Shown here piece by piece: positions 1-64,000 of a DNA stretch of 64,000 nucleotides. The position numbers were made by a program, and so were the translations under genes. The notes beneath the pieces are model-generated. The model did not search any database. It had not been told where the DNA came from and worked only from the letters and a program-made list of their open reading frames with translations. The first letter of the stretch is position 1; the number at the start of each line of letters is the position of its first letter. The stretch spans positions 62,001 through 126,000 of the forward strand of contig NMRA01000686.1 in the NCBI GenBank assembly GCA_002633005.1. The letters are read 5' to 3'. The stretch comes from Phoronis australis (Eukaryota > Animalia > Phoronida).

Positions 1-92
1 CGAAAAGCTGTAATTAAGTGAAAAATATGTCTAGGATAACCAACCAACCTTATTTTAGCTCAAAATGATATGGAAAAAGGTTGCCTTCGCCT

Positions 93-690
93 TTAAGACG
101 CTTATAATGCACCGGATAGGGTCAATTAGTGCAAAGGTCATCTAACGTTCAAAATGTTATATCTCTTACGTTTTTTAAGGAATTCTTTTCAATTTCAGCA
201 CACTAGTGTAAGTCAATATGCCAATTGAACAACATAAATTACTACGCAATAGGCCTAACCAATCCGAAAAAAAACAGGTCAAAGGTCATTGAGTGCAAAC
301 TAAAATTTTGAGCTAGAGATTTCAAAATTTCATATCTGCTTAGTGAATGAGATTGAGTTTGAATTCTAAATGTTCAGGTCTATTGGTGCACCCATAGGGT
401 CATTAGGTACATTTTTCTTTTGAAAGTTTGACCAATTCATTCATCTTGTATTCTGAAGTAAAACATCTATGATTCTTAGCATTAACCACACTTTAAATTG
501 ATTTTATAATTATTCCCTCATCGCAGTTCATAATGCACCGAAAGAGGTCAATTTGTGGAAAGGTCATCAAAATATTAACATGTAATTTCTCCTACAATTT
601 GAAAGAATTCCTTTTCATATTGCTAAACGGGTTGCTGTCAGTAACTTCCCATAACAATTCCTTTAATACGCACGCGCAGAGTCCATGTCA
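93..690 (+). mobile_element. Non-autonomous Helentron/HINE-like repeat, 3' part (same family as 51485-54353)
   Basis: Clearly similar to 52180-52790 and 53360-53950 (aatgcaccggatagggtcaattagtgcaaaggtcat...; ends gcacgcgcagagtcc). Confidence 0.75.
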
Positions 691-1083
691 CGTACGAAAA
701 AGGGAGCATGTATTATTTGACGAAGTTTAAGAACTTATAAGACCAACAGGTAAGCTGTACGCAAAAAAAAACCCGGAAAATGTAGGATCGGGCCTACACA
801 CAAATTGGCACGGGAAGTCTTCCAAAACCAAACGTTCAATCGATGTTGTAATGAGATAATGAATGACATAACTACTATCTAATTCATAAATAGTGTATTT
901 GATTCCCGGTAATGGAACTTCGTGTCGGTAGCAATGAGGTTTCACAATACTGGAGGTACCCAAAGCACACTGCAGTGGCAATTTATGAAGCGGGTGAGTG
1001 GCAAACAGCAGTTACCCTTCTTCCGCCCTTGGTAAGGGACAACTTAGGTATTGTCGGCTACAAGTAAACTTACACAAAGTCAA

Positions 1084-2165
1084 ACACTGATTATGATAGA
1101 GTGCCCCAAAACTCAACGTTTACTGGGTTCAAAGCAAGGTTTGGCTATAGCCAGTGACCGGAGCGCTTAGTGTTGAGATGTAGTTTCAAGCGCGCCAAAT
1201 CATTCTTCCGGCTTTGAAATAACATCATTCTATATGGACAAAGGTATGTATGTAAACGCGAAGTTATTCCCATGAATATGCATCAGATACATTATGCGTT
1301 ACGCAGATGTTTTACACAACGGCGTAGCCTGTGTAGTTTTGTCTTAACTCGTTTTACAGTTTCGAGTCATATGTTTCAGCTATTTGGAGAAGGCTCTGAA
1401 TTCTCGATATTTGATTTCGTGAACAACTTGAAAGNCCGACCGGGCGGACAAAAATTCGTGATGTGTGCTGTATATAAATTTGGATTCATTGTATATTCAT
1501 ATTCCATAATGTACCGGGAGAGGTCATTTGGTGCAAAGGTCATGTAATTTTCAAAGTTCTACTTCTTCTTTATTTTAAAAGGTATTCTTTTCAAATTCGG
1601 TACATAGGTATAAGTCAGTAAGGCAATTATAAAAATTACTTTTCTAAATAATCGGGTAATCCAATCAGGTTGAACCGGTCAAAGGACAATAGGTGCAAAC
1701 TAAGATTTTAAGCTAGACACTTCAAATTCACAGGTCTGATTGGCACAGGTAATTCAATTTGGAATCCAAAGTTTCAGTTCATTTAGTGCAAAAATGGGTT
1801 CATTAGGTGCATTTTCACACTGATTATGTTAGAGTGCCCCAAAACTCAACGTTTACTGGGTTCAAAGCAAGGTTTGGCTATAGCCAGTGACTAAGCGCTT
1901 AGTGTTGAGATGTAGTTTCAAGCGCGCCAAATCATTCTTCCGGCTTTGAAATAACATCATTCTATATGGACAAAGGTATGTATGTAAACGCGTGGTTATT
2001 CCCATGAATATGCATCAGATACATTATGCGTTACGCAGATGTTTTACACAACGGCGTAGCCTGTGTAGTTTTGTCTTAACTCGTTTTAAAGTTTCGAGTC
2101 ATATGTTTCAGCTATTTGGAGAAGGCTCTGAATTCTCGATATTTGATTTCGTGAACAACTTGAAA
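1084..2165 (+). repeat. ~350-bp direct duplication (1084-1433 and 1817-2165) around an 'n' at 1434 and a HINE fragment (~1435-1816)
   Basis: Near-identical copies starting (a/c)acactgattatg(a/t)tagagtgcccc; single n at the junction suggests a haplotype or scaffolding artefact. Confidence 0.8.
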
Positions 2166-2281
2166 GGAGTGATAGACGCTGCTTATAAGTTCTCAGTCGA
2201 GTACAAGAAAGCAAAGATGGCGAATAAGCTTCCATATGGGATGTCAGAAGGTGCATGGTCGTTAGTTAGAGCAAACTTCCG
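2092..2281 (+). pseudogene. Possible coding exon of an unidentified, probably decayed gene (VSSHMFQLFGEGSEFSIFDFVNNLKGVIDAAYKFSVEYKKAKMANKLPYGMSEGAWSLVRANFR)
   Basis: Open frame ending at a gtgag donor; ttttacag acceptor in the duplicate copy (~1360); compatible small exon 3215-3246 (IIAEQVLNGR|gtaag); neighbouring candidate exons contain stops; no family recognised. Confidence 0.3.
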
Positions 2282-4881
2282 GTGAGAAAAAAATCGTTAG
2301 GAGAGCGTTCACTGGGGTTAGTGCTGTGTATTTTGAGGTGATCACATAAATCCTTGCTTTTAATATGTTGGTGTTTATGGGGTGAGTACCCGAACCTACT
2401 GTAGCAAGCACTATGTTTGCCTCAGAATGTATTGTTGCGAGGTTGAAATGTTGTATCAGCTTTCAAGATTCCCCGTTTCAATTGTATGAACTAAATTTCT
2501 CGTCTCAGCTGTATAGCAACGCCGCTTTTTTCAAAAACTCGTTAGTGACTAATTAAAGAATTCCAATAGTCATTTCCAAGAATCAAAAATTCAGAGCTTC
2601 CCCCCCTCTGTTGTTTCTTCATGTACATCTGTGTCGAGTACATGTAAAAGGGTTATATGTAAGCTTAGCTTTCAATTTAACCAATGCTTGCAATGCTTGA
2701 ATATACAATATGTGTTAAATGGAAAATTCCGCAAAATCACGGAACTATGAGATGCAGTTTGGATGTTGTCACATTATCCACAATTGAAAACACAACTTCA
2801 GATTACAACGTTTGTTTTACTAATTTCCCTGCAGTTTTGTTTTAATTCAGTGACGAAACCCACACCTTTTACGATTTTTACCGAACTTTTGTGGCATTTT
2901 TTTCAAGAAATTTGTGTGCCATACAATTCAAACTTCATGGTGGCTGCTGCGTGTGAATGTCAAAATTTTCCTACAACGTTATTACAAAATTAGGGGACAT
3001 AGATTCTTAAAATTGCAATGCCGAGAAATGCAAGTATCATCAATGAGAAGTATACGGGACCATCGAAACCATAATATGAAAAAAATCTGCATATATATTG
3101 TGTGCATTGTGATGCGCATGCGCAAAGGTGTGTGCATTGTGCATTGATGCATTATTAGGAAGACATTACCAGGAACGGTCAAATGCCAGTTCAACAGTGT
3201 TGTTTATTTTCCTAGAATAATTGCAGAGCAAGTTCTGAATGGACGAAGTAAGACCTTACTTTTTAAGCAGATGTGACCAAAATATTTGTTCTGCTACAAA
3301 CACTCACTGTGATCTCAGAGTGTCTTAACGGACTTTCATGAAATTTCGAACACATGCAGCTGAAGTACACGTATCTGTAATAAGAGCAGCCAGTTCGGAG
3401 ACACAGCCCTTTCCAACTAACCTCACTAGATGCAGATTTGCCTCCCCGTGTGGCCAAAGAACAATAGACTACGTGTAAATGTATATGTATCAATGGCGTG
3501 GCAGTTATGACGTCAGTGACATGCATCGCTGATTTCCCACTGTACTTGAAATTCCATTTACATTTAAAATTCGTGTTTAAAAATTGTTTTCAAGCCTTCA
3601 CTTATGCTTGATTTCCTTACTGAATCCGTCATCAACTGACCACAGAGATTTTACAAAATGTTTGTTATTTTAGAATATAATACACTTGCAAAAAAACAGC
3701 AACTTGTTATTTCTGGCAAAAAAGCAACTTGGCAATTAAACCATTTACACCGTGATAATAAATGTTTGAATTCGGTTACCAACAATTCTTTTAGGACATT
3801 TTAATTATTCATTTCTTCGTCAGCAGAAGTACTTTTTAATCAAAAAAGCAAACGTAAAATTAAACTCTTGAATTTTTTTTTGTGACGACATCATTCTATC
3901 TGATCTCCACCCCCGTGTTGATCTACACCAGTCGCGTGCCGTAGAAGTCTCGAAAACTGCCGTGCGACTGAGTATTGTGAAAAGATGTGGGGAGAATGCA
4001 AAAATAAGCGGACAGACAACTTTTCAGTGTTTGTTTTTCAAAGTACACGTACCTTTAGTTCAAGCAAAAATGAGACAGGTTCTTTGTCTGACACGGGTAT
4101 GGCAGCGCACGGTGGAGCATATGATCAGTTCAGTGACCACGTGGTGCCCAATCTATCTTGGAGGATCATGCTTCAATTCACAGCCGAAGCGGAGATTTGA
4201 TGAAGGTTTCTCCAGTGTCTAAGTCCATATGGTGGAGAACGTAGTTGCCAGACACATTGCTGAGTGTACAGTAGGCCTCAGCATCAAAGTATGACTGAGA
4301 TAATGAGAGGCTGAAATAAGTTTCCATCAGCCTATTCCTGTTCAAAATTTTGTGGGAATGCCTGCTATACTCATATTCCTCAATGTCCAATAGAATAAAA
4401 TGGGATGTAGTCACAAGCCCAGCTGGCACCAAGGGTGGAGTCGGACACTGGACGAAAATAAGCGACGATTCACATTATACAGGGCTTTCAGAAATTCAGA
4501 ACATACAAGACAGAAACGTTTATCTCTTACCAGATATATACCCAGAAGATAGTTCCGTACGAACGCATTCGGCACTCGAGAATATGAACTCCGTGCCCGC
4601 TATTTGCAGCCAAGGTCTTTGGCAGTCAGGGTAAAAATATTGGTTAGATATACAGTGATTCAATGAAAGGATTTTTAAATCCTTAAAATTACTATTTTGC
4701 AGTATGAACTCTCTACAAAATGGATAGGCTCCAACTCGGCTCCACTCGCCAAAGACGCGGGTGCAGGAGGGTTGCTTTCGTACGGCGCGCCCTCAAACAC
4801 ACAAAGTCTGCCCATATGGCGAGGTCTAACTCATTACTCGTTTCAGTTATGACTTTAGTGTCGTATTTATCCCATTTCCAT

Positions 4882-6643
4882 AGACCCTATTCACGCGGCG
4901 GCCATTAAGATCCAAAGCGAGGCACACTGCGATAAACAAAGCGAAAGTAGACATTGCGTGAGTTAAATAGCCGGTCTTTCGAGTTCAACCTGGATATTAA
5001 ATTTTAATGATGTGTCGACAATTAACCACAGAGACGTAGAAAATTACATTAGAGAACAAGTTAAGGCGCCAAAGAGTTGTCTGACGAAAGGTTTTAATTT
5101 TTTTGGAAAACTAGGTTCGAAACATGAAAAGTAAATATGACCAAATTGCAGCGATCGTAGTGTTACGGATTAGGTATTATGCTGAATGCAGGGTTACGTT
5201 TTTTCTTGTAAATTGTTGATCAAAATACTTTCTACGCGGACCAGGTCATCTGCTCGTATTGTTGACGAGTTGAAGACATTCTACAGTGGTGTCTGTCATG
5301 TGCAATTAGTCACATCTGGTTTAATTTGTTGATCAAGAATATTAACATCAAGCATAGCCTGATCCTATGCACTCACTGGGACTAACAGTTGATTTGTCAT
5401 TGGTCTGAGAGAATAATTGATGTTATTAAATATATTTTTATTAAAATAAAAAAACCGGCTCGTAATTGAAAATAAAAATTATTTGACCATCAATGCTTTC
5501 TTGGTTGTAATAATTCTTACGTCTATTTCATGTGTTAGATTTCAAATATCAATCTGAATTTGAATTTTAAAATTAAAACACCTAATTCGTTTGTCCAAAA
5601 CATAACATCGTTTTAGAACTCAATTTCAGTTAACTGGACAATGCAATCATAGTTATCATGTTTCTGCAGAAGCCTCTTTCATCCGAGGGGAACGGTGCCA
5701 GTGCCTACTGAGAGGCGATTTTTCCGCCGAGTGAGGGCGGGAACAATCTACCTCCCGCTCACCATCAATAGCACCCCCTGCTCTCATAGGCTCTTCCTCA
5801 ATTTAAAGTAGCCTTTTTTGCTCTTAAAATTGTCACCTGTGTGGTTACAGGTGATGTGAACTCAGAGAGATTTTTCACTAGGGGAATTTTTATGCCTCGT
5901 GGGGGGAATTTCGCGTGATATTTCAATATGTTTGAGAGGGGAATATGGCCGATATTGGGCCCCAAATTAGAGAGATTTAGGGCCCAGTCCTTTTTGGAAA
6001 GAAAAATTATAATGTTTCAACCTGTAATAGGGGCGGATCCAGGTTTTTTAGTTGGGGGGGGGCAGGGCACAGGAATAAGCAGCATTTTGGCAGATGCGCG
6101 CGCCCAGCCTAAACTCTGCGGATGCAGGGGTCTTGAATTCTTGTGTCAGCGGACCTGTTGACGAAAAAACGGTAAACTTGGTTCATTCAGCGCCTATGCG
6201 TTGTTTATTCACCCCCAAGACCCGCCCTGGTTGCGCACGTGAGCTAGTCAGCAATTTGGACCCGAACTCAAAAATGGGATCTGATTCAATTTTAGGACCC
6301 CCCCCCCTAATCCGTTGTCATGAAAACACAGCCTGGCTGGCCCATTCTCCGGTCGTTAATATGATGCTTAACAACTGACCGACATGCGACAAAATATGAT
6401 CTAACTTTTCGAAAACATTTATAAATTTTACACGGACATATTTTGCTTCCTCGTGGCAACGACCCAACGCCTCCGAATCTCAACGGCTTTAAAGATTGTG
6501 AAGCAGACAGTTGCGTGTCCGTATTTTTTCTAGCCGTCGCGGAACAACACGGTCTGAAACACAAAACTATGCCGATAAGCTAACTGAGCTATCGTAGCGA
6601 GCTTCGTTTTGGAATGCGCCTCCTGTAGGCGTGAATAGGGTCT
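4882..6643. mobile_element. ISL2EU/IS4EU-like non-autonomous DNA transposon
   Basis: TIR agaccctattcacgc...gcgtgaatagggtct flanked by AT on both sides; decayed THAP-like reading at one end and an ORF-start remnant (NHRDVENYIREQVKAPKSCLTKGFNFF) at the other. Confidence 0.7.
6027..6315 (+). mobile_element. MITE of the (c)agggg/tggcggatc family nested in the ISL2EU-like copy
   Basis: Segment absent from the second ISL2EU-like copy; termini resemble those at 14398-14697, 43520-43777 and 54430-54585. Confidence 0.55.
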
Positions 6644-8169
6644 ATAGCTGTCTTTAAAATACTCGCTTACCTTGCCCTCTAAGTCTTCGTAACTAACAAA
6701 GTCAATACTCTCCGCCCGTGTGTAAATGTACTGTTATCTGATAGCATATTAAAGCTCCCTGCATGACCTTTTAGAACCTAAATTGGACTTTTAATTGCTA
6801 GAGTGCCTCCATTTGGAAGCTCTTGTGCACCAGCGGAAAATCTAAAGTAGGTGAAATTATGATAGAAAACAAGGGGCAGTAGGTGACGGGAAGAAAATTG
6901 CCTGACCCGTTGAATTTAAATAGCATCCTTCTGTCACGGTTTCTCATGTGTGTGGGTGGGCGCAGGTTGTTACAGACCAGGCCAGTGATAATAGCTTTCG
7001 GTGCGAAGATAGACTGAAGACTAGTGCAAGTTAATCTTTTAGCTGGCACTCAATTGACTCTCGCTATAACTGCTGAATCTCTTCACTGCAACTCTTTAAC
7101 TGCTCAACTCCTTTTTCTGATTAACTTCTAATTAACTGTCTCTCAGGCCTGTGGCTGTGTAATTATAGATTAATGCATTGTTTTAGAACTGTTAATCAAT
7201 TCAAGCACATGCCAGAACTTTTCGAAGTCTACCTAATTATTCTACAAACATGTACTAGTCTCTAGAATATTCCAGACTGAATTAATCACTGTCATGCTAG
7301 AGTTTTCTACAAAGTTCCACCCTATACTGTAGTAAACAAATTACATCATCACTGTGCTTAACTCAGGGGTCATAACAATCAAACAGAACAACAAAACAAA
7401 CAATACAACTAAAAACATTTTCATTCTATATTCTGGAAGCTTCAGTTGTCCATTTTAAAAAAGTTGTCCATATTTGAAGGAAATATTTAAAATATCTATA
7501 TAAAAATTCCACGTTTGTTTTGTTCTTTGTTTCAGTGGTTCCTACTATTATTTTGACTATATCCCTGGTATTCTTCCAATCCTTCGATGGAAGGTATTTG
7601 ACAATTTCACTCGTGCCGTGGCGCAACTGGTGAGGAGAGAAGAAGGTGAATTCATATCCATGTTAGAGAACATCGATGAAATGAAAAAAGGTGACGTCAT
7701 TTTAATCCTCCAGTACATAAGCATCTTCTGTTCATGGAGAACTAAGTCGACCATAAAAATCTCTCACGTTGGAAGTGCAGAACAATACATGCTGTTATGA
7801 TGGTCCACAAAAATAATGTTTTGCGCATCTGCTAAGGAGAACGCTACAGACTGCTCCATTCTGTTTTCGGGTGGATTGATGTATGATGCGCCCCAAGTGT
7901 ACTAGTAATAGTATCTTTTAGTGTTTCAGCCGCAAAAATCACGGCGGAGTGTGCCGCCGCCATTGGCATTTTTGTTTAGGTTTTTAAACAAAAACTATAT
8001 GCATGTATTATTCACGATTGTATCTCCTAAATCGTTTGCAAGGTTTTGGCACAATTTTACCAGGATATACTACTTCCAACACGCCACACTGAAAAAGATG
8101 ATGTGTACCCACACAATGGAGATCATGGTTAAGATTCCCACTACTGAGTCTGATTGGATTTCTGTGTTT

Positions 8170-8260
8170 GACCAGTGGTCTCAATGGATCAGTGGCTGAG
8201 AGTGTCTGCACGGTTAACACAAGGTCCTGGGTGCGAGTCCCGGTCAGGGGCGGAAATCTT
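8170..8260 (+). mobile_element. tRNA-derived SINE head
   Basis: A-box-like tggatcagtgg and B-box-like ggtgcgagtccc with tRNA spacing; degenerate cloverleaf. Confidence 0.5.
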
Positions 8261-8492
8261 TTCGGACTTATACTCATTAGGTTACGTGATGTGATCAAAA
8301 AGATCGCACGTTGAACGGGATAAATTACTTGCAACATATTTCGAGCGTCACTGAAAAAGATGGTATTTACATATTTACTAGTTCATGTCTGAGATCGTGA
8401 AAACCGGTGACGTCTACTCTACGGTTGTGACCTCTGTTTTGCTGCATCGTGACATTTTTCAGTTTTCCTCTGTATTTTCGGAGTTTATCTAG

Positions 8493-9120
8493 GTGTTTTT
8501 CATAAAGGACAACGTTAAAGTTTGTAAGCCTGATGATTACCTTGATGTTATTATTTATTATCGGAATAGGAAGTCCTCCAACTTGGTCATGAAAAATAAC
8601 ATCTCTAAAGCGAAAGTCCGCCCCGTTGCACAGTGTAGTGTTGTTTATGAATTTGTATGCCCTGTGAACGAATGTCTTCGTTCAAACGTCAAACAATGTT
8701 ACATTGGTCAAACGGTTTGCAGTCTTTCCCGTCGGTCACCCATGCATCTTCAAAATGGCGCCATTCAAGATCATTTTCTGCAATACCACGCACGTAAAAT
8801 CACCCGTCAAGAAATTGTGGAAAACACGTCAATTCGCTACGTGGAGCAAGATGTGCTGCGTTTGAAAGTATTAGAGTCCCTTTTAATTGCTTTTGAGAAG
8901 CCTATTTTGAATGAGCAGCAAACAGGGTCGCGCCGCACGTTACACTTGTTTGCGTGACTTTCCTGTTACCCTAATTCTTTAGTCATTCTTTGCAGTATTT
9001 CACACCCGCCGTGTCTCACTGTGTGTGTCGTCAGCTTATACTCTGTGGTGGCATTACTGCGTCATTTTATCTTCACTTGAGAATGAAACAAGTATGTTTC
9101 GAAATATCGTGTGTCTTTTA
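8493..9120 (+). mobile_element. Penelope-like retroelement 3' fragment: GIY-YIG endonuclease plus 3' UTR
   Basis: ORF 8493-8957 has VVYEFVCP...CYIGQTVCSLSRR...HLQNGAIQDH...LKVLESLLIAFEKPILNEQ, typical of a Penelope GIY-YIG domain; RT absent. Confidence 0.85.
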
Positions 9121-9727
9121 ATTATGTCGCTAGGTCAGTTACTGTATCTATGTTCAGTAGAGAGTAGAGTTTTGTTCAGAAAGTATGAACGCAACGGAAT
9201 AAAGACCGTTAACAATGAAAAGTGTCGTGCATTCAACAAATTCTGTAGGTGTTTTTCATGAATGTTTGTACATTGGTGTATATTACAGACTAGTTTGATC
9301 TAAGGTGTGCCACTAGTGGCCATTGTTATTAATTTCTATTTTCTTTTTGCGTCTGGCCACCTATTGGCCAAACTACCGTAAGGGTCACTGTAAAAAATGA
9401 CTTATACGTTTTCTCTAAAATCAGGGTCCTTAATGTTGACTTTGGGGAAGCTGCAATTACCTTAATGGACCCAATTTGCATTTTGTTAATGTTATAAAAT
9501 CCGCACCCTGGTGGCAATTTATGACATGAAACTCAACAATATATTCTGTTACTCGGTGGACCATCGTGTAAATATGGACGTGGTTCTATTTAGAAGAGAA
9601 AAACATATTAGGATTTGAAGACAAAACTGACATCTGGCAACATTGATTTTATTTGAGTTTGCCTTGATATCTACCAAGTTCCTCGATAACATCAGCCCTT
9701 TCCCTTTTCAGTCGGGTTTGTCCGGCG

Positions 9728-9840
9728 ATGCACCCCTTTGCGCTGCAACCTCCTGCGCTGCACCTCTGCGTTGCAATCCCCTGCCCTGCACCCTTTCCGC
9801 TGCACCCCCTGCGCTGCACCCCCTGCGCTGCACTCACTGC
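9728..9840 (+). repeat. Degenerate GC-rich minisatellite (gctgcacccc...)n
   Basis: Repeated gcgctgcacccc(t) units. Confidence 0.75.
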
Positions 9841-10165
9841 ATTTTAATTAATATCTCTGCTCTTTTACATTAGACTTCGGTACAAGCTGCTGGAACATTT
9901 AAATGAAAATGTTCCTCTTGAGGAGAGCATTGTCGACTTACTTTGCCCTTCCTGCAAGTTAATGTTAGTTTACTAGGATAACAGGTCTTGCTACTGCTGT
10001 TTGCGTTTTAGGGTTGACACAGAGCCTACGTACATACTATACCTGCTTTCACATGTCTGTTATAGGTTATCCGTCATCTGTCATCATAAAATGTTGTCGA
10101 AAATGGCAATGGATACGTCAATGAAAATTAATGACAGATTACTGACACACATTTTTTATTTCTAG

Positions 10166-10195
10166 GCTTTCAGAAGTGCAGTGGAAGTGTTCGAC
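10166..10195 (+). CDS. Candidate micro-exon of the plus-strand gene
   Basis: ttttttatttctag|GCTTTCAGAAGTGCAGTGGAAGTGTTCGAC|gtgagt; 30 nt with strong splice signals, compatible with the phase-1 exon at 13023. Confidence 0.4.
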
Positions 10196-12007
10196 GTGAG
10201 TAAGCGTTTTCAAAAATAACCGGAAATTACACTTAATAAGCAATGCGGCGACTGGCTACTTGTACCCTACCGAACGTTATATTTATAGAGGCATGGAACG
10301 CTAAAGTTCGTCAAAATATGTTTTAAAATATTCCAGAGGGATGTAGCATATTTTGAAGTCTACTACAGAGTAAGGAATTTCCAGAACAAATTTCTAAATT
10401 TATGTTTTTTGAAATAGACCCTAATAAAAAATCCTGTAGTAACAGCAGATTATGTAGTGTAATCTGCAGTCCTTATAAGGGAGATGCACTTCGTCTACAT
10501 ATCTAATTTGCCACGAAAAATAACATAACGTGTTTTGCCTCGAGGGGAAAGTCGACAACGTGATGTGCAGTTGACACGTCGTTTTTACATTTGAAAATAA
10601 AAGCAATGTGCTTTTACATAAACAGAAATTTCATTTTTTGCGAAGACATTTTAAATACCTGGTGAAAAGACTGAATTCTGTTTCAGTGACATAGAGCCAC
10701 TTTGAATAATGCAAATTAGTCTTTTTTCGTGTTCGATGCCACCATAACCTTACATTACTATACCTGAAACCAGTAGTAGAACTGTAGGAAAGCCCTGGTA
10801 AACTGAAACAACGTTAGTAACAATAAATAAGAGTGTACCACACGTAAATGTGAAGGAGGTACATGTACCCACCAGAACACCCCGGTATGACTTGGATGTC
10901 TGCCATAGTCACATCTCTTGGTATGGCCCATGGGGACCATATGAGAAAACCCCGATTGATCACACTAAGCACTGAATCGTCCGTGAGAGACAAAAGAACT
11001 CCGCGAATATTCCATCAGGTATTCATGAAGGGTTACCTAAAATGAACAATATCAAACACTGGAGGAACCACAACATAATTTTTAACGGTAGATGGAAATA
11101 ATCACCCTGGACTAAGTGCATTAGAATACCCACTTAAGTCACCAACAGAATGGTGATGAAATTGTGAGCTAGCACAGCAATGCAAAGTAACAAAAATGAA
11201 TCGGAATCCGAAGTGTTTATTTTACATGTTTCTAGTCTTTGTCCTCATAATATAGTTTACAGTAACACTGAACAATAATAAGCCCCATACCTTAGCACTG
11301 CTGCTCATCTAGAGCACTGTGAAAATAACCATGATCTTGGAATGCGTGAACTACCATTACACAGTCTAAGAATTTGTCAACAAGTTTGGCGCACATACCC
11401 TTCAATTAGGGCAGGAAAGTGACATAAAAAGTGAATCTCGTTTACAATCTGACCAGTGATGCAGATGTCACAAATTCTTTCACTCTCGGGTAGACTTGCA
11501 TGCCACGCAGATTCAATACAAAATTAGTGCAGGGCTTGACATGTTTCTTGGTTTGCTCTACATTTTGCCTATGTGTGTATTTTTCCAATACAAAGTTAAT
11601 GTTTCTATTCTTAACATTTTAAAAAATGACACTTCACAATTTTGAATTTGACAAATAAAATCTGCTATTGTAATGTTGCCACTAAAGTTGACACAGTAAT
11701 GGAGGCGGCCAATGAGATTGTTCGTGTCTCTGTATGTAATAATGTGAACGGATAGGCTCTGACCCCCTAGTGTCAAATTAAAAAAGTGAAAAGTCATATC
11801 CTGGTTCTTTGGCTTGTCGCTGGACTGCTAGTTTAATCAATCTTTGAGTTATTCATCTCATGCTGTAGACCGCAGGCTTGTGCTTAATCGTCCATTTACC
11901 CAACAACGCCGCCGTTTAACGCGATGCCCACGAAGCCATTACACTTGAAAGTTCTGTGGATGTGCATTGCACTGTTATGTCGTTTACTGCCATTTACTTT
12001 GATTTAA

Positions 12008-12459
12008 CCACAGGCGTCCTCAGCATCTGATCGTCCCCAATACACTGTAGAAATACTACAAAGTATCACATTTCGGACTAGAAATTCCACTGGTGCTTCA
12101 CTTTAGTTGTCCGTAGCAAACACAAAAATCAATAAAATTACACAAAACAGAGGTACAACAAACCATGAGGAATTGTTCTTTCTCCCAGTGCCATTTACAG
12201 TGTCCTACTTTACACAGTTCGATAGAAATTCGCGGTAAAATACAAAAATCTTCCCAAAAAGCCCGTCTGGATCAACTCCTCTTTGCCGGAGTAGAAGGTC
12301 AAGGACCATACGGAATTACCCGATGAGTTACGACAGTTGCCGATTTGTCACGGAAACTTACGAAATCGTGTCACCAATAGAATTTCTAGTCCGGAGTGTC
12401 ATATCTTGTAGTATTTATACAGTGTATTGGGAGCGATCAGTAGCTGAGGACGCCTGTGG
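12008..12459. mobile_element. MITE with long TIRs
   Basis: ccacaggcgtcctcagc...ccaatacactgta inverted against tacagtgtattgg...gctgaggacgcctgtgg; internal cggactagaaatt/aatttctagtccg also inverted. Confidence 0.85.
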
Positions 12460-13022
12460 ATTTTACATGTGGGTCGCATACAAGACACGCCGCTTATATT
12501 GAACATGTTAAGCTCCACGGACGTGAATGTAAGGAACGAACTCATCCAGCCCCATTGTGCCATGTCCACCTACTCTCAAGTTTCTTGTGCAAGCTTGTGT
12601 CTTGTCTGCGCTCCTTTAATGTACTGGGGAAAGTGACTATACCCACAGCGTGTTTAAATAGCGGGTTGTCACAACCACTACAGAGGCAAACCATTGTCAT
12701 ATACGACACACAACGAGAAAACGAGCAGAATTGCTTTACGACCCTTCACATTAAATTCAAAAATGGTGATTAATGTTGGGATTGGTTGTCCTGACTTCCA
12801 TCGTTAAGTGAATGCTCAAAACTTGGGGTCAGCTTATTAACATATAGTCGAATAGTGTCACTGGTGGTTTTATTTGACAGCTGCTGATGGGGTTGTTCTG
12901 TGTGGTTTTAGTGTGCTATCTGTGGATTCAAACACCGTAAAGGGTGATGCAATAACCAAGCACCAGCCTGCCTAATACAGATGAATCATCAAAAAGTACT
13001 TTTTGATTTTTGTTTTTTCTAG

Positions 13023-13334
13023 CATCAGATTGCAGCCTCCGTTTTGAGAGAAATGGATCAGATGTCTGGTTCTACGGAAAACATGTATGGAATGAATCGC
13101 AGCTTGGCGAAGTGATGGAGATGGGAGAGAAGTCTTGGGGAATAGATATCCGTGTCGAATATCCTCAAATGTTGATATCAAAGGGCGTGCAATGGAAAAC
13201 AAAGCTATATTATGTGCCTTATGAAAAGTTCTTTAAGTCACATACGCTGGACGAGAACGGGCGTGTTGTGTATGCGTTTTTGTCGACCGATAGAAACGTG
13301 TATGACGTATGTCTTGCGGATACAGAACGAGAAA
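13023..13334 (+). CDS. Exon of plus-strand extracellular/membrane protein (SDCSLRFERNGSDVWFYGKHVWNESQ...YDVCLADTERE)
   Basis: Long polypyrimidine tract + ag, open 312-nt phase-1/phase-1 frame, gtaagt donor; N-glycosylation sequons NGS and NES. Confidence 0.7.
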
Positions 13335-13855
13335 GTAAGTACCAGGTGGCAGTTTTTGTCAGTCTGTTTATATTGTAGCTAAGGCAGTTATTTTCGCGTT
13401 ACTAAATAAGCGACGCTACGTTTTTGTAAGAGCGAAACCGTGTTCCCCTATAGGGGTTTCTCACAATCAACTAATCTTGGAGTTGTGAGATGGTTGATAA
13501 CGCCAAAATCACTAAGTGAAATTTGAGTCACAAAGTCACAATACACTGTCGCGCTACAACGACTGTGTTGGTTGAAATCATCAAACCAGGAATTAGTACC
13601 CTTTTAAACTAAGAATTGCATTCTAAACAACAATGCATAGTATTCATTTTTGTGGCAACACCAAAGTGTACTGAGAATAAGTGTTGCATTTGAGTCTGTC
13701 ATGTATTTCCTGCTCTAATACGCGGTTGACATGTGTTTAGTAATATTAACTTAACATCGTTTTGATGCGAAAAATGTAAATGTAATTGATGAGAATGTAA
13801 CCGTGATACGAATTCAAAAATGCGCCAACATTCAACTTCTATATCCCTAATGCAG

Positions 13856-14008
13856 TCATGGATGGCACATTCGTTGTTAAGTTTGAGTTGGACTTCGACC
13901 AGGAGGTAACCAATCCGGATATGCTCCAGAAGTTGCTTACAAGTCAGCTAGAGTCCCGGTTGAACCTGCTTGACCGCGTGAAAGATTTGGAGGTTAAGAG
14001 GTCAAGTG
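13856..14008 (+). CDS. Exon encoding the first half of an SEA-like module (MDGTFVVKFELDFDQEVTNPDMLQKLLTSQLESRLNLLDRVKDLEVKRSS)
   Basis: tgcag acceptor, gtatgt donor, phase 1/1; strand-helix-strand pattern ending ...V(K/R)xGS-like, as in SEA-type modules (recognised by eye). Confidence 0.65.
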
Positions 14009-14397
14009 GTATGTCTCATCCTTCAGCGAATGTTTTAAAATCAGCCCAACATCGTGAACAAGTGACAAGGTTTTGGTTGATTAAGTTTGAAAGTTTACTT
14101 TCGAAAGACAAGAATCCCGTTCTGAACATTGGCAACTACATGTCAATGTGAACTCAATTCATCTTGAATAATATTGTCGTGGCCGCGTCATGTGTGCAAC
14201 GTTTGTGTTTCTGTTAGGTGATTGGATAGAGGCTTTAGTAGCATTGCTTGATGTTAGGCGAATATAACGGATTTGAAAACCTACAAAGCAGATAACTTTG
14301 TCCGGTTTTTGATTTCTGATAGCCCACCGGTCACCTTCCCCAGTATTTGGTCGTGAAATGACACCATCACGCTGGGTGGTGCTTGCCTGTGAGTTTA

Positions 14398-14697
14398 CAG
14401 TGGAGGATCTAGGATACCATAAGTGGGGGCCCAATACGTTGCCTCGGGGAATTGGGCAAAGCGCGAATGTATTTGCACAGGCAGCCGAAGGTTCCGGGAC
14501 CGGAACTGTGGACCTTCTGTTCGGAAACCCTATCATTAGACTAAAAAGGAACACGATTCCGCTGTGACCTGGGTCTGAGCCCATCCCCCACATCCTCTAG
14601 CGGTCTTACAGTGTAGTTGCTCACGCTTTTCACTGGTGCTGTTTCATTTTGCTTGCGGCAGCCAAGGGGGGGGGGAACCTGCACCCTTAAATCCACT
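14398..14697 (+). mobile_element. MITE (cagtggcggatctaggataccataagggggg family)
   Basis: Reverse complement of 43520-43777; short TIR cagtgg(a/c)ggat...atccact. Confidence 0.65.
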
Positions 14698-15010
14698 CAT
14701 GGTTTACTTTTACAAACCAGTCTTACCTGACCATACACTAAACCATTATTTCAATTCCATATTATTCATTTCAGGAAATTACGTCTGCCTTCATCGGAAA
14801 CCATTAAGAATTCGTTTTCAACTATCAAACCATAGATTACGCTCATCAGATTTGCAAGTCCGAAATTTGTCTTTGGAATATCCCAGAGGAGGCGCTAATT
14901 GCCTCGATTACCATTCTTGGCCTCTGGTTAGCGTAAAATGACGTGCAGTGCTTTAATGTATTTCAATGTCTACTACAATGAAATATAAATGCTATCGGCA
15001 TCGAAACGTT

Positions 15011-15277
15011 TCTAGTTTAAGTTTGCCCTTGAAGACCATTTTATTCGTGCTACAAACTGGAGTAAAAACTCGAAATTTCGAGTTCAAACTCGAACTTATT
15101 GCTTTAATATTGGGTTTACAATCTGTGAACTAAGGGCAATAAATTATCTAAGTAAGTTATTGTGTACTCAAGCATAGAATAATAGACACTTATCTTGAGT
15201 TCGCCCAAAAGTAGAGTAGAAAATGCCAAACCTAATTTCGAGTTCCATTTTGAGTAAAAAGATTGGAGACCGGGCAC
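15011..15277 (+). mobile_element. Partial copy of the Harbinger-type MITE at 33688-34088
   Basis: Near identity to 33822-34088, ending gattggagaccgggc. Confidence 0.8.
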
Positions 15278-16203
15278 CGATATTTAAATTGAAGTATGAT
15301 GAATGAAAGGCAAATTACACATAAGTGGAAGGATATTTTTTGTAACGTCGACCATTTGAATTGAGGGTAAATTTCTCGACATGGGGTTGCTTGATGAAAG
15401 TCAAAATTTTATCGTAGGCAGGCACATGATTTCCCAGGCAGAAAAATTTGCCCTTGGCTCATAACTATGTGTATAATAAGAACCATAATGGTTGGACACT
15501 AAAACTTTTTCTAGCCTAAACTCCCTTCTTCAAATGACGCAGATCCAACTAATTATCTTCACTGAAATATATAAATATGGTCATAGTATAACATATACCT
15601 GTCTGTCATCCCACATTCATAGGAATACTGCTGCCATATCCTACCGGCAATTCCTTTTTTTGGAAATGTCCCAACGGTGCACCTATTTATGCCATATATA
15701 AGCACTAATATGGCAATACTTTGTTGCTGTGTTTTCCTAATTGTTGTTATATGACGTCATGTGTACGATCGTCGAAGCTTGTTAAGTATCAGTCCATGGA
15801 TCCACCGACCACGGTACAGCCAAAAAAAGCGGCAAGGAGGGGGTCAGCCATTCAGAACCATGTTTAGTCTAATACCAGACATTAGCAATTACAGAAATTG
15901 GGCGAAATATTACACCACAAAGTTTGGTGGTTTAGGAGATACTAGCCTGGAAGTCTACTGAGGGGCAAAATGAAGCAATTTCTTGTTGCGAAATGAGTCA
16001 TTTTTACAAATATGTTTACAGAAGTTGCTGATTCAGAGTCATTTCTGACAAATTTTGATATCACATGATACATGTAGGTTCATGACCAAGATAAGCAAAA
16101 ACGGCACTGACACTAAAATATCGGTTACAGTTGGAACACTGGAGCGGTTTCAGTGGAGGTATAATTCATGGTCGTGAAAAACCAGGAGTAAGTTATACCC
16201 TTT

Positions 16204-17626
16204 AAACCTAAGTCACGCCGACAGGAGGCGCTTTCCAAAACGAGGCGCGCTACCACAGCTCTGTTAGCTTATCGGCATAGTTGTATTTCAATCCGCGTTG
16301 CTCCGCGAACGGCTAGAAAAAAATACGGACACTCAACTGTCTGCTTTACAATCCCTAAAGACGTTGAGATTCAGAAGTGTTGGGTCGTTGCCATACGCCG
16401 GGACGAAGCAAATTATGTCCGTTTAAAATTGATAAATGTTTTAGAAAATTGAGATCACATTTTGTCGCATCTCAGTTGCCAAGCATCGTAGTTAACGACC
16501 GAAGAATGGCCATCCATTCTGTGTTTTCATGACTACGGGTTGAAACATTATAATTTTTCTATCCAAAAACGACAGGGCCCTCAATGCCTCGGCCCTATCC
16601 CCCTCTCAAAAATATTGAAAAATCACGCGAAATTCCTCCCACGAGGCATAAAAATTCGCTTAGTGAAAAAATCTCACAGAACGTACGAGAGCTTGCAACA
16701 CGGCGGAGGTGCTATTGATGGTGATCAGGAGGTATATTGTTCCCCTCACTCGGCGACAAAATCCCCTCTCAGAAGGCACTGGCACGTTTCCCCTCGGTTG
16801 AACGAGGCTGCTGGAGAGATATGATATTTATGATTGCTTTGTGCGGTTAACTGAAATTGAGATCTAAAACGAGGTTATGCTTTGGACGAATGGAAAAATG
16901 TGTTTTAATTTTAAAACTCAACTTGGTCCAGAATGATATTTGAAACCTAACACATGAAATACTCGTAAGAATTGTTAAAACCAAGAAAGCAGAATTGATC
17001 GTCAAATAATTTTTATTTTCAATTACCAGCCAGGTTATATATTTTGATAAAAAATATATCAAATAACATCAATTATTCCTTCAGATCAATGACAAATCAA
17101 CTGTCAGTCCCAGTGAGGGCCTACCTCACCAGGAACAGGCTATGCTTGATGTACATGTATTCTTGATCAACAAATTAAACCAGATATGACTAATTGCACA
17201 TGACAGCTACATGTATCACTGTCGAATGTGTCTTCAACTCGTCAAGAATACGAGCAGGTGACCTGATTCGTGCAGAAAGCATTTTGGTCAACAATTTACA
17301 AGAAAAAACGTACACCTGCTTTCAGCAAAATACCCAATCCGTAACACTACGATCGCCGCAATTTGGTCATATTTACTTTTCATGTTTCGAACCTAGTTTT
17401 CCGAAAAAAATTAAATGTATTCGTCAGACAACTCTTTGGCACCTTAACTTGTTCTCTAATTTAATTTTCTACGTCTCTGTGGTTAAATGTCGAGACATTA
17501 TTAAAATTTAATGTCCAGGTTGGACTCGAAAGACCGGCTATTTAACTGACGCAATTTCAACTTCCGCTTTGATCATAGCAGTGAACCTCCTTTTGGATTT
17601 TAGTGTCCGCCGCGTGAATTAGGTCT
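16204..17626. mobile_element. Second ISL2EU-like element, inverted relative to 4882-6643
   Basis: Reverse-complement similarity over its length; THAP remnant CFTIPKDVEIQKCWVVAIRRDE at ~16340-16410; ends gcgtgaattaggtct|at. Confidence 0.75.
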
Positions 17627-19549
17627 ATACCGAAGCTGCCCCCACGAAAAATGTACATTTAACTGGTATAGTAGGTAGGTACAGTGTTCAAACTTTTATC
17701 GCACGGCAATTGTAATGCCAACCGTGTTGCGAAAGTATTTTTTCCATGACCATTTTTTACAAAAACGCTGTCTAATTGGAACAGACAAGCCGATTTTTCA
17801 TTTCGTATGGTTATTTGTTGATAACAACATTGATGTGGTAAATAATTCTCCGTACAAACAGCCACCTCAAGTTTGTGACAAAGAAGAAATTCACAGTGTT
17901 GCCAGCGGCATTGCGATTTACCATTTTCGCAGTCAGACTACATCTCCTTAAGTGTAATTCCCTGACTTAATGGGTTTTGTGTGGTTGACTCTGTCCTGTA
18001 TCAATTAAAGTTTTGAAAAGGTCTACATTCATTTGTTTATTAGAGTCATAACATTTGAATTTTGACTGTACAATTGTCTTTGTATTGTATTATAGAAGCA
18101 TATTTTGTAGTATACTAATCTCTCCTTGGTGTTTAATATTTTTTCACAAGTAATATTTTTAACTTAGATTTGTTGCCTGTGAGGTAGAAAACTTTAAAAT
18201 GAGATAAGGAATTAAATTGTTAAACGTATTATTTTTTAGGTGTGTGATCTTCCAATAAGCGATTACTTTTGAAATACAAGTGCAGAATTTGATATCTACA
18301 TGTACTCATCATTTAAAAGAGAATAAATCCATAAACCTGCTTTGTCTAGAACTATTACTGAAACTGCACATATGGGATTGGGGATAGGAATCTTAATACA
18401 ACCGAATCTGAACCCAAACCATGAGCAATACAACACATACATGTATATAAAATTTGGGGTTTATGTTCCAGGGGAAGCATTCGTGTGCTTGGTAAGAGTT
18501 ACTTTGGTGCGTGATACGTGTTTGTGGATACTTTGGGATTGCTCTTCTGTTGTCATCCCCGGGAAACCTGGTTGCATAGAGAAAAACAGATTTGCATCTT
18601 CATTGTTCCCGTTGTTATAATAAAGATAATGACAAACATTAACGGCAACGGTCAGAAGCACGCCCAAGATTCTATATCCATGTGACATGTGTTGTTATAT
18701 CCAACGATCACACAACAACAGAAAACGATGATACGACCGATGTGCATTATACATGCGACGAATTGCCATGGACAGTTATTGAGCTAGCCTTGTCTTTCCA
18801 ATGTTTTCAGAGAACTGCAAACACGGTATTTTAGAAGCGAGGTATCCGAAATTCTCATCAGAGATTCAAATTTATATGTTATGGGGGAATGACACAAATA
18901 ACCTATTAATTACTTAATCCAAATGTCTTGGTACGCACTGCAAACTAACACAACGTGCTATTTCTCCTTTACACTTCCTCTATAGAATCTTCCGCGTCAT
19001 GGCTCTGTTGTACACCTTCCTCTGTACACTGTAGCAAGTTTTTTAGCTTCAAATACTATAGCTCATCTGAATATCGATGGGTGGCGCAGCACTGAAAAAA
19101 ACGTGGTGGTTAAAGCCACCACAGCCCCCTGTGGTCCATCGCCTACAAACCATGTGCAGCGTAACACTGAAAAATTAGGGGCTATAGCCCCCTAGGCTCC
19201 TGTTGTGCGCCGCCCATGAATATTCTGTAGATTTCAGCCCAAATTATAATAATGTACTTAACTAACGATTGCATAATTAAAACCATATGAATATATCCAA
19301 TCATGTCATTGACCGTTACATGTTTGACTTGCTCTCATAAATTTCTAGAATCTTTAGTGTGATTTGATTCCAGGACCAAAGTAATAAACACCATCTAAAA
19401 GTAGATGGTGATGTTTAAATAACAAGTTTGACCCCATGGTTTAAAAGTACATAAGCACTGTTTTTGGGCACTTAAAAATAGATCTATCTTTGATAATAAT
19501 AATATTTATTCTGACAGACATCAAAACAGTATTGATCTATACACTAGAC

Positions 19550-20110
19550 AAGGCCGTCGTAGTGATTTGAGATCCTCCACCCCATATGCATTTCCTCCGT
19601 CGTTCAGTCAGGCAGTCAGAAGGTCTAGAGTCATGATGTGCCTCAACAACTGGAATTCTCTTCCAGTCTCTGTGAAATAAAGCAACTCTTTTACGAGTAT
19701 AAAAATAATTTTAGAACTGTTTTTCATAACACCCTTGACTAAATTCTTCCTCCCCAGCGATAACGAAATGGCATTGTACAGATCAAGATGTGGCCTTTTC
19801 CTCAACTCTGACAAGTTCAGGCACAACTTTAGTAATGTCTCTCCAAACTGTAAATGTGGTGACCATCAATCTTATCCTCATATTTTCTTCAAATGTCCCC
19901 TCATCGAATATCTGAGAGACTCAATCTTTCGTGCACTCAATGAAAACCAATCAATTGCTAACGCTCTCAGTTCTAGTAATAATATCCCTACTAGAGTTAA
20001 ATTATTACTGAATGGTAGTCCTAACCTTGACCTCGTTCTCAACGAATCCCTCCTAAGCAACGTCAGTAATTTTTTTAGTATCGTTTATCACTATTGTTGC
20101 GTCTGATTTC
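19550..20110 (+). mobile_element. Non-LTR retrotransposon (CR1/L2-group-like) ORF2 C-terminal fragment
   Basis: WNSLPVSVK motif followed by RCGLFLNSDKFRHNFSNVSPNCKCGDHQSYPHIFFKCP zinc knuckle; stops present. Confidence 0.75.
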
Positions 20111-21754
20111 CATTCAAGAATCTGTACATATTTTTGTTTTTTATATTTGTAATAGCAAATCTACATGTAAGCATTAGAATACTTATATTAGATACTACTT
20201 AATTGTATATCCCTCTATGTATATTAGTTTCATTTATGAATTGTTTAAATCCCAGATATAGTGCTTCGCGATTTCTGGGTTTGTCATTACATGTATTTCT
20301 TTGTATGTTCTTTGTATTCTTCGATAAATATATATCACTTTAAAAAATCGGCAATATAATGGACATAAGATTTTTGCCGAATAGTTGAGACGAACCCAAT
20401 ATTTCCCATTTGTTTTATCTGAAGTTGCCACCTTCATCGTCGTGATTACTAATCCGCCATTTCGACATCTGCAATAACGGCATGTCGGCCAGATGGTGAA
20501 GTCCGTATTCATTTCTTAAGCAATTAAACACTGTCCAGCTCCTTCCACTAGGAGCTTCATACACAAACAGTGGAATTTAATTAGATCTGCTGCTCCACTG
20601 TGTAATCCACCATCACAGCTTGTATGCGTTGTGTTACGGTATTTCCTCATTATGGCCAGACGGGCTTAAAGTTAACGTTCAATTTAGTCTGACGGGCGAC
20701 AATTTACGTTTTATTTTCAACTTCAATTCCATCCTGGACTAGGTATTCTGGGTATTTGAAATAGTAAGTTATTTATGCTTGGTCGTCTCGATAGGAAATG
20801 TTTTAATCAGTCGTGAGGAACAAATTGATCGACAACATGTAACATTATCTTAGGCAGTGTGTGGAGCACAGAGTCCTATTTCAAAACGAATATCTTTTTA
20901 AAATTGAACTACAAGGACCAACATCTAATCCAAATATGTCGATGATCTAATTGTTGTTAACTGGTAAAAGACCGTCCAGTCTTTTACGTCTTTTGGTTAC
21001 TTTACTATACACTAACCTAAGCGATGAAAGCGAGAGTAGGCTCGTCATATGGGGCATGCTGATCATTTTGTTTTACAAAAAAATATTCGAAAAAGTCTGA
21101 TTAGGTTGCATTTAACGCAAACCATTGCATACATTGTAGGTTTGTTTTCGGTTACTGCTGACGGTAACCTTGTAATGCTGTGACTGACAGTTCGAGCAAA
21201 AAATCGAAGTGAGAATTTCCAACTATCCGACCGCCAGTTTTCAGTTTGCTCATGATGTTTACTAATGGTTACAGCCGTGCAAAAGTCATGTTTGAATTTT
21301 GTGACAAACTACGACAAAAATACGGATGCATTTCGTTAAGGCCTTCTACAGACCCACTGCCACAGATGTCGGTTTATTTTAACTGCCCCAGATCGGCCAG
21401 CTTACCTACTTGATCGGCGACATTTAGAAGGATGTGTAATGTTTTTGTAACTGTGCAATTGCAATGGTGACTCCACTAGTTTCCGCCATTTTCTATAATG
21501 AAAACAAAATTTTCGTCTACAGGTGTGGTCACCTGGCTTGTTAATTCGCGTTTAGACCTTGATCCCACTGGTCACCCGCTATTTAATCTAGGAAAACTGA
21601 AACTAAACTAAAATTTGGAAGTCAACAAAAACTTCGAGGGGAATGTCGGGACAATTGTTGTCTGACGTTGATCGTTGCATTCGCGACTTCGTGGCGACTT
21701 GAAATTTTATTCAGGTTATCAAATACAATCTGAGGTCACATTTGCCGTCTACAG

Positions 21755-22095
21755 GTTGCCAAATCGAGCTCTGTTGAATAGCAGGCTCATACGTAACCTG
21801 TCGATGGAAGTCATTTCTTTCACGCACACTTCGAGTTTCAAAATATTGCTTTGTGAGTGTTTAAAAATCAGAACTTTTGAGAACCATCTCATCTTTTTAG
21901 AGAACGGTGGCTCCTCACTAAAGGTTAGGTTTCGTCTTCTGCCGAATGATCCAACTGCCTTGACGTCGACATCAACTTTAAAGGCTGTTACCGAGCTCAT
22001 GAGATCGATCAAGGGTGGTATGGCTTTGAGAGATCCCGATCAGAGGCTTTTACTAGTCCTACCGAAAACGTTGCTAATCATCCCACAGCGTGCTT
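21755..22095 (+). CDS. Exon(s) encoding an SEA-like module (LPNRALLNSRLIRNLS...ENGGSSLKVRFRLLPNDP...ELMRSIKGGMALRDPDQRLLLVLPKTL); possible 48-nt intron 21853-21900
   Basis: tacag acceptor at 21754, gtaagt donor at 22096; GSxxVxFxL + helix + LxLxDP pattern; internal in-frame gtgagt...tttttag. Confidence 0.6.
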
Positions 22096-22585
22096 GTAAG
22101 TATTGGTGGTGTACGGTATGTGTGTGTTATAACCAATTAGTTGCACAGAGCAGTATTGTCAGTATTGCGTCTGTGCGATAAGGCTCTCAAGACGAATCTG
22201 ACTTATGGACCAGTATGAACATTTGCTGGATTTCACGAAACAAGATTGCGCTACTTTTTGAGAAAACGATAGACTCTCATAAGCAACCATGAGATCGCCA
22301 AGTAGTTGAAAATACATGTATGATTCGCTGGGTGGTCAGGTGGCATGTACAGAAAGTTCATGAAAACAGGAGTTTTGGTTTTAAATCTCATACTGTTGTT
22401 TGTCAGCGTCACCCACCAGGACACTTAAAATAAGGGCTCAAAATAAAGCGTTGGGATTAGACCGACCACACGTGTCGCTTGAAAACGAAATATTTGGATA
22501 GAGCTCTGAGGTATCCTAGGACTTCACGTGCAAGCCAGAATTAAATCGTCGGCAGGTTGTATACAATGATGTATTTTATTCCAGA

Positions 22586-22781
22586 TCGTCGGGAAGACGA
22601 AACGTTCACAATCGACAATCGTAAAGAAGTGTTAACAGGAGATAAAGACGAGGAAGAATATAAGGCTGGCGAACGAAAAACTAATGGCGCTGCTATGAGG
22701 AAAGGGCTCCATGTACCATGGCTTGCATTTGGATTCGGAATTCTGGCAATGGCAAACACGCTGCATCAACACACGGATTAG
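22586..22781 (+). CDS. Terminal exon of plus-strand gene with a GPI-signal-like C-terminus
   Basis: ttttattccag acceptor in phase 1; acidic linker, then NGAA, spacer and hydrophobic VPWLAFGFGILAMA before TAG. Confidence 0.65.
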
Positions 22782-25235
22782 AACAATTGACAAAGGAATG
22801 CTGGACGACATGGAAACTTTAGTCAGACTGAGGAAAGATGCAATTGAATAAGAATTCACCTAAAACGCCCTGTAATAGAACACCAACTATAGATGAATAT
22901 AACAAAAAGTAAACGTCACAGCACCAGTCGCTTCATCTTTGCCTAACCAGTAAAGTCGCGGCTTGTATTATTGTCTCTTTACTATTGGAGTTTTTGAAGA
23001 AGGCATCAGTTGACACACAGTAAAAGAAACAGATACCAGACCTACGTCTTAGGTAGAAGCAAGGCTTTTCTCATGAAAATTGAAGTGTGACTTAAGTTAG
23101 AGGTTGGTCATACGCTCTACACGGCTATTTCTGCTAAAACAACTAAAGCTCACTTCAGCAAAAGTAGAGTCCCTTAGAATATGCTCTTAACTGAATGTTA
23201 GTTACTAAGGGTAATTTGTACGTCCGTCTCTATATTGTTTTGGGCCCATAAGTACTAGATTGCATGAATGAAGTTTGAAATGGGAGCTAAGACCAAAGTC
23301 CTGCCAATCGTGTTACGTCACTTTCATGATTACTCAAACCGTGTCCAAAACGGTCCAACACAGATAAAAGATTTTGATCCCCAATCGCATCATGTATGGC
23401 GTCACCTGGTAAAAGGAATGCCAAAACTTCATGTCGTAACAAGACAACATTTCAAACCAAAGCCGTCTTCCCCAAACAATGAAACACAGTTTAAAGCATT
23501 TGACTTTTGATCTGCTACATTTTTTTAAAACTTTATTCGTTCTCACAGCCAAGATTATCGCTGGTCTGCACGCATCCTGTAGGCCCCAGCAGGTGACCGA
23601 GTAAACACAAGTCTGGAAAAGGTTTCTACCTGTCTAGTAGTTGAACGCGGCACTTCCTCCTAACCGCGCAGCCTTGCGTGACATTAGGAGAATATAATGG
23701 ATTTGAAAAGAAATTCGACGCATTCAGCTTTGTCGGTTTTATTGAATCCTGTTATTTCGTTATAAAGTGACGTTATCACGGTGGGTAGTGTTTCCATAGG
23801 AGTTTATTTGGCTACCAGCCTGACCTTACACTAAAGCATCACCTTTGTTGTCCGCTACATGTGTTTGTAGCTGCATTTATCGGAGAACATTTAGAATTCA
23901 TTTTGAACGACAGACTATGGACAACAGATTCTTAGCACTGACATTTTCTCTGGAATATAGCAAAGGAGGCACCACCCCCCTTGTAAGATACTTTACGTTN
24001 CCCCCCACATTACCGATGTCATCTCCTGATTAGTGTTTTGTGACGGGGAACAGTTGCATCTTTTTTACTGTTAAGTACAACGAAAAATAATGTTGGCACT
24101 CCAAAGTTGTTCGAAGTCTTCTAATTGGTATAATTCTTGGAATCGTAAGCACGTTTAACAATGTTACAGGTCGGGTAATTTCACAATTAAATTTTAGTGA
24201 TATCTGATTTTGTCATCTGCATGCTAAAACGATATTGCTATGGCATCTGCAATTCTGACAGCCGGTATGCAGCTAGAGAGGGACATTTTGTCACCTTTCG
24301 GTCATTTCCCAAACCGAAAACTCATCTCGAGCGGTTAAATCTATGAATTGAGCTCCATGGGCGGCCACACGTACAGATCAACGAAGCAATGTTGCGTGAG
24401 TATCCCCAGGCTAGACATAAGTTTGCCGGCTGTAGAGTAGGTCTGTCGGCGTCATATGGCTTAGCACCTGCTTGATCCCAGCACTGACACAGGCACTAGC
24501 CCCAACGGTAGTTTATGACAATTTAATATAATGGACATCGTTTTTTTTTGTAGCAAAAGTGACAAACAATTTTTATTTTCGTTTGTTATGCGTATACCGT
24601 ATGCTGGTGCCCAACTGAACTTTCCTCCAAAAATTGACATATTTGATCGGCGTACAGGATTACCGACATAAAAACCTTGTTTGAGCGGATGCCACGAAAA
24701 AATAAACAGGTAAAATTATTTTTGTTGAGAACGTCTAGTTTACACTTGTCTATAGTTTGACAGAGCTCCTTTTGCAGTTGTTCTAACACGACATTTGAAT
24801 TTATGAAGCATTAAGATTTTTTTGTAAATAGCCATTTTTTGTTTTTGGGTGCCAGTGTCTGCCCTTTTGTAACCATGCCACAACTTAGTGAGCTTTTGTA
24901 ATCATTCAACAACGTGGTGATAATGCTACTTTTCAAATTAACTGAAAGCTACTATAAAGTAATGAAACTACAAAAAATACTTGTGAATTTCACCAGAAGC
25001 TAGGTCTAATTTAAATGTCTTAATGGAGCCACATGACCGGTTTTTGGCATATCAAAGTTTTGAATTTAGACCACTTTCGGCAACAAAATTAGTTTCATTT
25101 TGTTCTGTACTTGGATTAAATGTGACCTCTGGGAAAGGGAGAAACAATGTTAAGTGGTCAATTTTTGAAAGCTAAAGTTAGTACTTGGAATGCTAAAATT
25201 CAAAACTGATTAGTTGTTGGTATTGTCATAGACCA

Positions 25236-25320
25236 TAGGTGGTGTAGTGGTAAAGCATGCTCGCTCTATTCGCTTGGTAGTGACGCACAACTTGTGAGTT
25301 CGAGTTTCTGGTATCTTGCA
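25236..25320 (+). mobile_element. tRNA-derived SINE head
   Basis: ggtggtgtagtggtaaag (A box) ... gagttcgagt (B box); related reverse copy at ~29590-29640. Confidence 0.5.
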
Positions 25321-25514
25321 TTTTTCCTGTTTTCCACGTTCTGTTAATTTTATTTTTTTTGCTTTTTTCTTGGATAATACTTGATTTTAGAGGAAAAAAC
25401 AGAAAAAATTTCCAGAGCGGGAGGGGGGGCAAACCCTCCTCCCGACCTCCCCCATTCGGTGCTATGCGCATCTACAATCGTGGTTTGCGCAAATGCTTAT
25501 AGCCGGACAAAATG

Positions 25515-26790
25515 TTGAAACTTAATTTTATTTGTTAAAACTTAAGTTTTAAACATGAAAAAACTTAAGTTTTCTGAAAAACTTAAGTTCTCTGAAAAAC
25601 TTAACCTCTAAAACTTAAGTTATTTTCCAAAAACTTAATTTTGTTCGCCAAAAACTTAAGTTTGCAGCGAAAAACTTAAGTTCATTTTTAAAAGGGCTCA
25701 CATACATGTACAGACATGCCGACATGGATTCATTCTGTGTGAGAAATTATCTAAACTTCTTAACGCGTAATATACTTCTGGAGGTCCATCAGAGGAAGCC
25801 ATAACGTTCACATGAGGCTAATACTCTATTAAAGTTATGTCCTCTGAGGTTGTGTCAGTGAGCATCAATGCAAGGGGGGACTACCAAGGCAAAGTGTAAT
25901 CATTTCCCAAGTTGGGAATATTGGCATTCGTTTTTTGTGCTTACGTCTATGTTCGTAGTAATTCTTGGAAGCTCCTGATTTTGAAATCTCATATCACTAC
26001 ATGTCAATAATTTGCAAGATTCACTTGCCTCATCCACGCACCCATCCTAAAATATGGGGGGTTCTCAAATTTTGGGCATGTTGACCTTTTACTAGGCTAT
26101 ACAACGTGCCCTAACCAAGCTGTCACTCTTAGACCTGGAGGCTCACACCATTATCTTTACCACCGATTCCATGGCAGTGTTGATGAAAGTTCAATCTGGA
26201 AACCTCCCAGGCAACAGGGGTGTCTTCCGATCACGCCACCCTCATCATGTAGTGATCTGGTCTTTCGTACCTGGCCACGCCGGTGTCTTGATTAATGAGC
26301 GTAAAGATTACCTCGCTGGCTCATGCACCACCAACCAACCCCTCTACTTATATTCAGCTGACGTTAATCTGCTGGCCCGCAAACGCAACCTCCAGCAGAC
26401 TGCATCCCAACTGGCTGAGTTCAATGATGGCAGCCGACTGCTCGAAGCCGGTATTATTTATGACCATGCTGCGAAGAGTCACAAGAAGAGCAGTGCCCGA
26501 GTGCTGTCAAATAAAATGCTTACAGGCAACGTCAGCCCTGGAGTTCTGCGCCCTGGAGTTCTGCCTGTCACGGGGATGTTCTGGGGAGGGGAATAATGCA
26601 CCAGCATATCCCCAATGATCCTGTCCGTGACAGGTATTACAGGTATTACAGGTATTACTAAAAAAACGGGATATGTTCAGAGCTGTGCACAGTGCATTCC
26701 TGAATTACAGCTTTTTAGTGGAATTGTGTCTCGTTTTCTCAGTTTTTTTGTTTCTATGAGGCTGAACTTTTCATGCCCACTATGGTGGAC
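25515..26790 (+). mobile_element. Foldback-like repeat with AAAACTTAAGTTTT arrays (homologous to 49645-50130), interrupted by a LINE fragment
   Basis: Palindromic 14-mer array at 25515-25690; 25715-26093 and 26658-26780 match the contiguous 49648-50130. Confidence 0.7.
26095..26657 (+). mobile_element. 5'-truncated RNase H-bearing non-LTR retrotransposon (I group, Ingi/Nimb-like) 3' end
   Basis: IIFTTDSMAVLMKVQSG...WSFVPGHAGVLINERKDYLA RNase H motifs; 3' stem-loop; (AGGTATTAC)3 tail; empty site at ~50025. Confidence 0.8.
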
Positions 26791-29700
26791 GTGTGGATGT
26801 TGGCCAGGTTACGGAATGTTTTCATTAAAAATTAAAATATTTTACATCTTTATTTATTCGCTTAATGCATTATTCAGACCACAACATTAGCTTACAAAAA
26901 TTAGTCATATTTGAAAAGTTGATCGTTTTTCAAATAGATCATTTATGAAATTAATGCCACTTACATTCCACTTTACTTTAATCATGTTTTCCACCAATGA
27001 GAGCGAATTCAAACATAAAGGAAGATAAGTTTTACGTTTGCTCGTCTTAGTATTGATTTAAATTCAGCTGAAAAAGCAGACACACTTCCAAGAGCGATTT
27101 ATGTAATTTGCGCTACTAAGTCATATGTATAGGCTCCTCCTAAAATACCAATTTACATCGCCCAGTAAGCTTGGACTAAGGAGGGTTTCTTTTCATGCCG
27201 TACGTCTAAGTCATGTCACTTATGTTTTTTTGCAATTTTGCCCCGGTTGTCACTCCAGATTAAGCCAAGGAAAATATTTCATTAATAATCATGTGTTAGC
27301 AGTGCTGTGTTAATGACGTAGTAGAGGTAGCATATGCGACGGACACCGCAGTTTTGTCGCTCCGAGCTCAAAGGGTATTTAGAGGCACCAATATCATAAA
27401 TGTATACCTTTTTCTACGCCTATGAAAGTACTGAGACCTGAGGTGATGCAAACTTGGAAACTTGTGTTGGGCGGCCATCGTTTTTGTGAAGTCAAGGTGG
27501 CGGTGTTCACAATATTCCAGGGGCTAGTGTTGATCAAAGCTTAAGCGCGCACACAAAACCCGTGCCATTACAAGTGCACACACTCAACGCGGCATCCAAT
27601 GACTTGAAATCAATCTTGAATTAACCGTGAAGGATTTTGTAAAATTACGAGCGGCAAAGTCTGCTAAACTTGCGCAAAACGTGTATACCTGGTCACGTTG
27701 ACATTCTTGAAATGTTGACGTCCAGCTAAAGCGCGGGACCCCTGATTAGCGAACTGTGATTGAATTATCGTGATATTTTACACGTCGAACAACAGCTTTC
27801 ATTACACGGGTAACAATAGTTACAGTATGAGTCAACACACGTTGAAAGAAGAAGTACACTTCAAGCATTGAGGCTGAACCCAGATTTTCCAGGTACGGTG
27901 AATCAAGTACATGTATATGAAGGTCCTAGCTGGCGACGCAAACATTCCAGCACAGCGTAAGGCCTTATGGTCCACTGGAGTGAGAACACATGTGCGATGT
28001 TTATAGATCTTTAATGACATTTTGTCGAAAATCACAAAAAATCCTAACTTTAAAAACAAATTTAATATTTTAAAGACGTGTCGTAATTCATTTCCGGAGG
28101 TTTGGCTGATTGAGAACTATTTTTGCGAAAAGCTAGCGATTGTTGTATATGGAGCCAACAGCAATCTGGCTGGAAGGGAAACGCAGCCTAGCTTAAGACA
28201 TGTGATAACTTGTAGCTAAGGATATCTCGACCCACTTGTTGAACCCCAAACTCCGTTTGAGAACTTTAAAAGCATAGTGTTCTTAAGTTTTAAGAGAGAA
28301 CTTGTTTGCTACTCTGACAAAACGCCGAGGTTACGAAAGTGTGCAGAGCAGTAGGGCCTGAACTTTGGATCACTTCCGAAGCTTCAAATTTAAATAGTCT
28401 CGGAAAATATGCTCAATACTTTGTGGAAAGTCTAGCTGACGAATTACTTGTAGTTTAGCTTTGTGGACTGCTGAAAACCAAGCCAAGATCCAATGGAGAT
28501 GAAAATGTATCGGTATGTAACTGAAAACAGTTGGAACGCTGTTTTTCAAAAGATGTAATAGTCATTTCTTAAAAGAATATACAAGTGTCTCATTGTCAAT
28601 CATTTTCACTGAGATTGTTGTTGATAACCCTCTGTTCTGCTTTAAGTCAAAGGTCAGTTTAAACTAATTATGTACTTTTTTCATCGACAGTGTTTTCTTT
28701 AGTCGGAAATATTTTGTTTACACATTTGTGTTTGAAAGTATTAAATTTACAAGCAAGGGCTTAGGAATATTGCTGCCTTGCTTGATTTTTATGAAAGGCT
28801 TCTTCCAATGTTTTTAAATTGATCGATGCAAAGATGTGTCCCACATTGTTAACACAAAAGTACAAGAAGGTTCTGATGTCTTTCGATTCTGCTATCCTTA
28901 GCTTGATGACGCATTCACCGCCTGGTCTCGAAATACATGTACGCTTGTGCGCGTCTCCGTGTGTGTGTCAAGTATTATAATTGTTACTACAGTGATAGTA
29001 TTTCACTTACATGTATACTGACAATAATTTCATGGAAACCGTCAGCGACGCAACAGACGTGTCACACTTTATATTGATGTTGGCAAGGCAACTCGAAAAT
29101 TGTGAGAATTGAAAAAAATGACGGATGTACTAGTTGCCTTCTTTTCTTAGTTGCCGTATGACTGAGATTGTATAAGCATTACATGCTAGCATGCTAATTA
29201 CATCATTTTTGGCCGAAGTACGATTTGAAAACGGACAATTGCCGCACAAATAAAGAAGTTCGTGTTAACTTTGATTGTGCGGCTATGCTGTTCTTGAACC
29301 TGCTTAGGGTGAGACATTGACCACTTCAGTACAGACCACAAGTATTACAGATAAAACGACTCGGAATTCCTCCCCATGACGGCTAGGCGCAAGCCGAACT
29401 CATCGTCAGCCAGATGCCCTCCCTCGTTTTGACGAGAATGAAGTGGGACTGGCGCGAAAGTTAGTGCGGTGGCTCAGCTATTGTATAGTGAGATTTATAC
29501 CACAATATTAGCCTCGAATGGTAGATACAACCGTGTAATAACCTATACTGTCTTCTCACTAGTGAGATAACAATAATAATTTGGCGCGAAACCGAGGCCT
29601 CAAGAGTTTCGAGTCGCCGACTTTACCACTACACCACTGGCGTCATTGAACGTGAAAATAGAATACTTAAAGACAGCGTCCAGCGGCTAAAATACCTTTT

Positions 29701-32481
29701 GACACCAGAAATGCATGTATTATTCATAAAAATATTGTTTTAGCTTCTTACATACCACGGAAAGGAATTAATTGCGGCGCAAATTGCACCACTCACAATT
29801 CGTAGCCCTTCGAGCGCCCCAGAAAAAATCTAAACCAAAAAAGTGGTTCATATGAAGTCATCGTGGCCACGAATTTACTGTGGAGCCACACTGCGTAACA
29901 GCTGAGTGCCATTTCTAGGACGTTCTGCATTTGTCGATCTCTGGGCTAAAATGCCTCTTTGCGTGGTGTAGCAATGTCAGAGGCAATGGGATACATTTGC
30001 ACAACTTTCCCACCGATCACGTTGTGTGCCGTGCGTGGAATAGATCCGTATCCTGGCTACAAAATTTCCCGATCGGCAAGATCTGATTTAGGCTTGGTGC
30101 AAAGCTGTATACAAAATCTACAGCTTCTCGTCTGTTTGGGTAAAAAGGACTAAATAAAATCTGACGCAGAAATAGTGTCATTAAAAGCTGCACCGCTCTT
30201 TGAGTAAACCAAATTATTTACCGGTGTTGGAAGAGTTATTGTTCTAGGCCTAGTACCTCTCATCTACTGTTAAAATTGAAGTGCGCTCTTGGGAGTAAGC
30301 GTTTGGCGATTACGTCACCTGACCTGAACAGTTCCCCCCCCCGGTTTATTCTTCTATCAACTGTTCTTTGCTGCCACGAGGTTGCGTACTGTCACAACGA
30401 ATTGTCGGAACTGGTCTCATTTCGTCACAAGTTATTAGCCTTTTTAAGACCAACACACCGAATTTAGAACAAACTTTACTGCTGTGAAGCTGCTATCATG
30501 TCCCAAAAGTAGTCGCAATATTTTAGCACGGCTTGCGCGTTTCACGAGCGTACTGTTTCAAAAAGACAACAGACTTTCTTTGTTAGAAAACTCAAAAGGC
30601 CGAGAGTAATGCTAGAGAATGATGTTTATTAGACTGTTCTTCCCATAAACGACTGGCATTGAACGGGCAAGATGAGTGTCCGTATTGTCTCCCAGATTTT
30701 GCATGCACCCCGGTGGTCCGTCGTTGGCTCTGCGATATATCTTTCACGACGAGTTGACTAACACAACTCATACCCGGTCTGTAGGTAGGCCCATGGAATT
30801 TTGTGATACACTACAATCTATGGTCTATGCTTTAACAGAGCTCAAGTCACAGTGTTACCTAGCTGTATTTTGGCGATAGCCTTCAAACAGCTAGCTGGTT
30901 GCCTACAAAAATGTCTGCACTGTGCACTTCGACGTTTCGTGACACTGTTCCGGCCCAGAGTATAGGGAATCCGGCCCAAATCCGGAATATTCGGTCTGAT
31001 TTGGGTCGTTCCCGTAGGAATTCTGATACTGAATTTAAAACGTTCAATTGATTACAAATTCTTATGACTGGGTGTGTTTTCATGCAATACAGACTTTATT
31101 TCGTAGTTTTAATTCATTACAGACACGCACAATATTGTGTTGCAATTAAATTTTCAATTTGTTTAGCATGACCTATTACGGGTTTTAGCATTTCAAGGCG
31201 ACTTATTTTGAAAATTGAGTTTCTAATATAAAATTTTCACTGAATTTGAATATAGTTGCATTGTACGAAAATATCATGCTGATATGTGCTGTAAGCCAAA
31301 CGTTTCTAAGTATTTTGGACCAAATTAAATGCCCTGTTGTCGTCTATACCCATGCGGGACACACACTGGACAGCCGTCCGTATTGGAATCGCGCAGCTTT
31401 CACACCTTCGGCTTCGAAAAGACATCAATGGAAAGTTACTAACATCAAAGTTTTTGTATCAAACAAATTACACTTTATAATAAACATTGGGACATTGCTG
31501 ATAACAATTCAGACGAAGCGTTTTGTTTTTCCGGCTGTTTCGACGGCACCAGTAACAGTCCCGGGGATTCGCATACGGGCCCGTATTAGAATATGTGCTA
31601 AATAATTGCCGAGAATAAAAATTCTAAAGGCAGTGATTTTGATTAATTTTAATATTAACTGACTTGAAATGAAAAATTAACGTTTTTCCTTGATTTTCCA
31701 CGTATTTTGCACTAAAAAATATGTCATCTCCGATTCCAATGCTCTGGAGACACGGTGAAAGCCAAATTCGTTGCAATGATGTCATAGACTTCGATTAGTG
31801 CAAGCGCAATCTCATTTTTTGCGCTAAATGGGGTTCGTGATGAGGCTACTGTATTGTCGAAGGCCTAATTAATTAACGACTGGGGTATGCTATGACACAG
31901 TATTTTGATGTTTTCTTATCAATAAATGTATTTTAGATGTAAAAATAGTCATTTGGCACCATACTTGGCCTTTAAATGAGCACGCGCAACAATCGAATGT
32001 TCCGCAAAGGGCATTGCACCGACATTTACACGCTATGAAAAATAAGACGCATAATTTCCATAAAAGCAATATTTTAATTCAGTGAAATTTTTCTCTCGTG
32101 TTCTCTCACTTGTAAATCACTGATCTCCAAATTGAATGCAGGTGTCCTGAGGTCGGGATCCTTTGAATTGAGCATTATAGTCAGTTACTAGTGGTAACCT
32201 ATTTAGCAGACGATATTTTCCCGTTTTAAGCTTGGCGTGATAAAATGTGTAGTAAGCTATAATAGTTGCTAAACCTTAATTTATAGATTCACTTCATTTC
32301 TATTTTGTCTAAATTTTCAATTGGTTTTGAGTATAAGCATTATTTGACAAAAATAGCTCGGCTTAAAAGGTCACGACCTCCGACCCCGTGCCTATGACTT
32401 AGAAAGTAGTTACAAAGCCGACGTGAGTCGAGAAAGGTGATTCGATTCATTGCAATGTTTCTCGTTTAGTATGTTGTATAA

Positions 32482-32646
32482 ATAGATTACTACATGTTCT
32501 CAGTCGTTATCCCCCGTTATCTAGAGCCCTCGTGGATGTTGTAGAATTATCACCCTCGGGGCTAACGCCCCTCGAGGGATAATTCTCCAAAATCCACTCG
32601 GGCTTTAGATAACGGGGGATAACGACTTCGCCATGTAATAATCTAT
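32482..32646. repeat. ~165-bp near-perfect palindrome, palindromic MITE (second copy ~34174-34337)
   Basis: atagattactacatg...gtcgttatcccccgttatctagagccc / gggctttagataacgggggataacgac...catgtaataatctat. Confidence 0.85.
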
Positions 32647-33207
32647 GTTTATCCCAACGGCATGTCGTAGTTATTACCACTAACCCTTGGTTTAAACATA
32701 ATTTGCTGCAATTGACGGGGAATTGGTATTTTGTCTGATCATTATAATTGCCTAATGTAATATATCACAGAGTGCCTAAAATGCAGATTTAAGGCCGGAA
32801 AATCGCAACGAAACAGTCATGACTGAAATTGGGCAGATAGAAAAAAATGAGTTGTTAAATAAATCCACTGTATTACTGAGATACTTTAGTATTCAGCTAC
32901 CATATAACACCAGCAGCCATTAAAATATGACTGGAGTATTCATCACATGATTATCTTGATAAGTGTATATTCAATACAGACTGCTACGAAGATCTTTTAA
33001 GGCTTTACAGCAGCTATACAAGGTATCACAAAATGTTCAAATTCAAAATCTGAAATAAAAATAACAATACACGGTTTTGCTGGGCATGCGTGCTTTAACA
33101 GTGACAAGATTTGAGATTTCCAGAGATTGTTTGGTGAGGGTCATGCCAGCATCTAATTCTGCTGAGGTGGTTAAGGTTGCTGGCCTAATGTGTCTGCACT
33201 TAGCTCA

Positions 33208-33519
33208 CTACTTGGGCCGTCCTCCGGGGAAGATATCTTGACACAAGTTGGCGTCTTGCTGATAAATAAAATCATAGATGCACTCTACTCTGACTCCTTG
33301 CTCAACGGTATCCAGATGGAATTGACCTGGTGGCAACACTATATTATGTCCACTCGTGTGCATGACAGCCAAACACGCCTCCTGTTGGTCGTCAGCTACA
33401 AACCCTGGGCTTCCTGAGCTGCCGGGTCCGAACCTTGAGCTAGATTGGTAAAGCACTCGACGTCTGTCAGCTAATGTGTTGTACGTTTCGTTGTTAGATT
33501 GCGTGTATAGTTGAAGAAG
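33208..33519 (-). CDS. Duplicate terminal exon of the ankyrin/FAM111-like protease gene (catalytic Ser, GSSGSP)
   Basis: Intact acceptor ttgcag and open frame LLQLYTQ...FGPGSSGSPGF...AVMHTSG...EQGV...FPGGRPK*. Confidence 0.65.
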   Translation of the reverse strand, partial: LLQLYTQSNNETYNTLADRRRVLYQSSSRFGPGSSGSPGFVADDQQEACLAVMHTSGHNIVLPPGQFHLDTVEQGVRVECIYDFIYQQDANLCQDIFPGGRPK

Positions 33520-33687
33520 CTGCAATTGTAATAAACTGAATCAAAAAAAACGGTGTCTTATACGAATGAATAGTGACTGCCACACATCATTGCCACGTTT
33601 TGAACACACTAGCTCATGCACTGATATATACGCTGTACCCGTCTCGTGTCGAACTTTTCTTCAGCCTACGTACTGGTATGAAAACTG

Positions 33688-34088
33688 GGCCGTGTCTCTA
33701 AGCTTTGTACTCGAAACGAACTCGAAACTATTTTTGGCAATTTCTCTCCTCCTTTTGTGCGAACTTAAGATAATTGGTTATCAGACTGTGCTCGAATACA
33801 TTATAGTTTATGCATAGGAGTTTCTAGTTCAAGTTTCCCCTTAAAGACCCTTATATTCGTGCTACAAACTCGAGTAAAAACTTGAAATTTCGAGTTCCAA
33901 CTCAAACTTATTGCTTTAATATTGGGTTTAAAAACTGTGAACTAAGGGCAATAAATTATCTACGTAAGTTATTGTGTACTCGAGCATAGAATAATAGACA
34001 CTTATCTTGAGTTCGCCCAAAAGTAGAGTAGAAAATGCCAAACCTAATTTCGAGTTCCATTTCGAGTAAAAAGATTGGAGACCGGGCC
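33688..34088. mobile_element. PIF/Harbinger-type MITE, 401 bp, CTG target-site duplication
   Basis: Imperfect TIRs ggccgtgtctctaagctttgtactcgaaa / tttcgagtaaaaagattggagaccgggcc; ctg on both sides; empty site gaaaactggtctc at ~35370. Confidence 0.85.
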
Positions 34089-34904
34089 CTGNAGAAAGTA
34101 GTTACAAAGCCGACGTGAGTCGAGAAAGGTGATTCGATTCATTGCAATGTTTCTCGTTTAGTATGTTGTATAAATAGATTACTACATGTTCTCAGTCGTT
34201 ACCCCCCTTATCTAGAGCCCTCGTGGATGTTGTAGAATTATCACCCTCGGGGCTAACGCCCCTCGGGCCGTAATTCTCCAAAATCCACTCGGGCTTTAGA
34301 TAACGGGGGATAACGACTTCGCCATGTAATAATCTATGTTTATCCCAACGGCATGTCGTAGTTATTACCACTAACCCTTGGTTTAAACATAATTTGCTGC
34401 AACTGACGGGGAATTGGTATTTTGTCTGATCATTATAATTGCCTAATGTAATATATCACAGAGTGTCTGAAATGCAGATTTAAGGCCGGAAAATCGCAAC
34501 GAAACAGTCATGACTGAAATTGGGCAGATAGAAAAAAAAATGAGTTGTTAAATAAATCCACTGTATTACTGAAATACTTTAGTATTCAGCTACCATATAA
34601 CACCAGCAGCCATTAAAATATGACTGGAGTATTGATCACATGATTATCTTGACAAGTGTATATTAATTACAGACTGCTACGAAGATCTTTTAAGGCTTTG
34701 CAGCAGCTATACAAGGTATCACAAAATGTTCAAATTCAAAATCTGAAATAAAAATAACAATAAACGGTTTTGCTGGACATGCGTGCTTTAACAGTGACAA
34801 GATTTAAGATTTCCAGAGATTGTGTTGTGAGGGTCATGCCAGCATCTAATTCTGCTGAGGTGGTTAAGGTTGCTGGCCTAATATTGTGTCTGCACTTAGC
34901 TCGA

Positions 34905-35216
34905 CTACTTGGGGCGTCCTCCGGGGAAGATACGGTGACACAAGTTGGCGTCTTGCTGATAAATAAAATCATAGATGCACTCTACTCTCACTCCTTGCTC
35001 AACGGTATCCAGATGGAATTGACCTGGTGGCAACACTATATTATGTCCGCTCGTGTGCATGACAGCCAAACACGCCTCCTGTTGGTCGTCAGCTACAAAC
35101 CCTGGGCTTCCTGAGCTGCCGGGTCCGAACCTTGAACTGGATTGGTAAAGCACTCGACGTCTGTCAGCTAATGTCTTGTACGTTTCGTTGTTAGAATGTG
35201 TGTATAGTTGAAGAAG
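34905..35216 (-). CDS. Terminal exon of the ankyrin/FAM111-like serine protease (catalytic Ser)
   Basis: Phase-0 acceptor matches the phase-0 donor at 36503; RRVLYQSSSRFGPGSSGSPGF...AVMHTSG...VEQGV matches the FAM111/Trypsin_2 C-terminal barrel. Confidence 0.9.
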   Translation of the reverse strand, partial: LLQLYTHSNNETYKTLADRRRVLYQSSSRFGPGSSGSPGFVADDQQEACLAVMHTSGHNIVLPPGQFHLDTVEQGVRVECIYDFIYQQDANLCHRIFPGGRPK

Positions 35217-36502
35217 CTGCAATTGTAATAAACTGAATCAAAAAAACGGTGTCTTATACGAATGACTGCCACCCATCCATTGCCACGTTTTGAACACACT
35301 AGCTCATGCACTGATATATACGCTGTACCCGTCTCGTGTCAAACTTTTCTTAAACCTACTTACTGGCATGAAAACTGGTCTCAAATGGATTCCAACTCAA
35401 ATTTGATGTGATTTTGTACTTATATAAGTTAATTATTTAAAGTCGCTTCCAAAGCGCAAATCACTTGAATTTGAGCTTAGCCAGTACACAGCACTTATCG
35501 ATACAACTGGACTTATACCTCACATAAAATGGGCAGTCCTGTCAAGTCAACGTATTGTGAGATTAGGGATTTTTTTTAGAAAATTAACTTAGCCAAGTCG
35601 AAAGTTAAATTTCAGTCAATTTTAACATCAAACAAAAAAATTTCTAAAGTTTGTTTCACTGAAGAAAGACATCGTAAGTTTGTAAGATTTTGTCTTAATT
35701 TCGACTAACTTACCGGATGTAGAAGTCCCGAAATTGAAAAAAATCTTAGACTTAAGGCAGAAAGGAGCTTGGGTCGTTTACGTGGAAGGGGGCCGTGTGG
35801 CTGGTTGCATGAAACAGTATGAATTAGGGACTCAACTAAGGTCCCTAAATCTTTTTGCGTATTTGTGTCTTTATGGATAATATAACTAAAAAACTGAGCC
35901 CAGAGTCTATTGAAAATAAATAGGGACTCGGCCATTTACTTTGAGGTGTTGTGTGAAAAGATCCCCAATTATTTTTGATATTGACAATTCAGCGTAGAGT
36001 TCACTCTGGATTAACAGCAAAAGTTGACTTAGTAATGAAACTTAAACAATTTAAGAAAAAGTAATCGGTATTTTCACAAGAACAACATTACTCAGTATAT
36101 TTAGGGAGCATATTTGAGTCCCCATTTGGGACTTTCAAGCTACAAGGTGTTGGTCTCTAACATGCTCAGTTCTTTCTGAGAACGGAACAGTGTGAGAGGT
36201 AATAACCGGATGAACTCGATATTTACAGTTCATCATAGAAACTTTATACAGGGTTTTGTTTTGTAAAAATTAGAAAAGTTTACTGCCCTGTCGCCATCAC
36301 CCGTGTGGAATCCAAATACGAGTAAGATGTTTTTGTCAGATCGAAACACTTCAGTTAATTCTAAAAGCGCCGAGTCGTGCAGCAAACTAGCGGTGTCCAA
36401 CATAACTGTATGCGGAGTATTAAGTATTCAATCCCACAATGCATGTGAAAACGAGTGCAACACATTTTGTTTGACCAAGCAATAGAGTCACGCCACTTGT
36501 AC

Positions 36503-36828
36503 CTTTGCTCTATGCATGTCGGATAAGTGCTCAATTTTACATTGAGTATCCAAAACCTTCTCTTGACCGTCAGGATGGCCCGCAAAGTGCAGGTATTCCT
36601 GTCCCACGATAACTTTAAAACTAGTCAGTGCTGTCGGCAGCGAATGCTTGTTTAGCCTCTGACACTGATTGAAGGCTGCCGGAAGTGCAGCGTTGAAATC
36701 TAGATCCACGATAGCCACGTCGAGGTCATCGTCACAAGCTAAGACTGAGAGGATGGGCGCTGCTTGGACTGAGCTCATACATTGCATTAATGCCTTGTTA
36801 AAGTGAAAGAGAACAGCGTTGCTTCCGA
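36503..36828 (-). CDS. Protease exon with catalytic Asp (DDDLDVAIVDL) and GHPDGQEKVLDTQC
   Basis: ctctctgtttcag acceptor, gtacaa donor; LDxA and GHPxGxxKxxDxC motifs characteristic of FAM111-type proteases. Confidence 0.9.
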
Positions 36829-39800
36829 CTGAAACAGAGAGACAAAATAAATGATAGAGTACACTGTAGAAATCGGGAACCACACTGTGGTGCTACATGT
36901 AAATGGGACATCTCGGAGACAAAAGTAATTTTCTGAATATAGTAGCGCAAAATCGAACCAAACAGCTCAGGGGAAGCAGCCTAACGCTCTGCCGCCAGGC
37001 GAAATTCTGTACGTTAACTAGATTTACATGTACATATAGCTTATATTAAGAGCGTTGAAATAGTAAAGATACCTGCTGATATCATCGAATGTCTCACAGA
37101 CAACAGGGAGAATGGGCGAATCGAAAGAAAGTCAAAAACAAACATGGGATGTTATTGTTTCATAGCTACATGTATGATCAAAGTTAATAACTTCAAGGTG
37201 TCTAACCATTCCAGCAATAATCCTAAAGAGGCCGTCGTAAAACCGGCAATGAGGTGATTTACAAATCAAATCCAACTTGAATCGTTCAGTTAGTCCATGT
37301 TTTTGCAAAATATAAAAAGCTATGAGTGTAGGGATATTCAAACTAGACGACTGTATTCAAGTAATTTGTAAGTCCGCTTCGTGAGTGGTGATGTGGAGCC
37401 GGAAACTACATGGCACTGGATGAAGTATTTAGTTTGATGGGTCATCACGAGGTGACGATCACTACGAAAATTATTAACTCTAACAAGCGATTCTCTGAAA
37501 GTCAGTTACATCATACCAGGAAGAGATAAGCAGGGCATACCAATTTTGTACGCTACAGGCCAACTAGTCCAACCATCACTGGTTTTGGGTATATTATTTT
37601 CAAGTTTTGCATTTTAGGGATAATAGAGAGATTAAAATGGCACACGCAAACTCATATGGTCCCATGCTACGATGTTACCAGGGAATGACGTCACAACCGA
37701 AGAGGAGTTAATGCAGCGTTCAACTTCAAGCCATGTTTTCTGTCACCATTTTTTAATATAGGTCACGTGATGTTCTGATGCTGGTGTGGCCAACATAGGG
37801 ACGGTTGGTGGGATTGCACAGAACTCTTTCGTTCTTTATTCAGACCGACGAGTGACCTCAGATTTTATGAGCTTTGCTGGAATGAGGAATCATGATTTAA
37901 GAATTAAGAATTAAGAATTTTTATTTAACGTCGTTCGAAGAACAGATTGCCATTAGCCGGTTAAGCTAATTGTACGACGTTAAATTTAACAGAAACATGA
38001 AGAAAATGGAACTTAAGAAGAGCTTGACATAATGAGCTGCAGGTAGATGGGACAGGAATTCTGAAAAAGGGGGTTGAGATTTTTCCAGCTCATACCAAGA
38101 CGCAAAATACAACCTGGAATTTCCAACGTACGCGAACTGAGTATTCACACTTCTAGTCAGATACCTGTCAAATATAAAGCAACTCGTGTGAATCCGACCG
38201 TTATTGGTTTCTTAACAAATCAAACTCAATTTTCCGGGAATGGCCCTCCCGATGACTTGTCAACATGTTGCATGAACATGGGATAATGTATAATCGATCT
38301 TTGACGCGTTTCATTGGCTAATGTTTTTGGCTACTTATGAAAATTTCCATATGTGCCGAAGAAAGTTTCGCATCACGGCATAACACGTGATGAAACAAAT
38401 GACAGCGGTGTTTCTACTAACTCTTAAATGATTAACATACCATTTTTTGGTGGGAAAATGTTTATCTTTCGCTTAAGATGCCCTCTTCAAATATCCTGAT
38501 ATCTCACTGCGACACTGGTCGGTCTTGTTGTTAGAGCGCAAGCGAACCAGTGGCAGGCGATCATTACTTGGAAATATGCCTCTGAGGGTCTCTTTCTTTA
38601 TGGCAAAGATTTCAAACGTGACGATGGCCATCTTACTAATCGTCAAAGGGCAGCCACGTCTTTACTTTCATCTGAGTACTTTTTGAGTCGCCAAGAAATT
38701 CTCAAACAATTAATTGTTTCTAGGTCTACTTGCGCGACAGTCGTCTGTCGCATGTTGTTGCCAACGAAAAATTGCAGGCCTACGTCAGTGATTCAAGTGC
38801 ATGAACTTAAGCGTGTGCACCACTCCGCTGCACATCAAAAGAAAACAGCGACAGCCCTAAATGTACGTGTATACCGTATTGGCTCTGTTAAGCACCCTCG
38901 TGTCATTGGTTTATTTGACAATGAACTTAGAATTTCCCGGCGTCTATAAAATACCCGATTCTTAACAATATTTCCTGGGACCGAGGTAGCCCAGAACTGA
39001 TATTTTCGTGTTTTGATGTTCCCCATGTCGATGTTCACTAGGACCGATGTTCAATGGCCATAGCCAGCTATTGGGCAACTAAGTTGCGAAAAGCGAAATT
39101 GTGGTAACGGAAAGATTTAGTATTCTCTTCATGCACCTCTGCCATTTGTTTTGCTCCCGGACCACGCTGTAAACTAATTTTCAGACTCCAATAGAAAGAA
39201 TCTTGTTCCTGATGAAGTGGGCCATTAAAAACAAGATTATTGGGGGTGGCTAAAACTGGTACATTGAAGGTTTTAACGAAAGCCAGAACGTTAGTTTCTC
39301 GAAATGTATCATAATAACACTTCTTACTAATGCAGTCTTTCGATATCTTATTAATAAGCACTTACTGCTCTACTAAGCCTTCCCGTCAAAATTGGAGAAT
39401 TTCCAATTAAGACCCAACAGTTCAGGCTAGGGCCCGTCATAGCTCACTACAAACGACAGTGCGTATTTTGAAATTGACACGCAGCCTATGGAGTGAGTCA
39501 CTCTCATTTTACGAGAAATTCAGTTTTCAAAAACATACTTTCTCAATATTTGAAAACAAAACCCCGGCTTTGTTTTATACCTCCGAAAGAAAGTTAACAC
39601 TAGTGACATTCGTGTCGTTTTGTGACTGACCTATTTTTCCCATACATGGAAAGTGTCGGGAAGCCAACTTGAATTACCCCCATGGGAACCTGCACGGAAC
39701 TGAGAATTATTTCGAGGCTTTTCTTGTGAAATTTGCACTCAACTGACATGCGATGCGCGTTGTAAAACTAATAATCCTCAGTAATAACGCACGGAGTTCT

Positions 39801-41287
39801 TTTAATGGCACGGTTTGTAAGAATGAGCGCCTTTTGACAAATACATGTAGAGTTAAACTCAACGCATTTTGTCGCAAGATATGCAGAGTAAGGTAAAAAC
39901 GGCAACGAAGCTGGATGTAACTGTGGGAACCCAGCTATGAAGTGTGAGGCAAATTCACCAAAATGGCACTATGTCCATTAGAAAACATTTTTCCAATTCG
40001 GAAACTTTTTTTTTTTTATTTTTAGTATTTTTATTTTCTCTAGCATGGGTATTTACAATTTACACGACACAATAAACAATACAGTATACAAGTACATTAG
40101 TTGCAACAAATTATCGTCAAGTATCACCATTTGGTATACAGAACATAAATACAGATATGTAAGAAAAAAATCAAGCCATTCTCATCCTTAACATACACGC
40201 CACACGCACCCGCCCCCCCNGAATAAGTTTTGGCACCATCAAGGTCTTCACCACCGTAACTTTCCCGAAAAAGGAGATTTTTCTTCTAGACCAAATTTTG
40301 ATAAGATTATTGATTTCATCAATTCGGAAACTTGATTTGAAAACATAATCTGTTTAAGATCAAATGTTTTCATGTTCAACTAAATGATTTTGGGAAGTGC
40401 CCACTTGGGAAACCCCGTTCCAGAAGAGAGAGTCTTTGACTAGATGACGTGGATGTGACAACGGGTTGCAGTGCGTATCCAGAGCTAGAGTAGGGGGCAA
40501 CCAAAAGTCAGAAGGACCTGCATTTAGTAACACAAATGTACTAAAAGATGCTGCCATCTGGCGTGTTAATGCTCAGTTCGAATCGCCAACCCTCTCAAGC
40601 ACCCTTCCGCGTTCAACTTGCTAAAACCTCAGGTTTGTCTTTCTTACAATTTATTGACTGACTCTAGATCCGCCTATGCACCAAATACCGAGACGAGCAG
40701 ACAGACATTATTTCAACACAGCTGGTGACGACAACATGTGTCGCTGTTCGCAGCACATATCATCGCCGATAGGTATCGATGTTGACGTAATGTCGGGTGA
40801 CATTGTCGAGTGCGACAACGTGGCTTCTGCTTGTCACAAAGCCCAGGCCGTCCAACTCATATACTTCACAAAACTATATGTAGTAGGCTCCACTGAATTT
40901 TCAGTACAGGCTTGCCGAAAGAATCAATCCTGCATATTTGTCACTTAGTAAAATGACATTTCTCCCAAAACTATAGGGCAAAATCAAATAGTGGAAATAA
41001 GATAATGAGGGCTTAGACTACGGTGCGCCTTAAATTCTGAAGTGTTTATGAAAAACAACGTTCTCGAGATGTCTGTGTTGATTCCCTTACACACAGAGTT
41101 AAAATGTACATGTAGCAGTGGTATCATCTAGGTAGGAATTGTGAATGACAATGGCACTGGATACCTGTATGCCACTGTACTGTATATAAAGATAAATGAA
41201 CTTCAAACCGAGATCTCAAAAAGACATTCTGTTAGCGTTTTCAAATTTTGCCAAGCCGACTTAGCTGGTGCATCTGCTTGTACTTAC

Positions 41288-41518
41288 GCGGATCACTGAG
41301 TGCTTTTACAATGTGGCAATTCGTCATGACGTAAGTTGGACCAACGCGGAACCCAGATCCCCATCCATATCCATCCGACCTTGCAAGTAGAACGACAGAC
41401 GGGAGCGCACGTGCTAAAGACTCGTGTAAGTGCGCCAACATCACCTTCTTATTAACATCATGGAACAGTGTGGTTGAGGCTGTGGGCAGCAATGGCGCCT
41501 GTACGAGTGGAATGTAAT
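41288..41518 (-). CDS. Protease exon with catalytic His (LFHDVNKK...SVVLL...GWGSGFRVGPTYVMTNCHIV)
   Basis: tttttcag acceptor, gtaagt donor; GSGFRVG...MTNxHV trypsin-like motif; phase 1/1. Confidence 0.9.
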
Positions 41519-41655
41519 CTGAAAAATATACACCTAATGCCTATAACAATAGTGTATTCCACAAGGAAGGCAATTGAAACTTTCAAGATTTCCATTGAAA
41601 CAGGCAATTACCTACATGTATAAAATTGAATTCCTCCTTGGAATTAATCATTTAC

Positions 41656-41938
41656 CGGACAGCCTTGTATTCACACCCAATATGTCCAATAGGCCGTCGT
41701 TTCTCCGATTTACTTTCAGGTTGACGTCTGCTTCTCCGTCGGGGATAAATTTGCCTTTAGATTTGGTAAATTCTTCGAGTACTGCACCAAATTGCTCCTC
41801 AACCGGAGGAGCACTCGCTCCTAAAGTTTGGTCAGATGCACGTTCAATTGCTCCTCCGGCCCCACGCAATCGAATTTCAATTGCATGCTCGTGCTTTTTT
41901 TCCATTTTCCTTATATCTCGTTGAAGTTCCATTTGTTT
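41656..41938 (-). CDS. Linker/coiled-coil exon between ankyrins and protease (KQMELQRDIRKMEKKHEH...)
   Basis: cattttcag acceptor phase 0, gtaaat donor phase 1, open frame continuous with flanking exons. Confidence 0.85.
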
Positions 41939-42343
41939 CTGAAAATGACATTGGAATATCTTTTAATCCCACTATCTGTTCAGGATAACTTTCTAACACA
42001 CTAAAAATCAACAACGAGCCATCTTGCGTCATGAAATTTTCCTTCGTAAATTTAAAGACGGGCTTTTGAAGAACTGAGAGTTTGTTATCGCTTTAGAACT
42101 GGCTCAACATGCTGGTTTATATCGACGTGTCACTTTAAGCACATAACGTGGTCTCTTCAAAAAGCATACATTCACAATTACGCAGAACGAGGTTCACATC
42201 AAAAGTTCGCCTCTTGGGCTAAGTACTGTATGCTCAAGTGGACCATTTGACAACAGGTGGCTCGTGATCATATTACAGCTAGTCTGGCCTGATGATCATA
42301 TTGTAGTAACAAGTATCTGATCCACTTGTTATTTGTTGAGTAC

Positions 42344-42427
42344 CTTAAGGATAGTCTTCGTTCTCTTGACCTCATCTTTGCCAGCAAGGGAGGCTGTTCC
42401 GCAAACGTCCAGCGCAGTTTTATTGTC
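42344..42427 (-). CDS. Terminal ankyrin capping exon (DNKTALDVCGTASLAGKDEVKRTKTILK)
   Basis: tatttcacag acceptor, gtactc donor, 84 nt phase 0/0; KTALD ankyrin-end motif. Confidence 0.85.
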
Positions 42428-43519
42428 CTGTGAAATAGATTAATACGTATTTATGGTGGAGCACTGTGAACACCAAGAAGCACACAGAAAATAAAACCTG
42501 TCGGTGAATCGTATTTAACGAGACACAGTAAGAACAATAACGGTGACAGCATTTCAATGGACCCGTGAATGGGTGACATATTGGGCGCAAAGGATCTGAC
42601 GAACAAAGTTTAGATTTCAAAATCAATTGAAGGTGTGCTCCACAATGACGTAAGTCAGTTATTTAGAACACTAACTTTGCCCACTAAAGTTCACCAACAA
42701 CTTAATTTAAAACTCGATGTGAGAGACATCAGTTGGACAAATTTCAAATGTCGTGTAGTAAACGCTCACTTTTTTCCGATTCCTGGAGGAATGAAAACAC
42801 TGGACCCGTGCTTCAAAACATTTACAGGAATTTTGTGAAAAGTGCTATTTTGAACTTTTTTCAAAACCATAAAGTGAGCACGACCGTACCATTTCTTACG
42901 ACGTATATGTAAAGCTTAAGGTTCGTTTAATTTTCGTTACTACTTCACTCAAGGTAACTCGACCACAACCCTCTTTTTATAACATTGTCTGAGATCATCC
43001 TGATTTGTCCGTTGTTTTACACTTAACTTCAAGATGTGTAATAATCTGAGGCCGGGAACGTTTTGCCCATTGACATTGGAAAGAAGGTGCGCAAATTTAC
43101 GTAGCTAAGAATCTGCCAACACACTAAATAACGTGTCTGAATTTAATGGAGTTGACAATTGGAAGACTCGAAATCAGAATACATGAAACTCAAAGTTGAA
43201 ATCATCTCAGACAACTGTCAGTGCACTTTTTCAGTGTCAAGAATTTTCCAAAACCAATAATGAAATATGATCAGAATGAGTCTTCTCAGATTGGCTGAAT
43301 ACTTGCCACATGGCTAGGTTGAGTCGATACCTTAGGAAGCCAGTGTGCAAAGAAAGTATAGACAGAATCACAAGACAAACGAGTTCCCACGTGACCCGAG
43401 TTTCCGCCACTTGTAATTTAATTTACAACGACACATCGGAGGAGACGCGAGGTCACCGAGGTACTAGTAATATATAGTAATTATTCAGTCGAGAAGTTAA
43501 ATTTTAATCTCAACATACA

Positions 43520-43777
43520 TAGGCGGATTTAGGGGAGTGCAGCCCCCCCTTGATTGCCGCCAGCAAAATGAAACAGCAACAGCGTAAAGCGTGAGGGAAT
43601 ATTGGGAGAAGCGCAGGCTCAGAATCCCGTTTTGGTGATTTGCCGAACAAAAGGTCACAAAACCCGCTGCCGCAACTTTCGGGCCTCTGCTCCAAATACA
43701 ATCACGCTTTGCCCGATTCGCCAAGACAACGTCTTCGGATGTTGGGCCCCCCTTATGGTATCCTAGATCCGCCACTG
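43520..43777 (-). mobile_element. MITE (cagtggcggatctagg family)
   Basis: TIR ggcggattt...agatccgccactg; homologous to 14398-14697. Confidence 0.65.
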
Positions 43778-45428
43778 ACAAATGATGAGGTTTCTTGATG
43801 GCTCAATGCATTTTAAAATATCCAGAGAATTTTAAAACTACCTCACAATAGTCAACATATTTTATGGCACCTGCATTTGCGTTGTACCATTAAATCCAAG
43901 TTCACATCAAAAAACGCCACCCAACAAACAACAAACTTTATATCAAATTAAATCGTAAATTCAGTCGTTTTACCTGATAACTAACGGTAGACGGCGGTAT
44001 TGAAACTACCCAATGATGTAACAGGTTCTAAAGCAGTCTGTTCATCAGTTCACATCACGTTTATTCGTGTCAGCTTATCGCTTTAATTCATCGTTTAACA
44101 CCAGTAGGTCTTCAAACTTAATAGATTTTTATACATGTACGTATTTGTACGTACCGTAGCCTACAGAGTTCGTTAGACCAATTTACCACAGTCGGTTGCG
44201 GGAAATTGGGTTCTCTTCCGTGATAAATGCGAGTCATTTTTCGGTAAGATAGAGAGAGGAGAACATAACTGTAAGTTGTAAACTTAGACTTACGATTTTT
44301 TCAGTTCTAAACACTCAAAATGCTTGTTATCCTGCCTAGTGGATCGGAACCCGGATCCGTCCGGCTCGCGTACAGGCCGATTTGAAGGCATCGCGAACTT
44401 AAACCAAAGTTGGAAAGTGAACTTCCAGTCACGAAAAGATTATACTAGTGAGCCAAAGAGACGATGTGCATGTGATAATTTTAAGTCATGTTGCCCATCC
44501 ACACTACCGTCAGTTCAAAAGTTGTACAAAACAATGATTCGAATAATGTACTATATTTAAATAAAGATTACCCTAACATCTGGCAATAGCATATAAAACC
44601 GAGTTACTGTTTCACAAAAGTTTTGTGTCAGCTAACACTGAACTAACTTGAGCTCAAAAGGCATCGATGCCTGCTCAATTACTTTATTGTACCTAAAGCC
44701 GGTAACGAATTGATTCACTCATTGCTGGCTTCTCAATACATTTGCATCCACCAACAATCCAAAGGCACTACCGATTTTCCCACAAGACCTGGAATGTGTT
44801 GCTTAATAACACCGAGTACGTAATTTTTGTCATTACATGGGCAAATCACAAAGTAGTGCAAACTAAAAATCCATACACCTTTCAGTTTTAGTCCGCAAAA
44901 CACTAAAACAACCAAACGCACGCCAACAAACATTGCCGGAATTACCGTGACGGTGACAAGATTATGATAGAAACATCGGTTGTAGCAACTGTTCGTACTC
45001 TCAGTGGGAAGGACATGTAAACAACTTATGGAACGTACCCATATTCGGCGGTCAAATTCCATATCCACGTTCATTCAAACGGGGACGAATCCAAACTCAA
45101 GAATTGCAGTGACACTCTATAGCTGTGCTGTCTCAAGGTCAATTCTGTATTCACGCTCTGGGAAGCTCTGCTGATTGTTATTGATGAACATCAAGTTTTT
45201 GTATTACAACTTAAAAGACTCTTGATTAGATTATAGATTGAATTTCGTTACGAAAGTTGAATGCAATTTGCAATTGTTAAGTTTGAAATAAAGCTACCCA
45301 GAAAAAGTAACTGAGTATTTTACATTGCACCAACGTGTTTCTACAAAAGTGGTGTCATGCGGTTTAAAGTTTTAGACACGTCGACTTTTCCAGGAAAGAG
45401 ATTGTTTTAACGGTTCATGTGAGAAACA

Positions 45429-45569
45429 AATCCTACACTGGTCTCAGATTGATGAGGTGGCGAAAACCTCTTGGAAATTTTGTCGAAATCTCTCGGCAAG
45501 CCATAAAATTTTCACAAAATTTCCAAGAAATTTTAGCCATGTCATCAACCTGACACTCGTGTAGGATTC
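45429..45569. repeat. Palindromic MITE-like element
   Basis: aatcctacac...ttggaaattttgt / acaaaatttccaa...gtgtaggatt; related half at ~56230. Confidence 0.7.
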
Positions 45570-45844
45570 TTTATATATCTAATGAGACACACTTTGACGC
45601 TTTGTTTAAGTTTGAAATAAAAGCATTGCCGGTTAATTAGGGTGAGAATAATTCATTTTGAACCAGAACACATAGTAATAAATGTCAACATCGCAACTTG
45701 TAATCCTTACCTAGACGAGTACCCATCTGACAAAGATTTCACAGGCTATCAGCTCAAACCGGAATACAATGATTAAGAAAAACTACAGACGGAGATGTCG
45801 TGAACGAGCCGTAGGCAATGAAAGTCATGAATAGTTCCAAAACA

Positions 45845-45945
45845 GTATGCATGACTTGACACGATAATGGAAACGATTGAAGCTTGCGTTTGCTGCCACG
45901 AAATTCCGCAAGTGAAAGTTCTTTTCGATGAAATGCAGGCCACAT
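45845..45945 (+). pseudogene. Decayed P2X7-ballast/nanor-like Cys-rich fragment, probably from a Kolobok-type transposon
   Basis: METIEACVCCHEIPQV matches the MxTxxECxCCxEI motif; upstream frame broken. Confidence 0.5.
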
Positions 45946-47639
45946 TGGCATACGGAAAGGAGTTGTTTCACTGTCTCATACTAGGTATCAACGACGCACT
46001 TTCAATTTGTCACTGCTTTGAACCCCTTCCGAAGGATTTTGCCTCTCGAGAAAAGCGAAAACACGATATACATGTACCCTTTTTCATCGCTGCTTCATAG
46101 TTCGCACAAAGGGGATTCACACACCACATCCTAGCCGCACTCACTCTGTTTACTCACCTTCCTCATAGGTTAACTTACCATCTCTAGAGAGGTACATGTA
46201 AGATCGGCCGGATACAATGTGATGCAGAGGTAGACCGATCAAGACCGTAAACAAGACTATTTGAATCGGATGTCATTCTCCTTTAGTTTCAATTGATCAG
46301 GAAACACTACATCATTAGAACGTAACCTGTACATGTATACGTGTAGATACCGTGCCTACTTGTGTGATCGCTGTTCGCTGCCGCCGATTGCCGAAAATTA
46401 CTAAACAAGGCTTTACAGTAATCTTTTCGGAGTGTTGGTGAATTTATTACATGCTATCATTTTTGGATCGTTTACTTTGACACTGGTAATTTCTAATTAC
46501 ATGGCCACCCACTGACAATTAATTTACTTTGGTCATAACATAGATTTACACGCAAAGCTGCTGTTAACTGAGTGTGTGTTGGTATTGAAAAAATATGATG
46601 AAGACTGTGCATGTGATCAATATCAGAAATGTAATGCCACTTAAAGATAAGTCTCTTGAGGACTTCAGGAGATTGGTAGTTTCGAAACTGAAACTACAGC
46701 ATGATATAAATTTGGAGACGAACTGACGAAGTTGAAATTTATTATTCGAAACAAATGCAATTCAGCTTATTTAATTTTGGATTCGCAACACACCCGAGAA
46801 GACCAGTTTGCCTTGAGTTCCGCAGCTTTTGAACTTAAAAATTATTCTTTTTCTGTGTGGTGGCACTCGCAGTCTTCGTTTTAGAACAGCGCTAAAATTG
46901 ACTCCCAGGTTTGAACGGTTACATGTAGTTCATGGTCATGTTAATTTATTTCCTCTCAAACTCCATATCCAACATTTGACATCTACTTCGGACATATTTC
47001 ACGTGTATACATGTTAACTAAGCATTGTTTGCACGGACGAGAAATACAAACAAACTGGTCATTAAAATTTCAAGACCAATGTGAAAATATGCCTTCGGAA
47101 TATCACACCTCAGAAGTAATTTTAAATAAAAATTTCTGATAATTGTTTTTTGCTATCTTCCCATAAACACCGTTACCGCTGGTTATAAAATGTCCATCTT
47201 TGCATAGAGTGCTATCTGATTTTTAAACAGCATGAGCAATACTTTAGAATCATAATGTTAGTGCACTAAATCAAACGCTGTCCTTGTGAAGAAAGGTGGG
47301 GGTGTTAATGCCGCCCTATTATGAGAAATGGATCAAACTTGCGTGGTTATTTGAGCAGGGCGTAAATGAAAAATAATAATTTTCTGTGCTAGTGTGATCC
47401 ACCCAAAGATGACTTAGGTAATTCTACATGCACCAATAGTACCTTATTCTTTTTACTTCCTATCTAAATGAAACCTATAAAACAAGTTACTCAAGTACAC
47501 AGTCGATGTCCTCAATCGTTTTAGGTCTTTCACTGAGATAAAATTGATCTCATAGTTTTCCTTGCCGCAATAGGATCCATTTTCCTTTGCCAACAAGACC
47601 ACCATAACCATCATGAAGTCAGTGAAATCCCTTACAGAA

Positions 47640-50415
47640 TTGAACTGAAGTTTTTCGCTGAAAACTTAAGTTTTTGGCGAAACAACTTAAGTTCTTCCGA
47701 AAAAACTTAAGTTTTTAAAAGAAACTTAAGTTTTTAAAAATTAATTTTTTCGCCAAAAACTTAATTTTTTCAGCACAATGTTAAGTTTTTCAGAGAACTT
47801 AAGTTTTTTTCAGGTGTAAAACTTAAGTTTTCACAAATAAACTTCAGTTTTAAGTAATAACCTTTCATGAAAACTAAAGTTTTTATACTAACAAACTAAA
47901 GTTTTTCTATAACTTAACTTTATCACAAAACTTAAGTTTTAGTAATTTTAAAAACTTAATATTGCTGCTCAAACGTTGATGCAATAGAGAAAGAGGCGTC
48001 TGCAACTCGATATACTTTATTACGTTCATCTTTTATCGTTAATACATCGTATGACATCGGTTTCCATATCGGTTATCTGAAACGTTTACAAAAACTGTCT
48101 AAGTTACTAAGTCTAAACTTTATCATTAGCATTAACCAACCACCACGATATTGTTACACCTTCTACGTAATGTTTAATTAATGTCTAACGGAAACTGCAC
48201 TTGAGGAAATACAAACTCAGGAAAAACATGGCGGAATAAACCCCCAAAGTTCCAAGAAAGAACAGCTCGTATAGACAACTGTAGCACTCCGCAAAACTAG
48301 TTCACAAAAGAGAAATATGCATACAACAAGAAATCTGTAAACATAATAATTGACTACCAAAAAGCACAATGGTTGCAACGTAACAGCATGTCTAGGTCTG
48401 CATGATGATAGTCCAGTCTACAGCTGACAAAACGCAAACTACAAATGCACAGCTATCCAAAAATTCGGTATCTCACGATGAACGGTAACCAAATGTTTAC
48501 TTACAGCGTTTGCCTCAATAACAGTCTGGTAATCAACACACGATACATATGACAATCCACGAGAGAATAAGGCAACTGGTGCTTGTTCGGACGTTTAAAT
48601 ACTCCGCGAAAACCTAGAAAGCTGATTGGCCCAGACAGTATCTCAACTTACACAACGAATGGGAATAATACCACCGAAAGGGGGGTTTGCTTAAATCATG
48701 ACTTTACCCCGAGACAACGCCCTAAAATATAACTGAGGCACTAGGTGATTGAGAATGTCATCTCTAGGAAAATTGGGAAACTATATATGATGCACTGCCT
48801 GCCTTAACACTTAAGTTTTCCTGACTTCTTAAGTTTTTTCCCATTATATAAACTTTTTAGAAATCGGGTTAAAAGTTTTCCTGACTTCTTAAGTTTTTCA
48901 GAAAATTGGGTTTTTTCATATGTGGAAAACTTGAATTTTCTAAAAACTCTAAGGTTTCTATGTGATGAAAATTTACGTTTTCAACTTTTTAAAATTTGAA
49001 CATTGTGAGATATTTAATTTTTGTTTCGAAATTTTTCCCATTATTTTCCAACAAAAAGTTATTGTTAGCTCATGCAAAACCCATCATCTCACAAAAATGT
49101 TGCCCGAATGTTTACTTAACATTTATATAGATACAAACCATAAAACGACGAACGTTTAACCTGGTCAGTATAGAATTAGTGCAACCACGTAATCATTATC
49201 GCACGTCTTTGTGAATTTAAATGTAGACGAACATAAGGTGACCAACAGCAGTAAGAATGCACTCAATGTTAATGCCCTGAGAGTCTGACGTTGTCAGTAC
49301 AATGTAATCAATGGAACTCATGCAATTCTTTAAAAAACGTAGTTATTGTGCAAGTTTCCTTTGTGTTGAGTTGTATTCGTAAGGCAGTTTCAATCGGAAG
49401 TCAACTGTTTGAATTTTGTAACCGACAGTCAACTTCGAAGAAAAAGTCGTGTGTTGCCTAGCCCGCGACAATGAAGTTGATATTACAACGAACAGAGCCA
49501 GCAAGATGACATTTCAGAAGTTTTGGAAGTCTGGTTATGGCCAGAGAGCGTTCTAAGATCAATTGGCCACAATCGGTTCCGTGATTTCCAACGAACGTGT
49601 TAAGTTCAGTTGTTATTGTCAGCCACTCACGAGTCACGCTGTCACATACCGACATGGACTCATTCTGTGTGTGAATTATCCAAACTTCTAACGCGTAATA
49701 TACTTCTGGATGTCAATCAGAGGTACATGTAGCCATAACGTTCACATAAGGCTATTACTCTATTTTATTTATGTCTTCTGAGGTTGTGTCAGTGAGCATC
49801 AATGCAAGCGGGGGGGACAAGGCAAAGTATAATCAGTTCCCAAGTCGGTTGTATTAGCATTGGTTGTGTGTGGTTATGTCTATGTTCGTAGTAATTCTTG
49901 GAAGCTCTTGATTTTGAAATCTCATACATGTATCACTACAATAACTAACAAGGTTTACATGCCTCATCCACGCACCCATCCTAAAATATGGGGGGTGCTC
50001 AAATTTTGGGCATGTTGACCTTTTACTAAAAAACGGGGTATGTTCAGAGCTGTGCACAGTGCATTCCTAAATTACGGCTTTTTAGTTTCTATTTTTTTGT
50101 TTCTATGAGGCTGACCTTTTCATGCCCACTTCGGAAAGTGGGGGGTGCTCGTTCGAGCCTCCCCTGGGTGCGCGCATGTGCATGGTTCTCAAAATTAAGA
50201 ATCAACAAATTGAATGTAACTATTGTATTGGCTATTTTTGAAAAAAATAAGTTTTTAGAACTTAAGTTTTTGAAAACTTAAGTTATGAAAACTTAAGTTC
50301 GTTCCAAAAAAACTTGTTCCAAAATACTTAAGTTTTCGCCAAAACCTCAAGTTTTCGTGAATGAAAACTTAAGTTTTTCAGACCAAAAACTTAAGTTTTT
50401 CGATGAAAACTTAGT
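47640..50415. mobile_element. Foldback-like element with terminal and internal arrays of the palindrome AAAACTTAAGTTTT
   Basis: Arrays at 47650-47960, 48810-48960 and 50250-50415; internal part shared with 25715-26780. Confidence 0.6.
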
Positions 50416-51484
50416 TCATTTTTGCGAGGGATGACTCACAATACATTTGGATTTGCATTCTGTAAGTTTACAAAATCTAAACTGGGGCAGGTACATGTAC
50501 ACATTGTCTGTGGTTTCCCTTGAGCTTCGTTTTGCCCAGCTAGGGAGTGCGAAATAGAGCTTTAAGTTTTGAATTCGAATCTTATTAGAAGCTAAGTTTT
50601 TAAATGAGACCTTATGGGTGAAGTGTGATTTAGTCCACAATTAGGTGAGTACTAGGTTCTTGCTAACGGTTAAATTGGTGGCACAAAATTGAATTATATT
50701 AAATTTGTGGTTAATGAAATTCAAATGATGAGGAAGTAAGAGATATTTGTTTTTTTAATAAAACCGTGTTGGAGCGGTGCAAACAGACAGACACTGTGAC
50801 TGGAACCAAGCGGGAGTGTGCCTGTTGTACAGTGTGTTGATTACTTCCCATGTTGCGCCAGGTAAAATATTATCTAGCGTCACGCAACTGTTACCTTATG
50901 TTGATGGTGTGCATCATTTTTTTGTCATTGGTTATTGTGTTTTGTTTACATATCACGCTGTTTATTTTCTTTATAGGCTGAAGTACATTTTTCGCCGCTG
51001 TGATTGGGTTACCTTTAGTAAGCCAGTTCTTTCCAGTGGTTACAATGGCATTTGCATAGTCGAATAGTAGTGTGACAGGCCGGATATTATTACGTACACG
51101 TACATGTATTAGCCTATGTATGTTACGCAGGTTTTGGTGACTAGTGTTTCTCGTGTAAAGCGGCATTCGTTGACAAGATCTGTAATGCGAATCATGTGTT
51201 TTCCTCGGATGCTGGAAGTTTTATATTAAGCACAGACTGTTGGCCAAACTAATGTGACTGAGTATTATGGCATAGCATGTTGTACTCGTGTGTATGTACC
51301 TAAGTTGAGATCCCGTATACATGTAGTTGTTTAACGTATAGTGTCATTCAGCTGCTTGTTTGGCGTATACGTTGCGCGGTACCGGGTTCATAGAATAAAT
51401 AGTTACGGGTCGCAGTTAGACAGTTGCTTGTGCATGGTAATGGTTCCCAGTTGTAGAATACACTGTAGATTGTACGGGTTCCAG

Positions 51485-54353
51485 TTAATTACTCTGCGCC
51501 TGTAAGCGCAGAGTACTGTTGTTCCTGGTTTTTCTTCAATTTTATTCTTCTTATTCTTATTACTCTGTGCGTGTAAGCGCAGAGTACTGCTGTGCCTGGG
51601 TTTTCTTCAATTTTATTCTTATTCTTATTCTTATTCTTATTCTTCTTCCGACCAACTTTGAGGCTTAATAACTCCAAATTGGGTGCAGATACGGTCTTTA
51701 AGTTCAGCATATGACTTTTGACAGTATATAGATTTTGATTAGTTAGATAATCATATTCCATATTGAACCGGAAGAGATCGTTTGGTGCAAAGGTCGTATA
51801 ATTTTCAAAATGCTACTTCCCCTTTAGTTTTAAAGCTATCTTTTTCAAATTCAATGCACAGGTATAATTCAGCATGACAATTCAAAAAATTACTTTTCTA
51901 GGTAATCGGGTCATCCAATCAGGTGAAATAGATCAAAGGTCACTAGGTGCAAACTGAAATTTTGAGCTAGACACTTCAAATTGACAGGTCTGATTACCAC
52001 AGATAAATCAAATCGGAATCCAGTTTCAGGTCATCGAGTGCAAACATGGGGTCATTAGGTGCATTTTTCTTTTGAAAATTTGACCTTTTCAATCAGCAAG
52101 TATTCTGATGTGTCAACCGTTGGACAACTGTGATTCTCTGCGTTGAACACATTTTCCATGGGATTTGCAATAATTCTCCTAAAGAGGCTTAAAATGCACC
52201 GGATAAGGACAATTAGTGCAAAGGTCATGTAACGTTCAAAATGTTATATCTCTCACGTTTTTCAAGGAATTCTTTTCAATTTCAGCACACTGGTGTAAGT
52301 CAACATGCCAATTAAATACCCTACTTTACTTTGCAATAGGCTTAACCAATCAGAAAAATAGGTCAAAGGTCATAGAGTGCAAACAAACATTTTGAGCTAG
52401 AGACTTCAGAATTACGTATCTGTTTACTAAGTGCGATTGAGTATAAATTCATAATTTTCACGTCATTTGTTGCACCCATGGGGTCATTAGGTGCATATTT
52501 CTTCTGAAAGTTTGACCACTTCATTCATCTTGTATTCTGAAGTGCTTAAAGTAAAATAGCTGTGATTATTAGCCTTAACCACACTTTTAATCGAATTAAC
52601 AATTACTCGCTCATCGGGGCTCACAATGCACCGGAAGTGGTCAATTACTGGAAAGGTCATCAAAAAATTAATATGTAATTTTTCCTACAATTTTAAAGAA
52701 TCCCTTTTCATATTGGTGAACGGGTTGCTGTCAGTAACTTCCCATAATAATTCCAGTAATACGCACGCGCAGAGTCCATTATTGTCACGCCGTGACAATA
52801 ATCTTTCTAGTTCTTATTCTTCTTCCGACCAGCTTTGACACTTAATAACTCCAAAATGGTTGCAGGTATGTTCTTCAAATTTAACATATGATTTCAGGCA
52901 GTATATAAATGTTTATTCGTTATATATTCATATCCAATAATGCACCGGAAAGGTCATTTGTTGCAAACGTCATGTAATTTTCAAAATGCTACTTCTTTAT
53001 TTCAAAAGCTATTCTTTTCAAATTCGGTACTCAGGTAGAAGTCAATCATGCAAATTTAGAAATTCCTTTTCTAAGTAATCGGTTCATCCAATCAGGTTAA
53101 ATATGTCAAAGGTCATAAGGTGCAAACTGAAATTTTGAGCTAGACACTTCAAATTCACAGGTCTGATTGGCACAGAAAATCCAATTCGGAATGCGAAATT
53201 TCAGGTCATTTAGTGCAAAAATGGGGACATTAGGTGCATTTTTCTTCTGAAAATTTGACCTTTTCAATCAGCAAGTATTCTGATGTGTTTACCGTTAGAC
53301 AAATGTCATTCTCAGCATTAAACACATTTTTCATGGGCTTTGCAATAATGCTCCTGAAGACGCTTATAAAGTACCGGATAGGGTCAGTTTGTGCAAAGGT
53401 CATGTAACGTTCAAAATGTTATATCTCATACATTTTTCAAGGAATTCTTTTCAAATTCAACACACTGGTGTAAGTCACCAGGCCAATTGGATACCCTTCT
53501 TTACTTCGCAATAGGCCTAAACAATCAGAAAAAAATAGGTCACTGGTCATTGAGTGCAAACTAAAATTTTGAGCTAGAGACTTCCAAATTACATATCTGT
53601 TTACTAAGTGCGATTGAGTTTGAATTCTAAATTTTCAGGTCATGTGGTGTACCCAGGGGGTCATTTGGTGCATGTTTCTTTTGAAAATTTGACCAATTCA
53701 TACGTCTTTTATTCTGAAGTGCTTAAAGTAAAATATCTGTGATTCTTATCATTAAACACACTTTAAACCGAGTTTACAATTATTCTCTCGTCGGGGTTCA
53801 TAATGCACCGGAAGAAGTCAATTAGTGGAAAGGTCATCAAAATATTAACATCTAATTTCTCTTACATTTTTTAAGAATTCCTTTTCATATTGGTAAACGG
53901 GTTGCTGTCAGTAACTTCCCTAAACAATTTCAGTAATACGCACGCGCAGTATATAAATTTTGATTGCTTATATAATCATATTCCATATTACACCGGAAGA
54001 GATCGTTTGGTGGAAAGGTCATATAATATTCAAAATGCTACTCCTCCTTCAGTTTTAAAGCTAACTTTTTCAAATTCGGTGCACAGGTACAAATCAAAAT
54101 GACAATTTAAAAAATTACTTTTCTAAGTAATCGAGTCATCCAATTTCTCCTACAATTTTAAATAATTCCTTTTCATATTGGTAAACGGGTTGCTGTGGGT
54201 AACTTCCCATAATAATTCCAGTAATACACAGGCGCAGAATCCGTTATTGTCACGCCGTGACAATAATCTTTCTAGTTATTCTTATTCTTCTGATTCTTAT
54301 TCTTCTTCCGACCAAATTTGAGGCTTAATAACTCCAAATTGAGTGCAGGTACG
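51485..54353 (+). mobile_element. Tandem array of a non-autonomous Helentron (HINE/DINE-1-like) element
   Basis: 5' hairpin tactctgcgc-ctgtaa-gcgcagagta, (ttattc)n microsatellite, internal aaaggtcat-rich subrepeats, 3' subTIR gcgcagagt + palindrome attattgtcacg-c-cgtgacaataat + ctagtt; unit ~1.17 kb. Confidence 0.85.
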
Positions 54354-54354
54354 G

Positions 54355-55027
54355 ACGCAGTTTAGTTTTAGAGAGAAAATGGACTATTTTCAATATTCAG
54401 TTTTACTAAGACACAGGATCAAACCTAGCAAGGGCGTATCCAGGATTTTTTAAAGAAGGGGTAGGCGGTCAAGGACTTTTTGAAAGGCGGACCAAGTCAA
54501 CAATTTGAAAAAGATAGATTTGATATCACTAAGATCAAGGGAAAAAGGGAGCTCCGGACCTCGTGACCCCCCTGGATCCGCCTACGCGTAGACCAGTACG
54601 TGCTGGAGTGTGTCTGGCGAGTTTCTCAGAATACAACTGCTCGAGCAGGGCTCATTGTCGCAAGCGCTACGGATTTGACTTAAGAAAGCATCCTCTGATT
54701 CTTCTGACTGACTTCCACCTCCACTGTTCTCCAATTAAATGTTGCCGGGAAGGGGCCTTGCCCCCCATGGTCGCGTAAAATAAACACTAAAATGACACGG
54801 AAATAAATTTGGGCATTTATCATGTTACATCTAATCGTGAGCATGTTCTTAAATTACATTTTTCCTCATGAGAAAAAGCTTTTAGACCTTTGTCCTAAAT
54901 GTCTACACTCATTCTACTGGCGTATGCCATTGTATACCCACGTGTTCAAGGTTCCATTGAAGCACTCCAACAGCCGATTTCATACCTGAATATTGGAAAT
55001 AGTCCATTTTCGCTCTAAAACTGCGTC
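54355..55027. mobile_element. TIR element containing a nested ggcgtatcc/ggatccgcc MITE
   Basis: gacgcag...ttttagagagaaaatggactattttcaatattcag inverted against ctgaatattggaaatagtccattttcgctctaaaactgcgtc. Confidence 0.6.
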
Positions 55028-55089
55028 GCAATTGTACACCGCGGCATCGTTCAGTTGTACCTATACCATGCAAGTCTGACATATTTAAC

Positions 55090-55567
55090 AGTTAAACCTG
55101 GGTCTGACCAAGTCTAAAGTTAAACATAGTTTAAGATCTTAATACAGGTCTAAAGGATATAGATCTCGTTGGTGAAATGAAAACTGACATAGACCAGGTC
55201 TAAACTGGAGTTAAACCAGGTTTTACAAGACCACTGGTCTAAAAGTTATACCACCTTTATGAAATGCAGATTATCATTAAACCTGGTCTTAGTCCAGTTT
55301 AAACCAGGTTTAACTTTAAACCACCTTTATGAAATCGGCTGCAATAGTTTCTTTGTTGGGTTTACCCAGCTCGTTACAGTGGGGTGCCTTTGATACTTTA
55401 AACCTGGTTTTACTGAACCAGCTCGCTAGTCTAGCAAAACCAGGCTTTCAGACTCTTAAATCATGTTGGTGAAATGCAAGTCAGGTCTAAAACTACATCA
55501 GGTTTACGAAGATCAGGTTTAAGTTATAAACCTGGTTTTTTTTAAACCACCTTCATGAAATCGGCTG
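55090..55567. repeat. taaacc(a/t)ggttt-rich repeat, Harbinger-like MITE remnant
   Basis: Recurrent aaacctggt/accaggttt words and repeated ccaccttt/catgaaatcggctg ends. Confidence 0.5.
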
Positions 55568-56507
55568 ATGGCGTTTACAAGTAAGTCCAACTTTACCGCA
55601 AAACGTACACCATCAGGACTCGCGCGCACCGAATGAATAGCCTGAACAACGAGAAAAAAAAAACGCCAACCTCTCCTCTTGTGACAAATATGAGCAATTA
55701 AGAACGTTTCGGTCAATTTCAGTTTTTATTGGCGAAGGCAGACAGTTGAATTTAATGCAATATTTTATGCGCAAAAATATCCGGCAATAAATTTGAAGTA
55801 TATGTTAAATTGTATTTCAGTTCAAAGTTGGCGGACTTGGGTAATTGCATTATTCGGAAAAGAAGAAACTTGTCGCTGCCGAAAGCAAGCATGGGTCCTT
55901 TCCCAAGTGCATGACGTGATTGTGAAGACGTCTGGTGTCAGTTTTGCGAATTTACCATTAAAAACAGTGCTGGTGCAGACATAACAGAATAAATGAAACT
56001 GTCATGAACCAATTTATTTTAGTATTACGATTTTTGGGCCAAAAGTAAGAAATCTGCTTTTGTGTTATTTAGTAAAATAATTGATCACCGAAGTGGTTCT
56101 TGATGAAATGTTGATGCTGTACGAATGAATCATCAAACTCAACATATTGTGTGACTACTGCTCGCAAAAAGTTACAATGAGGTCCATTACAAAAAGAAGT
56201 TATATGGAGTTGAACAAAAATAAATAGAGAATCCTACACGACTCTCGTGTTTGTGACATGGGCAAATTAAAAATCTTGGACTTATCGTCAAAATCCCGAT
56301 GTACAGTTGTTTTTACGACCAGCCGAGCAGTATTGGTTTACGAAGTGTCCTGGGAATGCACATGCAGTGAAGAAGTGACTCTGTTTACTTTCACCAAAAA
56401 GGACATGTATTTTTGATGAGATATGTATCATGAGTGAATAATTCCCCAAAATCATTCTACATTTAAAACACATTCATTGCAGTCGAACTACAACACTCAT
56501 GCGATAC

Positions 56508-56609
56508 CTTGTTTACGGCGGTTACGTCACAGCTGTCTTCCATGGACAGAAGCTCCACTATCTCTGCATGTCCACCTGCTGATGCCTTGTGCAGCGGTGT
56601 CGCTCCCGA
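56508..56609 (-). CDS. Ankyrin-repeat exon (SGATPLHKASAGGHAEIVELLSMEDSCDVTAVNK)
   Basis: 102 nt, phase 0/0, cttacttcag acceptor, gtatc donor; GxTPLHxAxxxGHxxIVxLL consensus. Confidence 0.92.
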
Positions 56610-57870
56610 CTGAAGTAAGAGAGCAAAAATGAGAGAATGTTGGTCAGAATTATACACAGTGACAGGGTGTCAAGTTATATAATTATCCAGTAAAGAACTT
56701 CACCATCAGTTCCATACTTAAGAAATGGGTGGCTCAAAAGAAGTCGACTAAAACTTGACATTTTAAAACTCAGTCAAAACGTGAGCAAGATTTCTTAAAT
56801 GTTCTTGAGATATGTTGTAGTCACGTGATTAAAAATATTTTAAACATGATAACTTGATATTCTAAAATGATTACAACAGCGAGAGCGACATTTATTTAGT
56901 GAGTGATGTGGAAATCCAAGTAAAGAAGTAACCCATTGTACAACTCCGTGTGACTTAAAAAACTATTTCTAGGTATTAAAGTCGCGTCCACGTCACGTCT
57001 TTGCACGTCACGTCACGCACAGAGGAAAGCAAGAGAAAATATAAACGCTTACAACGAAATCATAAATGCTAATTAATTAATTAAATCGCCCAGCGATTGA
57101 TCTTAGACATGTCTTGTGTGCTCATCATCGTTGTTCTAATAACTAGTTCAACCATAGACTATAGTACATGCACAGCCAACTACGTAAATTTTCAATGTGC
57201 GACATATGTCATCTTATGTACGCTTCTTGCAAAGTCTCTTCTATACTGAATATTGATCCTATAAAAACATGATGGATACACGGAATTCCATGTGTGGGCA
57301 TTAATGCGTATGACTGGTCGAAAGTATACCTGTCACTTTGCAACCACTTGCACTGGACTTAGGCCCGGGTTCGAGGCTCCCTTGATTTTGTTCACTTCGA
57401 TAACTGAATGTTTTAAAAATTGTAACTATTCAAGTTAGAGGTGGTAGCCATACTACGTGACTGTGAACTGAAATGGGTTTCCAACATTTCAAACAATGGG
57501 AATGACTGAATGTTATAACGTCAGTTTCGTTACTTTAACCAGTGAGAAGCCATGATGAACAACGTATTAAGTTTACATAGTCCACGGGATTTTTCATTTT
57601 AAGCTTGAGTGCACGCTTGCGCAGCTTAAACTTTATGGAGTCTTAGTCCATGAAAATACCATCAACTGCATGTAGTGCCAAAATGATTTTTGTTGTAGTA
57701 GACAGTAAAATAATGCAAGAATTCCACGTCACAATACACTAACCATAAGCTGAGATGTTACGTTTAGAGAGTGGCACCTCCTCTTGGATAATGACCAAAA
57801 AATGTCAGAGTTGCAAATCTGTTGTCTATCATCTATAATTCAATAAAACGACATGTTTGCCATTAATTAC

Positions 57871-57969
57871 CTCCGCACGAACATTTACGTTGGCCCCGTG
57901 ATGAAGCAGTCGCTGTATCACTTGTGTATGACCCCGCTCTGCTGCCCTGTGTAGCGGTGTCTTGCCACA
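57871..57969 (-). CDS. Ankyrin-repeat exon (CGKTPLHRAAERGHTQVIQRLLHHGANVNVRAE)
   Basis: 99 nt, phase 0/0, tag acceptor, gtaatt donor; not in the ORF track, read from the sequence. Confidence 0.9.
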
Positions 57970-58153
57970 CTACATGTACATGTATGTAATATATAACGGA
58001 TATTTGTGAATGAACGATCAACGATTAGTGAAAATCAACATCCACGGACACAGTGAACTTGTAAGGTGGCGATTAAAAGCAGACGGTCATCAATTCGTTC
58101 TAACGAATTGACCTGTACAGGTAACTCGCACTGCATTGTCTCTACCAGCCTAC

Positions 58154-61100
58154 TAGGCCATGGGCCGTAGGCCACAGGAGGCCTAGAAAACCACTTCTGT
58201 GACGATTTTAGGGGGGCAATTTAATTCAGGTGTTTTTGATGTCACAAATCATTGTACTTTATGAATCAAAAAAGTTCCCAAGTTTAAACTTGCACATTTT
58301 TGTGAAACTTGGTGTTAAAATTGTGCCCATTCAGCAACTGTTACATGGAATTAAAAAACATTAGAAAAGAAGACAATTAAGTGTCCATAAAGGATGATAC
58401 TGCAGATAATATTCCTTCAGGCTGTATTAAGTCATAATAAACACAAACTTTGATATATTTTTCAATTAAAACGTAGAAGTATGGAAGAAATATGAATTTA
58501 TGGGTGCTACCTGGTGGTGAAATATGGAACTATCATTCATATTATTTTATGCTGTTTTTACCGTTGGTACAAAAACAATCACTGCTACAGGTTCAAAGCA
58601 TACAATTGTTCAAAAAACGACGACAAAAGTGTAGAATAGCAACAAATACAATTGGACGAAGTACAAAATGCCGAGAAATTAACAAGGTAAAAAGCCATTA
58701 CTCGAGAAGTAAATATGAAAATAAAAAATGTTTTACAAATCACCAGGCTCACTGGACCAGTTACTAGCCTGGTTTCTGTCTCTTGATGAGATGTCTATCC
58801 AATTTCCTCCGTCTGGGATGCGTCTGGGGTCCATCACACTGTTACTCATCACCTGACTCAATTTCATCACTAACGTTGACATTCCCACAGTTTTGGCACT
58901 TGCACATTTCAGTACATTTTAGTCCAGCATTTACAGAAGATCAAATGTTTGTTTAACAACAATTCACTCTGATTCAGTTTTGAACTAAGGAATTATAGAA
59001 TAGGGTAAATTCTCTGTAATTTCAATTTCGGATTTCTAGTTCGGACACATACATTACAACCACACTTGGATAAAAATTCCTCAAGGAGTGACTTTAACAG
59101 AGTCAAATGCAATACTTCCCCATGCGAGCTTGTTCGTTGCTACACAACTTCAAAGCAAAACTCTTGAAGTACATCTGTGAAAATTTCACTATCGTTAGAT
59201 TTCTGTTTTGTCAGTAGTCTTGTGAAGCTTTTGTAGCAAAAACGATGGATTTGACTTCGAGTGCAACCAGATCACTTCCCTGTACTCTGGTCAAAAGGTC
59301 CATGCCATTTCCAGTCATAGCAGCATCCAAAAACAACCCACCTACAACCAAGCAAATTAAAAATAAAAACGGTTGTCGGAGTTTAAAAATATGGAACGCA
59401 TTGTAGGCCTGTCCTACAAAATGATATATGCTATCATGTACTCAATTCTTTATTACAAGAACTGAATGGAAGTAAAATAATAATCAAAACACAGATAGTA
59501 AACACTCAAAATAAGACATGCATAAAGACGGCCTAGTGTTTTGTGCTCAAAAGTGAAAAAGATATCCATGAGCTTGTATGCAAAATGGTCTTGAAAACAA
59601 TTTTTTATTTGAAAGTTTACATAAAATATCAAATATGCACACAAGTCTTTACAAACATGCAAGTATTCTATATTGTACTTTCACTCAAATAAGTTTTGTT
59701 ATTTCAAAAAACACATAAAAGTAGAACTTTTGAAGATAGTGTTCCAACAACACTGTACAAAATTACTTTGAAAGCAAACGAAAAAAACTATGTTGAATGA
59801 GTAAAAACTCAATAAAAATGACTGTTCTCAAAATATTTGCTATGTGCTTTGTTATTCTTCAACCATATGTGTGAAGCTGCACCTACATCTGAAATTCAGG
59901 CACCTATTCACCTTTTAGCAAAACCTGAGAGTAAAAGTAGCTTGAAAATGTTAAAGGTGGTGCTCCAGATATACAATGTAGGTGCACTCTGTAGTCAATA
60001 ATTACATTATAGTAGAACTAGTGTAACTAAAACGACGAGCGTAGGTGGCAAAATATATTAAAATATCGCCACGTTTTGAGCAATGCGCTCTTTGTCAAGG
60101 GTGTGCTATGGACTACTTTATATTTTTATTCTTGTGTAACCACACGGCATACCAACATCTGTTTGATTTCAATAATGATGTTGATGACCAATCACCTGGG
60201 TCCAGTGCGTAATCTCCAAACTCAGACTCAAAGCCTAACTATCCACAGTGTACAATTCAAGTGAATTTACTAGAATTTTGGCATGCAATTGGTCAGTTTT
60301 CGAACTGAGCTTTGAGTATGGAGATTACCTCTCCTCCGGCTCCTGGATATTACAAAAAGTATAATTTTGATAGACATCTTGCACCATGCCCAGAGTTATG
60401 GTTACTGAAAAAATAACAATGTACACTGAAGAAAATGGTCATCTTTTTATTGGATTGTGTGCCTACGTGCATTTGAATGCCATATCACACGGGCCGATTA
60501 TTCAGTAAATTACTGTATATGGATGATCGATCCAAACACAAGCAGGCCAGACACATATTCCAGGGAACACAGTCTTTTTACGAGTTCCGCATATGAGGGT
60601 TTTCCAGTCAGTTTGTACCTTTGCCAACTCGCACCCTAGTCGAACCATACACGTGCTAAAAACATTACTAATAAATTTTCATTTTCATTCACTAAATAAA
60701 GGGTAAAAGTGAGTCGTTTTGCATAAATATGGCACGATTGATCGATGTTTGCCAAATTACAAAGTTTTGAAATACGTTTGAATTTTGACATGGGTACGTG
60801 TTGATTTTGGTATAAAATGACCTGTTTCCTGCTGAGGCTCTGAATCAGTGACTTGCATCAATTTATCATACTCCCACAACAAATTAACACTCACCATCAT
60901 CTTGGTCGTTATCATGGGGTTCTATTCTTGGAATACTTTATAGTTTCGAAATATTTTCTCTTTGCTCTTTCAATCTTTGCAACACCAGTACGCTTGTATA
61001 ACAAGATTTGTGAGACTACTGCCTGAAACCCACGGCCACGCCAATCCCTGAAGTTACTTGATGCAAACGCCAACTGGTGACACACATTGTGCTCATTGCT

Positions 61101-61509
61101 GTCTTCATCTCCAAGGGAAAGTCATTCTTTCACACAATCAATGCTCTTTGTCCATGTCACTTTCGAGAAACTCAGCAAATCAGATGAATTTCGTGCTTGA
61201 AAGTGTACGCAGCAATGATTGACAGCATCTCTAAAGGAGCCGCCATGTTAGATTAGGTCTGCAATTACTCAATTTCTGAGCTTGTGATTGGCTAAAATGT
61301 CATCTGGTGCTAGTCTTTTGTTGGACTTAGCGCTACCTCTTGTTCAATAACGTAACATTTGGACTGACAACAAAAATGTGTAACTTAAAACGTGGGAACT
61401 TTTCAGGTATCAATTGCTTAATGGTATATCTAGCCATACAGAAAAAAATCAAGTTGCCACCCTAAAATGGTCACATGATGAAATGACTGGAGCTAAGGCC
61501 CATGGCCTA
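58154..61509 (-). mobile_element. AcademX-type DNA transposon, internally deleted and decayed
   Basis: Termini TAGGCCATGGGCC...GGCCCATGGCCTA with longer imperfect TIR; 3-bp TSD TAC; remnants DLVALEVK/HRFCYKSF (~59220-59300, frameshifted) and C-terminal GLKCTEMCKCQNCGN Cys cluster (~58880-58930). Confidence 0.85.
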
Positions 61510-61677
61510 TACGCAGTTTCGACAGTTATCAAAAAGAAAAGCAGACTACATTTAATTTAACACTTTTATGGACACATTAGATTGTGAAAAACATCAACAA
61601 AATTTGTTTCCAATAAGTTGTAGTCATCGTTCTTTAAGCAACTAGTTCAACAAAACAACCTCCGTGTCATTAATTAC

Positions 61678-61776
61678 CTTATCAGTGACATTCACACTGG
61701 CCTTGTTGGCCAGTAGTAACTCCGCTATCCCTGTATGACCGAACTGTGCTGCCCTGTGCAGCGGTGTGCAGTCCAG
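61678..61776 (-). CDS. Ankyrin-repeat exon (LDCTPLHRAAQFGHTGIAELLLANKASVNVTDK)
   Basis: 99 nt, phase 0/0, catag acceptor, gtaatt donor. Confidence 0.9.
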
Positions 61777-62134
61777 CTATGTGATACATAATAGAGATAT
61801 GTTAATGGACGATCAACGTTGAGAGCAAATTAACATCCACGGGGAAAGTGACCTTCTCCCAAGGTCGCGTCAAAAAGCAGGGGACCTTTTTTGTTCAAAC
61901 AAATTAGGAACAGTTTAATTAACTTGCATTTTAATTCACATGTACAGGTGAGTAACACTGCCTCCGAGTCTATGGCGCTTTGGAGATTATCGAACGGAAA
62001 GCAGATGACAATCAATTTGACATTACTTAGGGACACTAGATTGTGGAAAATATCAACAGAAATGGTTCCACATCAGTTTAGTCATTGTAAACACCTAGTT
62101 CAATCAAACAATCTGTATGTCATTAATTACGTAC

Positions 62135-62232
62135 GTTATCATGGACATCAATTGTGGCCTTGTTGGCCACTAACAGCTCCACTATCTGTGAATGACCACC
62201 CTCTACCGCCCAGTGCAGCGGTGTCTGCCCCC
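62135..62232 (-). CDS. Ankyrin-repeat exon (GQTPLHWAVEGGHSQIVELLVANKATIDVHDN), 98 nt, one base short of phase 0/0
   Basis: catag acceptor followed by a G-run; gtacgt donor; full ankyrin consensus. Confidence 0.75.
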
Positions 62233-64000
62233 CTATGTAATACATAATAGAGATGTTTGAATGGACGATCAACGTTGAATGCAAATTACATGTAACATAC
62301 ACGGAGGAAAGTGAACTTGTACGGTGATAATCAAAAGCAGACGGTATTCAATTTGCTTTAACGAATTCAGGACACTTTAGTGGGCTAAAACATCATTTCA
62401 CCAGTTCAGGTAAGTCACACCGTATTGTTTATCCAAATCTAGGCAGCTTTGGAAGTTATTGAGGCGAAAGCAGACGACATTTAATTTGGCAATATTTAGG
62501 GTCATTGAATTATGAAAAATATCAACAAAATCTGAGCTATGTCCCAATAAAACATGGATGTCTTCAAACTAGGTGTACACCTTACTTGGATGACAACCAA
62601 CAAGTTGAGAAGCAAACGCCACCTTTAGGTATCCATTTATATTTAAACAATCAGCTAAATTGGTTGCTCCATCGGGAGGGGAAAACAGTGATGAGTCGTG
62701 AAAAAGTTAGTGGCGTTATGAAACCAGAAGCTGTTCAACCTGTTGGATAAATTTCACACCCAAAGGGTGAATAAGATGGTTGTAAAAAGTTAATACATCT
62801 GGCGATGAAAATAAAGCCAAGGATGAAACACAGGCATGAGTTTGGTGGTACATGTAGTCATAGACTATAGTACATGGACCGCCAACTCTGTATACTGTGC
62901 TTTCAGTGGACGAAATCTGTGCCGTTTTGTACAAGCCCCGTTACGTCATTATTCACTAACGTCACGTGGCCAAATTATCTAGTGTAATTACCGGCACGTA
63001 CGTCGTCTGCTAATCATAGTCAGTCGTTATGGGACGGTTTGGAAATCCAGTTTTACATTTTATGAACTTTACCGTAGTTGGCTACAGAATGACCCTATTT
63101 TATAAAAACTAGCAACGCCGACAAACGTCTACACAAATTGCACCATGTGCAGCTCCTGGTTTAAACAAGGGCCTTTTTAAAGTTTGATCAGGTATAAATA
63201 ACGCCACAGACGTGGAAGTTCACCGAAATACTTCTACCTCACACATGTGAAATTCCCCCGTCTCCGAAAACTTGAGAACCCGACAAAAATAATAATGATG
63301 AAATACCGGTGATGATAATCTTACACTTTGTTAATTTACTTCACCTACACAATTAGGAATATACGCTAAAAATAAACTCATTCGAGTAAGAGCCACGTGA
63401 GTCCCTAGGCCAACCCCAATATGGTAGAACCAAGAAGTGTAGTAGTATAGGGGAGTTCACTTGTGAGTTCTCTGTTACCGCAAATACTAGCGCCACCAAG
63501 TGGTGAACAAGATTTCCTAAGGATCCAGAAAGGTAAGGATTATCTGTTATTCAATAATATGATACATTGCCTTTCATTTTGTGTGTTCTGCGCACGGCTG
63601 TTAGACAAGTCGATCGCAGTCCCGTTGCCACTGTTGTCTGCAGTGTAGGCTAGGCCTACTGTACAGCCGGGCTGCCGTTGAGACCTACATGATTAACCTA
63701 CGATGTGATCTTCAGTTTTTTGGATACTTACAATCAATGAATGCCAAATCAAAATGTCACAAGAACGATTGCCAGACGATTGTTTCTGGGTTTGTTTAAA
63801 AGGTAGCTAGAATGTATGCTTTGAGATTGTGCGTAGATGGAGAGTGAATGATCAAATCCAGTAATTAATTTATTATATGATAACCCCTAATTAGACAAAT
63901 GAAACCTACTGTTAATTAAGTAATCAACTACAAAGAGTAACTACGCTAGCGCCCTCTTAAAGATTACTTTAATCAAACAACCAAAACAATCTAATGTCTT

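What the first reader, a model, noticed from the sequence alone, without database searches (positions are those of the whole stretch)
34905..62232. Ankyrin-repeat array fused to a FAM111-like trypsin-fold serine protease: candidate sensor-protease
Seen in sequence: nine minus-strand exons give 4 ankyrin repeats + KTALD cap + helical linker + protease with an intact triad (TNCH, DLDVA, GSSGSP) and GHPDG..K..D..C. The splice phases are mutually compatible from exon 62232 down to the stop. Established: vertebrate FAM111A/B are intracellular trypsin-like proteases; FAM111A has a PIP box and UBL domains rather than ankyrins, acts on DNA-protein crosslinks and restricts viruses. Inference: ankyrins replace that targeting module, giving a repeat-sensor/protease-effector layout like intracellular immune receptors. 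I do not know this architecture as characterised. The segment LFHDVNKK...LARALPSVVLL parallels, from memory, the FAM111A FGKVTKN...LSDSVGYL region, which includes its self-cleavage Phe, so autoprocessing is possible.
Basis: partly seen in the sequence, partly recalled or inferred. Interest (0 to 1): 0.85.

Follow-up and report, generated by a model that had tools for sequence, protein, structure and literature searches.

The report
Ankyrin-headed FAM111 protease gene family
An animal gene family, seen spliced in RNA, joins ankyrin repeats to a protein-cutting enzyme of the FAM111 type (an antiviral enzyme in mammals), and the repeats likely choose the target, which would make it a one-piece immune sensor and cutter.

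Summary
The nine exons are real: AG/GT ends, matching phases, one open 543-residue frame. It encodes four Pfam ankyrin repeats, a cap, a linker and a protease with an intact His323-Asp368-Ser475 triad.

Stranded RNA from the same species label joins cap to linker, linker to His exon and His exon to Asp exon. Eighteen reads join an ankyrin exon to the cap, but that exon is a diverged sister of the window's fourth repeat. The exact 56508-42427 join was not displayed. Most reads come from diverged alleles or paralogues, so this looks like a small family.

The protease is FAM111-type. It scores 113 bits on a FAM111 profile against 0.7 on a DegP/Q/S profile, nests with amphioxus FAM111-like proteins, and grouping with Deg is rejected (p=0.005). 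The self-cleavage Phe position is kept; the dimer-helix valines are not. The 5' end is missing and exon 1 is one base short.

None of 16 FAM111-like hits had ankyrins, and eight literature searches showed no such fusion. The scan earlier noted a parallel ankyrin-NAL1-protease fusion on other DNA. The immune-sensor role is inferred, not shown. Verdict: new variant of a known kind.

The parts
62135..62232 (-). Exon 1, ankyrin repeat 1 (98 nt, one G shorter than sister exons; the 5' part of the gene lies further upstream and was not found)
   Evidence: Pfam Ank 37.6 bits; AG/GT and phases; minus-strand RNA depth in this bin
61678..61776 (-). Exon 2, ankyrin repeat 2 (99 nt, phase 0-0)
   Evidence: Pfam Ank 38.1 bits; flanking introns 76-77% like those of exon 1
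57871..57969 (-). Exon 3, ankyrin repeat 3 (99 nt, phase 0-0)
   Evidence: Pfam Ank 43.4 bits; flanks 64-71% like exons 1 and 2 against a background of 51+-4
56508..56609 (-). Exon 4, last full ankyrin repeat (102 nt, phase 0-0)
   Evidence: Pfam Ank 31.1 bits; minus-strand RNA depth in its bin; closest of the four to the ankyrin exon that reads join to the cap
42428..56507 (-). 14,080-nt intron, free of N, holding transcribed repeats and no further ankyrin exon
   Evidence: the exact splice was not displayed
42344..42427 (-). Exon 5, ankyrin C-terminal cap (KTALD) and start of a charged, probably helical segment
   Evidence: covered by reads, joined to exon 6, and joined upstream to an ankyrin exon in 18 reads of run X4; calling it a cap rests on recalled knowledge of ankyrin arrays
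41656..41938 (-). Exon 6, linker of 94 residues with no family match and many amino-acid differences among expressed copies
   Evidence: no Pfam or NCBIfam hit; splice joints on both sides; 15 of 23 listed differences change the residue, none makes a stop
41288..41518 (-). Exon 7: Phe273 (position of FAM111A Phe334), helix alpha-1 equivalent, first protease strands, catalytic His323
   Evidence: reads cover it and run on into exon 8 sequence
36503..36828 (-). Exon 8: catalytic Asp368 and the GHP motif of the FAM111/NucA-trypsin class
   Evidence: FAM111 profile E=2e-07 on this frame alone; its first 24 nt stand exactly in loose ends of 12 reads of run X4
34905..35216 (-). Exon 9: catalytic Ser475, His556- and Glu573-equivalent pocket residues, C-terminal helices, stop
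   Evidence: its only non-repeat hit among 1.84 billion proteins is an amphioxus FAM111-like protein; the splice to exon 8 was not tested with reads
33208..33519 (-). Second copy of exon 9 inside a 1.3-kb duplicate; likely an unmerged second haplotype at an assembly gap
   Evidence: 96% over 1,295 nt, with the partner copy starting right after the N at 34092; 11 nt and 4 residue differences, and no second exon 7 or 8

Best explanation
This is one spliced animal gene, of a transcribed family, that encodes ankyrin repeats joined through a linker to a FAM111-type serine protease with an intact triad, and the repeats likely serve as its targeting or sensing part in intracellular defence. Shown: the exon chain, the domains, the family of the protease, the splicing of cap to linker to protease, and an ankyrin-to-cap splice in a diverged copy. 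Inferred mechanism: the ankyrin array takes the place of the PIP box and UBL pair of vertebrate FAM111A and binds a protein, probably of a virus or other invader or a host protein that they alter. Binding would concentrate or pair the protease domains. The enzyme would then cut after hydrophobic residues in unfolded linkers, including its own at Phe273, which would free the catalytic domain to damage the invader's replication or kill the cell. Duplication of single phase-0 ankyrin exons would let copies change their binding surface while keeping the blade.
For: Exon chain and open frame; Pfam Ank on 4 of 4 repeat exons. RNA: in three raw-read runs all depth is from first mates on +, which in most stranded libraries means minus-strand RNA. 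Exons are covered 20-80 deep and introns 0-4. The cap-linker joint stands in a contig of X1 and in 20, 1 and 25+13 reads of X2, X3 and X4. One X1 contig bridges cap, linker and His codon. His-exon reads run into exon 8 (12 reads exact over 24 nt; 17 reads with 6 differences in 30 nt, all silent third positions by my reading). 18 reads put an ankyrin exon end on the cap. Family: 113 bits on a profile of 13 FAM111-like domains, against 54 for the best of 11 bacterial proteases on that profile and 0.7 for the model on a Deg profile. The profile's best PDB hits are FAM111A at 1e-48. The tree holds the model in the FAM111-like clade at 97/93, and joining it to Deg is rejected at p-AU 0.005. An aromatic residue sits at the Phe334 position in 13 of 13 homologues and in the model. 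Context for defence: FAM111A restricts viruses and may have had that role first (PMC9798293 sections 4 and 13), and excess activity triggers apoptosis (PMC7534640, passages). The nearest prokaryote-type relatives carry nuclease, PLD or TPR-sensor fusions (of 42 scanned: Endonuclease_NS 21, Endonuclease_1 7, PLDc_2 4, TPR-S 4). Exons 1-3 arose by tandem duplication, and at least three sequence classes are expressed.
Against: No function, ligand, induction or activity data. The exact 56508-42427 join and the joins among exons 1-4 and between exons 8 and 9 were not seen. Only 4 of 712 raw reads laid are 99% or more alike and 328 are under 90%, so most evidence speaks for relatives of this copy. 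The ankyrin exon in the reads is only 21 of 33 nt like exon 4. Exon 1 is one base short and no start codon was found. The dimer-helix positions V347 and V351 hold His and Ala, so the dimer switch of FAM111A may not carry over. The model sits on a long branch (1.8-2.2 changes per column), and in the 39-row tree the whole FAM111-like clade has only 77 support. Only four repeats are known, which is few for a variable sensor. Ankyrins are common plain adaptors.
Confidence: 0.55

Rival explanations
1. Same fusion, but a housekeeping enzyme: the ankyrins tether the protease to a fixed host partner or compartment (chromatin, a protein complex), as the PIP box and UBLs do for FAM111A, with no sensing of invaders.
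For: The family is transcribed in 3 of 3 raw-read runs with no known challenge. The array is short. FAM111A itself works at replication forks (PMC9798293).
Against: Several diverged expressed classes and many residue changes in cap and linker (25 of 40 listed differences) fit a fast-changing family better than a single-copy tool. No PIP-like motif was found in the 543 residues. The nearest prokaryote-type relatives carry conflict-type effector fusions.
Confidence: 0.25
2. The family is functional but this copy is decaying or truncated: exon 1 is frameshifted and the reads come from sister genes.
For: Exon 1 is 98 nt and uses a donor 4 nt upstream of the donor motif its sister exons use. No start codon. 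328 of 712 raw reads are under 90% alike. Long branch in trees.
Against: Exons 2-9 are open, with canonical splice sites and an intact triad. 12 reads match the exon 7-8 junction letter for letter. The missing G lies in a run of G, where assembly errors are common (general knowledge), and a phase-0 repeat exon can be skipped without loss of frame.
Confidence: 0.12
3. Chimeric model: exons 1-4 belong to a separate ankyrin gene and the protease gene starts within the 14-kb interval.
For: The 14-kb interval is long and repeat-rich, and the exact join was not displayed.
Against: The cap exon is itself the end of an ankyrin array and reads join it to an ankyrin exon of the exon-4 type (6 of 11 residues identical to exon 4, against 0, 2 and 3 for exons 1-3). 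No other ankyrin exon lies between 56508 and 42427, and the interval has no N. Without exon 5, exon 4 has no cap or stop exon in view.
Confidence: 0.06

Closest known systems
Amphioxus FAM111A-like proteins (e.g. XP_035698175.1 = P0003, XP_066279198.1 = P0016, XP_066296259.1 = P0010)
   Same: Protease domain 28-29% identical over 238-278 residues (E to 1e-21 pairwise); same GHP, GSSGSP-x-F, MH-x-x-G and EQG motifs and the aromatic residue before helix alpha-1; nearest rows in all trees; multi-copy family.
   Different: None of the 14 hits scanned nor P0003 has a Pfam ankyrin hit. By eye their N-termini share a 'LLSALLRDGRI'-type segment with the fish-like hit P0019, which is absent from the model. 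The model has its own 94-residue linker.
Human FAM111A (PDB 8S9K, 8S9L; MEROPS S1, intracellular)
   Same: Triad order and similar spacing (His-Asp 45 against 54, Asp-Ser 107 against 102). Phe 22 residues before the first-strand Ser, as Phe334. Equivalents of Gly539, Phe536, His556 and Glu573 are kept (residue roles from PMC10920703 passages). No transmembrane segment in the known part.
   Different: No PIP box and no UBL pair; ankyrins instead. V347 and V351 positions hold His and Ala; Phe537, Phe538 and Phe574 positions hold Gly, Pro and Gln. The mapping is indirect, through P0003.
Bacterial NucA-trypsin and TPR-S/EAD-trypsin conflict-system proteases (Kaur et al. 2021, PMC8195603, passages read)
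   Same: Closest non-animal relatives of the FAM111 profile (82 loci, up to 90 bits); protease fused to nucleases, PLD or a TPR repeat sensor, so a repeat-sensor plus trypsin layout exists there.
   Different: The model scores 60 bits on their profile against 113 on the FAM111 profile. No ankyrin was found in any + strand frame of 150 residues or more of the 82 loci. They are prokaryote-type single-exon genes.
HtrA/DegP/DegQ/DegS (S1C)
   Same: Same fold class (Trypsin_2).
   Different: 0.7 bits on a Deg profile and best pairwise E 0.66; clade rejected; no PDZ domain.
Ankyrin + NAL1-like protease fusion noted earlier by this scan (e1-9953082; unchecked AI note)
   Same: Same layout by that note: ankyrin array ahead of an intracellular trypsin-fold protease in an invertebrate.
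   Different: Different protease family: no Nal1 Pfam hit on any exon at E<=0.1 and no NAL1 entry among the 42 PDB hits of the FAM111 profile.

Membership tests
FAM111 protease family | Trypsin-like domain with His-Asp-Ser triad | tested here: met
   His323, Asp368 and Ser475 align with the invariant H604, D648 and S747 of the FAM111-like alignment
FAM111 protease family | Protease domain closer to FAM111 than to other Trypsin_2 groups | tested here: met
   Profile scores 113 (FAM111-like), 60 (82 metagenome relatives), 50 (8 plasmid proteases), 0.7 (Deg); clade 97/93 in the 25-row tree, 94 with one extra 153-residue metagenome fragment in the 107-row tree, and 77 in the 39-row tree where model plus amphioxus has 95. 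Human FAM111A itself was not a row; it is linked through P0003 and the profile.
FAM111 protease family | Aromatic residue at the self-cleavage site before helix alpha-1 (Phe334) | tested here: met
   Phe273 lies 22 residues before Ser295; 13 of 13 homologues have F or Y at -21 or -22. Position only; cleavage untested.
FAM111 protease family | Hydrophobic dimer surface on helix alpha-1 (V347, V351) | tested here: inconclusive
   Ungapped mapping gives His and Ala; 12 of 13 homologues have M, V or L at the first site. Leucines lie one residue away, so a shifted register is possible. No fold was made.
FAM111 protease family | Intracellular (no signal peptide) | not testable with these tools
   The N-terminus is not in hand; ankyrins and the lack of a hydrophobic segment (max KD19 1.45) point to the cytosol or nucleus
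FAM111 protease family | Chymotrypsin-like activity and autocleavage | not testable with these tools
   Needs recombinant protein
Vertebrate FAM111A orthologue group | Tandem UBL-1/UBL-2 ahead of the protease | tested here: not met
   The region ahead of the protease is ankyrin, cap and linker; cap and linker give no hit to any of the 19 stored proteins at E<0.5. The unseen 5' part was not testable.
Vertebrate FAM111A orthologue group | PIP box (placental mammals only, PMC9798293 section 10) | tested here: not met
   No Q-x-x-[ILMV]-x-x-aromatic-aromatic motif in 543 residues (motif pattern recalled)
HtrA/Deg (S1C) | Clade with DegP/Q/S and PDZ domain | tested here: not met
   p-AU 0.005; frame ends 68 residues after Ser475 with no PDZ hit
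NAL1-type proteases | Pfam Nal1 match or NAL1 structure among relatives | tested here: not met
   None on single exons at E<=0.1 (single exons are a weak test); none among 42 PDB hits
Ankyrin-repeat proteins | Tandem 33-residue repeats with TPLH | tested here: met
   4 of 4 exons pass Pfam Ank
Intracellular immune receptors (NLR/STAND type) | NTPase switch between sensor repeats and effector | tested here: not met
   Only cap and a 94-residue linker with no family hit lie between repeats and protease; it may work like a sensor-effector but is not an NLR

The most novel reading that the evidence does not exclude
A lineage-expanded family of one-chain immune tripwires: variable ankyrin arrays, grown by single-exon duplication, recognise invader proteins and switch on a FAM111 protease that cuts itself free and shuts down or kills the infected cell without any ATPase switch. 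It would show that FAM111's first role in animals was defence, carried over from bacterial conflict-system trypsins, and that the mammalian replication-fork role is a late refit.
Probability: 0.3. Interest if true: 0.82.

Novelty: new variant of a known kind. Interest (0 to 1): 0.57.

Why it matters
The FAM111 review leaves open whether the protease began as an antiviral factor and says that orthologues without UBLs need functional annotation (PMC9798293 sections 11 and 13). An expressed family in which the UBLs are replaced by a duplicating repeat array gives a natural test: find what the ankyrins bind and whether binding switches the enzyme on. It also shows that the FAM111 catalytic domain is a portable module. 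Domain shuffling with ankyrins is common in marine invertebrates (general knowledge; examples in PMC8195603 passages), which keeps the surprise moderate until a function is shown.

Tried and rejected
No whole genome is held, so paralogues could not be counted in DNA. Word-based homologue searches with exon 9 (56 candidates, none scored) and exon 8 (277 candidates, none) among longer proteins found nothing; both are weak negatives. Single exons against the PDB gave only chance-level hits. Two of the three phmmer hits (P0001, a Giardia-type repeat protein; P0002, a bacterial repeat protein) were dropped as repeat artefacts. The 20-kb read lay was swamped by intronic repeats: 15 of 58 joints were shown and none was an exon joint, so it neither shows nor excludes the 14-kb splice. 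One search listed no holder on record as RNA; X1's kind is a guess, and X2-X4 came in by species label. The Atlas gave no result for the window's own exon; for homologue P0013 its top cluster was 'Protein FAM111A family protein' (0.97) and no ankyrin family was listed among the 8 rows shown. Viral contigs gave 2 distant loci without ankyrins. Look-ups of earlier findings by sequence returned nothing. No fold or complex was predicted, because the protease domain is split over three exons and no stored full-length record of this protein was found; the dimer question stays open. HtrA, NAL1 and NLR membership were rejected as listed. The silent share of 40 listed read differences in exons 5-7 is only modestly above chance (15 of 40 against 0.24, p=0.04; 40 of 135 rows shown), so it is weak evidence of constraint there.
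Full report
Observation. Reading the sequence around them and building the model by coordinates gives nine exons: 62232-62135, 61776-61678, 57969-57871, 56609-56508, 42427-42344, 41938-41656, 41518-41288, 36828-36503 and 35216-34905. All have AG acceptors, all eight introns begin GT, and phases agree at 8 of 8 junctions. The frame is open for 543 residues to the stop. Each of the first four exons passes the Pfam Ank cut-off, and a profile of the four finds no fifth in the window. The triad is His323, Asp368, Ser475. Three flaws should be recorded. There is no start codon. Exon 1 is one G shorter than exons 2 and 3 and so begins in another phase. The last exon is present twice, in a 1.3-kb 96% duplicate whose partner starts at the N at 34092; since exons 7 and 8 are single, this is most simply an unmerged haplotype.

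Is it one transcript? One contig set (X1, kind guessed as RNA) holds 12% of the sampled words of 34700-42450, and three raw RNA runs share its species label. About 18-19% of each raw run was read. On 41230-42480 268, 201 and 243 reads were laid, with all depth from first mates on +, which in most stranded libraries means RNA from the minus strand. Exon bins are mostly 20-80 deep, the intron 41524-41607 is at 0 and the intron 41944-42321 at 0-4. The cap-to-linker splice (42344 to 41938, 405 nt) stands in an X1 contig and in 20, 1 and 25 reads, plus 13 placed three bases off. The linker-to-His-exon splice appears with 31-33 diverged letters, the length expected for the start of exon 7, in the X1 contig and in 19, 27 and 13 reads. 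One 539-nt X1 contig bridges cap, linker and the His codon. Across the 4.5-kb intron, 12 reads of X4 carry the first 24 nt of exon 8 exactly, and 17 reads of X2 carry a version with six differences in 30 nt, all silent third positions by my reading. 21 reads of X3 and 19 of X4 carry a third, more distant version.

Upstream of the cap, 18 reads of X4 continue into the end of an ankyrin exon that translates as ERGCDVNTVNQ in frame with DNKTALD. This matches the window's exon 4 end (EDSCDVTAVNK) at 6 of 11 residues and 21 of 33 nt, and exons 1-3 at 0, 2 and 3 residues (exon ends; comparison by hand). In X4 the listed cap-exon differences at 42381, 42383 and 42413 are in 33 of 33, 33 of 33 and 36 of 36 reads, so one sequence class is joined to an ankyrin exon on one side and to the linker on the other. 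The ankyrin-protease fusion is therefore shown for the family. It is not shown letter for letter for this copy. The 20-kb lay was dominated by intronic repeats and displayed 15 of 58 joints, none exonic, although the bins holding exon 4 and exons 1-2 had minus-strand RNA depth (0.75-0.99 against 0-0.06, and 2.1-4.7 against 0-0.07). Only 4 of 712 raw reads are 99% or more alike and 328 are under 90%, so several alleles or paralogues are expressed. The joins among exons 1-4 and between exons 8 and 9 were not seen in reads.

What protease? A full HMMER scan of 1.84 billion proteins with exon 9 gave three hits. Two were repeat artefacts and were dropped. The third, P0003, is an amphioxus protein whose only PDB matches at E<=0.01 are human FAM111A 8S9K and 8S9L. 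The spliced model aligns to it at 28% over 250 residues, E 2e-15. A search with its protease region gave 16 relatives: 13 amphioxus, several named 'serine protease FAM111A-like', and 3 unnamed. Thirteen were aligned; three near-identical isoforms or duplicates (P0005, P0006, P0009) were left out. Their profile hits FAM111A at 1e-48 and everything else in the PDB at 6e-08 or worse. On domain profiles the model scores 113 bits (FAM111-like), 60 (82 nearest metagenome and viral-contig relatives), 50 (8 plasmid proteases) and 0.7 (E. coli DegP/Q/S). In a 25-row tree it lies in the FAM111-like clade at 97/93, among the amphioxus rows at 94/99. In a 107-row tree the clade has 94 and includes one 153-residue metagenome fragment. 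In a 39-row tree model plus amphioxus has 95 but the whole clade only 77, and forcing the model with Deg is rejected at p-AU 0.005. The model's branch is long, so its exact place is unsure, but no test favoured HtrA.

Features of FAM111A, mapped through P0003 with residue roles from PMC10920703 (12 of 14 passages read). The self-cleavage Phe334 lies 22 residues before the first-strand Ser; the model has Phe273 at -22, and 13 of 13 homologues have F or Y at -21 or -22. Equivalents of Phe536, Gly539, His556 and Glu573 are kept; Phe537 and Phe538 are Gly and Pro, as in P0003. The dimer-helix valines V347 and V351 map to His and Ala, where 12 of 13 homologues have M, V or L at the first site. No PIP-like motif and no transmembrane segment were found, and the cap and linker match none of the 19 stored proteins. 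So it is a member of the FAM111 protease family by its catalytic domain but not of the UBL-bearing vertebrate FAM111A group.

The head. Exons 1-3 share flanking intron sequence (64-77% over 100 nt against a background of 51+-4, maximum 61, in 292 random pairs), so the array grew by duplication of single phase-0 exons; exon 4 is older. Among the 40 of 135 read differences listed for exons 5-7, 25 change the residue, 15 are silent and none makes a stop: the cap and linker vary quickly between copies but stay open.

Mechanism. The most likely reading is that the ankyrins do for this enzyme what the PIP box and UBLs do for FAM111A, namely bring it to its target, and that the target relates to defence. 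The support is indirect. FAM111A restricts SV40 and poxvirus mutants, and the review proposes antiviral defence as its first role (PMC9798293: abstract and sections 4, 10, 11, 13 read). Viral inhibitors of it are reported (PMC11847056, PMC13640560: search listing and start of abstract only). Raised activity drives apoptosis (PMC7534640: 12 of 28 passages read). The nearest prokaryote-type relatives are fused to nucleases, PLD or TPR sensors (42 of the 82 frames, chosen among the longer ones, were scanned), the NucA-trypsin type of conflict system named in PMC8195603 (12 of 17 passages read; it does not mention FAM111). Binding, pairing, self-cleavage and cell death are all inferred. A housekeeping tether (0.25), a decaying copy (0.12) and a chimeric model (0.06) are the rivals.

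Novelty. No ankyrin was found in the FAM111-like hits (P0003, 14 more; P0006, an isoform, only by its precomputed domains and my own profile), in the 82 prokaryote-type loci or in the Atlas rows shown for a homologue. These searches were limited by length window, shared words and caps, and reached almost only amphioxus, so the fusion may well be on record in unsearched invertebrate proteomes. Eight literature searches (titles and abstract starts of the listed papers, 25 of 35 listed) showed no paper on an ankyrin-FAM111 fusion; only the review pairs FAM111 with Branchiostoma. Supplements and figures were not read, and the review's network of 866 sequences could include such proteins. Earlier notes of this scan describe an ankyrin fusion to a NAL1-like protease and immune-fused NAL1-type families in other invertebrates; these are unchecked leads that suggest the layout recurs with another protease. 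That the host is an invertebrate is inferred from the introns, the amphioxus affinity and an unchecked note on this genome.

Verdict. A real, expressed ankyrin-FAM111 fusion family, a new variant of a known kind, with a plausible but untested role as an immune sensor-protease. Interest 0.57.

Noticed in passing
window 32401-33688 and 34093-35378: 96% duplicate of 1.3 kb holding the last exon, meeting at the N at 34092; likely two haplotypes left unmerged, which would put heterozygosity near 4%.
   Followed up: partly
window 62233-62229 and 62134-62125: Exon 1 has five G where the sister-exon length asks for six, and its in-frame donor lies 4 nt upstream of the GTAATT donor that exons 2 and 3 use; error or real lesion unresolved.
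   Followed up: partly
window 51500-55640: Tandem and dispersed repeat inside the 14-kb intron, strongly transcribed (mean depth up to 262 in X4), with related copies at 95-686 and 1467-1815.
   Followed up: no
window 13007-13378 and 13807-14151 (+): Two open frames that read like exons of another gene; only weak Pfam hints (DUF3908, DUF7862 below cut-off) for the first.
   Followed up: no
window 8493-8957 (+) and 26096-26596 (+): Probable retroelement remnants: GIY-YIG-like (E 0.0055) and RNase H-like (E 0.023) frames, both below Pfam cut-off.
   Followed up: no
window 61800-61807: Several RNA molecules begin here in X3 and X4 with depth 16-22 beside, inside the intron between exons 1 and 2; retained intron, alternative start or paralogue reads.
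   Followed up: no
window 41770-41876: Eight reads of X4 skip 105 nt within the linker exon with non-canonical ends: an in-frame length variant of the linker in some allele or paralogue.
   Followed up: no
L084:2-460: A 153-residue fragment from a metagenome contig falls inside the FAM111-like clade, probably animal DNA in an environmental sample.
   Followed up: no
P0011, P0013, P0016 (amphioxus): Their N-termini share, by eye, a segment with the fish-like P0019, and P0011 carries precomputed PF26749 like P0017-P0019 (the family name was not in the Pfam copy used); this sits oddly with the review's statement that amphioxus FAM111 lacks UBLs.
   Followed up: no

What the first reader, a model, noticed from the sequence alone, without database searches (positions are those of the whole stretch)
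57800..62530. Ankyrin exons sit in recently duplicated ~450-bp exon+intron cassettes that differ at binding-surface positions
The intron sequence around three ankyrin exons is homologous: cattaattac at the donor, then gatcaacg...cacgg...gtga(a/c)ctt...aaaagcag...caggt, and att(g/a)tg(a/g)aaaa(c/t)atcaaca at ~61580, ~62040 and ~62510. Whole cassettes were therefore duplicated in tandem. Framework residues are kept while the residues before T, after TPLH and before GH vary (CGK/R/ER, LDC/R/QF, xGQ/W/EG; SGA/K/AG in the older exon). These are the positions known to form the ankyrin binding face and randomised in DARPins. Phase-0 single-repeat exons could be skipped or change copy number without frameshift. 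Inference: a modular, diversifiable recognition domain driving a protease.
Basis: partly seen in the sequence, partly recalled or inferred. Interest (0 to 1): 0.75.

Follow-up and report, generated by a model that had tools for sequence, protein, structure and literature searches.

The report
Duplicated ankyrin exon cassettes before protease
An animal gene carries three old tandem copies of a 460-base unit that each encode one ankyrin repeat, ahead of a predicted protein-cutting domain; it belongs to an expressed family whose repeats vary at the likely binding loop, but one copy here is a base short and selection on the binding face is only weakly supported.

Summary
The cassettes are real. 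With a 3,356-bp transposon removed, three ~460-bp exon+intron units lie in tandem. They are not recent: introns differ at 27-33% of sites. Exons B and C (and older D) are phase-0; exon A is 98 nt, one base short of expressed relatives, so it is a likely dead exon, a phase-1 first repeat, or uses a second acceptor. Variation is not confined to the binding face (23 of 33 positions vary). DARPin-type sites beat the intron baseline (8/10 vs 110/275, p=0.014) but not third positions (p=0.13) or other non-motif codons (p=0.14). B to the last exon reads as an open 511-aa ankyrin-linker-trypsin-like protease model; none of its splice joints was seen in reads. RNA of three other samples shows an expressed family of look-alike exons with seven different hairpin junctions on a constant frame, three with an extra residue; nearly all reads on A come from relatives. 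Skipping and copy-number change were not shown. The scan already reported a similar ankyrin-cassette/protease gene on another piece of this genome. It works like fungal NLR ankyrin arrays and brown-algal one-repeat exon shuffling.

The parts
62135..62232 (-). Ankyrin exon A, 98 nt from the homologous acceptor (1 nt short); donor GTACGT made by a 4-nt duplication; second AG 8 nt inside gives a 90-nt in-frame exon
   Evidence: identical in DNA contigs of X1 and X2
62062..62530 (-). Cassette unit A (approximate ends)
61678..61776 (-). Ankyrin exon B, 99 nt, phase 0-0
61600..62061 (-). Cassette unit B (approximate ends)
58154..61509 (.). Degenerate DNA transposon inserted in the intron of cassette C: 3,356 bp, terminal inverted repeats starting TAGGCC, 3-bp target duplication TAC; Academ-like by recall
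   Evidence: joined empty-site forms in reads and a contig
57836..58153 (-). Cassette unit C, part right of the exon up to the transposon; it continues at about 61513-61600
57871..57969 (-). Ankyrin exon C, 99 nt, phase 0-0
56508..56609 (-). Ankyrin exon D, 102 nt, phase 0-0, older, flanks not homologous to the cassette; close relatives expressed
42344..42427 (-). Predicted capping half-repeat exon, 84 nt, phase 0-0
   Evidence: sequence, frame check; no family hit
41656..41938 (-). Predicted linker exon, 283 nt
   Evidence: no relatives found
41288..41518 (-). Protease exon with the catalytic-His motif (TNCH)
   Evidence: Trypsin_2 E 0.007, below cut-off; MarP family E 0.0014, below cut-off
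36503..36828 (-). Protease exon with the predicted catalytic Asp (DVAI) and a GHPDG motif
   Evidence: no family hit
34905..35216 (-). Last exon with the predicted catalytic Ser (GSSGSP) and stop
33208..33519 (-). Second copy of the last exon (11 of 312 nt differ), across a single N at 34092; likely the other haplotype assembled in tandem

Best explanation
Three ~460-bp exon+intron units, each holding one ankyrin repeat, were duplicated in tandem long ago in a gene predicted to join an ankyrin array to a trypsin-like serine protease, and the gene is likely one member of a fast-turning-over family of intracellular sensor-proteases. Shown: the units, their age relative to the locus, the phases, the transposon insertion, the one-base loss in exon A, and many expressed look-alike exons. 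Inferred: units are gained and lost by unequal crossing-over between the homologous introns; because the intron falls at the tip of the ankyrin beta-hairpin, each hairpin is built from the end of one exon and the start of the next, so a new neighbour, a splice-site shift or a small indel at the junction makes a new binding loop without touching the scaffold. Exon A is likely a decaying unit. The array would bind a target (likely a foreign or damage-linked protein) and bring the protease to it or switch it on; this last step is untested.
For: Tandem homology and clean transposon removal. Open 511-aa model from B to the stop, canonical AG/GT at every joint, His-Asp-Ser motifs in order. TPLH-A-GH first and second codon positions invariant, 0/14 against 110/275 intron columns, p=0.001, so the exons were under selection as protein. 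DARPin-type sites 8/10 variable, p=0.014 against intron. RNA from three other samples lies on all four exons from the gene's strand. Seven listed read junctions give seven hairpins (DR|QRGN, SK|SGN, DR|VRGN, DD|VFGQ, DG|DGQ, DE|EGQ, DE|GGQ); the two codons before the variable stretch are identical in 6 of 6 readable junctions while position 2 has 5 residues in 7. All three local junction anomalies sit at exon ends: the lost base in A, the 4-nt duplication at A's donor, the 12-nt extension at C's acceptor. Summed DNA contig depth is 26 on the locus's own contig but 813-1,039 over the core of exon A and up to 13,429 over an intron segment: many look-alikes, though not a copy number.
Against: The surface excess fails against third positions (8/10 vs 17/32, p=0.13), other exposed sites (9/16, p=0.21) and random non-motif codons (p=0.14); the A-C pair alone is not significant (5/12, p=0.28). 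Only three sequences are compared and the intron baseline drops gapped columns. At 62205/62207 only 1-2 of 169, 1 of 140 and 0 of 296 first-mate-plus reads carry the window's letter, so expression of this locus's exon A is not shown. No joint between this locus's own exons is listed. No relative of any protease or linker exon was found, so the protease call rests on motifs and two sub-threshold hits. The 5' end of the gene was not found in 62530-64000.
Confidence: 0.55

Rival explanations
1. Ordinary ankyrin repeat turnover: the units duplicated by chance, the fold keeps TPLH and GH, and every exposed position, the binding face included, drifts at about the neutral rate. No diversifying selection is needed.
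For: 23 of 33 positions vary; overall dN/dS is 0.4-1.0 per pair; surface sites are not significantly above third positions or other exposed codons. Repeat expansion by identity-dependent duplication is general in ankyrin proteins (PMC7314423, passages).
Against: Excess over intron divergence (p=0.014; p=0.01 without the sites next to splice junctions); hairpin diversity on an identical codon frame in expressed relatives.
Confidence: 0.27
2. This copy is a decaying or truncated paralogue: exon A is frameshifted and the expressed family members lie elsewhere.
For: Exon A is one base short; a transposon sits in one intron; nearly all reads on A, and on the listed sites of B, differ from the window; no upstream exon found.
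Against: B to the stop is intact over 511 codons; reads on D differ by few letters (cleanest reads 0-2 other differences) and only window-identical D contigs are listed in X1, which fits alleles of an expressed locus; A can be skipped, read from a phase-1 intron or from its second AG.
Confidence: 0.12
3. One reading: one gene makes many binders by skipping or choosing cassettes at splicing.
For: B, C and D are symmetric phase-0 exons; reads join a B-like exon end directly to a D-like exon start (14 reads, X6, loose-end consensus, agreement 0.82).
Against: Those reads differ from the window on both sides, so a relative or another allele explains them; no skip joint between window exons is listed; three cassettes give few combinations.
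Confidence: 0.06

Closest known systems
Fungal NLR ankyrin arrays, e.g. Podospora Pa_3_8560 (PMC4986451, passages read)
   Same: Ankyrin array coupled to an effector domain; variable and positively selected sites on the inner helix and hairpin; repeat number differs between strains there.
   Different: Those repeats are over 85% identical in protein and sit with a NACHT domain; here they are 41-53% identical, each has its own exon and intron, and no NOD domain is in the modelled part.
Brown-algal ROCO and NB-ARC-TPR one-repeat exon shuffling (PMC3341825, abstract and section 15; PMC11378527, abstract)
   Same: One repeat per exon, tandem exon duplication with flanking intron, inactivated repeat exons inside the array, diversifying surface residues.
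   Different: LRR or TPR rather than ankyrin; GTPase or NB-ARC rather than a protease; shuffling and alternative splicing were shown there and are not shown here.
FAM111A-like Trypsin_2 proteases (PMC9798293, passages)
   Same: C-terminal Trypsin_2-type domain with His-Asp-Ser order; soft-coral and lancelet members also lack the UBL domains.
   Different: That review has no mention of ankyrin in its main text; no sequence match to FAM111 was obtained here, so the likeness is by recalled motif only.
DARPins (PDB chains aligned)
   Same: Same 33-residue frame; the DARPin chains shown vary before T, before GH and before the last D, as these exons do.
   Different: Engineered, fixed scaffold; here the scaffold positions vary too.

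Membership tests
Ankyrin repeat (PF00023) | Score above the Pfam cut-off | tested here: met
   31-43 bits against 21.1 for all four exons
Symmetric one-repeat exon array | Each exon is one repeat, phase 0 at both ends | tested here: not met
   Met for B, C, D; exon A is 98 nt with a phase-1 start at the homologous acceptor
Trypsin_2 serine protease (PF13365) | Family score and His-Asp-Ser triad | tested here: inconclusive
   Motifs in order in an open frame; single exon scores 17.5 bits against 27.6; the spliced domain was not scanned
FAM111 family | Sequence relationship to FAM111A/B protease domains | tested here: inconclusive
   No FAM111 chain among hits to E 10 for three single exons; no relatives; single-exon queries are weak
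FAM111 family | UBL domains and PIP box (vertebrate and mammalian members) | not tested
   Absent from invertebrate members per PMC9798293; the gene's 5' end was not found
Fungal NLR with highly conserved repeats | Over 85% identity over 100 aa among repeats | tested here: not met
   17/32, 13/32, 16/33 identical residues
Fungal NLR with highly conserved repeats | NACHT or NB-ARC domain | tested here: inconclusive
   None in the modelled exons or the 22 frames scanned; the 5' end is missing
Fungal NLR with highly conserved repeats | Positive selection on the concave face | tested here: inconclusive
   p=0.014 against intron, 0.13-0.21 against other baselines
Fungal NLR with highly conserved repeats | Repeat-number polymorphism between individuals | not testable with these tools
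   The only DNA runs listed are one sample
Brown-algal exon-shuffled receptors | Inactivated repeat exons within the array | tested here: inconclusive
   Exon A is a candidate; two in-frame uses remain possible
Brown-algal exon-shuffled receptors | Alternative splicing or recombination of repeat exons | tested here: inconclusive
   No skip joint between window exons listed; different exon neighbours seen in reads of relatives or alleles
Academ DNA transposon | Terminal inverted repeats starting TAG, 3-4 bp target duplication, Academ transposase (features recalled) | tested here: inconclusive
   Inverted repeats and 3-bp duplication seen; coding part degenerate, no family hit

The most novel reading that the evidence does not exclude
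An animal keeps a genome-wide pool of tens to hundreds of one-repeat ankyrin cassettes with shared introns, swaps them between genes and haplotypes, and builds each binding hairpin at the exon-exon junction, giving a germline repertoire of natural DARPin-like sensors wired to a protease effector.
Probability: 0.3. Interest if true: 0.8.

Novelty: new variant of a known kind. Interest (0 to 1): 0.48.

Why it matters
If the family-level picture holds, an invertebrate uses exon-sized ankyrin modules, as brown algae use LRR exons and fungi use repeat arrays, to vary an intracellular recognition surface attached directly to a protease. That would add an animal case of repeat-exon immune diversification and give a natural library of ankyrin binders. 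This locus alone is the weaker example: old, partly decayed, with marginal statistics. Its value is as a dated record of how the units are born (tandem duplication), interrupted (transposon) and lost (one-base loss at the hairpin junction). I found no paper on ankyrin-exon cassettes joined to such a protease in five searches of the open library (listings only); supplements were not read and subscription papers are not covered.

Tried and rejected
No whole genome is held, so paralogues could not be fetched. Protein searches with single exons found no relatives: two spurious repeat proteins for the Asp exon, none for the Ser, His and linker exons among longer proteins, none in metagenome contigs; these are weak negatives. 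PDB sequence search gave only faint trypsin-like hits for the His exon (E 0.7-0.9) and nothing useful for the others. The atlas gave no answer. The run search listed no RNA holder; RNA runs came by species label. Rejected: that exon A's short G run is an error of the window (contigs agree, though they are likely the window's source sample, so not independent); that D belongs to the cassette; that more ankyrin exons hide in the window; that the two last exons are alternative ends (a single N lies between them and a second such pair flanks the N at 1435). Summed contig depth was not taken as a copy number. Read tables show only the best-supported rows (one search hides 21 joints, 17 between-letter rows and 760 loose ends; one search hides 11 and 117), so the seven junctions are those listed, not all. 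No fold or complex was predicted: only single exons could be sent.

Full report
Anatomy. The window is animal DNA of about 39% GC. Four ankyrin exons lie on the minus strand: A 62135-62232, B 61678-61776, C 57871-57969, D 56508-56609 (Pfam). A profile built from them finds no other in the window. Downstream, a cap exon, a linker exon and three protease exons splice in frame: B to the stop gives 511 residues with no internal stop, canonical AG/GT ends, and TNCH, DVAI, GHPDG and GSSGSP motifs in trypsin order. The His exon has sub-threshold hits to Trypsin_2 and MarP proteases. This model is from sequence; no read lay covered the D-to-cap intron of 14 kb. No upstream exon is evident in 62530-64000.

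The cassettes. An insertion at 58154-61509 has inverted ends and a 3-bp target duplication. Without it, three units of about 460 bp lie head to tail (67% over 919 columns). Gap-free intron sites differ at 27.5%, 30% and 33%; exons differ at 27%, 39% and 38.5%. The two copies of the last exon, probably two haplotypes on either side of an N, differ at 11 of 312 sites. So the units are about eight times older than that split and 'recent' does not fit. D's flanks are unrelated.

Phase. B, C and D are phase 0 at both ends. A has five G after the homologous AG, so it is 98 nt and stops at codon 10 if entered in phase 0. DNA contigs of 1,171 nt from X1 and X2 match with no gap; these runs are one sample and likely the window's source. 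Relatives have the extra base: 50 of 114 X7 reads, 5 of 75 in X6 and 1 of 66 in X5 show it, and a spliced X7 junction enters the G run in frame. A is therefore a likely decaying exon, unless it follows a phase-1 intron or uses the AG 8 nt inside (90 nt, in frame, three hairpin residues lost).

Selection. Among A, B and C, 23 of 33 positions vary. In one three-way test, first and second codon positions vary at 0 of 14 motif sites, 13 of 36 core sites, 9 of 16 other exposed sites and 8 of 10 DARPin-type sites; third positions vary at 17 of 32 and intron columns at 110 of 275. Motif conservation is clear (p=0.001). The surface excess is p=0.014 against introns, but 0.13 against third positions, 0.21 against other exposed sites and 0.14 against random non-motif codons. 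Pairwise, A-B and B-C are significant and A-C is not, so B carries most of the signal. DARPin numbering is recalled; the DARPin chains vary at the same places.

Reads. About a fifth of each of three RNA runs from other samples with the same species label was laid. Reads fall on all four exons from the gene's strand. On A nearly all come from relatives: 1-2 of 169, 1 of 140 and 0 of 296 carry the window letter at 62205/62207. On D, reads are close to the window but all change position 17, and 12 of 16, 12 of 19 and 10 of 10 change the first base of the position-10 codon (codons read). Seven listed exon-exon junctions translate to seven hairpins, three with an extra residue, while the two codons before them are identical in the six that show them. 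In X6, 14 reads join a B-like end to a D-like start that reads SGDTPLHVAS by consensus (translated by hand), against SGATPLHKAS in the window. These data show family or allele diversity at the hairpin and different exon neighbours, but cannot separate alleles from paralogues and show no skipping at this locus. Summed contig depth in X2 is 26 on the locus's contig, 813-1,039 on A's core, 2,243-3,044 at B's donor and up to 13,429 on the intron just before A. That suggests tens to hundreds of look-alikes; the tool warns it is no copy number, and the intron piece could be a separate repeat.

Mechanism. The intron sits between repeat positions 2 and 3, the tip of the beta-hairpin, so each hairpin is coded by two exons (shown by the codon table). 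Unequal crossing-over between homologous introns would add or remove whole repeats in frame, and a new neighbour or a junction indel would change the loop (inferred). All three local oddities of the cassettes are at exon ends. A binding array on a protease suggests a sensor or targeting module; human FAM111A degrades a viral protein (PMC13245274, passages), which makes defence a reasonable guess, not a result.

What is known. Fungal NLR ankyrin arrays show repeat-number polymorphism and positive selection on the inner helix and hairpin (PMC4986451, passages). [quoted passage not shown] Invertebrate FAM111-like proteases without UBL domains are known, with no mention of ankyrin (PMC9798293, passages). 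This gene works like the first two and is a member of neither; FAM111 membership is unsettled. An earlier unchecked note of this scan describes near-identical ankyrin cassettes on a FAM111-like protease on another piece of the same genome; I could not see its sequence, but my reads independently show a family.

Verdict. A real, older and partly decayed member of a variable ankyrin-protease family. Observation partly confirmed, interpretation partly supported, new variant of a known kind, interest 0.48.

Noticed in passing
window 32401-33688 vs 34093-35378: The last protease exon and its flanks are present twice (96% identical) on either side of a single N at 34092; 1084-1434 and 1817-2166 (98%) flank the N at 1435 in the same way. 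Likely haplotypes assembled in tandem.
   Followed up: partly
window 61791-61859 and 62228-62290: RNA reads on the gene's strand cover cassette intron sequence (depth up to 94 in X7) and differ from the window: retained introns or cassette relics in transcripts of relatives.
   Followed up: no
window 58143 joined to 62012: 3, 4 and 14 RNA reads from the opposite strand join cassette intron across the transposon site with other letters between: a transposon-free cassette copy is transcribed antisense somewhere.
   Followed up: no
window 62228-62273: A short intron segment has summed DNA depth about 190 to 510 times that of the locus's own contig; it may be the most conserved part of a large cassette family or a separate repeat.
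   Followed up: no
window 51600-54350, 95-690, 1467-1815: A repeat family with internal units of about 430 and 1,175 bp fills part of the 14-kb intron and recurs at the window's start.
   Followed up: no
window 8493-8954 +, 26096-26593 +, 19681-20103 +: Retroelement remnants: weak GIY-YIG and RNase H hits; the third frame has no hit and is judged by eye.
   Followed up: no
window 54364-55022: Element with 37-nt inverted ends, 585 nt apart, MITE-like.
   Followed up: no
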